IMG/VR virus record: IMGVR_UViG_3300044490_000059
Location: 1 to 57,600 of that record
DNA from: a virus
Lineage: Duplodnaviria > Caudoviricetes
DNA length: 57,600 nucleotides
Reading direction: 5' to 3' (one strand)
Of the stretch, positions 1 through 57,600 are shown piece after piece. The notes under the pieces were generated by a model. That model made no database searches and was not told where the DNA came from. It saw nothing but the letters and a program-made list of their open reading frames with translations. The translations under genes were made by a program, and so were the position numbers. Each line of letters starts with the position of its first letter. The first letter of the stretch is position 1.

Positions 1-134
1 AGCAAACCACGGGAGCTTCTGCGGCGACGTTTGTGCAGAATAGCGGCAATGCCGTCAACGATGCGAGTACGTTCGACGGTTACACGATTGCTCAAATGGC
101 GAAGATCATTCGAACTTTAGGATTGGCAGCATAA
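1..134 (+). CDS. 3' end of a fibre-like structural protein (partial)
   Basis: Frame 3 reads QTTGASAATFVQNSGNAVNDASTFDGYTIAQMAKIIRTLGLAA-stop; TAA 132-134 overlaps the next ATG; the ending resembles phage fibre C-termini. Confidence 0.6.
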   Translation, partial: QTTGASAATFVQNSGNAVNDASTFDGYTIAQMAKIIRTLGLAA

Positions 135-595
135 TGGCAATCTCACTCTTACAGCACGGCGGCGTGGTGGCTCTGGGTTACGACTCCGTGACCAACGAGC
201 GCGGCTTCCTGTTGAAGATGATTAACAGGACCGGACACTCCTCGGTCAAAGGGGAACTCGTCGCACCATACGGAACGACTGACCGCGAGGTCATCTTGCA
301 AGCCAGCGAATATGATACCATCGGCATCGTGCAGGAGGCTGGGATTGCCGAGGGTTCTGAGATGTGGGTTTGGCAGGTGGGATCGGTCTGCCAAGCGCTA
401 CTGAAGAATAGCGTGACGGCGGCGCGTGGTGAACTGGCTTTAGCCGCCGATACCGATGGGCGAATGGATCGCACAACGAATCCCGGCACTGGATTGCCGG
501 GAACCGATACGCACTTCAAGGAGGTAGGCCACGTCCTTTCCAATGCCGGTCCTGGCACTGACGTGCTCTGCTTAATTTCCTTCCATCTTAACTGA
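134..595 (+). CDS. hypothetical virion protein (153 aa)
   Basis: Coupled by a TAATG overlap; G/A/T-rich beta-like composition; structural gene context. Confidence 0.6.
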   Translation: MAISLLQHGGVVALGYDSVTNERGFLLKMINRTGHSSVKGELVAPYGTTDREVILQASEYDTIGIVQEAGIAEGSEMWVWQVGSVCQALLKNSVTAARGELALAADTDGRMDRTTNPGTGLPGTDTHFKEVGHVLSNAGPGTDVLCLISFHLN

Positions 596-606
596 GGAGT
601 TCAACT

Positions 607-930
607 ATGGCGTCGATTACCGTTACGTTTCTGGACCGCACCTTCACGGTCGAGTATCCCGACGCGGTGAAGGGTGTGATTCTGGACGACCTGTGTGAGC
701 GGTACGGGTATCAGTTCTTTGTACCCAACCCCAACCAAGGCCCCACTGAACCGCCGATGATCGTCAACCCGGAGGACAGAACAACATTCGTGGTCAATCG
801 GATCGTGACCGAACTGTTGCAGCCGAGCAAGAACAAGCTGCGCCAAGCGGCGATTCAGCAGGCTGAGGCGGCGGTTCAAAAGAAAATCGAGGAGGCGTTC
901 GGAGGTATCAGTATCAACGAGGTGGAGTGA
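607..930 (+). CDS. hypothetical protein (107 aa)
   Basis: GAGGAG RBS; tightly packed ORF. Confidence 0.65.
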   Translation: MASITVTFLDRTFTVEYPDAVKGVILDDLCERYGYQFFVPNPNQGPTEPPMIVNPEDRTTFVVNRIVTELLQPSKNKLRQAAIQQAEAAVQKKIEEAFGGISINEVE

Positions 931-1256
931 TGAAGGTTGATTTCTCACAAGCGATTCTCGATCTCCAGGGTAAGCCCATCAAATCCAAGGAAGACGAAGT
1001 TGAGCTGACCCTAACCCTGGAGCGCGTGGCGGTCAGCGCTCTGTTGCAGCCCTCCAAGGATGAGACGGGCGAGGACAAGTACAAGAAGTACGGCTTCATG
1101 AAGCGCATTCATGAGGCAAAGGAGCCGGTGGAGCTGAAGTCCGAGGAGGTCAGCTTCATCAAAAAGGCCATTGGTGACTCGGCTTTCACGGCTCTGGTGG
1201 TGGGGCAGGCATGGGATCTGCTCGAAGGTAAGCAGGTAGAAGCCAAGGTGGAGTAA
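927..1256 (+). CDS. putative tail fibre assembly/chaperone-like protein
   Basis: MKVDFSQAILDLQGKPI...VELKSEE...LVVGQAWDLLEG resembles small proteins that follow fibre genes; start overlaps the upstream stop. Confidence 0.5.
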   Translation: MMKVDFSQAILDLQGKPIKSKEDEVELTLTLERVAVSALLQPSKDETGEDKYKKYGFMKRIHEAKEPVELKSEEVSFIKKAIGDSAFTALVVGQAWDLLEGKQVEAKVE

Positions 1257-1257
1257 C

Positions 1258-2040
1258 ATGCCCAACAACGTCGTGTCCATCCCCTATCTGGTAACTGGTG
1301 CCAAGCTGTACGCTACCATTCGTGACCGGAATGGTAAGGTCTGGAACGGGTCATCCTTTGAGGTCTACGCAACGGCCAACCTCGCCAACTACGACGTAGC
1401 GCTGACCGAACAGGGCACGGCCAGCAAGATCTACGCCTTCACGTTTCCAGCCGGGATCACCACGGTTGGGGATTACAAGTGTGCGATTTACGTGTATGCC
1501 GTAGATGGTATTCCCGCCGAGACTGACGCGGGACCCGTCTGGTTGGAAGACCTCTATTGGGACGGGGACTCCCTGGCCTCCGGCGCTGAGGAAGTCTGGT
1601 CCTACGGCACTCGCACGCTGACCCAGACCGGAGCCTCCCTGGCAGCTGTAGTTGATGGCACCAGCCTCACCCTCCACCGAGGAGATACCCTTTCCCTCTC
1701 CCTGACGGGGGTGGGTAACATTTCCTCCAGAAACAAGCTCTGGTGGGCGTGGAAGGATTCCCCCAACCGTCCCGATTCCGAGTCCCAGCTCTACGTGGAG
1801 GAAACTCTGGGTCTGGTCTACGTGGGAGGTTCCACCCCCACCACCGGCCAAAGCGCTTCCATCACCGTCACCAACGCCACCACCGGGAACTTGACCATCA
1901 CAGTTTCCGCTGCCGCCATGGCTGCCCTTTCGGCTGCCAGTGGCACCTGGGAGCTGCAAATGCTTTCCGGCAGTACCGTCACTACGCTACAATCAGGAAC
2001 CGTGGAAGTCACCTCCGATGTGGTCCTAGCTACCTCCTGA
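1258..2040 (+). CDS. structural protein with C-terminal BppU-like beta-sandwich
   Basis: LHRGDTLSLSLT...GNLTITVS...WELQM...TTLQSGTVEV pattern; T/S/G-rich. Confidence 0.55.
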   Translation: MPNNVVSIPYLVTGAKLYATIRDRNGKVWNGSSFEVYATANLANYDVALTEQGTASKIYAFTFPAGITTVGDYKCAIYVYAVDGIPAETDAGPVWLEDLYWDGDSLASGAEEVWSYGTRTLTQTGASLAAVVDGTSLTLHRGDTLSLSLTGVGNISSRNKLWWAWKDSPNRPDSESQLYVEETLGLVYVGGSTPTTGQSASITVTNATTGNLTITVSAAAMAALSAASGTWELQMLSGSTVTTLQSGTVEVTSDVVLATS

Positions 2041-2050
2041 GGGAGATCTC

Positions 2051-2551
2051 ATGGAAACCATCTCCTATACCTATACCTCCCGTGCCGACATCGAAGGCGT
2101 GTTCTCTGCCGTAGGGGTCTCCCTGCGCGTGGACGACCTGACCAGCACGACTGCCCTGACCGCTTTCTGGAACGACCTGATCTACGAAGCCACGGACATC
2201 ATCAACCAATACTGCGAGATGTACTATGCTCCCGCTGACCTTGCCACCTCCTACTGGGTGAAGGTTCGTACCAAGTGGATCGGGGCCTACCTGCTTTCCC
2301 AGAGAAGAGCCAACCCGGCTCTCTTTCTCCAGCGCTACGAGGAGATCATTGAGGAGCTGATCCAGGTTTCCCAGGGAATGCTCATCATCCCCCGTCTCCC
2401 TACCCGCTCCGACCTCGTACCCTCCCTGTCCAACCTCATCGTGGATGACCGCTACCGGATCCGTAAGCTCCGCGTCCACCCGGAAATCAGCACCGGTCGC
2501 ACCTCCAGCCGACAAGAGCTGTCTGTGGAACCAGTCACTGACATCATGTGA
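2051..2551 (+). CDS. head-tail adaptor (Mu gp36/DUF1320-like)
   Basis: N-terminal YTSRADIE, EATDIINQY, RYEEIIEELIQV; size and position fit. Confidence 0.6.
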   Translation: METISYTYTSRADIEGVFSAVGVSLRVDDLTSTTALTAFWNDLIYEATDIINQYCEMYYAPADLATSYWVKVRTKWIGAYLLSQRRANPALFLQRYEEIIEELIQVSQGMLIIPRLPTRSDLVPSLSNLIVDDRYRIRKLRVHPEISTGRTSSRQELSVEPVTDIM

Positions 2552-2576
2552 TTGTTTCCACACTATGAGTAGTGAC

Positions 2577-3335
2577 ATGCCCACTCCCGTCAAGAGCGTG
2601 AACCAGCTACGTCTGGTGGAGAAAGCCACCCGGCTGATCCAGCAACTGACGGGCGACAAACCCACTCCGGGAGAGGTGGATCAGTCGGGCTCCTTCTGGG
2701 CCCATTTCGCCCAGGAGTTCTTCTCCCTGGTGCATCGCTCCTACTTGGTGCGCAGCCGAGGTAGCAGTGACGACCTGGGCCAATCCTGGCAGCCCTTGAA
2801 ACCCAAGACCATCCGCCGCAAGCTCAAGCTCGCCAAGCGCCACAAGCGGGTGCCTGCGTCCCAGCGGAAATTCCTCAAGTCCCGGCTGCGTTCGGGGGAA
2901 CGGATCTGGGGCTTCATTTACTCCCGGGCCTTTTCCCGCCTGTCAGCCACCATGGGCCAGCGTGCCGCCCATCTGGAAGCTACCCGCATCGCCTGGGGTG
3001 TGGTGCAGTCCCTCGGCCACACGCCCGCCATCGACCCGCCCACCCGGGGCCAGTCCGTGCCCATCATGATCGACAGTGGGCGACTGATCCGCTCCTACTC
3101 CCCAGGCCGGGCGCGCGGCAACGTCTACGACCACCCCCAAGAGCAAGTCTTCCGGCATGAAGGGCAACTGGTGACCGTAGGCACCATGGTGCCCTACGCC
3201 GAATACGCGGAAAAAACCCGCCCCGTGCTCACCCAGGACTGTGGACCCTGGATCTCGCGGGCCTTGCGGAAGGCAGTCAGCTCCCTGGCGGGCAGGCTCA
3301 ACGGCACCGGACGACTGCGAGCCCGCGTGGGCTAG
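2577..3335 (+). CDS. virion morphogenesis protein (Mu gpG / Phage_tail_S-like)
   Basis: WQPLKPKTIRRK, IMIDSGRLIRS and VGTMVPYAEY motifs; start moved to ATG 2577 (2565 is also possible). Confidence 0.7.
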   Translation: MPTPVKSVNQLRLVEKATRLIQQLTGDKPTPGEVDQSGSFWAHFAQEFFSLVHRSYLVRSRGSSDDLGQSWQPLKPKTIRRKLKLAKRHKRVPASQRKFLKSRLRSGERIWGFIYSRAFSRLSATMGQRAAHLEATRIAWGVVQSLGHTPAIDPPTRGQSVPIMIDSGRLIRSYSPGRARGNVYDHPQEQVFRHEGQLVTVGTMVPYAEYAEKTRPVLTQDCGPWISRALRKAVSSLAGRLNGTGRLRARVG

Positions 3336-3366
3336 TTTTCCCCAGAGAAAGGGGTGGAGGGGTGGT

Positions 3367-3930
3367 ATGAGTCTGGGAAGGTTGCTGGTGGCCGTGCGGG
3401 ATACCTTGCGTACTGAACTGGTGGACTGGGACCAGCCCTTTGCCCCGCAGGACATCCTGGTCATGCCGGGCCCGGAACCGGCTCCCTATTGCGGGCAGCA
3501 CTTCATCTCTGTCTACGGCCTATCGTGGATTGCGGGAGGGGAGAGCGACAACCACCGGGGCCTGGATGAGCTGTACGGCATTTCCTGCGCCCTGAGTAGC
3601 CGTTCCCCGGTCTACCCCCCGGATCGTCGGGGAGACGAACTGTACGTCAAGCTCTACACGGGCATGGAGGACATCTGCCGGAAGATCATGATTGCCGTCC
3701 ACCAGTCCATAGTGGTGCAGCAAGCCTGGGATGCCCTGCTAATTGGCAAAACCCGCCAAACCAGCTACCACCTGAGCACCGAGTACCTGCGCTGGCAGGA
3801 CACCGACGCTGCTCCCCAGGTGGTGGATGGGACTTGGTTCAGTGCCGCCCCGGACGAAGCTGCGGGTTTGGTGATGGAGGTACGCTTCAGCAAAGCTCGG
3901 CGCATGCAAGCCCTCGACCGCCTGGAGTGA
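3367..3930 (+). CDS. putative tail terminator/neck protein
   Basis: GGAGGG RBS before ATG 3367; lies between neck and tail tube genes. Confidence 0.5.
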   Translation: MSLGRLLVAVRDTLRTELVDWDQPFAPQDILVMPGPEPAPYCGQHFISVYGLSWIAGGESDNHRGLDELYGISCALSSRSPVYPPDRRGDELYVKLYTGMEDICRKIMIAVHQSIVVQQAWDALLIGKTRQTSYHLSTEYLRWQDTDAAPQVVDGTWFSAAPDEAAGLVMEVRFSKARRMQALDRLE

Positions 3931-3945
3931 GCGGGAATTTCCCTG

Positions 3946-4368
3946 TTGGATACATCTGTGTCATCTGTGTCAGAAGGAGTGAACGTGTCTTCTCCCCTAC
4001 CCTACATCTGCGGCAGCCCACCCTGCCAGCAACGCCGCTGGCTGGAGCCCGACACCATCATCGCCTACTACGAAGGGCCGGATGAGCCCTGCGTCTACTG
4101 TGGACAGAAGGGCTTCCTCCGTTTGGGGGTGGTGACACATTTGATTCAACCCGATCCAAACGGTATCATACACGGCGTTGACATTGGCGGTGTTCCGACC
4201 GGCGTGCGTTGGGAGTTCCTCTGTGAGCGCTCCTATCGAGGCTACAGAGCCGCCCCCAACTCACCCCAGCATCCCAAGAGTTTCACGGCAGTTCCCAGCT
4301 CGGCTACCTGCCACGAGTGCTTGTTGGAGTTTGGTAAGCGAACCATTAGCTCGCGCCTCACGGCCTAA
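3946..4368 (+). CDS. Cys-rich hypothetical protein (putative Zn-binding)
   Basis: CGSPPC, CVYC and CHEC motifs; the true start may be near 3979-3985. Confidence 0.5.
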   Translation: MDTSVSSVSEGVNVSSPLPYICGSPPCQQRRWLEPDTIIAYYEGPDEPCVYCGQKGFLRLGVVTHLIQPDPNGIIHGVDIGGVPTGVRWEFLCERSYRGYRAAPNSPQHPKSFTAVPSSATCHECLLEFGKRTISSRLTA

Positions 4369-4382
4369 CCGAGGAGAAAATC

Positions 4383-4916
4383 ATGTTCGTAGCTGGTCCT
4401 TACACGGGCGCGTACGGTGGTACGGATCTGGGAGTCATCGAGCGGGGATTCGAGCTGGAACTCACCTCCTCTGCCGATCCCATTGTGGGTGACAACATGG
4501 GGGATGCCGTCCAGGATGAGGTCTACACGGGCGGCAACTGCTTCGTGAACTTCACCCTCCAGGAATACAACCACACTACCCTCCTCCCGGTTTTCTGGCC
4601 CTTCCATGCCACTCCGGGCTGTATGGGTTTGGTAGGGCGCATGAAGTGGGACTTGGTTCCCAGTCCGGGTCTGGTACTCAGCGCCGTGAACGGCACCCGG
4701 GCCTACAATACCGCCGCCAACTACAATGGTCCGGTGACCATCACCTTTGGCAAGGCGATCCTGGCAGCCGATCACACGATCCGCTTGCTCTATGCTGCCC
4801 GGCACCGGCAGATCCCCATTCGGATGCGGGCCTTTCCCTACTACGGCAGCTCCTACCCTACCCCCATTGCCAATGGCTCGACTGCCGCTGCTGCTACCCT
4901 GTTCGTGGTGGTGTGA
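4383..4916 (+). CDS. major tail tube protein
   Basis: GTDLGVIERGFELEL and VNFTLQEY patterns typical of tail tube proteins; GAGGAG RBS. Confidence 0.65.
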   Translation: MFVAGPYTGAYGGTDLGVIERGFELELTSSADPIVGDNMGDAVQDEVYTGGNCFVNFTLQEYNHTTLLPVFWPFHATPGCMGLVGRMKWDLVPSPGLVLSAVNGTRAYNTAANYNGPVTITFGKAILAADHTIRLLYAARHRQIPIRMRAFPYYGSSYPTPIANGSTAAAATLFVVV

Positions 4917-4951
4917 TTTTCCCGCGTTATCGCTAGTAAGGCTATCCATGA

Positions 4952-6649
4952 ATGGCCGACGAACACACCATCAGCTTTCGGTTGGAATCTGAGGGACCCG
5001 ACCCCAGCCCTTCTCCCGTTCGTCCTGCCACTCCCGAACAACTCGCCCAAGCCCTGGAGAGTCTTCGTCGTAACCAACCCGGGTCTCCTTCTACCCCCTC
5101 TGCATCCAGACGGGAGTCTCCCGCTCCTGCTCGCCGTTCGGAAGAAGGTTCGGCCAACATCCTGGGCTCAGTCACCGGACTCCTACACAGCCTGGGCGGC
5201 TCCTACGGACAGGTAGCCTCCATCCTGACCAGGATTACCTACATCCTGGAAGACGTACAACGGCAGCGGGAACGCGAGATCGAGGAGGCCAACCAGAGGG
5301 TTGTTCGGCAAATGGAGCGGGCTCCCGCTCCAGTAGAATCTCCCAGGCTACCAGTGCTCCCCCCACACCCCGATACCACTCCTGGGGGAGGACAATCACC
5401 GGAAGACTTCCAGAAGCAGGCTCGAGGATCCTTTTCCCGCCCGGTATCCGCTCCCCTGCCCCCACACCCGGACCTCCTACCCGGAGGACAGCCCGCTGGC
5501 GCAAACGGCGCTGGGTCTACAGCTGGATCCGGCGCTGGAACAGGGGCTGGAGGTGCTGGAGGACCATCCGGCTCTGGCGCATCGGGAAGTGGCTCAGGGA
5601 GTGGCACTGGCGGCGGTAGCGGAGGTGGTGGTGCTGGAGGAGGCGGGGGTTCTGGAGGAGGTGGAGGTAGTGGCGGCGGGGGTGGTGGCTCCGGTGGAGG
5701 TGGAGGCTCCGGTGGTGGGGGTGCTGGAGGTGGAGGCGGGGGAGGTGCCGGTGGTGGAGGCATGGGAGGTGGTGGTGGCAGCTGGGCCGCTACCGCTGCC
5801 ACGGTAACCGCTACGGCAGCGCTCGTCTCGGCAATCGGGTTCATGGCTAACCGGGTGGTAGCGCTGATCGTCGGCCTGGAACGTACAGCCGGAGAGGCAC
5901 TCCGTACTGCCACTAGGGCTATCTTCTCGGACTTTACCGATCCCACACTACTGGAGGGTTACTCCAAGATGGTTGTGGGCGGGATGCGCATGAGCACTGC
6001 GATAGGGCCCCAAGCACAGGCTTTAGAGCCCCTGATCGTGGCTGCCGAAGAGTCCTTGGGGGTCTTGCAGGAGATCAACAAGGGCATCATAGGGATGGCG
6101 CAGTCCGTGGAGGGTCTTTCCCCGGAAGTCACTGCTGCCACTGCCGAAACTCAGGTACGCCTCCTCATGGCTCGTTTCGGAAGGGCAGCCGAAATTGGCG
6201 ACCGGTTGGGCAAGATCACCGAACTACGGGGAGAAATGGCAACTACCCTGACGGAGATCAGCACCAACCTCGCCAAGGGCTTCTTGCCTATCGCGGAGGA
6301 ACTCTTGGAGAAGGTGGTTTCCATCCTCTCCTGGATCAAGTGGATGACGGACAACCTACCGCTGGAGACTGTGGGCACCTTCATTGCCAGTTACCCCGAC
6401 ATCCTGTATCACGTTATCACCGGCAGTCCTCTCCTGGCGATCAAGGACATCAAGGACTTGTTGGATAACATCGACAAGAATACCCGACCGGAAGACCAGC
6501 AGGATCAGACAGTTCTGGATGACATCCACAAGTTCTTGACTTCGGAAATTCCCACTGGCCCGGAATACGGAGGACCTCCGGCACCTCGTAAGGGTGGTGG
6601 CAAAGGTGGTGGCAAGGACGAGGCAGCAGCTGGAGGAGGAGGCCCGTAA
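4952..6649 (+). CDS. tape-measure-like protein with Pro-rich and poly-Gly insert
   Basis: Follows the tail tube gene; amphipathic helical C-terminal half; Gly/Ser/Ala tract of about 95 aa at ~5500-5790. Confidence 0.5.
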   Translation: MADEHTISFRLESEGPDPSPSPVRPATPEQLAQALESLRRNQPGSPSTPSASRRESPAPARRSEEGSANILGSVTGLLHSLGGSYGQVASILTRITYILEDVQRQREREIEEANQRVVRQMERAPAPVESPRLPVLPPHPDTTPGGGQSPEDFQKQARGSFSRPVSAPLPPHPDLLPGGQPAGANGAGSTAGSGAGTGAGGAGGPSGSGASGSGSGSGTGGGSGGGGAGGGGGSGGGGGSGGGGGGSGGGGGSGGGGAGGGGGGGAGGGGMGGGGGSWAATAATVTATAALVSAIGFMANRVVALIVGLERTAGEALRTATRAIFSDFTDPTLLEGYSKMVVGGMRMSTAIGPQAQALEPLIVAAEESLGVLQEINKGIIGMAQSVEGLSPEVTAATAETQVRLLMARFGRAAEIGDRLGKITELRGEMATTLTEISTNLAKGFLPIAEELLEKVVSILSWIKWMTDNLPLETVGTFIASYPDILYHVITGSPLLAIKDIKDLLDNIDKNTRPEDQQDQTVLDDIHKFLTSEIPTGPEYGGPPAPRKGGGKGGGKDEAAAGGGGP

Positions 6650-8607
6650 TGGCCGGTCAAGAGTTCGGACGTATCGGACGGGTAGCCTATAACGGCTTTG
6701 TGTTTCCACCCGCCATCAGCTCCAAGGTGGTAGCAGAACCGCAGTACGACAGCGCCCAGCGGGCTGTGAAGTACACCTCCTACACCCTCTCCCTGGAGTG
6801 TGTCATCACCCCCGGGGATTTTCCCTTGCGGGAGAAAGGGGATGGCAACACCGTCCTGAGTGCCGATGGCAACCTGGAGTTGATCCGTCAGAAGTTGACC
6901 AAGCCCGGCCAGCGCCTCAACTTTGCCCTGCAAGGACTGGGTTACGACTTCAAGATCAACTACAGCACCGACAACTGGGTCAATGGCACCGTGGATGCCC
7001 TGTTCGGTCCCAAGCCGGATCTGCTGGTCTGGGAGCCGTTAGGGTCCAACATGGCTGTCCGGGTGGTCTGGACTTGCGAGGTCCATCTGTATGCCGGGGC
7101 GGAAGGTTCCTCGGCTCCCTTCACTTCCCATCTGTGTGAGTACACCTACGAGATCGGCTGGTCGATCAATGAGGATGGGATGTCGGTGCGCACGATCAAC
7201 GGCACGCTCGGCATCCTGGGCAACAAGCAGATCCTGACCACCAACCCGGGAGCGGGTGAGGAAGAAACCAACACGGATGAGAGTGCCATCATCATTGCCC
7301 AGGCTGACACGCATCGTAAGCAGATCATCGACCACACCCCACCCATCCCTGGCTTCCTGCGTAACCAGGAGTTCAACCTTAACCGCCAGAAGAACGAGCT
7401 GCGCTGGCGGATCCAGGACACGGAGATTGCCAGCGATAACGTCTACCCGCAGTACATCCTGGACATGGACATCGAGCATGAAGCTAGCACTGGTTTCGGC
7501 AAGTCCGGGATCTTCGAGGGTAAAGGGTTCATCACTTGGAAGAGCAGTCTCTCTGGGACGATCAAATTGGCTCCGGGGGCCCAGCGTAATCTGGCCTGGA
7601 ACGCCTTTGTGATGGTGGTCAAGGATCGGCTCCAGAACCTGGAGGTCCGCAATCTCAAGGCCAAGATCGAGGAACAAACGGTAGCTCAGAGTGATAACGA
7701 CCGGGAGAACAAGGGAGCTGTCCGCAAGGGCTGGTACATGCCCGTCCACCTGGGTATCCGGGAGAAGATCTTCCGCCGCGAGTTCCACTTCGACTTCCAG
7801 TACCTGATGCTCTGTGACTTGGCCGAGTTCTGGAAGACCAGCCGGTTGTTCTACCTCCTGAGCGACACCAAGGACGGCAAGAAGACCTGGGTGCAGCACG
7901 CGGCTTCCCTGGCTGTTAGTGTGACCAATGCGCGCGGTTATGCCGAGCTAGGTCTTTGCGCTGGGAATGCTGGGGCTTTCGATCTGATCGTGGATGTGGA
8001 ATCCTACAACACCAACGGCCTGCTACCTACGATTTGCAACGACCGCTCCGGCAACGTGTATGACCCCCAGGCGGAAGATCCCAATACGGATCAGGCGATC
8101 TTCAACCGCAAACCTCCCAGCGCCGACCAGAGCTGGGTGGATTACCAGAACGACATCTACATTGAGGAAATTCCCAACGCCTTGCAGTACGGCAGACTCA
8201 GTGCCGCTGACCAGAGTTACTACCAGAGCGCTTATGATGGTCAGGGTGGCTACCATACCGTTACCCCGTCCTCCCAAGGGTTCAACATTTTGGGGCGCAC
8301 GGAGGCTCCCCGGACTACTTACCAGCACACAGTCCAGATCCGAGGCATCCCCCAGTACATCATCACCATGCGGGGCTACGGCATCCGGGCCAACTACTCT
8401 GTCCCCGCCCCTCCCCTAAGGCAGATCTGTGGTCAGCAGACCACCCGCCTGGGAGGACGTTGGACCCACAAACAGCTGGTCAAGAGCAGCTTCTCTCCCC
8501 TTTACTGCGGAGCTTGGGTAGAATCGTATCGGATTCCTACGGAGGTCGCCGGGAAATTCCTGACCGGAGATGCTTTGTGGGATGGTATTCCGGCCCAGTA
8601 TGCGTGA
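6649..8607 (+). CDS. putative tail hub/baseplate protein (652 aa)
   Basis: Coupled to the TMP-like gene; aromatic, beta-rich sequence. Confidence 0.5.
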   Translation: MAGQEFGRIGRVAYNGFVFPPAISSKVVAEPQYDSAQRAVKYTSYTLSLECVITPGDFPLREKGDGNTVLSADGNLELIRQKLTKPGQRLNFALQGLGYDFKINYSTDNWVNGTVDALFGPKPDLLVWEPLGSNMAVRVVWTCEVHLYAGAEGSSAPFTSHLCEYTYEIGWSINEDGMSVRTINGTLGILGNKQILTTNPGAGEEETNTDESAIIIAQADTHRKQIIDHTPPIPGFLRNQEFNLNRQKNELRWRIQDTEIASDNVYPQYILDMDIEHEASTGFGKSGIFEGKGFITWKSSLSGTIKLAPGAQRNLAWNAFVMVVKDRLQNLEVRNLKAKIEEQTVAQSDNDRENKGAVRKGWYMPVHLGIREKIFRREFHFDFQYLMLCDLAEFWKTSRLFYLLSDTKDGKKTWVQHAASLAVSVTNARGYAELGLCAGNAGAFDLIVDVESYNTNGLLPTICNDRSGNVYDPQAEDPNTDQAIFNRKPPSADQSWVDYQNDIYIEEIPNALQYGRLSAADQSYYQSAYDGQGGYHTVTPSSQGFNILGRTEAPRTTYQHTVQIRGIPQYIITMRGYGIRANYSVPAPPLRQICGQQTTRLGGRWTHKQLVKSSFSPLYCGAWVESYRIPTEVAGKFLTGDALWDGIPAQYA

Positions 8608-8635
8608 GTTTTTCCCACCTTATCAGGAGTGAGAC

Positions 8636-8929
8636 ATGTCAGAACTTACCTTCCAAGTCCCCGAATCCACCCAGATCCGGGTTACCACCACCGGCCCCAC
8701 AGGAGAAGAGCAGCTGCTCTTCGTGGACGACTTGATCTCCCTGGATCAGGAACTCTCAGCCAGCCAGGAGAACATCACCAACGACCAGCTGGTAGCCAAG
8801 CGCGAGATCTGGACAGGCCGTTTCGCGGCTGCCCTGTCGGCCAAGCATGGAGTGGAAATCTCCCCCGGCAAAGCCTACTTCCTGGCGGCGCATGTCAGCC
8901 GGGAAATGCGGAGAATACTGGGAAACTGA
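8636..8929 (+). CDS. tail assembly chaperone (lambda gpG-like), short form
   Basis: AGGAG RBS; ends CTG GGA AAC TGA, containing the slippery heptamer G GGA AAC. Confidence 0.7.
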   Translation: MSELTFQVPESTQIRVTTTGPTGEEQLLFVDDLISLDQELSASQENITNDQLVAKREIWTGRFAAALSAKHGVEISPGKAYFLAAHVSREMRRILGN

Positions 8930-9192
8930 TCGGTCTCGCCCGCGTCTGGCGGGCCTTCGGCGGGAATGTTTCGCAGTTCTCGCCAGCCGTGTTATACTAC
9001 CTCCACTGCCTGCTACCCCGCCTGGAGGCTGAGGAGGAGTTGCGGGCGAGACGGACTCAGGGCCAGTTATCGCCGGAACGGCTGTATCACCTAGTCCTGG
9101 TAACCACTGGTGACGAGAAGCTGGCTGCCCAAGCCCAGGCCGACTTCTTGCTGGAGATCATGAAGCAGCGCCCAGCTGACCGCTCTCCGTAA
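8636..9192 (+). CDS. tail assembly chaperone, -1 frameshifted long form (gpGT-like)
   Basis: GGGAAAC at 8920-8926; the -1 frame is open to 9192 (KLIGLARVWRAFGG...). Confidence 0.7.
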
Positions 9193-9234
9193 CCAGTCCC
9201 CCTAGCGGTTGGCTGGGCCTTCAAGGAGCAAGGC

Positions 9235-11769
9235 ATGAGCACGGATTTCCGGCCCGAAGAACTCCTGGGTCCTCCGTTGACCAAGGACTACATGCCGAGC
9301 TTCCTGCCCAGCCACTTCCAGATCCACCGGCACCGTCCTCCTTTCTCGGCGCTGGTGGTGCGGGAGATGCTCACCGACCCCCGCATCCTCTTCGGGCTCT
9401 GGCTCATCAAGGGCCCCATCCTGACCAACGCCAAGTTCGAGATCCAAGCCGCAGGTCCCGTGCAGCAGTTCATCCAGGCCAACCTGACCCGGTTCTGGAG
9501 GAACTCCGCTGCCCGGGCCTTGAAGGCCATCGAGTGGGGCTACTCTGGCAGCGAGGTCCTCTACCGCTCCCTGCGCGGCCAGATCCACTTCGATGTCCTC
9601 AAGGACCTGGAGCCCCTGGATTGCCGGGCGGCTACCTACGAGGGTGACTTCGTGGGCATGTGGGTGCAGCACATCCCCTTCATCACCCCCGGCACTACCG
9701 TTACCGCTCCCCAGCAGCGCCTGTACCTGGGAGGTCCGAAAGCCTTCTGGCATGTGCACTCCCGCGAGAAGCATCCCTGGTACGGCATGAGCCGCCTGCA
9801 CGGAGCCCACGTTCCCTGGTGGGAGCAGTGGTCGGATGGGGGCTACCGCGACATCCGCCGCCTATGGTTCTACAAGAACTCCTTCGAGGGTGGTGTGATC
9901 TACCACCCCCCGGGAGTGACCCGTACCGTCGAGGGTCTGATCGTCTCTTACCGGGATCTCGCCCGGGAGCTGATGGAGAAGAAGCGGACGGGTGGGACGT
10001 TGGCCTTCCCCAACCAGATGCAGGAGACCAAGCGCTCCTGGGAATATGAGCCCCCGACAGCCAACCCTGTCCCAGCGGGCTTGCTGGAGTACGGAGAACT
10101 CCTGCGCAAGGAAGTCTTCGAAGGCATGGGGATTCCCGTAGAGGTCATCGAATCCCAAGGTGAGCAGGGCTTCGGCAGCGCCTCTGGACGGCAGGTGCCG
10201 CAGTTGGCTTTCTTCTCCACGTTGCAGGAGATTGTTCAATGGCTGGTGACGGACTTCTGCAAGCAGATCATCGACCCCCTGCTGGAGGTCAACGGTTTCG
10301 GGGAAGAGGTGGAGTACGATGTGATCGTGCTGCCCATGACGGAGAGTACGGAGAGTGCTGCTCCTCAGCAACCCGGCAAGCCCGGGCAACCCGGTGAGAA
10401 GGAGTTTCCTCCAGAAGAAGGGGAGGGGGGAACCCCACCTGAGGAAACCCCTGAGCAGAATCCTCCTGGGCAGCCTCAGACTGGCGGGAATCCGCTGTTC
10501 CCCAGTCAGCAGACCGCTCGTTCCCAGTCGGCGTCCTATGAAGCTCGCCGGAGTCAGGCGCTGCGTCGGAGAACTCCGCTGCGAATGTCCCAGCGCCCGG
10601 CCACCTTCCAGGAGCTTTACATGCGGCAGGTGAGCCGGGTTTCCGGTACGGGACGGCAGGAGAGTGGCACGGAGAAGTGGGTTACGATTGGTGGCAGTCC
10701 TGGCAGGGGAGCCGGTGGTGAGCAAGTCCAACACAAGGGTGGGATGCGCGTACTCCTCAGCAAGGATGGGAAAGTCCTGGCTGGTGGACCGCGTGCGCTA
10801 CAGGGCAAACACATTTCTCAGGCTGACGAGGTTTTTGCTCGGCTGGGGCAACGTCAGCCGCCTACTCCTGAGGAACGACAGGCAGCAGCTACTCCTGCAC
10901 CCCCTCCCAAACCGGGTGCTCCCCCCGAACCACCATTGCAATATCAAGCGGGGGATCTTCCCCCGGAGGAAAATCCCGTGAGTGCCGTACTGGAAGACGC
11001 TGTAGGTTCCGACCCCGAAGATCAGCTGGGTTTCCTGGAGTACCTGCGTGAGGCGCATGATGAACTGCGCCAGGAGGGGGAGAAACAGCAGCAGCTGTCG
11101 GCTGCCGCCGAGAAGCTCCTGGGCAGCCTGGATCGGGAAACCACCACGACCATCAAGAATCGTCGGACGGGGATCGGCAAGGAGCGCAAGGTGGTGCGCC
11201 GGGATCTGAAGTACGCTGCGGACTGGCCCGGTGTGGTCCGCAAGGCGCAGAAGGAAGTTCCCCAGTTGGATCCTCAGGAGTTCCTGGCAACTGCCAAGAA
11301 GCTCTGGGAGGAGGAGTACCGGTTCCAGTATGAGAACCAGCAAGTCCAGAATCAGATCCGGCAGAAGTTCTACCAGCAGTTCAGTCTGACTCCAGCCAAG
11401 GTGCAGAGCCTCATGGATCGGGGTTACGACTATGCCTCCAAGCTCAAGACTACCGGCCAAGCCGTTCTCCCTGGTTTCGACGAGATGGCGCGTTCGGCAG
11501 CCCATGAGTTCCCGGAGTACAGTTGGACTAACCGGGACGATGAGCAGCAGATTGGGGAGGATGTCTGGAACATCGTCAGCTCGACCCGAGAACAGCCCCT
11601 GAGTTTCACCGACAAGCGCTTTGTGGCCCAGGTGTTCCAGGAGCTGGCTTCCCGGGGAAATGAGTTGCCGGATACCAGCACCATGCCCCTGCACCACCCG
11701 GCTGTGGTGCGCCAAGCCCTCAGCAAGTGGGAACGTGACACACGCTTCTTCGAGGACGATGAGTTCTGA
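9235..11769 (+). CDS. portal protein (Mu gp29/DUF935-like) with ~400 aa C-terminal extension
   Basis: ALKAIEWGYSGSEVLY, HPWYGMSRLHGAHVPWW and QIIDPLLEVNG portal-like motifs, then a P/E/Q linker and extra domains. Confidence 0.7.
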   Translation: MSTDFRPEELLGPPLTKDYMPSFLPSHFQIHRHRPPFSALVVREMLTDPRILFGLWLIKGPILTNAKFEIQAAGPVQQFIQANLTRFWRNSAARALKAIEWGYSGSEVLYRSLRGQIHFDVLKDLEPLDCRAATYEGDFVGMWVQHIPFITPGTTVTAPQQRLYLGGPKAFWHVHSREKHPWYGMSRLHGAHVPWWEQWSDGGYRDIRRLWFYKNSFEGGVIYHPPGVTRTVEGLIVSYRDLARELMEKKRTGGTLAFPNQMQETKRSWEYEPPTANPVPAGLLEYGELLRKEVFEGMGIPVEVIESQGEQGFGSASGRQVPQLAFFSTLQEIVQWLVTDFCKQIIDPLLEVNGFGEEVEYDVIVLPMTESTESAAPQQPGKPGQPGEKEFPPEEGEGGTPPEETPEQNPPGQPQTGGNPLFPSQQTARSQSASYEARRSQALRRRTPLRMSQRPATFQELYMRQVSRVSGTGRQESGTEKWVTIGGSPGRGAGGEQVQHKGGMRVLLSKDGKVLAGGPRALQGKHISQADEVFARLGQRQPPTPEERQAAATPAPPPKPGAPPEPPLQYQAGDLPPEENPVSAVLEDAVGSDPEDQLGFLEYLREAHDELRQEGEKQQQLSAAAEKLLGSLDRETTTTIKNRRTGIGKERKVVRRDLKYAADWPGVVRKAQKEVPQLDPQEFLATAKKLWEEEYRFQYENQQVQNQIRQKFYQQFSLTPAKVQSLMDRGYDYASKLKTTGQAVLPGFDEMARSAAHEFPEYSWTNRDDEQQIGEDVWNIVSSTREQPLSFTDKRFVAQVFQELASRGNELPDTSTMPLHHPAVVRQALSKWERDTRFFEDDEF

Positions 11770-11803
11770 GTTTTTCCCGCGCTAGAGTGAGTGAGGCAAT
11801 TCC

Positions 11804-14479
11804 GTGACCATCTACTCCGTCAGTTTCCGCTGTGATGGTATCGACGTAATTGACCCTCAGTACCTGCTAACCTACTTCCAACAGCGGAACCTCTCTACCG
11901 AGCACTTCTCCGGGTTAGCCAACTCCGTGCGGGTTCCGGTGGGCAAGGCTGCCACCCGGGCCTACGTGCTGGTGTCCCGAGGCAACATCAGCACCATCCT
12001 GGCAAACCATGCCGCTGGTTCCCTGGCTGCCGTGGGCTACACCGTCTCCATTACGCTCTACGATGGTGTCTTGGGCACCCGGACCATTGCCGCGCTGGCT
12101 CCCATCTCGGCCCAGTCTATCCTATCCTCGGATGACACGGCTGGCCCCAGTAACGACCCGGACGATGTGTACCTGCTGGAGTTGGCTGATGCACGTTACA
12201 CCGCCCACTACAGCGCTGTCAACAAAGCCTACAACCTGACCCTCCCGGAGCATGACGGCACCATCTATACGAACACCTCGGATGGTGGTACTCCCTGGAC
12301 CTGGACAACTCTGCTCCAGGACCTGTGGAGCAGCTTGCCAACCAGCATGGGAGCCATCAACCTAGCCGGGGCCTCCCTGCCCAGTGAATACCCCACCGAG
12401 TATGACTTCCAAGGCTGGAATGCCTGGGATGCGATCCATCAAGTCCTGGCCGACATCCAGCATCACATCGTCTCGGACCTGGATGGCACCTTCTCCATCG
12501 AACCGGATTCTGCCACGACAGCCGGGCTAGCAACCGCGATCACCGCTCTGCAAACCTCAGGCCGGGTGGTGGATCGTTCCCACTACCTGGACGGCATCAT
12601 CCTGCCTGCCACGGTGCGCGTCTTCTTCCCGCGCAAGGATGACGCCTTCCAACTCAGCGCCACCGCAGACGCCAGGACTTCCAAGGAATACTGGTGCAGC
12701 CGCGCCTTCTACACGGTGGACGTAGCCACCACCTCCATCATCCCCGGAGCCGTAACGGTCGCCAACGGAGTCCAGACCCTGCACTCCAGCAAGCAGGCTG
12801 AGTACACCACAGCCGGAGTTCTTAGCAACTCTGGCGACTTGAATACTGCCGCCACTTCCCTGGCGACCTTGTACCTGAACAGCCTGGACAAGGATCGCTA
12901 CGAAGAGAGCTTCCAAGGTTACGCGGACTTCTCCCCCCGAGGCTCCCTGAGTGGGGTCTTCTGGCATGACCTGGGCCGGGGAGCGGAGACGGTGATCTAC
13001 TACCAGGACCCGGCTGATCGGGTAACCTCCCCCGTCTCCTCCAGCGCCCCCGCGCGCTCCCGCAGCAACAATGCTCTTTCCCAAAGAGAGGGTCCAGGAC
13101 CGGCTGACCAGTCTCGTCAGCACTTACCCCCCGACTACCTGATCCTGGTGGAACTGACTGGAGTGCTGAACGCGGGCTACTCGGCTCCCGCCGCTATCCA
13201 ATACGGCACAGTGGGTGGTGGGGGAATTTCCCTGAGCGACTCCCATGCCGTCGTGGTCTATGAAGTCAATGGGCTGACCTATCCCATCGGTACGGTCCTC
13301 TTTGCCTACTTCCACCCCCAGACCCGGAAGTGGATCGTCTGGCCTTGGAGCCCCGGCACAGAGGGTGACCTGCGCTTGGTGCAGTCCAACTACTGCTTCA
13401 CTCCGGGAGATGTGGACTACTTCAGTCTCTGGGAGTGGAATGGGTCTGCCTGGGTGGACACGGGTACGGATGTGGAAGTTGTGGACCTGGGCAAATGGAA
13501 TTTCCTGCTGCCGGGAGAGTTCGCCTGGGCGCGCTATTACCCCAACGGGAACCGCTATCAGCTGGTGGGGAGTCACGGGCTGCACCGGACAGCCAAGATC
13601 ACCCAGCACGACATCGACTGTTACGCTCGAGGTCATGCCAAGATCCACTACTGGACGGCCTACGCTAACTGCACTTCGGGAGAGTCCGACTGCGAGGTGG
13701 AGGTCTGCAACAAGTGGGCTTTCCCTCGGGACGTAAGGCAGAACGAGGAAGTGTTCATCCAGTTCTACGAGGAAGAGTGGCTGATTATCTCTGGTCGCCG
13801 GGCGCTGATGGCTTATGCCGAGCTGTACCAGGATATGTGCCCTACGGACTATCTGGACATCGCCGTTCAGAATGCTCGTTACCTGGATGGCTGTGCCGAT
13901 GATGAGTGGTCAGGTGTGGTGCGCAATACCTACTCCCTGGCTGGGTTGAATGGAGACCGTCTGTTCCTGGTTTATGATTCGGAAGAGGGTTGCTGGCATA
14001 TCGTCCAGGTCCAGCATCACCAGGAGAATGTGGCTGTAGAGGATGAAGCTGAGGGGAAATTTCTCCTCTTTGACGAGACTGGTGGTTCTGGTGGTGGCTG
14101 CGCTATCCTGGGCAACGTCCAGAAGAAAGTCGCCTTGATGTACTGCGACGAGCAGGAATGGAAGATTCAGATTCCACTCTTCGATTTGACCCTCATTTCT
14201 GATGTTAGTTCGATAGTTGTGGATGGCTGTCCCCAACTAACCTACTCCAGTACCAGGATCTGCTCCTTTACAGGTGGTGATCCGGCAGGATCGGGAGCCT
14301 TCTTCGCCTTCAGTCAAGTTGCCTTGGTAACCGACATCTACGATGACGGTACGTGTGTTTGGGCTGAGTATCAGGCGATTTGTGTAGGTGGTGCCGTAGC
14401 TGGGTTTGATTTAGAGATGGTTCTCTGTGGCTCGGACTGCGAAGGCAGCGGTTCAGGGTCCGGCAGTGGGATCACATAA
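11804..14479 (+). CDS. large tail/baseplate protein (891 aa)
   Basis: VYLLELADARY and WTWTTLLQDLW; long beta-rich ORF with a Cys-rich C-terminal half. Confidence 0.55.
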   Translation: MTIYSVSFRCDGIDVIDPQYLLTYFQQRNLSTEHFSGLANSVRVPVGKAATRAYVLVSRGNISTILANHAAGSLAAVGYTVSITLYDGVLGTRTIAALAPISAQSILSSDDTAGPSNDPDDVYLLELADARYTAHYSAVNKAYNLTLPEHDGTIYTNTSDGGTPWTWTTLLQDLWSSLPTSMGAINLAGASLPSEYPTEYDFQGWNAWDAIHQVLADIQHHIVSDLDGTFSIEPDSATTAGLATAITALQTSGRVVDRSHYLDGIILPATVRVFFPRKDDAFQLSATADARTSKEYWCSRAFYTVDVATTSIIPGAVTVANGVQTLHSSKQAEYTTAGVLSNSGDLNTAATSLATLYLNSLDKDRYEESFQGYADFSPRGSLSGVFWHDLGRGAETVIYYQDPADRVTSPVSSSAPARSRSNNALSQREGPGPADQSRQHLPPDYLILVELTGVLNAGYSAPAAIQYGTVGGGGISLSDSHAVVVYEVNGLTYPIGTVLFAYFHPQTRKWIVWPWSPGTEGDLRLVQSNYCFTPGDVDYFSLWEWNGSAWVDTGTDVEVVDLGKWNFLLPGEFAWARYYPNGNRYQLVGSHGLHRTAKITQHDIDCYARGHAKIHYWTAYANCTSGESDCEVEVCNKWAFPRDVRQNEEVFIQFYEEEWLIISGRRALMAYAELYQDMCPTDYLDIAVQNARYLDGCADDEWSGVVRNTYSLAGLNGDRLFLVYDSEEGCWHIVQVQHHQENVAVEDEAEGKFLLFDETGGSGGGCAILGNVQKKVALMYCDEQEWKIQIPLFDLTLISDVSSIVVDGCPQLTYSSTRICSFTGGDPAGSGAFFAFSQVALVTDIYDDGTCVWAEYQAICVGGAVAGFDLEMVLCGSDCEGSGSGSGSGIT

Positions 14480-14482
14480 CCC

Positions 14483-15028
14483 ATGGTTTTAATCATCAAG
14501 AAGTGGGATGGTAACTGGCTACGTCGAGCCCAGTTCGGAGGGCTCTGGGCTTTAAGCCAAGAATGCTGCTGCAATCTCTGCGGCTGTCCAGGATTAGTCC
14601 CTGAGCCTTTGGCAGTCACTATCTACACCTCCGAGGACTGCTTGGGGTTGCCGAACGGCTATGAGTTTGTGCTGGACTACACCAACCCCGATCCTACTCC
14701 ACCAGAAGGCGATGCTATCTGGTCGGGGAATTTTCCAGGGGACATTTGCCTGTATGGATCCTTGTCTATCAGTTGCCGAAGAAACCCCGATAAGATTTAC
14801 GACTGGGAAGACTACTGGTTAGAGGGGGGTCTGACCGTCAGTGGTTGTAAAACAACGCTCCTCTTTAACAGGCCAAATTCCGGGGATTGTGACACCCTAA
14901 ACAACGGCGTCAATTTCTATATCAGGTTTGATGATGTTATCAAAATCGAGGAGTTTTCTCCTGGCTCCTGTCCTTGTGACTGTGAAAACTACCCTGTGTA
15001 CCTGACCCTTCTATTTCGAGTGAACTAG
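14483..15028 (+). CDS. Cys-rich putative tail tip protein
   Basis: ECCCNLCGC and CPCDC motifs; directly follows the large tail gene. Confidence 0.5.
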   Translation: MVLIIKKWDGNWLRRAQFGGLWALSQECCCNLCGCPGLVPEPLAVTIYTSEDCLGLPNGYEFVLDYTNPDPTPPEGDAIWSGNFPGDICLYGSLSISCRRNPDKIYDWEDYWLEGGLTVSGCKTTLLFNRPNSGDCDTLNNGVNFYIRFDDVIKIEEFSPGSCPCDCENYPVYLTLLFRVN

Positions 15029-15030
15029 GC

Positions 15031-15498
15031 GTGGGTATTCGTGAATTGCGCGAGGAAAAGCGACGACGCCGCATAGCCTCTCCGGCACCGGAAGCACCGA
15101 CCCCTGAAGTCCCTGGAGTGGGAACTTCCCTGAAGCGCATCTTGGGTTGGCTCTCCCTAGGGCTGACCGGAGGCTGTAAGTGCAAGGAGCGCTCAGCATC
15201 CCTGAATGAGCGGGGACCGGACTGGGCCAGACAGAACGTGAGCCTGATTGTGGACTGGCTCTGGGAGGAGAAGCAGCGGCAGCATCTGTCCTCTTGGGAG
15301 ATAGCCCGTGCTGCTTGCAGTGGCTGGTGTAGCTACCTCTGGAGAGTTTTGCGGGAGCGCTCCCACCAGCTGGGTTTGCTGATCCTGCCCCTACCCGCCA
15401 GGAACAAGCTGGATCTCTGGACCTTCCGGGTATTTTCCCGCGCTATCGTGCGCCTAGCCATCTTCCTGGCACGGAGGAACAAGAGTGGACATTCATGA
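15031..15498 (+). CDS. hypothetical protein (GVGTSLK...CKC...LN..GPDW type)
   Basis: Tightly packed ORF with a Cys motif in the tail region. Confidence 0.55.
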   Translation: MGIRELREEKRRRRIASPAPEAPTPEVPGVGTSLKRILGWLSLGLTGGCKCKERSASLNERGPDWARQNVSLIVDWLWEEKQRQHLSSWEIARAACSGWCSYLWRVLRERSHQLGLLILPLPARNKLDLWTFRVFSRAIVRLAIFLARRNKSGHS

Positions 15499-17122
15499 AC
15501 TCCGGGCCCGGAAGGTCCAGCAGCGCATAGGGGAATATCAGGCCCGTTTAGCAGAGGAGGTCCAATTCCACAAGGAATTGATCCAGGAACAACTGAACTC
15601 CCTGGAGGAATTTCCCACCCACAAGTTTCAGTCTCAGGGCATCGTGACTTTGGCCGGAGGTGACCGTTACTTCCCCGGAGGGTATGTACTCTGTAGGCAC
15701 CTCCGTCACCTCGGCTGCCAACTGCCCATCCAGGTTTGGTTTTTAGGGAGGGAAGAAATGACCCTCCAGATGCAGTTGCTGTTGGAGGCCATTCCGAAAG
15801 TATCCTGTGTTGATGCGCGTGATGTCTTAGGTGACCGGCCCAGGCGTTTAGGTGGCTGGGAAGCCAAAGTCTGGGCGATCATGGAGTGCCCCTTCCAAGA
15901 GGTTCTCTTCCTGGACAGCGATCAGATACCGCTGGCCGACCCCAGCCCCCTCTTTTCCCACCAGAAATATCTGGACACAGGTGCTGTTCTCTGGCAGGAC
16001 TTTCCTTCCAGCGGAGGTTGGGATGTGGGGCCAGAAGCCTTTACGGCCTGTGGACTGGAGGTTCCTCCGGGGGAAATCTTCCATGACCCTAGACACAGGC
16101 GATACAAAGTGCGCGGGGGCTACATCCCAGTCGAATCTGGACAGATCCTGGTTGACAAGTCACGACAGTGGGCACCGCTCCAGCTTTGCAGGCATCTGAA
16201 CGACCACAGTGATTTCTGGTATCGGCACATCTATGGGGACAAGTCCACCTTCCTGCTCTCCTGGTTGCGAACCAATAGTCCCTACGCCGTCCCCGCCGCC
16301 CCGACTTGGTTTGGTACTCAACTGGGTGGGGGGTTCCTCCAACCAGACCTGGACGGAAACCCCCTGTTCCAGCACCGCTGTCAACCCACCACCAAGTTGC
16401 GCTTGGAGGGAAATCGTTTCAGTTCGGACTTCGTAGGCGCGGAACAAGTCCGGTCCTACCTCCAAGAGTTGTCCGTCCTCTGGAAAAAGAACCCGCCAGT
16501 TCCTCCAGATTCCTGGAGGATGCGCCGGGCTCCCATGGAGTTGGGCATCTGGCAGGACATCATGTGCAGCAACGACTACCGCCTACCAAACCAGTTTCCT
16601 CCCAACTCCACAGTACTAGACATTGGGGGGCACGTCGGGATCTTTGCCAAAGCCTGTCTGACTCGTGGGGCTCGGGTGGTTTCCGTAGAACCTCACCCCC
16701 AGAACTTTGCCGACCTCTGTGCCAACCTGTCAGACAACGGAAACTGGGAAGCCTACCCGGTAGCAGCTTGGGATCGAAATGGGCCTCTCTGGTTCCGCTC
16801 TGGCAGCCACACTGGAGAGGGTTCGGTACACAGCGACAGCGGTGAGCTGCGCTGCTGGGGAGTTCCCCTAGCAGATCTGATCGACCTCTGTGGAGGATCC
16901 GTCTTCCTACTCAAGTTGGACTGTGAGGCCAGCGAGTGGGTGCTGCTCCGACAGGATCTCTCACAAGTCCAGCATGTCTGCGGAGAGTACCACCTGCATC
17001 ACACGCCGTTCGTACTAGAAGACCTATCTCCCTTGCTCAGCGCCCAGGGATTTTCCGGGATTGAGGTGCTACCCAATCCAAGGGATCCGAAGGTGGGTCT
17101 ATTCTTCGCCCACCGCGCATAA
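15485..17122 (+). CDS. GT71-like (Mannosyl_trans3) glycosyltransferase fused to FkbM methyltransferase
   Basis: GT part: LRHLGCQLPIQVW, KVWAIMECPFQEVLFLDSD, GAVLWQDF, ESGQILVDK, YGDKSTF. MTase part: VLDIGGHVG, SVEPHP, LKLDCEASE. Confidence 0.8.
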   Translation: MDIHELRARKVQQRIGEYQARLAEEVQFHKELIQEQLNSLEEFPTHKFQSQGIVTLAGGDRYFPGGYVLCRHLRHLGCQLPIQVWFLGREEMTLQMQLLLEAIPKVSCVDARDVLGDRPRRLGGWEAKVWAIMECPFQEVLFLDSDQIPLADPSPLFSHQKYLDTGAVLWQDFPSSGGWDVGPEAFTACGLEVPPGEIFHDPRHRRYKVRGGYIPVESGQILVDKSRQWAPLQLCRHLNDHSDFWYRHIYGDKSTFLLSWLRTNSPYAVPAAPTWFGTQLGGGFLQPDLDGNPLFQHRCQPTTKLRLEGNRFSSDFVGAEQVRSYLQELSVLWKKNPPVPPDSWRMRRAPMELGIWQDIMCSNDYRLPNQFPPNSTVLDIGGHVGIFAKACLTRGARVVSVEPHPQNFADLCANLSDNGNWEAYPVAAWDRNGPLWFRSGSHTGEGSVHSDSGELRCWGVPLADLIDLCGGSVFLLKLDCEASEWVLLRQDLSQVQHVCGEYHLHHTPFVLEDLSPLLSAQGFSGIEVLPNPRDPKVGLFFAHRA

Positions 17123-17153
17123 AAAACCCGGCCAGCATGGGGTCTGGCCGGGT
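17121..17153 (-). terminator. intrinsic terminator (U-tract on minus strand; possibly bidirectional)
   Basis: 10-bp stem ACCCGGCCAG/CTGGCCGGGT with A6 at 17121-17126. Confidence 0.75.
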
Positions 17154-17191
17154 CACCCTCAGAGCGCCTTCCCTCAAAGGCTCTACACCCT
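17121..17191 (-). ncRNA. candidate ~70-nt small RNA
   Basis: Bounded by a minus-strand TTGACT-16-TATGAT promoter and the minus-strand terminator; no ORF. Confidence 0.45.
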
Positions 17192-17197
17192 ACGAGT

Positions 17198-17225
17198 ATC
17201 ATACCCACCCCCCAACTCTAGTCAA
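17198..17225 (-). promoter_or_regulatory. sigma70-like promoter (leftward)
   Basis: TTGACT (17225-17220), 16 bp spacer, TATGAT (17203-17198). Confidence 0.6.
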
Positions 17226-17233
17226 GTCCTTCC

Positions 17234-17262
17234 TTGACGACCTAGACAATATCTGGTAATAT
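17234..17262 (+). promoter_or_regulatory. sigma70-like promoter for the replication module
   Basis: TTGACG-17-TAATAT upstream of 17291. Confidence 0.45.
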
Positions 17263-17290
17263 ACCTGTAACTGCACAGAGGAGTGAAACC

Positions 17291-17767
17291 ATGGTTCGCA
17301 AGAAGAAAGTGATGACACCCGCCGAAGTTCAACAGCAGGGAATCGAAGCCTTCCTGGATCTGACGCCCCTCCCCGATCCACCCAGCGCCACCTCCAATCG
17401 CGTGCGAGGTTGCCGCTCCGGCCTGGGGGTGCGCAGCTACATCTGGCACTTGCTGGCTGCCAACGAACGGCTACCCAAGTCCAAGAAGATGACCAACATC
17501 ATGATCGAGAAGAACGTCCGGGACGAGTATCCCGACCGAACGGAGTTGCACAAGTCCCTGGAGCAGGGACTGCAATCGGTCAACTGGTGGCGGCATCTGT
17601 TCAACACCCAGAAGCTGATCTCCACTCTGAGGACGGCCATCATCAGCCTGCGCTACGATCACCACGGGGACCCGGTGGATTCGCGTACCGGGAGCAAGGT
17701 GCTCTCCGAATCCCAGATCCACGACCTGTGCCGGAAGTATGATCTGGAAGATCCTCGGTTCACCTGA
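17291..17767 (+). CDS. hypothetical protein, possible DNA-binding regulator
   Basis: GAGGAG RBS; basic N-terminus; first gene of the replication block. Confidence 0.6.
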   Translation: MVRKKKVMTPAEVQQQGIEAFLDLTPLPDPPSATSNRVRGCRSGLGVRSYIWHLLAANERLPKSKKMTNIMIEKNVRDEYPDRTELHKSLEQGLQSVNWWRHLFNTQKLISTLRTAIISLRYDHHGDPVDSRTGSKVLSESQIHDLCRKYDLEDPRFT

Positions 17768-17797
17768 TTTTTCCACCTTAACCGAGGGTTAGTACGG

Positions 17798-18226
17798 ATG
17801 CCCAATCGCACCTGGAAGCAAGCTGAACGGAGGGGAGCGCGGGAGTTTGGCACGCAGCGCAACTCCCTGTCGGGAGGAAACTCCAAGGTCACGCGCTCTG
17901 ACAGCCTGCACCCCACGCTTTACATCGAGCAGAAGTACGCCCGGAAGCACGCCGTTTGGACGCTGTATGACGAAACCCTGCCCAAGGCGCGCGCCGAACA
18001 GAAGACGCCCGTACTCCTCCTGCATCGGAAAGGTTCTCCCGGTTTCTTGGTGGTGTGCCACACCCAGGACCTGGAGGAGGTCTGCCGCGCGTGGCTCGGA
18101 GCCCACCAGGGCCTGCCTCGTATCCTGGCCGGATCCCTGGACATCTCCGACCACACCCCGTTTCCTCCAGAGAAGGAGGTGCCGGAGGGGTTACCTCGTA
18201 GACGGAGAAAGAAGAAACTGGTCTGA
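17798..18226 (+). CDS. PD-(D/E)XK Holliday-junction-resolvase-like nuclease
   Basis: WKQAER...SDSLHPTLYIEQKY...PVLLLHRKG pattern. Confidence 0.65.
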   Translation: MPNRTWKQAERRGAREFGTQRNSLSGGNSKVTRSDSLHPTLYIEQKYARKHAVWTLYDETLPKARAEQKTPVLLLHRKGSPGFLVVCHTQDLEEVCRAWLGAHQGLPRILAGSLDISDHTPFPPEKEVPEGLPRRRRKKKLV

Positions 18227-18249
18227 TACACCCATCCTCGGAGTGAACC

Positions 18250-18915
18250 ATGACTACCTACCTACCGGTACAACTGCGCATCGTGGGCGCAGAGCTACGT
18301 CGCGTGTGGCGGCTGTATGCCACAACCTGGAAGAAGTGTCAAGCCTGCCCTCTGGGTGACTTGGCTACCCACCATGTTTTGGCCCGGGGCACCATCCCTT
18401 GCCGAGTCTTGTTTCTAGGGGAAGCTCCCGGTAAGACAGAGGATGCTTCTGGCTATCCCTTTGTGGGTCCTGCTGGAGCTGTTCTGGAACAGCTGATTAT
18501 CCAGTGCCCTACGCTGCACCTGCCAGCCCTGCCTTCGTTTGCTGGTAGGTCTGGTCTTACCTGGGCTATCGTCAATGCCCTGGTCTGTGCCCCTTGGGAA
18601 TTGGAAATGCCCCACGTAGTAGACCCCCGCAAGCGTTCCCTGCGGCAGAGTCTGCGCACACCCAACTTGCCAGAGATCAAAGCCTGTGCGCCGCATGTTA
18701 ATCAACTGCTGGATCTCGCCCAGCCGGAGTTTCTGGTGCTCTTAGGCAAGGTAGCCCAAGAGGCTACAAATCACTGTCCCGCCATCAAGGAGGTGCCTCA
18801 CGTTCTACATCTCCAACACCCGGCCTTCATCCTCCGCAGAGGTGGAGCTTCTTCCGTGGAGTTCCAACGTAACCTGCACTTGCTTCGACGGACCCTTCAG
18901 GAACACAAGTCATGA
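18250..18915 (+). CDS. uracil-DNA glycosylase, family 4
   Basis: CQACPL, LFLGEAPGKTED..GYPFVGPAG, EIKAC, LLGKVA, HPAFILR. Confidence 0.9.
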   Translation: MTTYLPVQLRIVGAELRRVWRLYATTWKKCQACPLGDLATHHVLARGTIPCRVLFLGEAPGKTEDASGYPFVGPAGAVLEQLIIQCPTLHLPALPSFAGRSGLTWAIVNALVCAPWELEMPHVVDPRKRSLRQSLRTPNLPEIKACAPHVNQLLDLAQPEFLVLLGKVAQEATNHCPAIKEVPHVLHLQHPAFILRRGGASSVEFQRNLHLLRRTLQEHKS

Positions 18916-20090
18916 GGAAGAAACGCAAGATCGGCTTGCGCAAGTCCGAGTTCAGGACCCGGAAGAACTCCTCTCGGACCCGCGCCAAAACCAGTCGTAA
19001 GCGGAAGTATCCCCGCACGCAGTTCCAGCCTTCGCGTCCCTTGCCCCGGAGCAAGGAGCCTGTCTGGGACCTGGATCGGGATGGGATCACCTATAGCTCC
19101 CTCTCCCGCTTCCTGGTCTGCCCGGAACGGTTTCGCATGAGCATGGTGGAAGGTTGGTCGGAAACCGGACTCAGCGCCCCGCTGGAGTTTGGCACGGCCT
19201 TCCACCTCTGTCTGGAGTACATGGCTGCCGGGCACACGCTCCGGGAAATTCCCACCCTGCTCAGTGGCTACGTGCCCCAGCGCGCTGCGGCCAGTAAGTT
19301 GACCCCAGAGCAGATCCAGGAACTGGAGACGCTGGTGGGCATGGTGGTCGCCGTCCATGCGGGCTACGTGTCCTACTGGCAGAAGTCCGACCAATCCAAG
19401 CAGTACGTGGCGCAGGAGGAGAAGTTCGAGATCCCCTACCGGTTGCCGTCAGGGCGCACCATTAAGCTCCGAGGGCGCTGGGACGAAGCCTTCCGGGACC
19501 TGGAACAGGGTGGACTCTGGCTCCAGGAGAACAAGACCAAGGGGCAGATCGACGAGACGGGCCTGCAAGCTATGCTCAGTCAGGATCTGCAATCCATGTT
19601 CTACTGCGTAGCCCTGGCCTGCAAGTTCGGGGAGTCTCCCCAAGGCATCCTCTACAACGTCATCCGCCGACCCCAACTGCGGCAGAAGAAAGGCGAGTCC
19701 CTCGGTCAGTTTCAGGACCGGGTACAAGAGGATGTGTCCTCCCGCCCCAGTTGGTACTACATGCGGTGGCAGACTTCCCTGGAACCGGGAGACTTGGCAT
19801 ATTGGTGTTCCCGTTCCTTGCATCCCATCCTGGAAAGGTTGGTAACGTGGTGGGAAGACCTGAAGCAACACCCTTTCGATCCGTGGGGAGCCAATACCGT
19901 GGAGTGGCAAGTGCCCTGGACGGGCGAGACGATTCAGGTTCCCCGCCTGGACAATCACTTTCAGCGGCCCTTCGGGGTCTACGACTCCTTGAGCCAGGGA
20001 CAGCGCGGAGATTTCTTCGAGTTCCTGACCCGGGGCAGTCTGTACGGACTGACTCGTCGGGGAGAACCCTTCCCGGAACTGAGCGAATAA
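18912..20090 (+). CDS. PD-(D/E)XK (Cas4/RecB-like) exonuclease
   Basis: YSSLSRFLVCP, FGTAFH, LRGRWD...ENKT, QSMFY, YNVIRRP. Confidence 0.8.
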   Translation: MRKKRKIGLRKSEFRTRKNSSRTRAKTSRKRKYPRTQFQPSRPLPRSKEPVWDLDRDGITYSSLSRFLVCPERFRMSMVEGWSETGLSAPLEFGTAFHLCLEYMAAGHTLREIPTLLSGYVPQRAAASKLTPEQIQELETLVGMVVAVHAGYVSYWQKSDQSKQYVAQEEKFEIPYRLPSGRTIKLRGRWDEAFRDLEQGGLWLQENKTKGQIDETGLQAMLSQDLQSMFYCVALACKFGESPQGILYNVIRRPQLRQKKGESLGQFQDRVQEDVSSRPSWYYMRWQTSLEPGDLAYWCSRSLHPILERLVTWWEDLKQHPFDPWGANTVEWQVPWTGETIQVPRLDNHFQRPFGVYDSLSQGQRGDFFEFLTRGSLYGLTRRGEPFPELSE

Positions 20091-20104
20091 TTTGGCTCTA
20101 GCCC

Positions 20105-20132
20105 TTGACAAGAGTACCTGGGTCGATATGAT
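20105..20132 (+). promoter_or_regulatory. sigma70-like promoter
   Basis: TTGACA-16-TATGAT. Confidence 0.7.
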
Positions 20133-20168
20133 CTAGGTACAGTAATCACCTGCCCTCAGGAGTGACCC

Positions 20169-21092
20169 ATGGCTACCACCCACAAGCTGAACCGTACCGT
20201 CCGACAACGACGGAACGACTCAGCCGACCAGAAGCCCCGTCGTGAACTATCCCTACCCACCCTGGAAGACCTCAACGAAGTTTCACCGAGTTTCTTTTCC
20301 TACAACGTCTGCATTTTCGGGGAGAAGGGGGTGGGCAAGACCAGCCTCGCCTCCCAGTTTCCCCAGTCGCTGGTGTTCCAGTTTGAGCGTGGTCGCAGGA
20401 ACCTTCCCATCCGGCAGATCCCACGCCGGTTGTCGGACGGGACTCTGGAGCCACCGCTTTCCTGGGACGAAATCGACAAGCCCTGCACACCTTTCCTGCC
20501 CCTCCTCTTGATGGCAATAGAAGAACCTACCATCCAGACCATCGTGGTGGACACGGTTGACAGGATGTACGAAGCGTGTTTCGACTACTGCTGTTGGGAG
20601 GAGGGGGTTAAACACCCCAGTGCTGCTGACGAAGGGCATCAGGTCTGGAACAAGATCAAGCAACAATTTGAAGGTGCGCTGGGCATGGTGCAGGACGCAG
20701 GCAAGCAACTGGTCCTGATCTCCCATGCCCGAGAGAAGGAGATCATCTCCCGTCTGGGTGCCGAGTACACCATCGTCTGTGCCACCTGCACCCCGACTGC
20801 CTGGAAGACCATCCAGACCATCTGCGACTTCGTGTTCTACTACGGGTTCTACGGTTCCCGTCGCGCCCTGAAAGTCCAAGGGGACGATCAGATCGTGTGC
20901 AGCAATCAGGTCCCGGGGCATTTCTGCTCCCCAGAGGGAGAGCCTCTGGAACTGCTGGACATGGGACACAATCCCGAAGAAGCCTTCCAGTCCTTGCTGG
21001 CGGGCTTCAACAACCACTGTTACGACTTGCAAGGTAAGCAATCGAGTACCACCACACCTACCCCCAAGAGGAGAAAGAAGAGCCATGGCTAA
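20169..21092 (+). CDS. AAA_24 / Sak4-like ATPase (recombinase)
   Basis: GEKGVGKTSLA, TIVVDTVD, LVLISH, CDFVFY. Confidence 0.8.
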   Translation: MATTHKLNRTVRQRRNDSADQKPRRELSLPTLEDLNEVSPSFFSYNVCIFGEKGVGKTSLASQFPQSLVFQFERGRRNLPIRQIPRRLSDGTLEPPLSWDEIDKPCTPFLPLLLMAIEEPTIQTIVVDTVDRMYEACFDYCCWEEGVKHPSAADEGHQVWNKIKQQFEGALGMVQDAGKQLVLISHAREKEIISRLGAEYTIVCATCTPTAWKTIQTICDFVFYYGFYGSRRALKVQGDDQIVCSNQVPGHFCSPEGEPLELLDMGHNPEEAFQSLLAGFNNHCYDLQGKQSSTTTPTPKRRKKSHG

Positions 21093-22110
21093 GACCAATC
21101 AGAGTGGCAAGTCCCAGACTGGCACCACCCGTAAGGACTTCCTCAATGCCGCCAAGCGCCTCCGGGAAGCCTGGAACAAGGCCCGGAAGGTCAAGGACAG
21201 CGGAGGTGCCGCCAATACCCGTAAGATCATCGAGGTCCTGGACCTGGGTGACGGGGATCGCCTGAACATCGTAGCGCGCCTCCACGAGGTGCGCTGTGGC
21301 AAGGACAAGAAGAACAACCCCTACGTCTCCTTCGCCTTCACCGGCACCCGAGGCAAGTCCAAGGGTCTCAAGTTCGACATCTTTCGCGGCCTGGGCGAGC
21401 GCAAGTTCAAGTCCGGGGATACGGTTTCCGCCGAGGAAGCCATGGAGCGTTTGTTTGTGGACCTCCAACGGCTGGACTATGATACGGACGGCCTGGAGCT
21501 GGACGAGGAGTTCTTCGACATCCTGGACGAACTTACCAAGGAGAAGCCCTTGGTACAGCTCTCCGTGGGTCGCTCCGGGGAGTTTGTGAACACGTACCTC
21601 AACAAACGACTGGAGGCAGACGGTGAGCCGGAAACATCGGAGACGACAGAAGAGGCGGGAGACGATGACGAGGATGGACCCGATGTGCCTGCTGACGAGG
21701 AGGACGATGACGACGGCGACTCTGAGGCCGACGACGACTCCGCAGACGATCAGCCTGTTTCTGCGCGGGGGCGAAAAGCTGCTGCCGGAGCAGGAAAGGG
21801 CGCTGCTGGAGCTGAAAAGCGAGGTGCTCCAGTAGACCCGGACGATGATGATGACGATGATTCCGACGACTCCGACTCCGACGACGATGATGACGACGCC
21901 GATGACAGCGGCGAGTCGGAAGAGTCGGAGGATCCGGCCAAGGACGACGCGGTGATGTACCAGCCCAAGGGCTCCAAGTCCCCTGTGGAGTGCCAAGTGG
22001 TTTCCGTCAACAAGGCTGCCCGGACGGCCTCTGTACGTCGGCTGGAAGACGGCAAAGAGTTCAAAGGTGTCTCCTGGGACAAGCTGGAGGTGATCTTCGA
22101 GGAGGACTGA
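21085..22110 (+). CDS. putative single-stranded DNA-binding protein with long acidic tract
   Basis: Follows the Sak4-like gene; OB-like N-terminal half; D/E-rich tract. Confidence 0.55.
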   Translation: MAKTNQSGKSQTGTTRKDFLNAAKRLREAWNKARKVKDSGGAANTRKIIEVLDLGDGDRLNIVARLHEVRCGKDKKNNPYVSFAFTGTRGKSKGLKFDIFRGLGERKFKSGDTVSAEEAMERLFVDLQRLDYDTDGLELDEEFFDILDELTKEKPLVQLSVGRSGEFVNTYLNKRLEADGEPETSETTEEAGDDDEDGPDVPADEEDDDDGDSEADDDSADDQPVSARGRKAAAGAGKGAAGAEKRGAPVDPDDDDDDDSDDSDSDDDDDDADDSGESEESEDPAKDDAVMYQPKGSKSPVECQVVSVNKAARTASVRRLEDGKEFKGVSWDKLEVIFEED

Positions 22111-22150
22111 TTTTTCCCACGCTATCGTAGGTGTTGTGGCCTTCCGTGAG

Positions 22151-22187
22151 ACCCTACCCGGTTGTCAGTGGCCGGGTAGGGTTTTTT
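22151..22187 (+). terminator. intrinsic terminator
   Basis: ACCCTACCCGG/CCGGGTAGGGT stem followed by a T-run. Confidence 0.8.
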
Positions 22188-22216
22188 CACTTCCCTCAGA
22201 TGCAGGAAGCTACGCC

Positions 22217-24226
22217 ATGCCTCACCCGGAGTTTATTGCCCTGGACACAGAATGTACGGGGCCCGACTTTGTTCACGGCTGCCAACCCTTCTTCGTCTCC
22301 ACCATGGACTCCGATGGTTGCCAGGAATGGTGGCGATTCGATGTCAACCCTTACACCCGCCTCATAGAGCACTACCACAAGAGCGCAGTGCGTCTGATCC
22401 GCAAGCGACTACAGAACGCGGGCAAGATCGTCTTTCACAACGCTACCTTCGACATCCAGGCGCTCAACTGCCTGGGTATCACTTGGACCCAGGATCTCTG
22501 GGACAAAACCCACGACACGCTACTCTCGGCGCATGTCCTGGACTCCAGTGAACCGCACGGCCTGAAGTACCTGGGCAAGAAATACCTGGGCATCTCCACC
22601 GAGGATGAACAGATACTCCTCAGAGAGGTTGCTAAGGCGCGTGCTATCGCCAAGAAGCGTGGCTATCGTCGGGCGGAAGTGGGTGACCCTCACTTCCCCA
22701 CCCAGTCCTCGGGGTTCCTGAAGATGGACTCCTGGCTGCCAGCCACGATTGCTCGCCTGAATTTCCAGGAGTATCCGCCCACCCATCTCTGGCACACTGT
22801 CCTGGACAAGTACGCCTGCTTGGACGCCGAACGCACAGCGCTCCTGTTCTATCTCCACCAGGAAACCCTGCTCGATGAGGGTTTGCTGGAACAGTACGAG
22901 CGGGAGCGACAGCTATTGTCTGCCGTCTACTCCCTGGAACTGCGCGGGGTGTCTCTGCGCCGCAGAGCCTGCCGCCGCGAACGCCACCGTTATCGCAAGA
23001 TCGTGCTCCGTTCCGAACTGGGGTGCCAGCAGATCGCGCGCTCCGTGGGCAAGCCTCAGCTGAATGTCCGCAGCCACCCTCAGATCCGGGAGTTTCTCTA
23101 CCAAACCCTGAAGCTCCCGGAGATTTCCTGGACTGACTCCGGCGCTCCCTCCACGGACGCCAAGGTTCTGCAAGAGCTGTTCGAGGACAAATGCTCTTCG
23201 CACAGTCTGGCGCACGACTTCTTGCAGGAGCTGATTAACTTCCGCAAGTACACCACTGCCGAGAACTACCTGCGCAACTACGTGCATAGTGCCTGCTACG
23301 AGCATCCCGGCTGGGTGCTGCACCCCAACTTCAATCAGGTGGGCACCCGCACCACCCGCTTCAGCTGCTCCAATCCCAATGCCCATAACGTCGGCAAGGG
23401 AGAGTCTTGGGGTGACGGTGACCCAGAAGCATCCCAGTCCTCACAGAAGGAGTTTCAGCTCCGCAAGGTTTTCGGACCCCACCCCGGCAGAGTCTGGGTT
23501 TCCATGGACTATTCCAACCAGGAGCTGCGCATCGCGGCCTACTCAGCCCAGGAGCAGGAACTGATCCAGGCGTTCGAGAGTGGAGTTTCCGTCCACCTGA
23601 TTATCGCCCAGGAGCTGTTTGGCAGTTGGGTGACCAAGGAGTCCGAAGTCTATGACCGGGTGAAGTCGGGCAACTTTGCCATGATCTACGGAGCCACCGT
23701 GGGCACCGTGGACGCCACCTACGGTCTGGAAGGCGGCTATCAGAAGGTGATGTCCCGCTTCCAGAATTTATCCCGCAGTATGGAGGAGAAAGTACTACTG
23801 GCGGAACAGTACGGCTACATCACCACCTTAGGAGGCTATCACTTGGGGGTGGACCTGAGTGACCGCACCTGGAAGCAGAAGCCCTACAACTACTTCATCC
23901 AGGGTAGTGCTGGCGAGATGATGAAGGAGGCTATCCGCAGCTGCCATGCCTACCTGGAGCAGGAGTTCAACGAACCCTCTCGGTATCCCCTGCCCCGACC
24001 TCCAGCCTTCATCACCATGACCATTCACGATGAACTGGTCTTTGACCTGGATGTCCACCTCCTGCAAGATCGTCCCCAGACCGTGGACTGTCTCCGACAA
24101 CTGATGGAATCCGCTGCCCAATGGCTGGGAATCCCTGTCCCAGTCTCCGTGTCCCTCATTACCCACGACTGGTCGCAGAAAACACCCTGGCAACCTACCC
24201 AAGGAGTCCAAAATGCCTCGACGTAA
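22217..24226 (+). CDS. polA: DNA polymerase family A with 3'-5' exonuclease
   Basis: ALDTECTG, FHNATFD, YACLDA; DYSNQELR (motif A), KSGNFAMIYG (motif B), IHDEL (motif C); start moved downstream of the terminator. Confidence 0.92.
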   Translation: MPHPEFIALDTECTGPDFVHGCQPFFVSTMDSDGCQEWWRFDVNPYTRLIEHYHKSAVRLIRKRLQNAGKIVFHNATFDIQALNCLGITWTQDLWDKTHDTLLSAHVLDSSEPHGLKYLGKKYLGISTEDEQILLREVAKARAIAKKRGYRRAEVGDPHFPTQSSGFLKMDSWLPATIARLNFQEYPPTHLWHTVLDKYACLDAERTALLFYLHQETLLDEGLLEQYERERQLLSAVYSLELRGVSLRRRACRRERHRYRKIVLRSELGCQQIARSVGKPQLNVRSHPQIREFLYQTLKLPEISWTDSGAPSTDAKVLQELFEDKCSSHSLAHDFLQELINFRKYTTAENYLRNYVHSACYEHPGWVLHPNFNQVGTRTTRFSCSNPNAHNVGKGESWGDGDPEASQSSQKEFQLRKVFGPHPGRVWVSMDYSNQELRIAAYSAQEQELIQAFESGVSVHLIIAQELFGSWVTKESEVYDRVKSGNFAMIYGATVGTVDATYGLEGGYQKVMSRFQNLSRSMEEKVLLAEQYGYITTLGGYHLGVDLSDRTWKQKPYNYFIQGSAGEMMKEAIRSCHAYLEQEFNEPSRYPLPRPPAFITMTIHDELVFDLDVHLLQDRPQTVDCLRQLMESAAQWLGIPVPVSVSLITHDWSQKTPWQPTQGVQNAST

Positions 24227-26549
24227 GGAACAACCGGATCGTTCCCCCCTCGAAGTCCTGCGATTCCACGGTGTCATTTTCTCCAGAGAAGACCAGCACC
24301 AGTGGCAAGGTCATTGCCCCTTTTGCCTGTCAGAGGAGCACTTCTTCGCCAACCCGGAAACCGGCCAGTGGGATTGCAAGGTCTGCCAGGAGTCGGGTAA
24401 CGCCTACAGCTTCCTGGAGAAGCACTACCTACGGTGCCTGGAAGCTACCACCGAGGAGAACTATCGCCAGCTGTCCGCATTGCGGGATCTTCCCTGGAAG
24501 GTCTTCCTGCGTCAGGCACTAGCCTGGGATCCCATCCAGGAGCGCTGGCTGATCCCGGTTCGCAATGGTGGGGGCAGGCTGGTCAACTTGAGAGTCTGGG
24601 ACCCGTCCCCGGAGTCGGAGATCCACCACCAGGGGCGGAAGCTCCTGGGGACCACGGGCTGCAAACTCCACCTGTTCCAAGCCTATCCCACTCCAGTAAC
24701 GGACCCCTTACAGCCCGTTTCTGACTCCAACCCAGCCATTCCTTGGAATACCAAGGGACCCGTCTACCTCTGCGAGGGGGAATGGGACGCTATGGCCTGG
24801 GACTACCTCCTGCGTGGCGCAATTTCTGCTGATCCTACGTGCCATCCCGGCGCATACACGATCCTGGGCGTCCCAGGAGCCGGTTTTCTCTCCAGCAAGA
24901 AAATCTCTGAGCTACGGACTGCGTTCGCGGGCTTGGATGTCATATTTCTGTTCGACCATGACCAGCCACGGGAGGTCTCACCGGCTACGGACTCTCGACC
25001 GGCGAGGATTGTGCAACCTGGGAAAGATGGGATGACTAAAGCCTGTGAGTTGTTATCCAGCACGGCTCCCTCTCCCAGCAAGCTCCGGTGGTTGGATTGG
25101 GACCCAGAGAAGCATCCTCTGATCGGGGAGGAGAAATGCGACATCCGGGATTACATTTCCCGTTGGGCGCAGGAGTACGGGAAGGACTCCAAGCCGGATT
25201 GTCTGAAGACCATCCAGCAGCAGTTGGCTTTCTGGAAGATCCCGGAAGACAACCTGCCTCGTGCCACCGAAGCCTACCGTCCCACGGTCATCCGTACCAA
25301 ACTGCCGGAAGTGCTTCAGGATTTCCGGGAACAGCTCTACACTGACTCGTCCTTCACTGATGCCATCCGACTGGCAACGGCCTGCGTGTTCTCCATCGAG
25401 ATTCCGGGAGATCCCATCTGGATGTTCCTGGTAGGTTCCCCTGGTTCTGGCAAGACCACGCTGGTGGAAGGTTTTGGGCGTTCCAACCAGCATGTGGAGG
25501 CGCTCTCCAAGGTCACCAGCAAGAGTTTGGTTTCCGGCTGGCGTACTGATGATGGGGAGGATGTCTCCTTCCTGCCGCTCTTGGATCGCAAGACACTGGT
25601 GGTCAAGGATTACACAGCCGTGCTCTCCCTACCCACCCAGGTCCAGGAGGAGTTGTACGGGATGCTGCGGGACATCTACGACGGGGTGGTGAGGGTGCCC
25701 TACGGCAACAACCAGATGCGGTTCTATCCCGACCTGACCTTCTCTTGCCTGTTCGCGGTTACCGATGAGATTCACCGGGATAACCGCAGTACGCTGGGAG
25801 AGCGCTTCCTCAAGGTGGAACTGCTAGGATCAGGCCACAATGAAGCTGCCCACATCGCCTCAGCCATCGAGGGATTTTCCCGCAAGAAGGATCGAGGCAA
25901 GATCCTCATGGATTCCCTGGTCAGCTTCCTGGATCACACCAAGGAGCGTTTCCGTAGTCACCCGGAGCGTCTGCCAGAAGTCCCAGAACATCTGAAACAA
26001 CGCTTGATTGCCCTGGTACGGATTATTTCCGCACTACGCACAGGGATAGCACGGGAACGGGATGGTGGGTTGCTCTACCGCACCCGTCCTGAGATTGGTT
26101 CCCGGTTGGCTACCCAGCTGGTGAAGCTGGGAATGTCCTTGGCGATCATGGACGATGTGCCGGAGATCACCGCAGAGCACTACCGTCTGCTCCAGAAGGT
26201 AGCCTTCGACACAGCTTGTGGGTTTCCCCTGGAGATTGCCAGAGAGCTGTCCCAGGTGGAATACCTGCTTACGGAAGACCTTCTGCATCGGCTACAGATC
26301 CCCATGAGCAGCTTGTCCCGTCGTCTGACGGACATGCAGACGTTGGGAGTGCTGGAGCAGCGCCGAGTGGATCGAGCGGGGAGGGGACGCAAGCCGGATT
26401 CCTGGAGACTGTCCGACAAGGTGCGCAGTCTCTGGGAGGCTGCCCAGATCAATGAGGAGGTGGTGGCTCAGGCTCCCCATCCTCCAGAGGGTCCCCGGAG
26501 GGTGCGCAGGCATCACCGACGCAAGTTGGGAGTCTACAGCCGAGGGTAG
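24213..26549 (+). CDS. primase-helicase: CHC2 Zn finger + TOPRIM + AAA+ (MCM-like) + winged helix
   Basis: CPFC...CKVC, LCEGEWDA, FDHD, DIRD, GSPGSGKTT, LRDIYDG, GERFL. Confidence 0.8.
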   Translation: MPRRKEQPDRSPLEVLRFHGVIFSREDQHQWQGHCPFCLSEEHFFANPETGQWDCKVCQESGNAYSFLEKHYLRCLEATTEENYRQLSALRDLPWKVFLRQALAWDPIQERWLIPVRNGGGRLVNLRVWDPSPESEIHHQGRKLLGTTGCKLHLFQAYPTPVTDPLQPVSDSNPAIPWNTKGPVYLCEGEWDAMAWDYLLRGAISADPTCHPGAYTILGVPGAGFLSSKKISELRTAFAGLDVIFLFDHDQPREVSPATDSRPARIVQPGKDGMTKACELLSSTAPSPSKLRWLDWDPEKHPLIGEEKCDIRDYISRWAQEYGKDSKPDCLKTIQQQLAFWKIPEDNLPRATEAYRPTVIRTKLPEVLQDFREQLYTDSSFTDAIRLATACVFSIEIPGDPIWMFLVGSPGSGKTTLVEGFGRSNQHVEALSKVTSKSLVSGWRTDDGEDVSFLPLLDRKTLVVKDYTAVLSLPTQVQEELYGMLRDIYDGVVRVPYGNNQMRFYPDLTFSCLFAVTDEIHRDNRSTLGERFLKVELLGSGHNEAAHIASAIEGFSRKKDRGKILMDSLVSFLDHTKERFRSHPERLPEVPEHLKQRLIALVRIISALRTGIARERDGGLLYRTRPEIGSRLATQLVKLGMSLAIMDDVPEITAEHYRLLQKVAFDTACGFPLEIARELSQVEYLLTEDLLHRLQIPMSSLSRRLTDMQTLGVLEQRRVDRAGRGRKPDSWRLSDKVRSLWEAAQINEEVVAQAPHPPEGPRRVRRHHRRKLGVYSRG

Positions 26550-26555
26550 TCCAGA

Positions 26556-26584
26556 TTGACAAGGAGTTGCTCCAGGATTATACT
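26556..26584 (+). promoter_or_regulatory. sigma70-like promoter
   Basis: TTGACA-17-TATACT. Confidence 0.75.
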
Positions 26585-26638
26585 CCGGTGGCACACACGA
26601 GCCCCCAGTCCTACCAACTAATTTCAAGTGAGGAGCCC

Positions 26639-27556
26639 ATGGAACCTACCCCCAAGCCCTGGTACACCAGCAAGCTCATCTGGGTCAATCTGATTACTGC
26701 CGCGATTTCCATGTTGGCAGCACTGCAAGGAGCGGAACTCATCAAGGAGTTTCCCCATTCCGTGGCGGTAGTGGGCTTCATTATCGCCTTCCTGAATATC
26801 ATACTCCGGCTCATTACCAACCAACCAGTTACCCTGAGAACACCACCGGCTCCACTGGTCTTGCCGGTCCTGCTCTGTGTCATCTTGGGGGCCGATACCT
26901 GCTGGGCCCAGAGGGCTAAGGCTACCCTGACGGGGCCTAAGGAGGTGATTTCGGGAGACATCATCAAAATTGATGGCTCCCAAAGCGAAGGCACCTCCTT
27001 CGCCTGGAAACTGGTGAATCCTGACCGGCCTGACCGGGCTTTTTTTCCCGGTGAGCGTAACACGTACATTCTGTTCAGCGCCGGGGTCTTGCAAGAGCGG
27101 GTGTTCACCTTCTGCTTCGTCGCAGCGGGGGTCAACCCGAACGGAGGTGCGGAAAGCGACATCGCCTTCCACGACTTGCTCGTCAAGCCCTTGTACGCAC
27201 CAGCACCGGTCACTCCGGTTACCCCTGTTACGCCGCCTGTTACGCCGGTAAACCCTCCTCAACCCCCGGCAGGGAAGGTCACGGGGGTAGTGTTGCTGTG
27301 GGAGACAGCGGATTCGACTCAGCAGCAGCAAGCCCTGTTACTGGCTCTCCGGGGGGACGAACGGATCAGCAAGGTAGTGACAGCGCTGGACAAGGACGCC
27401 GAGAATCGACCGCTAGTGGACAAGCTCACCAAGTTTCTCGGCGGAAAACCACTACCACGACTAATCGCTCTCGGAGAATCTGGCCCCGTCTTTTCCGTTG
27501 AAGTGCCTTCCAACCTGGAAGACCTGCGCACACTCCTCCAGACCTGGGGACTCTGA
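26639..27556 (+). CDS. holin-like membrane protein fused to exported beta/PKD-like and alpha/beta domains
   Basis: KPWYTSKLIWVN holin-type start; two TM helices; third hydrophobic segment ending CWA; PVT-repeat linker; GAGGAG RBS. Confidence 0.55.
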   Translation: MEPTPKPWYTSKLIWVNLITAAISMLAALQGAELIKEFPHSVAVVGFIIAFLNIILRLITNQPVTLRTPPAPLVLPVLLCVILGADTCWAQRAKATLTGPKEVISGDIIKIDGSQSEGTSFAWKLVNPDRPDRAFFPGERNTYILFSAGVLQERVFTFCFVAAGVNPNGGAESDIAFHDLLVKPLYAPAPVTPVTPVTPPVTPVNPPQPPAGKVTGVVLLWETADSTQQQQALLLALRGDERISKVVTALDKDAENRPLVDKLTKFLGGKPLPRLIALGESGPVFSVEVPSNLEDLRTLLQTWGL

Positions 27557-27557
27557 C

Positions 27558-28457
27558 ATGCCCGTGGATCACGACTACACCAGCCCGGACTTTGCTCGGT
27601 TCCCCAGTGAGTTTCTGGATGTCCCCGATTTCAGCGTCATGGCTGAGGAGGGTGGCTTCGAGTGTGGCATGATCCCCGACCCTGATGAGTTGGAGCAGCT
27701 GATATTAGCCCGTCCCTTCCGGGAGCGCATGGCACTCATCCCAGAGGATGAATGGCCGGAGCGGATCGCAGACATCGACAACTCGCCCCATGGCTGGCTG
27801 GAGCGTCTGATCCGCAAGATCAAAGCCCAGTTGAGGGAAGGCTCCTGTGTCTATAACGCTGCTGGGCAGGGCTTGGAGCTGGCCTCCATCAAGACCATGG
27901 GAGCGGATTACTGGGTAGAGCTGAGCGCCATCAGCGGTTACCGCTGGAATGCCGCTGGTCCTCGTACCGGCTCCAATGTCGGGCAGTCCCTGAACCACAT
28001 CCGGGAAGTGGGCTTGCTGCCCGTCAACAGCGAACGTAACAAGGAGCTGCTCCAGCAAGGGAAATTCCAGCATACCCATCCTGCGACTGGCTATTACAAC
28101 AAGTTCCAGCCGGGTTGGCAGACCACTGCCAAGATGTTCCGGGTCCGGGAGTGGTTGAAGCTGGGTTCCGTGGAGGAGTGGGTTTCCGCTCAGTTGCAAG
28201 GGTTGCCTTGCATCGGTGGGCGGGACCGGCATTGCATTTGTCATGTCCGACCCCTGATGAAGTCTGGTCGCCCCAACAGCCTGTATGTCAACAGCTGGGG
28301 TGTCCAGTGGGGTCTGACTTACCGGATTGCCACGGGTGAGTCCCGTGGTTTTGGTGTGGATTCCCTCAGCAAGATCGCCACCATGGTGGGACGAGGGGCC
28401 TACGCCATTCGAGATGTGTACCTGCTGCCCTGGCACCCGTTGTACTTGGCAGTCTAA
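27558..28457 (+). CDS. papain-like (C1 family) cysteine peptidase
   Basis: Q.REGSCVYNA (catalytic Cys), HCI (His), VNSWGVQWG (Asn). Confidence 0.8.
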   Translation: MPVDHDYTSPDFARFPSEFLDVPDFSVMAEEGGFECGMIPDPDELEQLILARPFRERMALIPEDEWPERIADIDNSPHGWLERLIRKIKAQLREGSCVYNAAGQGLELASIKTMGADYWVELSAISGYRWNAAGPRTGSNVGQSLNHIREVGLLPVNSERNKELLQQGKFQHTHPATGYYNKFQPGWQTTAKMFRVREWLKLGSVEEWVSAQLQGLPCIGGRDRHCICHVRPLMKSGRPNSLYVNSWGVQWGLTYRIATGESRGFGVDSLSKIATMVGRGAYAIRDVYLLPWHPLYLAV

Positions 28458-28478
28458 CCACCTATCAGGAGTTAAGTC

Positions 28479-28718
28479 ATGAACGTAGCCAAGAGGATCC
28501 GGTTGGGGATTACCCTCCCCAACCTCATCGCCAAAGCCCAAGAGCTGAAGGCCGATAACAAGGAAGTAACCCCCGAATCCTTGTTGAGTGCCATGCTGGA
28601 TGACCCCCAGGTTTCCGGTGCCCTCAAGGGTGACCTGGATGGCCTGGATTGGGAAGCACTCCTGGACTTCGTAATCAAGTTCCTGCCCCTGATCCTGAAG
28701 ATCGTGGCCTTGATCTGA
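28479..28718 (+). CDS. small protein with C-terminal hydrophobic/amphipathic helix
   Basis: DWEALLDFVIKFLPLILKIVALI; AGGAG RBS. Confidence 0.65.
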   Translation: MNVAKRIRLGITLPNLIAKAQELKADNKEVTPESLLSAMLDDPQVSGALKGDLDGLDWEALLDFVIKFLPLILKIVALI

Positions 28719-28781
28719 ACTTGCCCCACCCTCCCTCGAAACCACCACCGATTTTTTCCGCCTTAAACAGGGGTAGGTATC

Positions 28782-29000
28782 ATGATTCTGGTCTATCAGG
28801 ACGAGGACAAGCACTGGCGTTGGCAGGTGACTGCCAAGAACAAGCGGGTACTGGCTAACAGCGCCGAAGGCTACAAGCGCCGCATCGACTGCGTACGCGC
28901 GCTCCAGTCAGTACGGCTCCTGCTCAACAACCACTTGGCGCAGGTGGAGGAGCAGTTACGGGAGAGTTCCCGCAGCCGCAAAGCCTCTTCCAAGAGCTGA
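28782..29000 (+). CDS. DUF1508/YegP-like protein
   Basis: WRWQVTAKNKRVLANSAEGYKRRIDC. Confidence 0.8.
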   Translation: MILVYQDEDKHWRWQVTAKNKRVLANSAEGYKRRIDCVRALQSVRLLLNNHLAQVEEQLRESSRSRKASSKS

Positions 29001-29067
29001 CTACCCATTCCGGGCTTCAGTTCGCAGTTAGCGAACATCTGGAAGAACATCCTCATCAGTTAGCAGC

Positions 29068-30528
29068 ATGGGCAAGCGCAAGAAGCTCCTCCGGCGACCC
29101 TCTGTACCACCAGCCTTGTCGGCACGGGGACTGGAGTTGCGGTGGATGCGCCCGGAGGAGCTGGCTGCCAACCCCTTGAACTGGCGCATCCACAACCAGC
29201 GCCAGCGTCAAGCCTACCAAGCCCTGCGGCAGAAGGTGGGCTGGGCCGGAGCCCTACTCTACAACCTGCGCACGCAGCGGATCATCGACGGGCACATGCG
29301 GCTCGATGAGGCCGAACGGAATGCCGAGGGGGAAGTTCCCGTCCTGGTAGGCGAGTGGTCTCCCGAGGATGAGCAGATCATCCTGGCCTCCCTGGATCCC
29401 ATCGGAGCCATGGCTGTCACGGACCATGCGGCCCTCAAGAGCCTCTCCCAGGCCAACCGTGCCACGCTGACCGGTCAGCAGACCCAAGCCGCCTCCCGTC
29501 TGCGGAAGCTCACCAAGGACCTGGAGCACTACGCCAACTCCGTGGAATCCGGGGACGCTCCCAGCTCCCTGCTGCACTCGGAGTTGACGGGCCGCGCCCG
29601 GGACCACGCAGCCCTTTCCTCCAGAGAACAGGAGGTGCCGGAGGATGACTCGTCCCCTCCCGAAACCGGCTATCGTCCTCAGGAAGAGGAGGACACCGAA
29701 GTCTACTCCCGCCCGGAGATCAAAGACGAGGTATTCTTCCCGACGCTGAACTCTTGGGGGATCCCAGAGCTGCTCCCGGAACTCCTGGCTACCCCGGAGC
29801 AAGCCCCGGAGCTGACCTGGGATCGCACGGAACGGACCCTGACTGACAAGTCCTACTTCTGCCAGTCGGGACGGAGGTTCCTCTTCAAGCCCCCCTATGC
29901 CACTGGCCGGGATGTCTTCCCGGGTGGCTGCCTGGGGTTCTTCACCGAGGACTGGAGATTCGAGCACGTTTACGAGTACCCTTCCGACTATGCCCAGCAA
30001 CTGCTGGACGAGGACTGGACCTGCGTAGTCGCGCCCGACTTCTCCATGTATTCCGACTACCCCTTCCCCATGCGCCTGTGGAACCTGTACCGCAGTCGCT
30101 GGTGTGCCCGTTACTGGCAGGAGCTGGGGATCCGCGTGATCCCTGCTGTCCAGAACCTGGAGCCGGGCCCTTCTGGCCTACTCTCCGAGGAAGCCTCTCT
30201 GGTGCTGGATACCCTGCCTGTTCCCTGCCCGGTCCTGGCAATGCAATCCCGGACCCTGCATCGGGGCTGCACCTATGAAGGCTTCGCAGCGCTGGTCAAC
30301 ACTGCCGTGGAACGCCTGCAACCCCAGCTGGTGATGATCTACGGCGGCTATGAGCATCAGCGGAAGTTCCATGGGTATTTGACGCGAGGACCGGAATACC
30401 GGATGTTGGAGTCCTACACGGGAGCCCGGAAGCGCAAACGGAGGGTGGTGGAGTCCAAGACCGTCCCAGCTCTGGGAACATCCCGTCCCAATAACCGGGC
30501 TCGGAAGGTGATCCGCACTGGAGGTTGA
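29068..30528 (+). CDS. ParB/Srx-like N-terminal domain fused to DUF4417
   Basis: NPLNWRIH, IIDGHMRL; FFTEDWRFE, PDFSMYSD, WNLYRSRW..YWQELGIRVIP. Confidence 0.8.
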   Translation: MGKRKKLLRRPSVPPALSARGLELRWMRPEELAANPLNWRIHNQRQRQAYQALRQKVGWAGALLYNLRTQRIIDGHMRLDEAERNAEGEVPVLVGEWSPEDEQIILASLDPIGAMAVTDHAALKSLSQANRATLTGQQTQAASRLRKLTKDLEHYANSVESGDAPSSLLHSELTGRARDHAALSSREQEVPEDDSSPPETGYRPQEEEDTEVYSRPEIKDEVFFPTLNSWGIPELLPELLATPEQAPELTWDRTERTLTDKSYFCQSGRRFLFKPPYATGRDVFPGGCLGFFTEDWRFEHVYEYPSDYAQQLLDEDWTCVVAPDFSMYSDYPFPMRLWNLYRSRWCARYWQELGIRVIPAVQNLEPGPSGLLSEEASLVLDTLPVPCPVLAMQSRTLHRGCTYEGFAALVNTAVERLQPQLVMIYGGYEHQRKFHGYLTRGPEYRMLESYTGARKRKRRVVESKTVPALGTSRPNNRARKVIRTGG

Positions 30529-30530
30529 CC

Positions 30531-30851
30531 ATGGCTAAGAAGCGTACCCGTATCCCTGGATTTGATGCCCCCCGAGCCAAGCCCGGTCGCAAGCGGAAGA
30601 AGATCACGGGTCTGGATGTCAGCACCCGCAAGAAGCGCCGGGAAGCCAAGTCCCAGCGCACCAAGTCCAGTCAGACCCCTGGACGGGCCAAGCAGCGCAA
30701 GGCAGCCGCCAAGGCGCGCCGGGGGGCTGCCGCTGCTTCCAAGGCCGCTCGTGCTGCCAGTGGCCGGAAGCGCAAAGCTAACCCTGCCAAGCCTGCCAAG
30801 CGTACGCGCCGGGTCGCCAAGAAGGCTACCCGCAAGCGGCGGCGCTTCTGA
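30531..30851 (+). CDS. histone H1-like K/R/A-rich basic protein
   Basis: GGAGG RBS; almost no acidic residues; AKRTRRVAKKATRKRRRF. Confidence 0.7.
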   Translation: MAKKRTRIPGFDAPRAKPGRKRKKITGLDVSTRKKRREAKSQRTKSSQTPGRAKQRKAAAKARRGAAAASKAARAASGRKRKANPAKPAKRTRRVAKKATRKRRRF

Positions 30852-30865
30852 TTCCGGTCCCTGTT

Positions 30866-30894
30866 TTGACACGGAATTAAATCCACACTAAACT
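30866..30894 (+). promoter_or_regulatory. sigma70-like promoter
   Basis: TTGACA-17-TAAACT. Confidence 0.6.
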
Positions 30895-31001
30895 ACCAGA
30901 AATGGTAGCCATGTGTCCCCGGTTTCCGGGGTTACCCGATAGGCCCATCCGAGAGCTACCATCAGGGTGGGTGGAACTTCCACGTAAAAGGGTGGGAAGT
31001 C

Positions 31002-31676
31002 ATGATTAGCCTGGACATCAACGGCACGTTCCATCTCTCGTCCAAGACTGAAAGCGCGGGCACGGTCATCACGGCCCTGGTGGCTCCCAAGAAGCGATCC
31101 ATTACTCGTATTACGGAGCTGCTTTACACCAGCGGCACCACGGCGCACACGCTGACCATTCTGCGCCCCGTAGCGCGAACCACCATTGCCTCGGCGGTCA
31201 CGGCTTCGGCCAACACCATCACCCTGACCTCGGTGGGTGTGGCTCTCAATCCCTCGTCTGGTGCCGTCGAGAATCTGGCAGCCAACGACTACATTGCCTG
31301 GGAACAGGACGACGGGACTTTTGACTACGACATTATCAGCGCCATCAACACCACTACCAAAGTGGTCACGCTGACCGGCACAGCTGCCTCGGCAGCCGCT
31401 GCTGGCAGGTACGTCTGGCAGTTCATGGAAGTGGGTCGAGCCAGCCATGTGATCTTGACTCCGCAGGTAGCCTTGGCGACCTACTACACCTCGTTCACGA
31501 CCCGGTTTGCCAACGAGACTGCCGGGGTCTGCACGTCGGGGATTCCCAAGGATGTGGACCCCTACAACTACAGCCAGTCGGGTATCCAACGCTACGCTCC
31601 GCTACTGTTGCATTCCACCAATGCCACGGCGGCAGGCAAGATCGTGGCGGTCAACGGCTACTACGCCCGGAAATGA
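31002..31676 (+). CDS. hypothetical T/A-rich beta protein, probably structural
   Basis: Clean ORF with genome-typical codon use. Confidence 0.6.
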   Translation: MISLDINGTFHLSSKTESAGTVITALVAPKKRSITRITELLYTSGTTAHTLTILRPVARTTIASAVTASANTITLTSVGVALNPSSGAVENLAANDYIAWEQDDGTFDYDIISAINTTTKVVTLTGTAASAAAAGRYVWQFMEVGRASHVILTPQVALATYYTSFTTRFANETAGVCTSGIPKDVDPYNYSQSGIQRYAPLLLHSTNATAAGKIVAVNGYYARK

Positions 31677-31787
31677 GGGCAGCTGACAATCTTCGCAGGA
31701 CAGTGCTTTGTCGTCGCGGACCTCCTGGAGAGTGACCGCGCTTTCTCTCCAGGAGGTACTTATCACCACCTCAGTTAGAGATCTGCC

Positions 31788-32024
31788 ATGGCTACTCGCC
31801 TTCGTCGCCGTCATCAACTGAAGCGCTCCGGGGGCAAGCTCTCGGCAGCTGTGACTCTGGGACGCCGAGGAGGCTTGCGAGGCGGCCCTGCTCGCGCCCG
31901 GTCCCTGACCCCTGGAGAGCGGACCAAGATCGCTCGCATGGGGGCCCGAGCCAAGAACTCTGCCGCCACTCCTCGCCGCAAGTACCGCCGGGGCACCTAT
32001 GGAGCTGGTGGCAAGAAAGGCTGA
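31788..32024 (+). CDS. small basic protein (LGRRGGLRGGPARARSLTPGERTKIARMGA)
   Basis: KGG/stress-protein-like basic motif. Confidence 0.6.
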   Translation: MATRLRRRHQLKRSGGKLSAAVTLGRRGGLRGGPARARSLTPGERTKIARMGARAKNSAATPRRKYRRGTYGAGGKKG

Positions 32025-32066
32025 TCCTGCCCACGAAACCCTACTTTGCCTGAAAGGGGGTGACCA

Positions 32067-32147
32067 ATGTGCGGCTCTTCTTGTGGGGCTCCCAAGACCA
32101 AGAAGCGGAAGCTCAAGCCCCGCCCCAAACCACGTCGCGTAGGGTAG
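32067..32147 (+). CDS. 26-aa basic peptide MCGSSCGAPKTKKRKLKPRPKPRRVG (below the ORF-track cutoff)
   Basis: AAGGGGGTG RBS-like sequence upstream; lies between the basic gene and the terminator. Confidence 0.45.
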   Translation: MCGSSCGAPKTKKRKLKPRPKPRRVG

Positions 32148-32186
32148 GTGGTTTCGAGGTCCAGGCTTCACTCCCCTGGTAACCTC

Positions 32187-32230
32187 AACCCCGGTGCCAC
32201 TTCACCTTTCCTGGCACCGGGGTTTTTCTT
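32187..32230 (+). terminator. intrinsic terminator
   Basis: AACCCCGGTGCCA/TGGCACCGGGGTT stem followed by a T-run. Confidence 0.8.
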
Positions 32231-32238
32231 GCGCTGGT

Positions 32239-32334
32239 GCTTGAGCGCTCAAGCGCGCAGCCGCGATCTCCGCTTTCCTCCTGGCCCTGGCGGCTAAAAA
32301 ACACCGGCCCATTCGGGGGGCGGGAAAATCCCAC
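32239..32334. repeat. imperfect ~100-bp direct repeat, copy 1 (starts with palindrome GCTTGAGCGCTCAAGC)
   Basis: Matches 37490-37588 in three ordered blocks. Confidence 0.7.
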
Positions 32335-32487
32335 TGCCCGCCTCGAGGAAATTCCCCGCCGCCCACGTCAGGGAAATTCCCGGCCATCCGCGCCCTAGCT
32401 TGGTCACCGGGAAATTCCCGGTCATGACCACCCACGTCTACTGCCAAGATATTTTGCAGATTCTTCCTATTTCTGCCGATAGTAGTC

Positions 32488-32515
32488 TTGACGCGAGTAT
32501 TCCTGGCGATAGACT
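32488..32515 (+). promoter_or_regulatory. sigma70-like promoter
   Basis: TTGACG-16-TAGACT upstream of the DUF932 gene. Confidence 0.55.
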
Positions 32516-32559
32516 TATGGCAGAGTCGCAAACGTCCTTCCCTCAGAGGAGTCGAAACC

Positions 32560-33579
32560 ATGACCGCCGACATCAGCTTTGTGAATGGCCGCGCCGAAGC
32601 GTTCACCTCCTTGCGTCCCGCTTGGTGGGACCGGGACTCCGAGTACGTCACCGACCACCACCTGACCTCGGAAGAGATCTGGGGCGACCGAGGCTTGTTC
32701 AACTTCACCTACGAAAAGCGCCCCGTCTACGATGAGCACGGCAACCCTGTCCCGGGCTTCTTCCGCACCGTCCGCGCCGACACGAACCACACTGTCGGGT
32801 GCGGTGTCACCGACCGCTACACCATCGTGCAGCCCCGCGCTGCCCTCGGGTGGATGGACTCCCTGATGATGGACGGCGTGATGCGCTACGCCTCGGCTGG
32901 GGTGCTCAAAGGTGGGCGGGACCTGTGGATTCTGGGCGTCATCCCAGACGCGGAAAGATCCCCTATCGCTGGTGAAACCCACCACCATTACGTGCTCTGG
33001 ACTGACCGTTTCGACGGTGGTGGCACGCTGAAGTGGTTCCCCTGCTCCACCCGCGTGGAGTGTGCCAATACCCTGTCCCTGGCACTGGGCGAACGTCAGG
33101 CCGACTTCAAGCCCTTACGCCACACTAGCTCCATTGGTTCCCGCTTGGCCGACGCTCGAGACGCCATCCTGGCTGCCAAGGAGACGTTCCGGCGCTACAA
33201 CGCTGGTTGCTTGAAGCTGATTTCGTCCAAGTACACCCGGGACACCTGCCGCGAGTACATCGCCCAGTTGTTCCCTGCACCCCTGGACCCCACCACCAAA
33301 CGGCCCTTGGAGAAGGGGCGCGCCCATACCTCCTGGCAGAACAAGATTCAGGAAGTCCGCACGGCCTTTGTCCATCCCGCCAATACCCGCGCGGACATGG
33401 TGGGCACCTACTACCAGTTGTTCAATGCCATCACCATGGCAGTGGATCACGGGCGGATTTTCCACAGTCGCGGTGAGTCCCAGGACCGGGCCGACAACCG
33501 GTTCCTGAACCTGATGTCCGGGCCCGGTGCCGAACTGAAGAGCCAAGCCTTCGAGCTGGCTTTGCAGATGGCAAGCTAA
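32560..33579 (+). CDS. DUF932 family (TIGR03299-like phage/plasmid) protein
   Basis: VTDRYTIVQP, SAGVLKGGR, DRFDGGG, RVECANTL; GAGGAG RBS. Confidence 0.85.
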   Translation: MTADISFVNGRAEAFTSLRPAWWDRDSEYVTDHHLTSEEIWGDRGLFNFTYEKRPVYDEHGNPVPGFFRTVRADTNHTVGCGVTDRYTIVQPRAALGWMDSLMMDGVMRYASAGVLKGGRDLWILGVIPDAERSPIAGETHHHYVLWTDRFDGGGTLKWFPCSTRVECANTLSLALGERQADFKPLRHTSSIGSRLADARDAILAAKETFRRYNAGCLKLISSKYTRDTCREYIAQLFPAPLDPTTKRPLEKGRAHTSWQNKIQEVRTAFVHPANTRADMVGTYYQLFNAITMAVDHGRIFHSRGESQDRADNRFLNLMSGPGAELKSQAFELALQMAS

Positions 33580-33802
33580 CCCGTCAGAGGAAGTAACGCC
33601 TAACCTATAAGGAACCCAAGCCATGTTCTGAGCTGTCGCAGGCGGGCAGGCTCATCCCGCCGAGTCTGGACCTGGGGATTAGCTACCCCCAGAGAAAGGC
33701 GACCAGCGATGCCCTCGAGTGCCCCCGGGCGCGGACGACCCGGGGGCCTACGCTCCTCCGAGTTTTTCCCGCCCTATCACACCCTCAATAGGAACCACCC
33801 TC

Positions 33803-34126
33803 ATGGCTACCAAGTACAGCAAACGCCACTACCAGCACCTCGCCCGCTTCCTGAAGTCCCAGCAACCCGAGAACCCGTACCGACTGCCCGAGCTGTCCTC
33901 GGAAGCGTCCCGCGCTCGCTATCGCTACTGGGAGCAACTGGTATTCAGCCTTGCAGACGAGTTGACCGAAGACAGCCAGCGCTTCAACCGCCTGCGTTTC
34001 CTAGCTGCCTGTGGTGTAGTCAAAACCCTGGCTGAGGTCTTCGCAGAGCATGAACACCCTGCCCAAGGTCTGCCTCGATTAACTGTTTCCGACCTGCCTG
34101 CCCTCGAACGCTTTCTCCAGGAGTGA
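33803..34126 (+). CDS. hypothetical phage protein (RFNRLRFLAACG type)
   Basis: KRHYQHLA...RFLAACG pattern seen in small early phage proteins. Confidence 0.65.
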   Translation: MATKYSKRHYQHLARFLKSQQPENPYRLPELSSEASRARYRYWEQLVFSLADELTEDSQRFNRLRFLAACGVVKTLAEVFAEHEHPAQGLPRLTVSDLPALERFLQE

Positions 34127-34131
34127 TCGCC

Positions 34132-34794
34132 ATGACCATCAGCAGCTTTATCTGTGCCGAACCTGCAATCTCCTGCCCCTGGTCCTGTGGTTTCGAGGAC
34201 GACTGCGAGCACGGTTGGCACTTGGCCGACTACTACCACGTAACCTCAGAGTCCTGGCGCGTATCGAGGTACAGCGATGGCACCTGTGAACTCATCGACA
34301 CCGAAGACGTTCCTGACTTTGACGCCTGCAACAAGGCATGGCAGGAATACTTCGCCTACGTGGTGGATACTGGGAAAGACCCGCTGAGTCAGTTCTATCT
34401 ACCCCCGGCAGCTTACGGAGTCGTCCGCTCCCGTCTCTGGCAGGCCCAGATTCGGGCGCATATCGGGATGTCCAAGTCCGGGCCCCTGGTCAATGGCTTG
34501 CGCCGCAATGGCCGAGGTCCCTGGCTCCGTCCCGACGACGTACCTCGAGCAGTCCGCGACTACCTCGAACTGCTCCCGGAGCACAAAAACCGACTCTACA
34601 ACTTTCGCGGCACCAAGGAGCACTCTTTCGCCACCCTGGAAGCATCCTCCATCGTGCGCAGTCGCAGGCCGGATAGCCTGACCCTGCTCATCTGGTTCCG
34701 CGTGGATGAACGGGGCCCCGCTTGGACCCCAGAGAAAATCCGGGCCTACTTGAAGAAAGTTGCCCGCAGAAACTTCAGGAGAAACCGCAGATGA
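34132..34794 (+). CDS. hypothetical protein
   Basis: AGGAG RBS; tightly packed ORF. Confidence 0.6.
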   Translation: MTISSFICAEPAISCPWSCGFEDDCEHGWHLADYYHVTSESWRVSRYSDGTCELIDTEDVPDFDACNKAWQEYFAYVVDTGKDPLSQFYLPPAAYGVVRSRLWQAQIRAHIGMSKSGPLVNGLRRNGRGPWLRPDDVPRAVRDYLELLPEHKNRLYNFRGTKEHSFATLEASSIVRSRRPDSLTLLIWFRVDERGPAWTPEKIRAYLKKVARRNFRRNRR

Positions 34795-35015
34795 CTTCCC
34801 GACGACGCCTACACCCACCCCAGGCCAAGACCAAGCCCGACCAGCCGCCTCGAGAGCCCAAAGTTTACAGCGTCCCTGTGGGCTTCTGCGCAGTCACCAC
34901 TGCGCACAGTCCCCAGGACGCCTATCGGCGCGTGCGTAGTGCCCTGGAGAAGTTCGAGGCGATCACCGACATGCGCATTCAGTTCGTGGGCTTTGAGCCC
35001 CTGTACCGACTGTGA
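34791..35015 (+). CDS. hypothetical protein
   Basis: ATGA overlap with the upstream gene; AGGAG RBS. Confidence 0.5.
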   Translation: MTSRRRLHPPQAKTKPDQPPREPKVYSVPVGFCAVTTAHSPQDAYRRVRSALEKFEAITDMRIQFVGFEPLYRL

Positions 35016-35053
35016 CCTTACACCCCACCTTTACCCCAGAGAAAGACTGCACC

Positions 35054-35392
35054 ATGTCTGCTCGCACCGGTCGCTACAAGCTGCCTGCCGTATTCCTGCC
35101 CCCTAGCCCTGGTCGCCCTGTGAGTGGTCCCATCCGCCTCGGTGTCAACCAATGGGCAGTGCTCCAACGGTTGGTGCGATATGGTGTCTACCCTCGTGGG
35201 TGGCACTATGGCACCCGTTCCCGTACCGAAAACACCCTGGAAACTCTCTGCCACCATCAGCCACCCCTGGCTAAGAGAGAGCTTGTCCAGAACCCTGAGA
35301 GCATCTACTACGGGCAGACCATTACCCTGCCTACACTAGACGGGAGGGATGTCTACCAACTCCTGCGGAAGCTCTGCCAAGACAACCCCTGA
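35054..35392 (+). CDS. hypothetical protein
   Basis: ORF in the operon. Confidence 0.5.
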   Translation: MSARTGRYKLPAVFLPPSPGRPVSGPIRLGVNQWAVLQRLVRYGVYPRGWHYGTRSRTENTLETLCHHQPPLAKRELVQNPESIYYGQTITLPTLDGRDVYQLLRKLCQDNP

Positions 35393-35425
35393 CGGTATTT
35401 TCCCACACTATTCGAGGTGACATAC

Positions 35426-35698
35426 ATGACTACCGAACCCGACCCTGATACCCTAACCGGCCTGACTCCGCTGAAAGCCATCCGGGCCAAGTGCCTCGAC
35501 TGTTGCTGCTTCAGTGCCCATGAGGTGAAACTGTGCCCAGTCGTGAAATGCCCCTTGCACCACCTCAGACTCGGCATCCGCCCCTCAACCATTGCCAAGC
35601 GGTTAGCCGATAAGGAGTCAGCTACCCCCAGAAAGAAGGGCACACAACCTTTGCACCTCAGGAGGAAACCACCCCAGACCCCAAACATCGAATCCTAG
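35426..35698 (+). CDS. small Cys-rich protein (TPLKAIRAKCLDCC...C...CPL)
   Basis: Recurrent phage Cys motif; GAGGTG RBS. Confidence 0.7.
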   Translation: MTTEPDPDTLTGLTPLKAIRAKCLDCCCFSAHEVKLCPVVKCPLHHLRLGIRPSTIAKRLADKESATPRKKGTQPLHLRRKPPQTPNIES

Positions 35699-35773
35699 CC
35701 TTCTAAGGCCATCGTAGGCCCGTGCGCAATCACGAAACCATCCCCCTAGCCACTTTGTACCAGGAACCATGTC

Positions 35774-36343
35774 ATGAGCGCCAAGCCCAGCGTAGAACGC
35801 CACAAACGAGATTCCCAGTCATCACCCCCCAAAGGTGTATCCCCCACCTCTCAACCCCACATCACCCCCTTAGCGGACGATACCCTGCGCCCTCGTCGGG
35901 TGCAGTACCTGCTACAGATTCCCTCATCGGACTCAGACCGTCCGACGTTCCTGTTCGCCGTGGATCCGCCTATGCCCCTGGTCTGCGTGCTCTCTGGTTA
36001 CCGGGCAGTGGACAAGCGAGACCTTGAAACCGGGAAGGAGGATCCCCTACGGGGTGGCATCGTAGCCCAGTACCGGCATACCACCGAGGCTACGAAGTAC
36101 GTGCTCTGGACGGTGGACCTGGACAAAGGCGGGGCCATTTTCTGGGCAGCTGACCGAGAGGGAAAACCCCTGCTCCGAGGTCCCAAACCAGATCAACAGG
36201 TGCCGGTAGCCCTGGCTTGCCACACAGACCTACCGCATACCCTGACTGCCGCTGCCCAGGAGTCCTGGACCCGGCTGAATTACCGGGTCCATGTCAACTT
36301 CAATCCACTCCAGGGATGGCGCACTGCCCGGAAGCTGGAATAA
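35774..36343 (+). CDS. hypothetical protein
   Basis: ORF followed by a terminator. Confidence 0.55.
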   Translation: MSAKPSVERHKRDSQSSPPKGVSPTSQPHITPLADDTLRPRRVQYLLQIPSSDSDRPTFLFAVDPPMPLVCVLSGYRAVDKRDLETGKEDPLRGGIVAQYRHTTEATKYVLWTVDLDKGGAIFWAADREGKPLLRGPKPDQQVPVALACHTDLPHTLTAAAQESWTRLNYRVHVNFNPLQGWRTARKLE

Positions 36344-36362
36344 CCCTACTTTCTACCCTACG

Positions 36363-36388
36363 AACCCCGGCTAAGTCCGGGGTTTTTT
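36363..36388 (+). terminator. intrinsic terminator
   Basis: AACCCCGG/CCGGGGTT stem followed by a T-run. Confidence 0.8.
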
Positions 36389-36424
36389 ATTGCACTGGGA
36401 CTTTCCGGCCCCTATACTGCCGGG

Positions 36425-37387
36425 ATGAAGCGCAAGAAAATACTACCTCCTGATGTAATCCCTATCGGTACACCAGCCGGGAAATCTACCAATGGTAAAC
36501 CTCGTGGACGGGGAATTTCCGGCAAGCTACCCGGCAGTGCTGTAGCCCAGGATTGCCTGCCGGATGTCCCCCCACCTCCCCCAGGGAAGGGTGGGCGCGG
36601 CAGACCTTGGGGAGTCGGGAAACTCTCACATATCCTGCTCTACGAAGAGCACCGCTACCAGGAAGCGCTCATGAATCTGCGCCTCGGCGCAACCATGACT
36701 ACGGTAGCCGCCATCTTGGGTGTTAAGTACGACACCCTGACCACTTGGCTCCGACGAGGTAGAACCACCAAGCGCAACCCTTACCGTAAATTCTGGGGGG
36801 ATGTCGTCCAAGCCATAGGTAACGCGCGTCTCCTGGCCGAGGCTGAGGTCAAGAGCCGGGACCCGTTCAAATGGCTGAGGTATTCAGCCAGTTCCCGACT
36901 CCTGGGTGATGAATGGCGTGAGGACCCGGAACAGTCCCAAACGGTGAATCTCCAAGGCCCAGCTGCCAATCAATCCCAGCTGACCCAGCAGGATGTGATG
37001 GAAGCGCTCATCGAGTTACGCCGATCAGGCATTGACCTGAATGCGCTGGTAGACACCGGGGCCAAGTCCTTAACCCTGGCTGCCCCCGTCCAAGTCACCA
37101 CTCCGGGAATTGTTCCCGCACTATCGCAGGATGTATCTATCCCAGAGAACGGGGGCGCAGGGGGTAGCTTAACCGGTCAAGCTGAATCTGGGAGCGACGA
37201 CGTAGCCTACGATGACGATGAGGAGGGCGAGACTACCGAGGGTGAGCACTGGGGTGAAGGGGTGACTCCCTCCCTGCCACCGGGCTTTCTCCAGCACATC
37301 CAGACCATGCCCCCGGCTGGTAACCCTTCAGCCCTGCCACCCATCCAGATCCCTGGCAATCGAGCGCTGCCCTACCATGCCCGGTAG
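36425..37387 (+). CDS. putative terminase small subunit (HTH)
   Basis: LRLGATMTTVAAILGVKYDTLTTWLRRG...YRKFWGDVVQA...KWL pattern; disordered C-terminus. Confidence 0.55.
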   Translation: MKRKKILPPDVIPIGTPAGKSTNGKPRGRGISGKLPGSAVAQDCLPDVPPPPPGKGGRGRPWGVGKLSHILLYEEHRYQEALMNLRLGATMTTVAAILGVKYDTLTTWLRRGRTTKRNPYRKFWGDVVQAIGNARLLAEAEVKSRDPFKWLRYSASSRLLGDEWREDPEQSQTVNLQGPAANQSQLTQQDVMEALIELRRSGIDLNALVDTGAKSLTLAAPVQVTTPGIVPALSQDVSIPENGGAGGSLTGQAESGSDDVAYDDDEEGETTEGEHWGEGVTPSLPPGFLQHIQTMPPAGNPSALPPIQIPGNRALPYHAR

Positions 37388-38100
37388 GGGTGCGGGTCCC
37401 ATCCCCTAGCGCCCCCCCTTACCCTTCCGCTTGAGCGCGCAGTCCAAGGCTGGGAGCGTTTCCTGGCACTCACCCGTAGGGGACCCTCCGCTTGAGCGCT
37501 CAAGCGCGTGGGCGTGTTTTCGCGTTCCTCCCTGGCCTTGGGGCTTTTTCGCCCCAAAATTTTTTTTGCGCGGGGCGGGAATTTCCACGGACCAGCCCGT
37601 CCCGAGAAAACTACCTCTTTCGGGGGGGTATCCCCCGGTCGAGGGACCCCTAAGGTGGTACTGCCTACGTCCTACGCAAGGCTTGCCTAAAGTCTACTCA
37701 CTCCGGCAAAATTGCCGATCTACCGCCACCATATCGGCAAAATTGCCGATAAATACCTAATTCCTACCTATCAGGTATGCTCACCAGATCGCACAGGATT
37801 GCGCAGGACGAGCGCGCGCCTCGGACGTACCTACACCCGCATCGGGCCGCGCGCGTCGATTCTGAGCCATTTAGATATTCATCGAAATACGCCTTAATCT
37901 CCCCCGAAAGTATGGGTCCTGGAAAGCGTCTCGGAACAGGCGTGGCGCTGGTCGAGTACAAAGGATTTTGTGGTCTTCCGGGCTGTCCGGGTCCCTTCCG
38001 GGAATTTCCCGGAATCTTGGGATTTTCCCTCAAGTCTACTTGCAATCTACTTACACGCTATATATCCTGTGTTTTGTTGGCTTGCACGGTGCAAGCCGGG
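37388..38100. other. non-coding palindrome-rich region (candidate packaging site, genome end or origin)
   Basis: 18-bp palindrome 37489-37506; two CGGCAAAATTGCCG near-palindromes at ~37704 and ~37735; CCGGGAATTTCCCGG at ~37998; no convincing ORF. Confidence 0.5.
37490..37588. repeat. imperfect ~100-bp direct repeat, copy 2
   Basis: Matches 32239-32334. Confidence 0.7.
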
Positions 38101-38132
38101 GGAAGCCTGAAAGGGAAAGGAAAGGTGGAACG

Positions 38133-38999
38133 ATGGCAACGAAGTGTGCGAGTCGCGGGTGCTTTGGCGTGGGGGTGACTGCTGCGGGCTTGTGCGAGGA
38201 TTGCTGGGAGCAATCTCCTGCATACCTCCAGCGCAGGTGCATGGACGACTATAGCGCTACGCCTCGTCTGTTGTCTCCTCGGAAAGTCCCTCATGCTGTT
38301 CTCAGCTACGAACTAGAGACCGAACCCCGTGAGGGTGCCAACTACCGCGAAGCGTTGGCGGTAGCCGTCCACGGGTGTGCGTGTCGGGATGGGAGCGTCT
38401 CGGGACCCGAGTACAAGATCTCGGGCACGTGCTGCGGTACTCACAGTGTCGGCTACAAGCTGGTGTCCGTCGCGGAGCGGGCCCGTGCGGTCGGCCTGCG
38501 GGTCAATCGCAAAACGGGTCTCCACGTTCACATGGATCGCCGGGAGACTTCTTGCGCTCGTCTGCGAGAGTTGGCGATCTGGTTGGTGCGCAGTCAAGAC
38601 CAGTTCGCGCGGGCCTGCCCGGCATCGCGCTGGGGCTCGCATTACGTGCAAGCCGTGTCGTCGCCTACTACGGTGATTGAGTATCTCCGTGAGGGCGTGC
38701 ACTGGGGTAGTGTCGGGCTGGACCAGCACTATCGGTGGTTCAACATCTCCCGTCGCCACACGACGGTGGAGTTCCGTTGGCACCCGGGCACCATGTCCGA
38801 GTGGAAGTTGCGCGGGTATCACGATTACATGACTCACCTTGCGCACTGGTTCCGCGCTGAAGACCAACGGGAATTTCCCGAGAGCATCTTGGACGTCTGC
38901 CCGAGAGACTCGTTGGGTCATGAGTACATGTCTGCCCGGATAAGTTCCGGGGGATCCCTGCGGCCCGGGCGTCGTTCACAGGAAACTGACGGGGAGTAA
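38133..38999 (+). CDS. putative amidoligase (COOH-NH2 ligase, Amidoligase_2)
   Basis: YELET, DGSV..PEY, TGLHVHMD, YRWFN, TVEFRWHPGT. Confidence 0.85.
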   Translation: MATKCASRGCFGVGVTAAGLCEDCWEQSPAYLQRRCMDDYSATPRLLSPRKVPHAVLSYELETEPREGANYREALAVAVHGCACRDGSVSGPEYKISGTCCGTHSVGYKLVSVAERARAVGLRVNRKTGLHVHMDRRETSCARLRELAIWLVRSQDQFARACPASRWGSHYVQAVSSPTTVIEYLREGVHWGSVGLDQHYRWFNISRRHTTVEFRWHPGTMSEWKLRGYHDYMTHLAHWFRAEDQREFPESILDVCPRDSLGHEYMSARISSGGSLRPGRRSQETDGE

Positions 39000-39002
39000 G
39001 CT

Positions 39003-39314
39003 ATGCTGCCTGATCTCGAACTAGCGCGGGAAGTTAAGGCACTGGGTCGGCTCATCCGGCCCGCATGGGTCGTCTCGCCGCGTGGCGTGGCGTTGGTGTT
39101 CGATCTGACGGGGCGGTCGGGCTGGGAGTGGTACGGCGACGATGTACGGGCGCTGCTGTCCGCATTGGGCCCGTTGCCGGTCTCCCTGGTGCGCGATGGT
39201 GGCAGGGTCTGCGGTCTGTCGGCCAAGTCTCTGCTCGGTGGTGATTTCGCCGGTCTGCGCTGGTTGTCTGCGCGGGAACCGGGGTGCGGTCTTTGGGTTT
39301 GTGTCGATCTGTAA
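39003..39314 (+). CDS. hypothetical protein
   Basis: GGGGAG RBS; lies between the ligase and GATase genes. Confidence 0.5.
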   Translation: MLPDLELAREVKALGRLIRPAWVVSPRGVALVFDLTGRSGWEWYGDDVRALLSALGPLPVSLVRDGGRVCGLSAKSLLGGDFAGLRWLSAREPGCGLWVCVDL

Positions 39315-39332
39315 CGGAAAGGTGGGTGTGGC

Positions 39333-40283
39333 ATGTGTCGTTTGGCGTTTCTTCCGGCGTCTCATGGGTTGTCTGCGAGCACGTTGGAATCGTTCTTTGC
39401 GGCGTTGGAAAGGTCCTGCGGTGGGCAGGGTATGGGGTTGAGTGCGCACGATCAGGAGGGCAACTGTGTTCACTTGTGCAAGGGCTTGCGGGTGAGTGCG
39501 AGGGGCAGCTCTAAGCGTGCGGTGGCGTGGGCTCGTGAGGGTTTGCACTGTCTGTTTCATACTCGGCTGGTCTCTGTCGGTCACCAGAGCGATGGGCAGT
39601 GTCATCCCTTTCACTGCTCTGGGCGCTTCACGGCGTGCACTGTGGCGCACAATGGAACGTGGCGCGAAGGCGAGATCGGCTCGCGCTTCATGCGTCTGCA
39701 AGGGTGGCAGGACTTGTCGGATAGCAAGCTGTTCGCGCTGCTGTATGCCGATTACGGGCCCTCCAGGATGCGGGAATTGCGTCTGTGGCCCGGTAGTGGC
39801 GTGTGGATGGTGATTACGGCGCTGAAAGGCAGATTCACGGTCTACCATGAGTCGGGAGACTTGAGGTATCACGCCGAGTCGGGCATCTACGCCTCGGAAT
39901 TTCCCGGCTCCTTCGGTGCTACGGTCAATGTCGGTCTCGGAAAGCATGGTCTCCTCAAGCCGCCTCGGTCGGTGCAAGCCGATCCCGTGTGGCGTTCTAC
40001 GGTCCAGGTGGGAACTTCCGCCTGGGCCACTGGCGTCTGCTGGGCTGCCGGGTGCAGCAAGCCTCGGATTGCGGGTGGCAGCTACTGTCAGGAGCATGCG
40101 AAGGAATCCGGCGGTCGGATGTGCATTCATCACCAGTGCACGCAACCCGCTGTGAGGTCGAATCCGGCGTACTGCGCGGCTCATGCGGTCGAGTGGTTGA
40201 AGTGCCGCGATGAGGACCTACCGCCCGAGTACAGGCTTCCCGAAGCCTACCGCGTGGCATGGTCTGATCGCACGGTGTACTAG
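39333..40283 (+). CDS. class II glutamine amidotransferase with C-terminal Cys/His Zn repeats
   Basis: N-terminal MCRL (Ntn Cys), FHTRL, CHPF, AHNG, SDS; C...GC...YC..H repeats. Confidence 0.85.
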   Translation: MCRLAFLPASHGLSASTLESFFAALERSCGGQGMGLSAHDQEGNCVHLCKGLRVSARGSSKRAVAWAREGLHCLFHTRLVSVGHQSDGQCHPFHCSGRFTACTVAHNGTWREGEIGSRFMRLQGWQDLSDSKLFALLYADYGPSRMRELRLWPGSGVWMVITALKGRFTVYHESGDLRYHAESGIYASEFPGSFGATVNVGLGKHGLLKPPRSVQADPVWRSTVQVGTSAWATGVCWAAGCSKPRIAGGSYCQEHAKESGGRMCIHHQCTQPAVRSNPAYCAAHAVEWLKCRDEDLPPEYRLPEAYRVAWSDRTVY

Positions 40284-40313
40284 GTCTGTCTGTCTGGAAA
40301 GGTGAGGTGAGGT

Positions 40314-40556
40314 ATGAAATCCGTTGATGTCATGGTGGCGCGGGGCGACGAGTTGGAGTTCTCCGGGGATATTCCCGAGTGGTGCGTGCCTGAAGCGTGG
40401 TATGTGGTCATCCGGCGTGCGCCTAGTGGTGCGTGGCGCGTCTGTCCGCTGACGGCTGAATCGCGGGATGATGCGCTGCTGATGTGGCCTCTGGCGATTG
40501 CCTTGTTCCAGGTGATGGAACGGAAGGAACGCCGCGCGGCCGCCGCTTGGAACTAG
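40314..40556 (+). CDS. hypothetical protein
   Basis: GAGGT RBS; followed by a terminator. Confidence 0.55.
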   Translation: MKSVDVMVARGDELEFSGDIPEWCVPEAWYVVIRRAPSGAWRVCPLTAESRDDALLMWPLAIALFQVMERKERRAAAAWN

Positions 40557-40585
40557 GCCCGTCTGTCTGGCAAGGTGGTCCTAGC

Positions 40586-40613
40586 AGGCCGGAGTAACTT
40601 CCGGCCTTTCTTT
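40586..40613 (+). terminator. intrinsic terminator
   Basis: AGGCCGGA/TCCGGCCT stem followed by TTCTTT. Confidence 0.7.
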
Positions 40614-41011
40614 ATGCGCGGTAGGTCGTAGGTGAGTGGAGACGTAGGAAGGAGAGGGAGGACAGGCAGCCCCCGCTCCCCTGCGTCTCGCTCTCTCTGC
40701 CGACCAGCTACCGAGCCCCCTCGTCCCTCGACCAGGACGGGAGGGGCCGGACGGGCAGTGGACGCTGCGGCCAGTCGCAGGGGTTCGGTAGTCCGGGGGG
40801 TCCCCAATGGGAATCCTGTTCCTCCGTTCCCCTCAATCCTGTTCCTCCCCTCTCCCTACATACTATGGACCCTCCTTCTCCCTCGGAGTACGGCCTCCCT
40901 CCGGTTACCATTACCCTCCCTACTACTAAGTACAGTCTCCATACACTCTCCTTACCTTATGAATTATTCCCGCATTATTTACCCCATGGTTTGATCTTTT
41001 ATTCTCTGGAG

Positions 41012-41038
41012 GGTAATAGGAGGTAATAGGAGGTAATA
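41012..41038 (+). repeat. tandem 10-bp repeat (GGTAATAGGA x2.7)
   Basis: Directly visible in an AT-richer intergenic region. Confidence 0.8.
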
Positions 41039-41095
41039 CATACCCCCGACCCCTACCCCCTTTCCTCCCTCCCAGTGGATCCCTCTACCCTCCCC

Positions 41096-41123
41096 TTGAC
41101 ATCCAGTACCCTCTAAGTAGAAT
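41096..41123 (+). promoter_or_regulatory. sigma70-like promoter
   Basis: TTGACA-16-TAGAAT. Confidence 0.7.
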
Positions 41124-41157
41124 ATCCATACACTTACTACCTCCCCTGGAGTCTCCC

Positions 41158-41700
41158 ATGTACGCCTACGTCATCTGTGGACCGGAATCCTCTGGCAACC
41201 GTTACCTCTACCGTCTCCTCTGCACCACTGGCCTCCACCCCTGCCATGGAGTCCCCCTCTCCTTTGCCACTACCACCTTCCTCGATCCCCCTGCCCCCTG
41301 TGTCGTAGTCCGTACTCTCCCCCATGCCGAGAGCTGGTCGAAGTTGGGGGAGACGGTGTACTACCTGCTCCAGCAGAAATACCAACCTTTCCTCCTCTTC
41401 CCTGTCCGTGACCCGCGCATCGTGGAACTCTCCCAGGTAGCCAATGGACATGTCCCCGACCACGCCACTGCCCGTGTTCACCTCCAACGAGCCTGGAATG
41501 TTTTCTTGGATGTCGTAGATGATGCCTACCGTCCTCTGGACTACCTGATCTTCCCCTACCAATCCCTCCAGTCCCCGGAGTTCCTGCTCTACCTCCGAGT
41601 CTACTGTTCCCTCCCCCAGATCCCCGACCTCCTCTCCTGTCCCTTCGAGGACGGGGACGCCAAGTACCATCCCACCTTCCCCGGGAGTACCACACCATGA
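41158..41700 (+). CDS. sulfotransferase-like P-loop protein
   Basis: ICGPESSGNRYLYRLL (5'-PSB-like), FPVRDP (3'-PB-like), YQSLQSP. Confidence 0.6.
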   Translation: MYAYVICGPESSGNRYLYRLLCTTGLHPCHGVPLSFATTTFLDPPAPCVVVRTLPHAESWSKLGETVYYLLQQKYQPFLLFPVRDPRIVELSQVANGHVPDHATARVHLQRAWNVFLDVVDDAYRPLDYLIFPYQSLQSPEFLLYLRVYCSLPQIPDLLSCPFEDGDAKYHPTFPGSTTP

Positions 41701-41972
41701 GAGGTCGCGTAGTCCACTGCCGACAGGAACCCTATGACGTTTACATCGGACGGCCCAGCAAATGGGGTAACCCCTTCCGTATCGGTCCCGATGGCAACCG
41801 TTCCGAGGTCCTCCACAAGTACGCTCTCTACCTCCTCCAGCAACCGGACCTCCTGGCAGCCCTCCCCGAACTGCGCGGGAAGGTCCTAGGTTGCTGGTGT
41901 GCCCCCCTCCCCTGCCATGGAGACATCCTCGTAGACTTCGCCCATCGTCGTCGAAAGAAGTGGATCTCTTGA
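41697..41972 (+). CDS. DUF4326 protein
   Basis: YIGRPSKWGNPF...LRGKVLGCWCAPLPCHGDIL. Confidence 0.9.
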   Translation: MRGRVVHCRQEPYDVYIGRPSKWGNPFRIGPDGNRSEVLHKYALYLLQQPDLLAALPELRGKVLGCWCAPLPCHGDILVDFAHRRRKKWIS

Positions 41973-41996
41973 CAGGAGTACACTCTCCCGTATAAT
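41969..41996 (+). promoter_or_regulatory. consensus sigma70 promoter
   Basis: TTGACA-16-TATAAT. Confidence 0.8.
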
Positions 41997-42028
41997 ACCC
42001 GTAGACCCCTACCCTGGAGACCTCCCTC

Positions 42029-43024
42029 ATGTCCCAGTTCCACCCTTACCGTACCGCCTTCGACTACGAACGCACCACCATCTCCCAGACCCCTGAGCTA
42101 GCCCACTGCACTCAGGAGCAGTATTACCAGACAGCCCTGGCCCTCTCCCTGGCAGCCCAGAAACCCACTTCCACTCCCCTGCACCCTGATCTCCAAGCCT
42201 GTGGTTCCCACCACTTCCAGTCCTACTACTATGCCGAATACCTCTGGCTCCATTCCCACCAACCCACCTACAAACTCTACCCCGATCTCTTCCTGGCCCT
42301 CCTCCACACTTCCCTGGACATCCCCTGCCCAGCCCTCCATGCCCCCTACCCCCAATTCGTCATCCAACTCCCCGTCCTCGACCATCCCCTCTGCCAGGAA
42401 TTTCCCGCGCTCCTCATCAACCACCTGGATACCTCGCTCCCCGACCATCCCCGTCTGATCGACGTTCGCTCTGACAAGTCCCACCCTGTCTGCGGACAGT
42501 TGAACATCTTCTGGCACCCTCTGGGCTCTGGTGAGTATTCCTTCTCCCTGCATCCCCTCTGCTCCGACCTGACCCTCCAGCAATCCCTGAAGGTCCGGGT
42601 GGCAGAATCCGGCCAGACCCACCCCTACCTCTACGACCTCTACCGCATCGTCATCAGCACCATGCTCTTCGCCATCCATCAGCATGAGCTGGTCCTGCCC
42701 GAAGTCCCCTACCCCACCATCCAGCGCCAGGGTCGAGGGTCCAGGATCCTCCAGGCGCAATCAGACGCGGCGCACGCTAAGAAAAACTATCGCTGGACGG
42801 TGGGCAAGGAGATTCACCTCCCCCGACCCTTGCGTGAATCCCTCTCAGGCGCTGCTGAGGGAAATCGCCACCTGAGCCATTCCCACCTCCGTTCCGGTCA
42901 CATGCGTCGTCAGGCCCATGGGCCCGGCTACTCCCAGCACAAGCTGATCTTCATTGCCCCTACTCTCGTCCGTGCTGACTTGGCTCCCTCCACTGCGCAG
43001 CGTACCTATGGCATCCACCAATAA
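42029..43024 (+). CDS. hypothetical protein with C-terminal HxRxGHxRxQ motif
   Basis: HLRSGHMRRQAHGPG...LIFIAPTLV. Confidence 0.7.
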   Translation: MSQFHPYRTAFDYERTTISQTPELAHCTQEQYYQTALALSLAAQKPTSTPLHPDLQACGSHHFQSYYYAEYLWLHSHQPTYKLYPDLFLALLHTSLDIPCPALHAPYPQFVIQLPVLDHPLCQEFPALLINHLDTSLPDHPRLIDVRSDKSHPVCGQLNIFWHPLGSGEYSFSLHPLCSDLTLQQSLKVRVAESGQTHPYLYDLYRIVISTMLFAIHQHELVLPEVPYPTIQRQGRGSRILQAQSDAAHAKKNYRWTVGKEIHLPRPLRESLSGAAEGNRHLSHSHLRSGHMRRQAHGPGYSQHKLIFIAPTLVRADLAPSTAQRTYGIHQ

Positions 43025-43048
43025 TTCCCACACTAAAAGGAGTGACCT

Positions 43049-43606
43049 ATGAGTCCCCACTTGGTTGTCTGTCCTCACTGTGGCCTATCCCAGTCCATCC
43101 ACAACCGGGATTGTGTCTCCTGTAACTGCCACTTAGGTCAGGCTAAGGCGCTGGAGGGCTATGCGCAGGTCTCCCCGGATCTGGGGCACCAACCCACCAT
43201 CCTCGAGGAGGCGCTGGAGATCCGACCCATCTCCGGTCCCTTTGGCCCTGCTACTCATATCCCCCAAGCCCTGGCACCCGACTGTCCAGCCTGTGATGCC
43301 GGGGGCTGTATGGCGGAAGAGATCGTCCATGCGGGGAAGGTTAACCCTCTCCCCCCCATACCTCCTCCCCCACCCATTGACCCCCAGGCTCCCCTGTCAC
43401 CCTATACCAGGAGCTATGCCACCTGTGTCTTCCCTACTCCGACAGTCTCCGTGCACCAGCCCCAGTACCGGCAGGAAGTCTACGGGAAGCTGATCTTCGC
43501 TATCGCCCGGATGATCGAACTGGATGCCCAGACCTCCACGGAACCCCTGTCGCTCCAGAAGGTGCCAGCGGGTTACCTGCTGGTTTACCGGGACACTAGC
43601 CCTTGA
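43049..43606 (+). CDS. hypothetical Zn-ribbon protein
   Basis: CPHC...CVSC and CPAC; AAGGAG RBS. Confidence 0.55.
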   Translation: MSPHLVVCPHCGLSQSIHNRDCVSCNCHLGQAKALEGYAQVSPDLGHQPTILEEALEIRPISGPFGPATHIPQALAPDCPACDAGGCMAEEIVHAGKVNPLPPIPPPPPIDPQAPLSPYTRSYATCVFPTPTVSVHQPQYRQEVYGKLIFAIARMIELDAQTSTEPLSLQKVPAGYLLVYRDTSP

Positions 43607-43630
43607 CACTGGATAGCGTCTGAGTATGCT
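43603..43630 (+). promoter_or_regulatory. sigma70-like promoter
   Basis: TTGACA-16-TATGCT. Confidence 0.6.
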
Positions 43631-43786
43631 ATGGGTATTGAACTACCTCGTATCGGAGTGAATACGGTGGTAATAATTCCTGGGAGCCGAGGGTTTGGGA
43701 GGGTTGACTCAGACCTCCCTCTCAAGCCAATGCGCCTCGGCTTCCAGGTCATTTTCTCCAGAGAAAGAGGTCGGTAGGAGGTTGTC

Positions 43787-44746
43787 ATGAACTTGCGAGT
43801 CCCTTTCACTTGGACGGAAACTACCCTCGCTAGTCCGGGAGCCCCCGGTAACCTGCATTCCTATGTGGTCCCAGGAGTGCCTCATCCCCTGTACGTTCGT
43901 CCTGAGACTACGGACCTGTACTCCTTGGCCCAAGTCTTCCGGTCTCAGATCTATGCCCAGTTAGCTCCTGGCAGTTTGCTGGACCTGTACGCCCAGACTC
44001 CCCTCCCGGGACCTCTCCACCCGGAGAACCCTTCCCTGGCCCATGACTGGCATCCCTGGTGGAACTACGGTCCCTGCCAGTCTTCTGAGTACCTACATCA
44101 ACAAGGCGGCTGCCCCGACCAAGCCTTTTCCTTCCAGAGAATCCTGGACTGTGGGGCCTATGTGGGCTTCAGCGCCATCTACCTGTCCCTGTTACACCCC
44201 CAGGCCCAGATCCTGTGCGTTGAACCGGACCCGGACAACTTTGTGGTCCTGGAACGGAATATCTGGCCTTACCGGAACATTACCGCTGTCAGGGGGGCTG
44301 TCTCCCAGTACCTAGGACGTGGTTCCCTGACGCGAATCAACCAGCAGGGACTGAAGAAGGGGTTCTGGGCCACTCGCTTCCTGCCCGATGCTCCCGGGGC
44401 CTTCCTGGCTGGGCCTGGAGAGCGCCAACGCGATGTTTCCGGCCCTGTCCCCTCTGAGTCCCCCTTCCGGCCCATGGGTAGGCCCTTGGAGATGTACCTG
44501 GATGGGGAGCATTGGTCGGATGTGGACTTGGTGAAACTGGACATCGAGGGTTCCGAAGCGGAAGTCCTGGGTGACCCTCAAGCCGGGCTCTGGCTTTCCC
44601 GAACCAAGGCGCTGGTCTTGGAGCTACACGAAGACCTGCGCCCCGGGACAACAGAGATTGCCCGGGGAGTCCTAGCGCATGATTTCCACATCTTCCCTCA
44701 TCAGGAAGGTGCGCTGTACTTACGAAAAACCGTGTGGGAGGAGTGA
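43787..44746 (+). CDS. FkbM family methyltransferase
   Basis: ILDCGAYVG, CVEPDPDN, LVKLDIEGSE, LELHE; AGGAGG RBS. Confidence 0.85.
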   Translation: MNLRVPFTWTETTLASPGAPGNLHSYVVPGVPHPLYVRPETTDLYSLAQVFRSQIYAQLAPGSLLDLYAQTPLPGPLHPENPSLAHDWHPWWNYGPCQSSEYLHQQGGCPDQAFSFQRILDCGAYVGFSAIYLSLLHPQAQILCVEPDPDNFVVLERNIWPYRNITAVRGAVSQYLGRGSLTRINQQGLKKGFWATRFLPDAPGAFLAGPGERQRDVSGPVPSESPFRPMGRPLEMYLDGEHWSDVDLVKLDIEGSEAEVLGDPQAGLWLSRTKALVLELHEDLRPGTTEIARGVLAHDFHIFPHQEGALYLRKTVWEE

Positions 44747-44749
44747 CTT

Positions 44750-45085
44750 ATGGACCTGCCAAAACTCGAAGATCTGATTCGGCAATCGACCGAGTACAAC
44801 GGCTTCACGCTCGACTACGTCCGTGTCGCGGACGCCCAGAAGCTGCTGGAGGAGTGCCAACGACTCCAGCGCATCGAGAAGATGTGCCAGGAGAAAACCG
44901 AACACATTGCCGACCAGTCGGAAGAAATCGAGCAACTGACAGAGGAGGTGGAAGCGTTACAGCTAGATCTCGCTGAAGCTCGTGAGGCAGCTCGGTGGTT
45001 GGCTTCGCGCGTGCCTGACGCTAATGCCCGTGACTGGGCACGTAGTCGTTGGCCTTGGCTAGGGGAGGAGCTGAAGCATGAGTGA
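44750..45085 (+). CDS. coiled-coil hypothetical protein
   Basis: GGAGGAG RBS; ELAEAREAAR-type coiled coil. Confidence 0.65.
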   Translation: MDLPKLEDLIRQSTEYNGFTLDYVRVADAQKLLEECQRLQRIEKMCQEKTEHIADQSEEIEQLTEEVEALQLDLAEAREAARWLASRVPDANARDWARSRWPWLGEELKHE

Positions 45086-45440
45086 GACATTGGTGATCCG
45101 CCTACGCCGTGCCAATGAGTTCATACGAGCCTTATGGGCTGGAGACCTACCGCCCGACAAAGACTCGGCTTGCGAACTCTGCGCCGAAGCCGCCACAGAA
45201 CTCGAACGACTCCAACGCATCGTCCGCGAACTACGCACCGCCTGGTTCGAACACCACCTGCGGTTCAACGCACCAGAACGCGAGTGGGAGGATGATCGGG
45301 ATTTGTCGCGGAGAATGATGCAAAACAACCATATCATGAAACGATTCAACGACCAGACCGAACGGATCCTCCAAGGAGAACAACTGAACCTGATACCAGA
45401 CTGCCTAGCGGATCTGTATGCCGGGGAGAAACGGAAATGA
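45078..45440 (+). CDS. hypothetical protein (EAATELERL motif)
   Basis: Overlapping start/stop chain. Confidence 0.65.
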   Translation: MSETLVIRLRRANEFIRALWAGDLPPDKDSACELCAEAATELERLQRIVRELRTAWFEHHLRFNAPEREWEDDRDLSRRMMQNNHIMKRFNDQTERILQGEQLNLIPDCLADLYAGEKRK

Positions 45441-45772
45441 GTGAGGCATCTGAAACACTAGGAGAAAGATTGCCGCTCGCGTTGGAACGGATTGGACGCT
45501 GGCTGGGAACCGCCGACCATTCCAAGATTCGAGAGTTCGCCGCTGACGTAATGTCTCTGCACGCTGCGGCGTCACAATATATCAAACTGACGATGGAAGC
45601 GGAGCGATTGCGGAAAGCGCTAGAACATTACGCCAACCACGATTTGTGGTGGAAACACAACTGTCAGCAGGCTGATGAACCATTCGACTGGTGGCAGGGT
45701 GAAAATGACGAAGACCACTCAGACGGCTGGCGAATTGCCGAGGAGGCGCTGAAACATGACGACGCTCATTAA
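45437..45772 (+). CDS. hypothetical protein (ERLRKALEHYA...GW..AEEALK)
   Basis: ATGA overlap; C-terminus resembles that of the next gene. Confidence 0.65.
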   Translation: MSEASETLGERLPLALERIGRWLGTADHSKIREFAADVMSLHAAASQYIKLTMEAERLRKALEHYANHDLWWKHNCQQADEPFDWWQGENDEDHSDGWRIAEEALKHDDAH

Positions 45773-46091
45773 CTCCGCCTGCCCTGTCTGCCTCAATTAC
45801 TGGTGGATGCCAGAATCGGAAACCGGGCAACCGTGCAAATGTTGCCGTGCGAGGATTGAACGACTCGCAGTCTATTCACACTTAAACGAGGATGTAAAGC
45901 GACTAACGGCGGAAGTGGAGCGACTGCGGACAGAATCTGACCGCTTCCGCGTGGTGCTGATGCACTACGCGGAACGCAACTATTGGGGCTACTCGGAGCC
46001 TCTGTCTCCCAACAAGATCGAGGACTTGTTCATACCGAGCAGGGCCACGGGTGAGCCGGGGTGGCAGAGGGCCGAGGAGGCGTTGAAATGA
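45756..46091 (+). CDS. hypothetical protein (Cys motif + HYA...GW..AEEALK)
   Basis: GAGGAGG RBS. Confidence 0.65.
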   Translation: MTTLINSACPVCLNYWWMPESETGQPCKCCRARIERLAVYSHLNEDVKRLTAEVERLRTESDRFRVVLMHYAERNYWGYSEPLSPNKIEDLFIPSRATGEPGWQRAEEALK

Positions 46092-46438
46092 ACCTGCCGG
46101 AACTAACGCCCACAGAACTCAAGGCGCTGGATTCGATTGACATGACTCCAGTGCTGGGTACGGTGGAAGAACAGTTGCAGGTAGCACATCGTGCTGCACT
46201 GCGGTTCTTCCGCGAGCGGAATGATTACCGGGCACGCCACGAGACTTCACTGGAGGTGATTCGCGCTCGTGAGCAGCATGTGGAAATCTTGCGACTGGAA
46301 GTGAAACGGTTGCGGAAAGCGTTACTGTGCCCACGCTGCAACGGCACCGGTATTACTTGGGATGGAACAAATCCATTTGTGAACATCGACTGCCCCGACT
46401 GTGAGGCAGCGCAGATTCGAAAGGAAGCACAGAAATGA
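46088..46438 (+). CDS. hypothetical protein with CPRCNGTG...CPDC Zn finger
   Basis: ATGA overlap; DnaJ-like CxxCxGxG. Confidence 0.65.
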   Translation: MNLPELTPTELKALDSIDMTPVLGTVEEQLQVAHRAALRFFRERNDYRARHETSLEVIRAREQHVEILRLEVKRLRKALLCPRCNGTGITWDGTNPFVNIDCPDCEAAQIRKEAQK

Positions 46439-49116
46439 GTAAGACCAGAAAGTTGCAGTTCGAGTGTTTGGAAGCACGTCTGGTTCTATCGGCTGATTTA
46501 TGGCCGAAAGGCGCGGGGCTGAAGGCTGATGTCTTCGTGGATGGCGGTGCTGAGTTGTCGAAGGTGGGGCTGGAAAAGCCCGCCAACCTTGCTGGACTAA
46601 CACGCGAGGTGTTCTTCACCCGTAGTTCCGCTACGACGCGCGCTGTTATCGGTGGAAATGCCAACGATACCAACGGTGCACTGCTGTACCCCGATGGTCA
46701 GCCGAGATACTCCGTGCTCTACGTCAACGGCGGGTCAGGCACTCACGCCAGCGCGATGGGAGCAGCGGGACGCCAAGCGGTTGAGGCTTTCCATGCGAAC
46801 GGTGGCAGCTACACCGGCTCGTGTGCCGGTGAATTTGTGGCATCACGTCGCATCCCGGCGCTGTGGGGTGGGCAGGTCGGCAATCCTGGGCGAACCGGAA
46901 AACAAACGGTGGTCTTCGACGAAGTAGACCATCCCCTCGTGCAATACCTCGTGGGCTGGAACAACGGCAGCAATGTCGTCACGGGCATTCCGCACTATTG
47001 GGGTCCGCGTAACAGCGAAAGCTACCGTCACCCGGACGGGACCGAGTTCCTGGGTACGATCACTCGCGGGTTGTACACCGGGACTGACTTCCTGATCGAG
47101 TATCAGAAGTCGGCTGAGTCGGGAGGGACAGTCTTGAGTCCATCCCACCCGGAGTACAACCGAAACGCCGGTAATACGGCGTTGATGGCGGCGATCTTAA
47201 AGCGGGCCGACGATCTGTCGAAGGTGGAACCGGACATTAAAGGCACGCTGACCACGGATCAGTCCGTGGTCATGAGTGACCCGACGCAGAGAGTTGGTGA
47301 CGGTCAATATCACAGATACCTGGTCGAGGTGGCAGAGGGGACGAGCGTGCTGCACGTCGGGATCACCGGGCTCACGGGCAACGCGGATCTGTTTGTGCAG
47401 CGGGACGGCGTGGCACATGCCGGGGCGTACCTAGCGAAATCCACGGAGACCGGCGTGGCTGATGACACGATCACGCTCCTGAATCCACAGCCCGGTGTGT
47501 ACGAGATCAGCGTCTTCGGGGCGCATACGATCCTCAACGGTGCAGCTTACACTTTGTCGGTGCAGGCTCAGGCAGTGGATGCGGTGTTGGCAGAAGGCGA
47601 GTTTACTCGTGATCTCCCGGCGACTGCTTGGCCGAAAGGAGTGGGCTTGCGCGCCGACATCTTCGTGGACGGCGGGGACTATACCTCCAAGAAGTCTCTG
47701 GCAGCGCCCGCCAATCTCGCGGGCCTGACACGCGAAGTGTATTTCTCCTATAGTGCCGCTACGACGCGCCGCCTGATCGGCGGAAATCCTGACGATCTCA
47801 ATGGGGTGCTGCTGTTCCCCGATGGACAACCCCGGTTTAGCAGCATCTTTGTCAACGGCAAAAACTCGCCCCTCCACTCCCGGGCGCTGGGTGAAACCGG
47901 ACGCCAAGCGATTGCCGATTTCTATTCAGCGGGTGGCAGCTACACTGGAAGCTGTGGCGGCGAGTTCCTGGCCGCCTACTACATCCCGTCGATCTGGGGC
48001 GGGGAGGTCTATCGACACAGCACAACCGGACGGCAAACAGTGACGTTCGACGAGGATCATCCTATCGTGGACTATCTGAAGGCGTGGAATGGCGACAGCA
48101 ACATCGTCTCGAACATTCCGTACTACTGGGGACCAGTGAATCGTGAGTCCTTCCGCCATCCCGATGGAACACAGTTTCTCGGAACTGTGACGGGCGGGCT
48201 GTATAAAGGCGCTGACTTTCTGGTCGAGTACCAGAGAGACAGCGAATCGGGGGTTGCGGTTCTCAGTCCAGCACATCCTGAATACAACCGCAACGCCAGT
48301 AATACGGCGTTGATGGCTGCAATTCTGAAGCGAGCTAACGATTTGTCTCGCGTGACGCCGGACATTAAGGGGGTGCTGACACCCGATCAATCCGTGGTCA
48401 TGGATGGCCCGACACAGAAAATCGGTGATGGTCAGTACCATAGATACACGGTTGAGGTTCCAGCGGGGGTGAGTACCTTGCACGTTGGTCTGAGTGGTTT
48501 GACAGCTAACGTCGATCTCTTTCTCCAGAGAGAAGGTCCAGCACACACTGGCAGCTACCTAGTGAAGTCTGCGGTCACCGGTACTGCTGACGATACAATC
48601 ACGATTCCCAGCCCGGAACCCGGCAGGTACGAGATCAGTGTGTATGGGAACCATGCGGTGTTGAATGGTGCCGCCTACACGCTGTCGGTCAAGGCGCAGG
48701 CTGTGGACATGGTGTTAGCGGAAGCAGAACTGGGAGGTTGGAACATGGGCGACGAATTGAAAGTTAGTGATCCGTACCGGCCACAGGGAAACCCTGAAGT
48801 ACGACTGGAGATCAAGGCTACCAATGGTGACGTGGTAAAGATCGACGGTCCGTACAACTTTGGGTATAGCCCTGATGCCAAGTTGGAAATCAAGGGCACT
48901 GAAGACCCGGAAGCTGCTAACTTGCGGTTGACCAAAGAGGGCGATGAGGTCCACGAGTTGTTGGCGGCAGCGTTGCGGCTGTTGAAGAATCGTGGCTACT
49001 ACTGGGGTTGGGACATGGCGTTGCAGCAGTACGGCTACTTCAGCCAGGGTCAGTATGTGGGCCCCGAGTTGATGGATCTGGTGAAACTGGAGGTTCGACA
49101 ATATGCCCAGCAATGA
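46435..49116 (+). CDS. planctomycete-type secreted protein: LExRxxL leader + 2x[BPL_N/GATase-I-like + PPC domain] + unrelated C-terminal segment
   Basis: RKLQFECLEARLVLS; GGSYTGSCAG/GGSYTGSCGG and SHPE/AHPE; GNADLFVQ...DDTITL...G.YEISV; unit of about 375 aa duplicated. Confidence 0.7.
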   Translation: MSKTRKLQFECLEARLVLSADLWPKGAGLKADVFVDGGAELSKVGLEKPANLAGLTREVFFTRSSATTRAVIGGNANDTNGALLYPDGQPRYSVLYVNGGSGTHASAMGAAGRQAVEAFHANGGSYTGSCAGEFVASRRIPALWGGQVGNPGRTGKQTVVFDEVDHPLVQYLVGWNNGSNVVTGIPHYWGPRNSESYRHPDGTEFLGTITRGLYTGTDFLIEYQKSAESGGTVLSPSHPEYNRNAGNTALMAAILKRADDLSKVEPDIKGTLTTDQSVVMSDPTQRVGDGQYHRYLVEVAEGTSVLHVGITGLTGNADLFVQRDGVAHAGAYLAKSTETGVADDTITLLNPQPGVYEISVFGAHTILNGAAYTLSVQAQAVDAVLAEGEFTRDLPATAWPKGVGLRADIFVDGGDYTSKKSLAAPANLAGLTREVYFSYSAATTRRLIGGNPDDLNGVLLFPDGQPRFSSIFVNGKNSPLHSRALGETGRQAIADFYSAGGSYTGSCGGEFLAAYYIPSIWGGEVYRHSTTGRQTVTFDEDHPIVDYLKAWNGDSNIVSNIPYYWGPVNRESFRHPDGTQFLGTVTGGLYKGADFLVEYQRDSESGVAVLSPAHPEYNRNASNTALMAAILKRANDLSRVTPDIKGVLTPDQSVVMDGPTQKIGDGQYHRYTVEVPAGVSTLHVGLSGLTANVDLFLQREGPAHTGSYLVKSAVTGTADDTITIPSPEPGRYEISVYGNHAVLNGAAYTLSVKAQAVDMVLAEAELGGWNMGDELKVSDPYRPQGNPEVRLEIKATNGDVVKIDGPYNFGYSPDAKLEIKGTEDPEAANLRLTKEGDEVHELLAAALRLLKNRGYYWGWDMALQQYGYFSQGQYVGPELMDLVKLEVRQYAQQ

Positions 49117-49315
49117 GGCTTGGATTGCTACGTTGCCCCGTGTCATAGCTATCGCCACTCGTAGTGGCTATCGCTGGGACTGTCCGCATTGTGGAGGTTA
49201 CCACCTGCGCCTGGGGTTGGGCCCACGACGGAAGCTGGGTGCTGCCCGCTGCAAGGCGACTGGCAGACGATTACATCGCTGGGTCAACGTCGTGGGGATT
49301 ATCGAGAGGAGGTAA
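49103..49315 (+). CDS. small hypothetical protein (CPHC)
   Basis: GGAGG RBS. Confidence 0.5.
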   Translation: MPSNEAWIATLPRVIAIATRSGYRWDCPHCGGYHLRLGLGPRRKLGAARCKATGRRLHRWVNVVGIIERR

Positions 49316-49318
49316 AAC

Positions 49319-49561
49319 ATGGCTAAGCGCAAGCGGAAGTCGGATTCCACTACCCGTGTGGTGCTTATCGAAATTGGTCTGCCCATGACCATGGAGAAAC
49401 TCCTGGAGGTAGTGGAGACTTTCAGGAGCTGGGTCTTCCAGGAACTTCTGGCTTTGCAGGAGGACTGTGATTGTGAGCATTGCCCCAATCCCTGCACTCC
49501 AGAGAAGCGGGCTACCCAGTTTCGTCACCGGGTTTACCGGGAGGAGGAACAACAGAACTAG
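49319..49561 (+). CDS. small hypothetical protein
   Basis: AGGAGGT RBS. Confidence 0.55.
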   Translation: MAKRKRKSDSTTRVVLIEIGLPMTMEKLLEVVETFRSWVFQELLALQEDCDCEHCPNPCTPEKRATQFRHRVYREEEQQN

Positions 49562-49635
49562 GTCTTGCCGTGGAGGAGCTAGTCTTGGAAACTACTCCTA
49601 GTCAATGTTCGTTCGTGACCAGCAAGGAGACTGTT

Positions 49636-49935
49636 ATGCCGCGCAAGAAAAACCTACCTACCCTGGATCGTGGAACTTCCCTGGCCGTCCCGGAGGAGTT
49701 GACCCCTGAGGAAGTCTTCAAGGCTGCCTTGATCGGAGCCACCATTGCCGCCTTCCAACCGGGGAGCAGTCTGCATCAGAACTCCCGCAAGGACCGGCTG
49801 ATGGAGACCTATGTGGAGAATGTCCTCTCCTTCTCGCACTTGCTCTCCCAACGGGCTGCGCAGTTGTTGAAGCAACCGCTGGCTCCCCACCGGTTGCCGG
49901 AAGAGGAGGAGGAAGATCTTCCTGAGTCAGCGTGA
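49636..49935 (+). CDS. hypothetical protein
   Basis: AAGGAG RBS before ATG 49636. Confidence 0.55.
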   Translation: MPRKKNLPTLDRGTSLAVPEELTPEEVFKAALIGATIAAFQPGSSLHQNSRKDRLMETYVENVLSFSHLLSQRAAQLLKQPLAPHRLPEEEEEDLPESA

Positions 49936-49965
49936 CCCTTCCGTTTCGTTCCCTGGAGTGAACCC

Positions 49966-50850
49966 ATGAAACGCTTGTTGCTGTCCCTACCCTGTTACGG
50001 AGGAGGCTTGCGGCATGAGGTGGCAGCCGCCTTCTTCACGAATAGCCTGAACGGCTACACCTCAACCCTGGACCCGGAGGGAGTCCAGGTGGATCGCCGG
50101 ATCTTCGAGTGTTCCCTCCTGGCCCGAGGTTTCAATCAGGCTTGGTGTACGGCGCTATCTGCCGAGTACGACTACTTCGTGATGCTTCATGCGGACATCG
50201 TGCCTCAGCCCGGTTGGCTGGAGAAGCTGATCGAGCTGATCGAAACCACCTCGTACCGCATGATCTCGGCGGTAGTCCCGCTGAAGTCCCCGCTGGGGAT
50301 TACCTCCACGGGAGTGGGCTTCCTGGATAACTGGTACGGGATCCGTAAGCGGTTGACCATGCAGGAGGTCTTCCGGCTCCCGGAGACTTTCGACATCACC
50401 CACCTGTATGCAGCCGGGATTTTACCGCCTGCCGAAAACCCTGCCGTGGAGGATGTGCTGCTGGTCAATACCGGCTGTTTCATTGCCAATCTGACTGCCT
50501 CTTACGCCTTCCATACCCTGGATGGAGACGGGGCTCTGATCCATCACTTCCGCATTGAGGATCGGGTGCTGGTACGTTCCGCCCAGGAAGTCTGGAAGGA
50601 AACCCGTCTGCGGGGGGTTCCCATGGAGACTATTGCCAACTCTCAGGACTCGCGGCAGCAATACCTCGTGGAGACGATCCCTGAAGACTGGGGATTTTCC
50701 CGCACTATGGCAGCCTATAACATCCCCTATGCTGCCACTCGAGCTGTCCGTGTGAATCACTTGGGTACCACTTCTTTCCACAACTTCGCTCCTTGGGGAG
50801 TGGAGCGGGAGTTTGACCCCGTGCCCAATCAACTGGTGGTGGCTAAATAA
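49966..50850 (+). CDS. GT-A fold (GT2-like) glycosyltransferase
   Basis: SLLARGFN, YFVMLHADI, NTGCF, EDWGFSR, VNHLG. Confidence 0.7.
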   Translation: MKRLLLSLPCYGGGLRHEVAAAFFTNSLNGYTSTLDPEGVQVDRRIFECSLLARGFNQAWCTALSAEYDYFVMLHADIVPQPGWLEKLIELIETTSYRMISAVVPLKSPLGITSTGVGFLDNWYGIRKRLTMQEVFRLPETFDITHLYAAGILPPAENPAVEDVLLVNTGCFIANLTASYAFHTLDGDGALIHHFRIEDRVLVRSAQEVWKETRLRGVPMETIANSQDSRQQYLVETIPEDWGFSRTMAAYNIPYAATRAVRVNHLGTTSFHNFAPWGVEREFDPVPNQLVVAK

Positions 50851-50872
50851 TTCCCGCACTAAAGAGGGTGCT

Positions 50873-52450
50873 ATGCCGTCCCTGCCCACCCTGAAATGGA
50901 CGGGCTTCATACCGCACCAGCCCACCGTCAAACAGCTGGCCTTCCTGCTCCTGCCGCATGGGGAGGCGCTGTTTGGCGGTGCTGCGGGTGGTGGTAAGAG
51001 TGATGCCCTCTTAATGGCTGCCCTGCAATACGTGGACATTCCCGGCTATGCGAGTATAATCTTCCGTAAGACGCTCTCAGACCTCAAACAACCCGGAGCC
51101 CTGATCGACCGCTCCCACCAATGGCTCTACTCCACAGACGCTAAATGGGTCGGTGGTGAGCACGCTTGGTATTTCCCCACCGTGGATGAAAACGGTCACG
51201 AATCCCACCCCTCCAAGCTGGTCTTTGGGTATGTGGGAGAACAACGGGGGGATGCCTCCAATGTCCTACGCTATCAGGGTATCGAGGTCCAATACGTCGC
51301 CTGGGACGAACTCACGCAACACGACGAGAGTGACTACCGCTACCTCTTCTCGCGCCGCCGTCGTCTCGCCTGCCCAGTGCATCGCGTTGATGCGCAGGGT
51401 AGTCCCGTCTACGTCCCGGACTGTCCTACTTGTGAAAGATACCGACGTTTACCCTTGCGGGTGCGGGCCGCCACTAATCCAGGAGGTCCAGGTGCCGTCT
51501 GGGTGAAGCGCCGCTTCCGCATCGGACCCCACCTAGACCCCCGAGAAGCTGATCGGCTCGGAGTCCAGGTCCGCTGGGTGGGCAAGCATCCCCGGCGTCC
51601 CTTCATCCCCTCCTTCCTGGAAGACAATCCCTTCCTGGACCAGACCGCCTACGATGACGGCCTGCGCCAACTGGATCCCGTCACCCGCGAACAGCTCCGA
51701 CGCGGCAACTGGGGCATCTCCCCTGACTCCCGTTTCAAGCGCGCCTGGGCCCGCTACTTCTCCCGCCGAGGGGATTACATCGTCCTGGGCCTGAATGGCT
51801 GTGGTCCCGAGCATCACCTGTCTACCCTCCAGAAAATCTTCTGCACCGTGGACCCGGCTGGTTCCGTCAAGGAATCTCCGGGGGCTCCGCAGATCTGGCG
51901 GCAGGCTGCCAGCTACACCGTGATCTCCGTTTGGGGATTGACCAACGACTTCAATCTCCTCTGGTTGGACATGATCCGCTTTCGGCGGGAAATTCCCGAC
52001 ATCGTAGACCAGCTCCGCGCCACGTATCGCAAGTGGCGTCCCGCCTACTTCACCATCGAAGCCAATGGTCTGGGCCGGGGAATCTACCAGTACGCCGTCC
52101 GTTCCGGCCTGCCCGTCCGCGCTGTCTCCAAAACCACGGACAAGCTCATCAATGCCACCGATGCCATGGTGCGCATGAAGGAGGGTAAGGTCTGGCTGCC
52201 GGAGGAGGCTTCCTGGCTGGAAACCTGCGAGGACGAGTTGTTCACCTGGACCGGCCATCCCCATGCCGAGTCGGACGACATCATCGACACTCTCTCCGAC
52301 GCGGCTCGAGAAGTTTCCTGGGAGGCAGCCGGTAACGAACAGGTTACCTCCCTGGACCTGGACTTGGCCCTGGCTCCCCAGGACATACCTACTGTCCTGC
52401 CCCACCATCTCACCGGTTTACGGCAGGGCTACGATCCCTACTCGTTCTGA
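50873..52450 (+). CDS. terL: terminase large subunit
   Basis: FGGAAGGGKS, YQGIE...WDELTQ, ATNPGG, DNPFL, TVDPA, DDIIDTLS. Confidence 0.93.
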   Translation: MPSLPTLKWTGFIPHQPTVKQLAFLLLPHGEALFGGAAGGGKSDALLMAALQYVDIPGYASIIFRKTLSDLKQPGALIDRSHQWLYSTDAKWVGGEHAWYFPTVDENGHESHPSKLVFGYVGEQRGDASNVLRYQGIEVQYVAWDELTQHDESDYRYLFSRRRRLACPVHRVDAQGSPVYVPDCPTCERYRRLPLRVRAATNPGGPGAVWVKRRFRIGPHLDPREADRLGVQVRWVGKHPRRPFIPSFLEDNPFLDQTAYDDGLRQLDPVTREQLRRGNWGISPDSRFKRAWARYFSRRGDYIVLGLNGCGPEHHLSTLQKIFCTVDPAGSVKESPGAPQIWRQAASYTVISVWGLTNDFNLLWLDMIRFRREIPDIVDQLRATYRKWRPAYFTIEANGLGRGIYQYAVRSGLPVRAVSKTTDKLINATDAMVRMKEGKVWLPEEASWLETCEDELFTWTGHPHAESDDIIDTLSDAAREVSWEAAGNEQVTSLDLDLALAPQDIPTVLPHHLTGLRQGYDPYSF

Positions 52451-52536
52451 GGGGTTCCGGTCCAAAGTTGACCCCCGCCTCGGAATGCGGTACTCTATGG
52501 GCTGATCCCCCTTCCTGCCCTGTGAGGAGCATTCTC

Positions 52537-52971
52537 ATGGCTGACTTGAGTATCACCGCTGCCAATGTGGTGAAGGGTTCCGACGCCAATTTCGAGACCG
52601 GCACTTCCGGTGATACCCTGACAGCGGGCATGTCCGTTTACAAGGACACTGCCGATAGCAACAAGTGGAAGAAAGCCAGCGCCGCCTCCACGGCAGCTCT
52701 CGCCGGTTCAGGAGGCATTGGCATCGCCCTGCACGCTGCCTCTTCCGGCCAACCCATCGTCGTGCAGACGGGCGGCACCATCACCATCGGAGCCACCATT
52801 GCCGTGGGTCAGGTGTACGTGGTTTCTCCTACCGCAGCCGGTGGGATCGCACCCTTCACCGACCTGAACACCAACAACTACGTGACCTACCTGGGCTACG
52901 GCTCCACGACTGCCATCCTCAAGATGCTGTCGATTGCCACCGGCCTCCAGGCTGGCACCGATTTGGCCTGA
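52537..52971 (+). CDS. small virion protein (capsid decoration/fibre-like)
   Basis: MADLSITAANV, GDTLTAGMSVY, GIALHAA..GQP; GAGGAG RBS. Confidence 0.65.
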   Translation: MADLSITAANVVKGSDANFETGTSGDTLTAGMSVYKDTADSNKWKKASAASTAALAGSGGIGIALHAASSGQPIVVQTGGTITIGATIAVGQVYVVSPTAAGGIAPFTDLNTNNYVTYLGYGSTTAILKMLSIATGLQAGTDLA

Positions 52972-53012
52972 TCCGCTGGAATTATTCCCGCACTAACGGC
53001 AGGTAAGCAGTC

Positions 53013-54533
53013 ATGGCGAAGTTCAAGAAGCGGATCGTGCTGGCGGGGATGTATGAGATTCCCCAGCCGGATGGCAGCTATCGGCGGGAGTTCATCGACC
53101 CGGAGCGCCTGGAACACTGGGCGGATACCGCCCGCACCATGCTCCAGCGCGGCTTCCGCATCCCGGCTCCCTGGAACCACGATGGAGCTGCTCTGCCCGT
53201 CCAGGTAGGTGTAGACGGTACACTCTCCAGTGCCCTGGACAACGGGGGCTGGTGGACCGGCTTTACTGTGGAGGAGGAGCTTGACGGCACGCCTGCCTTG
53301 TACGGCGTACTGGAAATTCCCGGAGAGATTGCCGATCCCCACTCCCTCGCCAGCAAGATCGGGCAGACCATCAAGGACACCAGCGTCTATGTGCGGCCCG
53401 AATTTCGGGATTCCAGCGGGCAAGCCTGGACGGATGCCCTGATGCACGTTGCCCTGGTGACGCATCCCATCGAGCACAATCAGCCCAACTTCACCCCTCT
53501 GGACACCGCCACCGGCCAGCGTTCCGCCACGGATCCCGGACTGCTCCCCGCAGGTTCCCTGGCTCTGTGCATGAACTACTGCCGCTACCCGGTGCGGATG
53601 GCCCTCCCGGCAGCCACAGGTTCCGTTTCCTCCAGAAAAACCGGAGGTGCCGGAGGTCCGGGAATGCCGGGTACCCCTGGCAAGGGAAAATCCCCGGCTG
53701 CCAGCTCTGCCGACAAGTCCCTCCAAAGCAGCTTGGGACAGGAAGGCGGGGACGCCCAGATCAACAGCTTCCAGGAATTGTTGCTTCGATTACGAGAAGT
53801 TGCTAAGATTGCACTTCCAGAGGACACCTCACCGGAGAACTTGATTGAGCGACTGCGTGTGGCGCTCTTGCAGAAAGCAGCTTCCGAGGAGGAAGAGGAT
53901 CAAGGTTCGATAACTACTCCACCGGAGGGGGCGACGGAACAACCGGCCCCGGTACTCATGAGCTTCAACCCCAAGCAAATCGCCAGTATCCTCGCCTCGA
54001 AGGTTGTCAACCCGGACACCGGACAGCCCTTCACGGAGGCTGAACTCAAAGCTGTGGGCAGCACTCCCGCTCCCGCCCCCGTCACGCCTCCCGCAGACGA
54101 AGTGGTGATGTCACATCCCCGCTATCAGGAGCTGGAGAAGTCGGCGGGGTTCCTGGCGGCACGTTTGAACGAACAGGCGCTGGCGGGGCTCCGCACGCGC
54201 ATCAAGGGGCTCATCTCTGGTCCCAAGGCCAAGATCACGCAGGAGTACGCCCAGAAGCACCTGGAGCCGCATCTGGCGGGCTTCAAGATGTCCTTCAATG
54301 CGGATGGTACGGTGCGCCCGCATCAGGTGGAGGTCATTCTGGATGCTCTGGAGGCCGTACCCACGGTGCTCGGTCCCTCGCGTTTGCTGCCGGGCACGGC
54401 CATGAGTCTGCCCGCTGCTCCGCAGGGAGTGGGGGCGGCTGTGGAACCCCTGCCTCCGGGATTTGAGGGTTCCCAGGTTTCCGAACAACAGGCGGCGGAA
54501 ATCGCCAATGAGTTTCTGAAAAACACGGTTTGA
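53013..54533 (+). CDS. prohead protease (Mu gpI-like) + scaffold
   Basis: PWNH, DTSVYV, ALMHVALVTHP; low-complexity/helical C-terminal half; upstream of the capsid genes. Confidence 0.75.
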   Translation: MAKFKKRIVLAGMYEIPQPDGSYRREFIDPERLEHWADTARTMLQRGFRIPAPWNHDGAALPVQVGVDGTLSSALDNGGWWTGFTVEEELDGTPALYGVLEIPGEIADPHSLASKIGQTIKDTSVYVRPEFRDSSGQAWTDALMHVALVTHPIEHNQPNFTPLDTATGQRSATDPGLLPAGSLALCMNYCRYPVRMALPAATGSVSSRKTGGAGGPGMPGTPGKGKSPAASSADKSLQSSLGQEGGDAQINSFQELLLRLREVAKIALPEDTSPENLIERLRVALLQKAASEEEEDQGSITTPPEGATEQPAPVLMSFNPKQIASILASKVVNPDTGQPFTEAELKAVGSTPAPAPVTPPADEVVMSHPRYQELEKSAGFLAARLNEQALAGLRTRIKGLISGPKAKITQEYAQKHLEPHLAGFKMSFNADGTVRPHQVEVILDALEAVPTVLGPSRLLPGTAMSLPAAPQGVGAAVEPLPPGFEGSQVSEQQAAEIANEFLKNTV

Positions 54534-54599
54534 GGAGCTACCGGTGCTCCCGGTTTCAGCGCACAAGTAGACCACTCCAGGAACGATTAGGAGCCAGCC

Positions 54600-55424
54600 A
54601 TGAGTTTCGAGTTCACCGGGGCGTTTGCCGTCCCTTCGATCCAGACGTACCTGGAGACCTACGAGAATCAGTTCTGGTTTGATCGGTACGAGAACCAGAT
54701 CTGGACGGGAGTGATTATCGACGGCGCTTCGGTCGATACCGGCAACACCAACTATACGGACATTCTCCGTCCGGGCCTCCTGTTGGGCCGGGTTACCTCT
54801 ACCGAGAAGTTGAAGCAGTGGAGCCCCACGGCGACCGATGGGACACAGGAGGTTTTCGGCATCCTGGGCCTGGGCTCCAAGATGCACCGGCTGGGCACCG
54901 ACACTGACCGTTGGCTGGGTCAGGTGATGGTGGCGGGCTATGTGAAGGCCGACCGGCTGTTGATTCCGGGAAATTCCTCGCTGGGAATCGCCAGCGATGC
55001 CAACGAGTGGCTGATCCGGTCCCAGATGTTCCGGCGCTTCGTCTTCTCCGACATGCTGTTCGGTCTGGGTCATGCCTTCGGTGGCTGGCGGAAGATTACT
55101 GCCAAGACCGCTGACTACACGGTGGTGGATGCGGACAACAACACCTTCTTCACCACCGAAGGTGCCACGGGGGCGGTCATCTTCACACTGCCCACAACCC
55201 CCAAGCTGGGGTTGCGGTACATGTTCTACAACTCCGAAGACCAGGACATGACCGTGGCGGCAGCTGCCAACACTGCCATCACCTATAACGATGTGACTGC
55301 CACCAGCGTCAAGGTGGGCACTGCCAATCAGAAGGCGGGCAGTGGTTTTGAGGCGATTGGTGACGGGACCAAGTGGATCATCGTGTGTCACTGTGCGCCC
55401 GCCGCGACTGTGACTGTGACCTGA
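54600..55424 (+). CDS. head decoration protein (lambda gpD-like) with C-terminal extension
   Basis: LRPGLLLGRVT...WSPTATDGTQEVFGIL; directly upstream of the MCP gene. Confidence 0.7.
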   Translation: MSFEFTGAFAVPSIQTYLETYENQFWFDRYENQIWTGVIIDGASVDTGNTNYTDILRPGLLLGRVTSTEKLKQWSPTATDGTQEVFGILGLGSKMHRLGTDTDRWLGQVMVAGYVKADRLLIPGNSSLGIASDANEWLIRSQMFRRFVFSDMLFGLGHAFGGWRKITAKTADYTVVDADNNTFFTTEGATGAVIFTLPTTPKLGLRYMFYNSEDQDMTVAAAANTAITYNDVTATSVKVGTANQKAGSGFEAIGDGTKWIIVCHCAPAATVTVT

Positions 55425-55494
55425 TTCAAACTCCGAGGGTTGTCCCGAATCGTAAGCCGGGAACTCCTTAGACCTGATGTAGAAGGATCAAGAA

Positions 55495-56688
55495 ATGGCA
55501 GGCGAGATCACGATTCAACAACTCTTCCAGACCCCCACGATCACGAAGGTCATTTCGCAGATCGGGTCTCCCCTTTCCTTGCTCCAACGCTTCTATGGCG
55601 TGGGTCCCGGCAAAGGGGTGACACAGAGCATGTCCGGTCGCTATGTCGGCTGGGACCTGTTCAATGCCACGCGCAGTGTCGCCAAGGGCCGTCCTCCGGC
55701 TACCGGCCCGGCGACCGTCAGCCGCAAGCCCATTGGGCACAATATGGCCCAGGTCTATCGGATGCACGAGAAGACGCTCATCAATCAGGAGGAGGTCTTC
55801 CGTACCCGTCCGTTGGGAGCTGCCATCGGCACCGTGGACTTGCGCGGTCAGCAGTATGTGCGTCGGCAACTGGAGTTCCTGACCCAGCGCTTTACCAACG
55901 CCCGGGAGTTCATGGTCTCCCGCATGTTCCGGGGCGGCTGGAGTGTGAGCATCGAGGGTGAGGATTGGGTGCCGGGCGAGATGTCTCAATCTGGCTATGC
56001 CTTCAACGTGGACATGCAACTGCCGTCCACGCACAAGACCCAGCTGACTGCTGGCACCAGTGCCAACATCATCGAGGATTCCTGGGATGATCCCAGCGCC
56101 GATGTGATCGGCCAGCTGTTGACCCTGGACATGGCTGCCGAGCGGGAGAACGGTCGTCCCATCCGGCACATCTGGATCAACGGCAACACGTTCAAGTACC
56201 TGTTGGACAACACCGGCTTACAGTCCACGGGCGGCACGGCCTTCCGCATCTTCGAGTCCTTGCGAGCCCGTACAGCCACTGCCGAACTGAATGGGGAACG
56301 CTTCCCGGACACGGGCTTCGATGTGGTGTTCCGGGCGCTGCCGTTGCACACCTTCCACATTTACAACGGCGGCTTGACCCTGCCTGCTGCCGGGACTTCG
56401 GAGGTGGGTGAGGACCTGACCACGCAGCTCTCTGCCACCTACTTCAGCTTGTTCCTCCCGGACAACTACGCCATCCTGACCCCCGATCCCGGAAACTGGA
56501 TGGGCTGGATCGAGGGCAGCGAGATCGTGGCGGAAAACCTGCTGGACGAAGGCCGGGAAGCCTTTGGGTTCACCAGCTGGACAACCCGGGTGATTGACCC
56601 CCCGGGTTGGGAGCTGAAGGCCCTGGACAACGGGTTGCCGGTGCTGTACGAACCCCGCGCGATCTACTATGGCACCGTGATCTTCTGA
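55495..56688 (+). CDS. major capsid protein (lambda gpE-like)
   Basis: 397 aa; REFMVSRMF.G, WDDPSADVIGQL, GLPVLYEP; followed by a strong terminator. Confidence 0.8.
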   Translation: MAGEITIQQLFQTPTITKVISQIGSPLSLLQRFYGVGPGKGVTQSMSGRYVGWDLFNATRSVAKGRPPATGPATVSRKPIGHNMAQVYRMHEKTLINQEEVFRTRPLGAAIGTVDLRGQQYVRRQLEFLTQRFTNAREFMVSRMFRGGWSVSIEGEDWVPGEMSQSGYAFNVDMQLPSTHKTQLTAGTSANIIEDSWDDPSADVIGQLLTLDMAAERENGRPIRHIWINGNTFKYLLDNTGLQSTGGTAFRIFESLRARTATAELNGERFPDTGFDVVFRALPLHTFHIYNGGLTLPAAGTSEVGEDLTTQLSATYFSLFLPDNYAILTPDPGNWMGWIEGSEIVAENLLDEGREAFGFTSWTTRVIDPPGWELKALDNGLPVLYEPRAIYYGTVIF

Positions 56689-56723
56689 GAATTATTCCCA
56701 CACTATCTGTGGGGGAGACTAAG

Positions 56724-56751
56724 ACCCGGGGAGTCTTCCCCGGGTTTTTTT
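56724..56751 (+). terminator. intrinsic terminator
   Basis: ACCCGGGGA/TCCCCGGGT stem followed by a T-run. Confidence 0.85.
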
Positions 56752-56779
56752 ATGGAATTTTGCCCCTAGTGAGGATCTC

Positions 56780-57370
56780 ATGAACCCTAGACGAGCCGAC
56801 GCCTCTCGACACGACGCCGACCCGCCCCAAATGGAGAACGTAGCTGTGTTCAAGGGCACGGTGGATTGGGTGCTGCAAAAGGTTGACAAGCACGGAGTCG
56901 CTGTTGTGGGCTTGGTGGTCATTACGTCGATCTTGTGGTTCGGCTTCGTTGTGCCGCAGAACGCGGATCGCACGGCGGTGCGCACCGAACGTGAAACGCT
57001 GATGAAGTCGATGGTCACCACCAACGAGAACTTGAACAAGAATAATGATCGGATAGCTGAAGTCTTGGCCGAACTCAAATCGGCCTTTGATCGCTACAGT
57101 CAAGACACGCGGGATTCCGTGGAGGCTGGCTTTGAGGTAGTGCAGAGTAACGCCAACATCCTGGTGGGGGTGCAGCGTACTCATGAGCTTCAGACGCAGC
57201 AGTTAAATGAACTGAAAGATCTCAGCAAGACTACTAATACACTGATGGAGAACGCTTCGGTCATGATGGCCCCAGCCGGTCCTGATCGCAAGGAGATGAT
57301 CGCCCTCCTCAAAGAACTGACTGAGGAGAGTAAGCGTAAGTCTAGGAGTGGGTCGTCAGCCAATCCGTGA
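56780..57370 (+). CDS. membrane-anchored coiled-coil protein
   Basis: Single TM segment (GVAVVGLVVITSILWFGFVV) followed by a coiled coil. Confidence 0.6.
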   Translation: MNPRRADASRHDADPPQMENVAVFKGTVDWVLQKVDKHGVAVVGLVVITSILWFGFVVPQNADRTAVRTERETLMKSMVTTNENLNKNNDRIAEVLAELKSAFDRYSQDTRDSVEAGFEVVQSNANILVGVQRTHELQTQQLNELKDLSKTTNTLMENASVMMAPAGPDRKEMIALLKELTEESKRKSRSGSSANP

Positions 57371-57379
57371 GGCAGCAGC

Positions 57380-57600
57380 ATGAACTCTGGAGCACCATAC
57401 GCAGCCATCGTGGGCGCACCGTTCCTGGGGACCACCCACGGCGGTTACGTCCACCGTAACGCCACCTCCGGCTTGCAAGAGGTCAAGAAGTCAAACCTCG
57501 TGGCCACGACCGATCCGACGGTGGGCGATGATGTCGATGATGGCTACGCGGTGGGCTCGCAATGGGTCAACGCGAGTTCGGGCTCAGTCTTCACCTGCAC
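57380..57600 (+). CDS. 5' end of a fibre-like protein (partial)
   Basis: MNSGAPY...ATTDPTVGDDVDDGYAVGSQWVN...VFTC; open to the window end. Confidence 0.65.
   Translation, partial: MNSGAPYAAIVGAPFLGTTHGGYVHRNATSGLQEVKKSNLVATTDPTVGDDVDDGYAVGSQWVNASSGSVFTC

What the first reader, a model, noticed from the sequence alone, without database searches (positions are those of the whole stretch)
2555..56705. Genome-wide strand-polarised motif TTYCCRCNYTA at gene junctions (about 18 copies)
Seen: copies start at 2555, 4919, 8612, 11774, 15435, 17770, 22114, 26026, 28755, 33766, 35400, 37113, 40967, 43025, 50697, 50851, 52985 and 56695. All are on the + strand, usually preceded by ATT(T/A), and none was noticed on the minus strand. 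About 11 start within 1-14 nt of a stop codon. A rough chance expectation is below one copy. Two copies (22114, 56695) sit just upstream of intrinsic terminators, which is odd for a promoter. Inference: a phage-specific control element, such as a late promoter, a stoperator-like site (as in mycobacteriophage L5), or an RNA antitermination/processing signal. No cognate sigma factor or repressor is recognisable; the 17291-17767 protein is one candidate reader.
Basis: partly seen in the sequence, partly recalled or inferred. Interest (0 to 1): 0.82.

Follow-up and report, generated by a model that had tools for sequence, protein, structure and literature searches.

The report
Phage-specific junction motif, probably promoters
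An uncultured lake-water phage carries about 18 same-direction copies of an 18-base signal squeezed between its genes, most likely a private set of promoters, and no recognisable protein that could read them.

Summary
TTYCCRCNYTA occurs 19 times, 18 on the + strand, against 0.53 expected. All 18 reported coordinates are exact. The full element is about 18 bp, GRRTTWTTCCCRCNCTAW. The cores of 14 of 18 copies lie wholly in the 6.7% of positions that are non-coding (P about 9e-14).

A collinear relative with 29-64% protein identity has its own version, GATTTAWTCCCACGTTAS. It has 13 gene-strand sites and 1 reversed site in 35.5 kb. Four sit at the same place relative to orthologous genes as in the window, three at gene junctions and one inside the primase gene.

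Near-consensus sigma70-type promoters form a second class in other gaps. No phage RNA polymerase, sigma factor, integrase or repressor was recognisable in 100 family-library queries.

Best reading (about 0.5): middle/late promoters without a -35 element, used by host RNA polymerase with an unidentified phage factor. The 158-aa protein at 17291-17767 is a candidate by context only. Rivals are stoperator-like roadblocks or operators (about 0.18), a linear RNA signal, an antitermination site and nick sites. No RNA data exist, so transcript starts remain untested. The phage has no close relative among the deposited phage genomes searched.

The parts
2549..2566 (+). motif copy (core 2555-2565), 3 nt after the stop of 2051-2551, 11 nt before ATG 2577
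   Evidence: (score 22.7)
4913..4930 (+). motif copy (core 4919-4929), 2 nt after a stop, 22 nt before ATG 4952 (tape-measure-like gene)
   Evidence: (22.4)
8606..8623 (+). motif copy (core 8612-8622), 4 nt after a stop, 13 nt before ATG 8636; a site sits at the orthologous junction of the relative (r9698)
   Evidence: (25.6)
11768..11785 (+). motif copy (core 11774-11784) before the 891-aa fibre-like gene; a site sits at the orthologous junction of the relative (r12926)
   Evidence: (23.0)
15429..15446 (+). motif copy (core 15435-15445) inside the 3' end of 15031-15498, 39 nt before GTG 15485 (glycosyl/methyltransferase gene); the relative has a reversed copy at the same junction (r16099, - strand)
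   Evidence: (23.4)
17764..17781 (+). motif copy (core 17770-17780), 2 nt after the stop of the 158-aa gene, 17 nt before ATG 17798; a site sits at the orthologous junction of the relative (r18437)
   Evidence: (17.9)
22108..22125 (+). motif copy (core 22114-22124), 3 nt after a stop, 11 nt before GTG 22136 (DNA polymerase A)
   Evidence: (24.8)
26020..26037 (+). motif copy (core 26026-26036) inside the primase gene 24213-26549; conserved inside the orthologous gene of the relative (r26184)
   Evidence: (23.1)
28749..28766 (+). motif copy (core 28755-28765), 16 nt before ATG 28782 (DUF1508 gene); the relative has a site in roughly the same place (r28838)
   Evidence: (21.8)
33760..33777 (+). 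motif copy (core 33766-33776), 26 nt before ATG 33803
   Evidence: (26.5)
35394..35411 (+). motif copy (core 35400-35410), 7 nt after a stop, 15 nt before ATG 35426
   Evidence: (25.0)
37107..37124 (+). motif copy (core 37113-37123) inside the HTH / small-terminase-like ORF 36425-37387
   Evidence: (26.8)
40961..40978 (+). motif copy (core 40967-40977) in the 601-nt non-coding gap, after terminator 40586-40607 and about 130 nt upstream of the sigma70-type promoter at 41096
   Evidence: (28.0)
43019..43036 (+). motif copy (core 43025-43035), directly after the stop of the AcrVA2-like gene, 13 nt before ATG 43049
   Evidence: (22.6)
50691..50708 (+). motif copy (core 50697-50707) inside the glycosyltransferase-like gene 49966-50850
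   Evidence: (26.1)
50845..50862 (+). motif copy (core 50851-50861), directly after a stop, 11 nt before ATG 50873 (terminase large subunit)
   Evidence: (21.9)
52979..52996 (+). motif copy (core 52985-52995), 17 nt before ATG 53013 (portal-position gene; operon runs to the major head protein)
   Evidence: (27.6)
56689..56706 (+). best-scoring motif copy (core 56695-56705), 6 nt after the stop of the major head protein gene and 17 nt upstream of an intrinsic terminator
   Evidence: (28.6)
56723..56757 (+). intrinsic terminator (hairpin plus T-run) after the head protein gene, downstream of motif copy 56695
30866..30894 (+). hybrid: sigma70-type promoter TTGACA-N17-TAAACT whose spacer and -10 hold a decayed motif copy (core 30880-30890; the motif's TA is the first two bases of the -10 hexamer); the relative has a perfect motif in TTGACT-N17-TACACT at the orthologous junction
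   Evidence: (13.3)
23764..23781 (+). weaker motif-like site inside the DNA polymerase gene (GAATTTATCCCGCAGTAT); status uncertain
   Evidence: 17.6
43662..43679 (-). weaker motif-like site on the - strand (GAATTATTACCACCGTAT), downstream of the sigma70-type promoter at 43603; status uncertain
   Evidence: (15.8)
39022..39032 (-). exact core match on the - strand without the 5' flank; probably chance
   Evidence: below 8
17291..17767 (+). 158-aa basic protein, candidate reader by context only
17198..17262 (.). pair of diverging sigma70-type promoters (leftward 17225-17198; rightward 17234-17262, which serves the 158-aa gene); conserved in the relative
41969..41996 (+). sigma70-type promoter, 12 of 12 matches; an example of the second promoter class (others at 41096, 20105, 26556, 43603)

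Best explanation
The copies are phage-specific promoters. Each is a contiguous DNA element of about 18 bp, with no -35 hexamer, whose invariant TA probably serves as the first two bases of a -10-like element. After infection the host RNA polymerase would start at the near-consensus sigma70-type promoters, which head an anti-CRISPR-like gene and several operons in the replication region. A phage-encoded specificity factor made from one of these early units would then direct the polymerase to the motif copies. This would raise transcription of the polymerase and primase genes and provide the only promoters in the 24-kb structural block. The factor could be a very diverged sigma-like protein or an activator, and the 158-aa product of 17291-17767 is the best candidate by context.

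Shown here: the motif, its orientation, its restriction to gaps, its diverged version in a relative, the second class of promoters, and the lack of a recognisable phage RNA polymerase. Inferred: that transcription starts at these sites, where exactly it starts, and who reads them.
For: 1. Enrichment and orientation: 18 + copies and 1 - copy against 0.53 expected.

2. Position: 14 of 18 cores are wholly non-coding, while only 6.7% of positions are (P = 8.6e-14). Fourteen of the 37 gaps of 11 nt or more carry a copy. Thirteen of 18 copies end 11-26 nt before a start codon.

3. A second promoter class: near-consensus sigma70-type promoters lie on the + strand in other gaps. They are at 41969 (12 of 12), 41096, 20105 and 26556 (11 of 12), 30866 and 43603 (10 of 12), and 17234 (9 of 12). 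Only one gap holds both a full motif copy and such a promoter (40557-41157; the gap with the hybrid at 30866 holds only a decayed copy). The perfect promoter drives an AcrVA2-like gene, which fits an immediate-early class.

4. The structural block (50873 through the end of the window to 17122) has 10 motif copies. Its only strong sigma70-type matches are inside genes.

5. The motif changes along with the phage. The relative (29-64% protein identity over 27 ORFs) uses GATTTAWTCCCACGTTAS. With up to 1 mismatch to the window's core pattern it shows 17 forward and 3 reverse matches in G010, against 3 and 4 for the backwards control. It has 13 strong gene-strand sites in 35.5 kb. Its own pattern gives 13 matches across the two loci of G009 (which overlap by 100 nt) against about 0.84 expected. 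Sites are kept at four orthologous places and have turned over elsewhere, as promoters do.

6. None of the 18 window sites or the 12 other sites of the relative has a -35 hexamer better than 3 of 6, which is the background level. At one orthologous junction, both phages place the motif inside TTGAC(A/T)-N17-TA.. so that the motif's TA starts the -10 hexamer. This gives a plausible register for the motif within a promoter.

7. No shared RNA structure: 17 of 18 fold z-scores lie between -1.19 and +1.26.

8. Early host-type promoters combined with a short conserved phage-specific promoter is the described scheme for phiEco32 and 7-11 (PMC4331800, passages read).
Against: 1. No reader was found. 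PF00940 gave no six-frame match, though that search's control genomes were also silent. No RNA polymerase or sigma family appeared in 50 Pfam, 40 PHROGs and 10 NCBIfam protein queries. No polymerase metal-binding or T7 motif B/C patterns were found.

2. The best-scoring copy (56695) sits directly after the head gene stop and 17 nt before a strong terminator, although 74 nt separate it from the next start codon. That is an odd place for a promoter.

3. In two long gaps (56695; r20222 in the relative) the motif is close to the upstream stop codon rather than the downstream start codon. In the relative a sigma70-like promoter follows it. This is the layout expected for a stop signal followed by a new promoter.

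4. The six bases starting at the invariant TA end in T in only 3 of 18 copies (sequences), so the element is not a normal -10.

5. At five sites the start codon is only 11-13 nt from the TA. A start site 7 nt beyond a -10 would leave out the ribosome-binding site.

6. One strong reversed copy exists in the relative, at r16099.

7. There are no transcript data of any kind. No listed sequencing run is RNA.
Confidence: 0.5

Rival explanations
1. Stoperator-like sites. A phage DNA-binding protein, perhaps the 158-aa protein, binds the asymmetric sites and blocks elongating host RNA polymerase in an orientation-dependent way. At the one site embedded in a promoter (30866) it acts as an operator. 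All transcription would then start at the sigma70-type promoters, and the sites would decide how far it runs.
For: Many asymmetric sites lie in short gaps and are co-oriented with transcription, with one inside a promoter. This is the published description of mycobacteriophage L5 sites (PMC9283540, passages read). Eleven of 18 copies start 0-13 nt after a stop codon. 56695 precedes a terminator, and r20222 precedes a sigma70-like promoter. Promoters and motif copies alternate through 17-36 kb in both phages. With the sites closed, the genes behind a motif copy would be the silent ones: DNA polymerase, primase, exonuclease and all structural genes. The 158-aa gene has its own promoter in a switch-like pair of diverging promoters, and a site follows it at once. 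The reversed site r16099 would face leftward transcription from that pair.
Against: No integrase, partition pair or repressor-type family was recognised in the 100 protein queries (same calls as above). Seven strong sigma70-type promoters have no overlapping site, so a silent prophage state is hard to picture. One of these units holds a membrane protein with faint holin matches. The 158-aa model gave no match to the solved cluster A repressor among the listed rows, which is inconclusive. No relative of the head protein or of the 158-aa family turned up in species genomes, but the pattern search used is of limited reach.
Confidence: 0.18
2. A linear RNA signal read on the polycistronic transcript, for example a cleavage site for a sequence-specific endoribonuclease, or an element that tunes translation of the next gene.
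For: The copies sit between a stop codon and the next ribosome-binding site and lie on the sense strand. The region is predicted to be unstructured, so it would be accessible.
Against: There is no shared structure or covariation. Copies occur far from any start codon (37113, 40967, 26026, 50697, 56695). At the conserved hybrid site the motif lies upstream of the likely start of that promoter's transcript. A strong reversed copy exists in the relative. Distance to the start codon varies from 11 to 74 nt. No nuclease of that kind was recognised.
Confidence: 0.1
3. Loading or pause sites for an antitermination or processivity factor, read on DNA or nascent RNA in the way of ops, nut or qut elements. 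These would let polymerase pass terminators such as the one after the head gene.
For: 56695 lies 17 nt before a strong terminator that downstream genes must read through. The 125-aa zinc-ribbon protein at 46061-46438 has a faint match to a Q-like antiterminator family in PHROGs (E = 0.0073).
Against: Only 1 of 18 copies precedes a terminator closely. Known systems need one or two sites per operon, not one per junction (recalled). The PHROGs match is weak and confined to the zinc ribbon.
Confidence: 0.07
4. Recognition sites for a strand-specific nicking enzyme, as in T5, phiKMV-like phages and phage tf, or another DNA-level function such as priming or packaging.
For: In phage tf, 14 copies of a 9-bp consensus lie in one strand only. 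Related phages keep similar positions but have an altered consensus (PMC3517423, passages read). That pattern resembles the window compared with its relative.
Against: The strong preference for gaps right before genes (P about 9e-14) is not a known property of nick sites. No nickase was recognised. The hybrid promoter arrangement points to transcription.
Confidence: 0.05
5. Promoters for a T7-type single-subunit RNA polymerase.
For: The architecture is a contiguous element with an AT-rich 5' part, a specific middle and a CACTAT end. It resembles T3, K11 and SP6 promoters as I recall them; I did not test this against their sequences. G or A at the position where T7-type transcripts would start occurs in 12 of 18 copies.
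Against: No such polymerase is encoded. Every ORF of 300 aa or more was scanned with Pfam or placed by PHROGs. There was no PF00940 match and no motif B/C pattern. The four unplaced proteins above 600 aa look like tail, portal-like or secreted proteins by composition and domains. The longest contig on record is only 19 nt longer than the window (57,619 against 57,600).
Confidence: 0.03

Closest known systems
Promoters of phage-encoded sigma factors (phiEco32 gp36, phage 7-11; consensus tAATGTAtA)
   Same: Host-type sigma70 promoters serve the early genes, and a short, well-conserved phage-specific motif in gaps before middle and late genes serves the rest. Both were found by comparing gaps (PMC4331800, passages read).
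   Different: Those phages encode a recognisable sigma and an anti-sigma factor, and none is recognisable here. Their motif is 9 bp with about 6 copies. This one is about 18 bp with 18 copies.
T4 late promoters (TATAAATA, read through gp55 with gp33 and the sliding clamp); recalled, not looked up
   Same: Many copies of a single element near -10 with no -35, interspersed with early sigma70 promoters.
   Different: The T4 element is 8 bp and AT-rich. Here the conserved block extends about 15 bp upstream of the TA and is C-rich. No gp55, gp33 or clamp homologue was recognised.
T7-family single-subunit polymerase promoters (T7, T3, SP6, K11); sequences recalled
   Same: A contiguous 17-23-bp element, about 17 copies, all co-oriented and often overlapping the end of the upstream gene. 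The consensus drifts between related phages.
   Different: No single-subunit RNA polymerase gene is present.
Stoperators and operators of cluster A mycobacteriophages (L5 gp71)
   Same: More than twenty asymmetric sites in short gaps and in a promoter, with orientation tied to the direction of transcription (PMC9283540, passages read).
   Different: Those phages are temperate and have a recognisable HTH repressor plus an integrase or partition genes. Here none was found, and most strong promoters lack a site.
Localized nick sites of phages tf and LUZ24-like, phiKMV-like, and T5
   Same: A consensus present in one strand only, at similar positions but altered between relatives (PMC3517423, passages read).
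   Different: No link to gene junctions is described for those sites. Nicks could not be tested here.

Membership tests
T7-family single-subunit RNA polymerase promoters | Contiguous conserved element of about 17-23 bp, many copies, co-oriented with genes | tested here: met
   18 + copies and an 18-bp consensus
T7-family single-subunit RNA polymerase promoters | The genome encodes a T7-like RNA polymerase (PF00940) | tested here: not met
   No PF00940 match in six frames (control silent) or in the Pfam scans of 50 proteins. All ORFs of 300 aa or more were scanned with Pfam or placed by PHROGs. No motif B/C pattern
T7-family single-subunit RNA polymerase promoters | Transcription starts at a fixed, conserved purine just after the element | not testable with these tools
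   No RNA run available. At the equivalent position, G occurs in 8 and A in 4 of 18 copies
Phage sigma-factor-dependent promoters (phiEco32 / T4 late type) | Conserved element near -10 with no -35 hexamer | tested here: inconclusive
   No -35 better than 3 of 6 at any of the 18 sites. The TA aligns with the start of a -10 hexamer in the hybrid promoter of both phages. Only 3 of 18 copies have T at the sixth -10 position
Phage sigma-factor-dependent promoters (phiEco32 / T4 late type) | A separate class of host sigma70 promoters for early genes | tested here: met
   Seven + strand matches of 9-12 of 12 in gaps, several conserved in the relative
Phage sigma-factor-dependent promoters (phiEco32 / T4 late type) | A phage-encoded sigma factor | tested here: inconclusive
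   No sigma family in the Pfam, PHROGs or NCBIfam scans. Very diverged sigma-like proteins can escape such scans
Stoperators (cluster A mycobacteriophages) | Many asymmetric sites, with orientation tied to the direction of transcription | tested here: met
   18 copies to 1 in the window; 13 to 1 in the relative
Stoperators (cluster A mycobacteriophages) | Sites in short gaps and also within a promoter | tested here: met
   14 of 18 cores non-coding; one conserved promoter-embedded site
Stoperators (cluster A mycobacteriophages) | Temperate phage with an immunity repressor and an integrase or partition genes | tested here: not met
   No integrase, ParA or repressor-type family among the 100 protein queries (calls as above). 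The only related match is a ParB-like nuclease
Stoperators (cluster A mycobacteriophages) | Bound protein halts elongation in one orientation | not testable with these tools
   Needs transcription assays
Localized nick sites (T5, phiKMV-like, tf) | Single-strand interruptions in virion DNA at the consensus | not testable with these tools
   Only assembled contigs of DNA runs were available

The most novel reading that the evidence does not exclude
The motif defines a new promoter class: an 18-bp contiguous element with no -35 hexamer, read by host RNA polymerase through a new kind of specificity factor with no detectable likeness to sigma factors. The 158-aa protein at 17291-17767 may be that factor. 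Its family has 296 cluster representatives at E <= 0.001, and its confident model (pLDDT 93) matches no solved fold clearly. If so, a widespread family of unknown function would gain a role in phage transcription, in a phage lineage with no cultured relative and a possibly planctomycete host.
Probability: 0.2. Interest if true: 0.8.

Novelty: new variant of a known kind. Interest (0 to 1): 0.6.

Why it matters
Conserved private promoters, or roadblock sites, are the main handle for working out a phage's gene-expression programme from sequence alone. In this phage the signal is unusually clear, and it is confirmed by a diverged relative that has shifted the consensus. Yet the usual readers (a single-subunit polymerase, a sigma factor or a repressor) are all absent from view. 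The locus is therefore a good place to look for a new transcription specificity factor. It pairs a defined DNA target in two variants with a short list of conserved candidate proteins. It also gives a first transcription map, early sigma70 units and motif units, for a lake-water phage lineage that has no close relative among the deposited phage genomes searched.

Tried and rejected
**Relatives.** Blastn and tblastn against GenBank phages gave only an 88-nt terminase match, no head protein match, and DNA polymerases at about 25% identity. The head protein found one 10.3-kb contig in IMG/VR and the same contig among metagenomes (L001 = L027, 57% identity). That contig has no copy of either motif version. 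The DNA polymerase found nothing in IMG/VR. Terminase relatives at 35-45% identity (L012-L018) show no enrichment: forward/reverse counts of 4/7, 10/9, 3/5 and 2/9 against backwards controls of 9/7, 18/13, 13/3 and 0/6. Exact 17-mer matches in three other viral contigs (L002-L004) are isolated copies in unrelated low-GC or unrelated DNA.

**Further relatives of the 158-aa protein.** Alignment A1 found only the same two contigs. P0006 found nothing. Genome collection scans with A1 and with the head protein found nothing. A profile search of the word-indexed database added only short contigs.

**RNA evidence.** No RNA holder is listed for this phage.

**Population variation.** Contigs of four lake-water DNA runs laid on 22000-41999 are nearly identical to the window. 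Differences cluster at 23.3, 31.7, 32.5 and 37.7 kb. Only 40 of 121 differences were printed, so no statement on constraint at the motif copies can be made.

**Reader.** Profile and sequence searches of solved structures gave nothing useful for the 893-aa, 331-aa and 891-aa proteins or for the 158-aa family. A Pfam scan of 79 family members gave three unrelated single hits. Foldseek against PDB had a best E of 2.6, and VIA-align wide a best Z of 4.3. Many of the weak rows are winged-helix DNA binders, but all are below any useful level.

**Other checks.** Rfam found no family in the window and no tRNA was found. I considered an RNA hairpin between CAC in the motif and GTG downstream. It is present in only some copies and is not supported by the folds.

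Full report
**What the window is.** The window is essentially a whole IMG/VR virus record: 57,600 bases, estimated complete, with no end repeats. The longest contig on record for one of its proteins is 57,619 bases. GC content is about 60%. All recognisable genes lie on the + strand. Third-position GC favours + frames throughout. In the one stretch with reversed GC skew (38-40 kb), the + ORFs are the ones with family matches, to an amidoligase and a glutamine amidotransferase.

Genes that could be named:
- terminase large subunit at 50873-52450 and major head protein at 55495-56688
- a tape-measure-like protein and large tail proteins at 4952-14479
- a glycosyl/methyltransferase at 15485-17122
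- a UDG-superfamily protein, an exonuclease, an AAA_24 ATPase, DNA polymerase A and a primase between 18250 and 26549
- a ParB-like nuclease and a DUF932 protein
- an AcrVA2-like protein at 42029-43024

Seven lake-water metagenome runs hold the phage almost letter for letter, and none is an RNA run. GenBank phages hold no close relative.

**The observation.** TTYCCRCNYTA has 19 exact matches. Dinucleotide-preserving shuffles give a mean of 0.53 and a maximum of 3. Aligning the 18 copies extends the element to about 18 bp, G-R-R-T-T-W-TTCCCRCNCTA-W. A G lies 6 nt further on in 15 of 18 copies.

A matrix built from the copies scores them at 17.9 to 28.6 bits. Weaker + strand sites are at 23770 (17.6), 30880 (13.3) and 25877 (13.1), with one on the - strand at 43673 (15.8). 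The exact - strand core match scores below 8 and lacks the flank, so it is probably chance.

With my gene list, 92.6% of the window is coding. The cores of 14 of 18 copies are wholly non-coding, whereas 6.7% of positions qualify (binomial P = 8.6e-14). Fourteen of the 37 gaps of at least 11 nt carry a copy. Eleven of 18 copies start 0-13 nt after a stop codon, often with the stop codon inside the AT-rich 5' part. Thirteen of 18 end 11-26 nt before a start codon (with the ATG at 35426 read). The other copies lie as follows:
- inside the primase gene (26026)
- inside a glycosyltransferase-like gene (50697)
- inside an HTH / small-terminase-like gene (37113)
- inside the end of 15031-15498, 39 nt before the next start (15435)
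- in a 601-nt non-coding gap (40967)

Of the two copies said to precede terminators, 56695 does and 22114 does not.

**A second promoter class.** The consensus scan finds near-perfect sigma70-type promoters on the + strand, in gaps that mostly lack the motif: 41969 (12 of 12), 41096, 20105 and 26556 (11 of 12), 30866 and 43603 (10 of 12), and 17234 (9 of 12 with TG). The host's main sigma factor therefore reads TTGACA/TATAAT. The perfect promoter heads the AcrVA2-like gene, which fits immediate-early expression.

Between 17 and 36 kb, sigma70-type promoters and motif copies alternate: P17234, M17770, P20105, M22114, P26556, M28755, P30866, M33766, M35400, then a terminator at 36362. The structural block from the terminase gene, through the end of the window, to 17122 holds 10 motif copies. 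It has no convincing sigma70-type promoter in a gap.

**The relative.** The 158-aa protein of 17291-17767 has three close homologues (55-62% identity). One of them led to two IMG/VR contigs, G009 (28,501 nt) and G010 (25,857 nt). They are identical over 18,886 nt and together cover 35.5 kb. This phage has 54% GC and is collinear with the window from about 2 to 35 kb. Twenty-seven of its ORFs have homologues at 29-64% identity.

With up to 1 mismatch, the window's core pattern matches G010 17 times forward and 3 times reverse, against 3 and 4 for the pattern read backwards. G009, which is stored in the other orientation, gives 2 and 15 against 6 and 3. The relative's own consensus is GATTTAWTCCCACGTTAS. 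A matrix built from it finds 13 sites of 19 bits or more on the gene strand and one strong reversed site (r16099, 23.2 bits). Its own pattern gives 13 matches across the two loci of G009 (which overlap by 100 nt) against about 0.84 expected.

Ten of the window's copies fall in the region the relative covers:
- Four have a same-orientation partner at the orthologous place: 8612/r9698, 11774/r12926, 17770/r18437, and 26026/r26184 inside the primase gene.
- One has a partner nearby (28755/r28838).
- One faces a reversed copy (15435/r16099).
- Four have no partner (2555, 4919, 22114, 33766).

The relative also has sites the window lacks, for example r5431, r20222 and r24358. The element is thus under selection as a class. 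Its sequence drifts together with the phage, and individual sites turn over.

**A clue to the register.** None of the 18 window copies or the 12 other copies of the relative has a TTGACA-like hexamer better than 3 of 6 at 16-18 bp upstream of the TA. That is what random positions give. The exception is one orthologous junction, before 31002 in the window and r30798 in the relative. The window has TTGACA-N17-TAAACT around a decayed motif copy. The relative has TTGACT-N17-TACACT around a perfect copy. In both, the motif's TA forms the first two bases of the -10 hexamer. Random positions reach 6 of 6 in 0.1% and 5 of 6 in 1.0% of trials.

This places the motif at about -27 to -10 of a promoter. 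It can be read in two ways: as a dual promoter, or as an operator inside a promoter. The arrangement is probably inherited from a common ancestor, so it counts as one event.

**Who reads it.** I found no reader.
- PF00940 (T7-type polymerase) has no six-frame match, although that search's control genomes were also silent.
- Fifty proteins were scanned with Pfam, 40 with PHROGs and 10 with NCBIfam. All ORFs of 300 aa or more were covered. None matched an RNA polymerase, sigma factor, integrase or repressor family.
- Patterns for the metal-binding loop of multisubunit-type polymerases and for T7 motifs B and C are absent.
- The large unplaced proteins look like a portal-like protein with a long tail, tail or fibre proteins, and a tandemly duplicated secreted protein with PPC domains.

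The 158-aa protein is basic, with pI 9.5. Its own sigma70-type promoter sits in a pair of diverging promoters, next to a leftward terminator, and the same arrangement is the top-scoring promoter pair in the relative. A motif copy follows its stop codon within 2 nt in the window and within about 5 nt in the relative. Its family is large: 296 cluster representatives at E <= 0.001 and 104 at E <= 1e-10. The family has no Pfam model and no solved relative by sequence. A model built from 79 sequences is confident (pLDDT 93.1, pTM 0.75) but matches nothing clearly. Foldseek's best E is 2.6 and the wide structural search gives a best Z of 4.3. It remains a candidate by context only.

**Weighing the readings.**

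*For promoters.* Several points favour this reading:
- the copies lie just upstream of genes
- the structural block otherwise lacks promoters
- the motif and the sigma70-type promoters occupy complementary gaps
- there are many strong, unguarded early-type promoters, one driving an anti-CRISPR-like gene, as in lytic phages
- the consensus drifts and sites turn over between relatives
- the register seen in the hybrid promoter fits a promoter
- no shared RNA structure is present (17 of 18 z-scores between -1.19 and +1.26)
- the scheme matches the one described for phiEco32 and 7-11

*Against promoters.* Five points count against it:
- no reader was found
- the best copy sits between the head gene stop and a terminator
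- in two long gaps the motif is close to the upstream stop codon, once followed by a sigma70-like promoter
- the -10 is abnormal
- there is a reversed copy in the relative

These same points favour a stoperator-like reading, which the L5 description fits well. That reading is weakened by the lack of any sign of lysogeny and by seven strong promoters without a site.

*Other readings.* A linear RNA signal, an antitermination loading site and nick sites remain possible at low odds. T7-type promoters are nearly excluded for want of the enzyme.

My odds are: promoters 0.5, stoperator-like 0.18, RNA signal 0.1, antitermination 0.07, nick or other DNA function 0.05, T7-type 0.03, and the rest unassigned.

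**Novelty.** The kind of feature, a private multi-copy transcription signal at gene junctions, is known. This element differs from the described ones in several ways: its sequence, its length, the lack of any recognisable reader, and its setting in a phage lineage with no cultured relative. I rate it a new variant of a known kind.

Noticed in passing
window, 30 loci, e.g. 3933, 6544, 13222, 19243, 32323-32419 (4 copies), 38000, 38869, 51987, 54968: A second strongly over-represented motif, the near-palindrome GGRAWWTYCC (GGGAAWTTCCC). It has 38 matches against 1.0 expected. It occurs in all three codon phases (14/6/4) of many different genes and at 6 non-coding places, so it is selected at the DNA level. 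Only 3 matches occur in the 35.5-kb relative. It shares the half AWTTCCC with the 5' half of the polar motif. Function unknown; it could be a binding site for a dimeric protein, and the cluster at 32.3-32.4 kb looks like iterons.
   Followed up: partly
window 17125-17262; relative L039 4898-5020: A conserved pair of diverging sigma70-type promoters. The leftward member (17225-17198, 10 of 12) faces a strong leftward terminator (17154-17125). This predicts a leftward RNA of about 70 nt in a genome with no leftward genes. The same layout gives the two best promoter matches in the relative.
   Followed up: partly
window 2299, 3342, 18167, 24283, 29621, 33689, 35036, 43758 and others: CCAGAGAA, often as TTTCYCCAGAGAAA, occurs 15 times on the + strand and 4 times on the - strand. 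In the relative the counts are 12 and 6. Some copies lie 12-25 nt upstream of start codons. Three lie in a repeated 28-nt coding stretch (18167, 29621, 53632).
   Followed up: no
window 42029-43024: The 331-aa protein behind the perfect sigma70-type promoter resembles the AcrVA2-like anti-CRISPR family. The feature score is 0.98 and the TM-score is 0.65 over 277 residues of the Atlas's own model. Pfam's own scan gave no hit.
   Followed up: partly
window 46435-49116: An 893-aa protein made of two tandem copies of a glutamine-amidotransferase-like part plus a PPC domain. Its N-terminus, with LECLEARLVLS, resembles the leader typical of secreted planctomycete proteins as I recall it. That is a hint to the host, not tested.
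   Followed up: no
window 36425-37967: An HTH protein that resembles small terminase subunits and HTH proteins of phages (PHROGs 'DNA binding protein', E = 0.005). It is bracketed by terminators at 36362 and 37538. It is followed by 580 nt of non-coding DNA with two copies of the palindrome CGGCAAAATTGCCGAT. This may be a packaging site or an origin. One run shows a variant contig at 37639-37817.
   Followed up: partly
window 40557-41157: A 601-nt pyrimidine-rich non-coding gap. The promoter region at 41068-41134 has an older copy at 40894-40947. GGAGGTAATA is repeated three times just after motif copy 40967.
   Followed up: no
window 37968-40283: Amidoligase_2 and GATase_6 matches in neighbouring genes, in the only stretch with reversed GC skew. 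This may be a small-molecule or DNA modification module.
   Followed up: no
window 57380-57600 and 1-131: The last ORF is open at the window's end, and another ORF is open at its start. Joining the two ends does not continue the frame. The record is therefore not a seamless circle, and a little sequence may be missing.
   Followed up: partly
window 31677-32487: An 811-nt gap with no convincing + ORF. It holds two perfect 13-nt inverted repeats and the iteron-like cluster. Variant contigs flank it at 31.70-31.76 and 32.51-32.61 kb.
   Followed up: no
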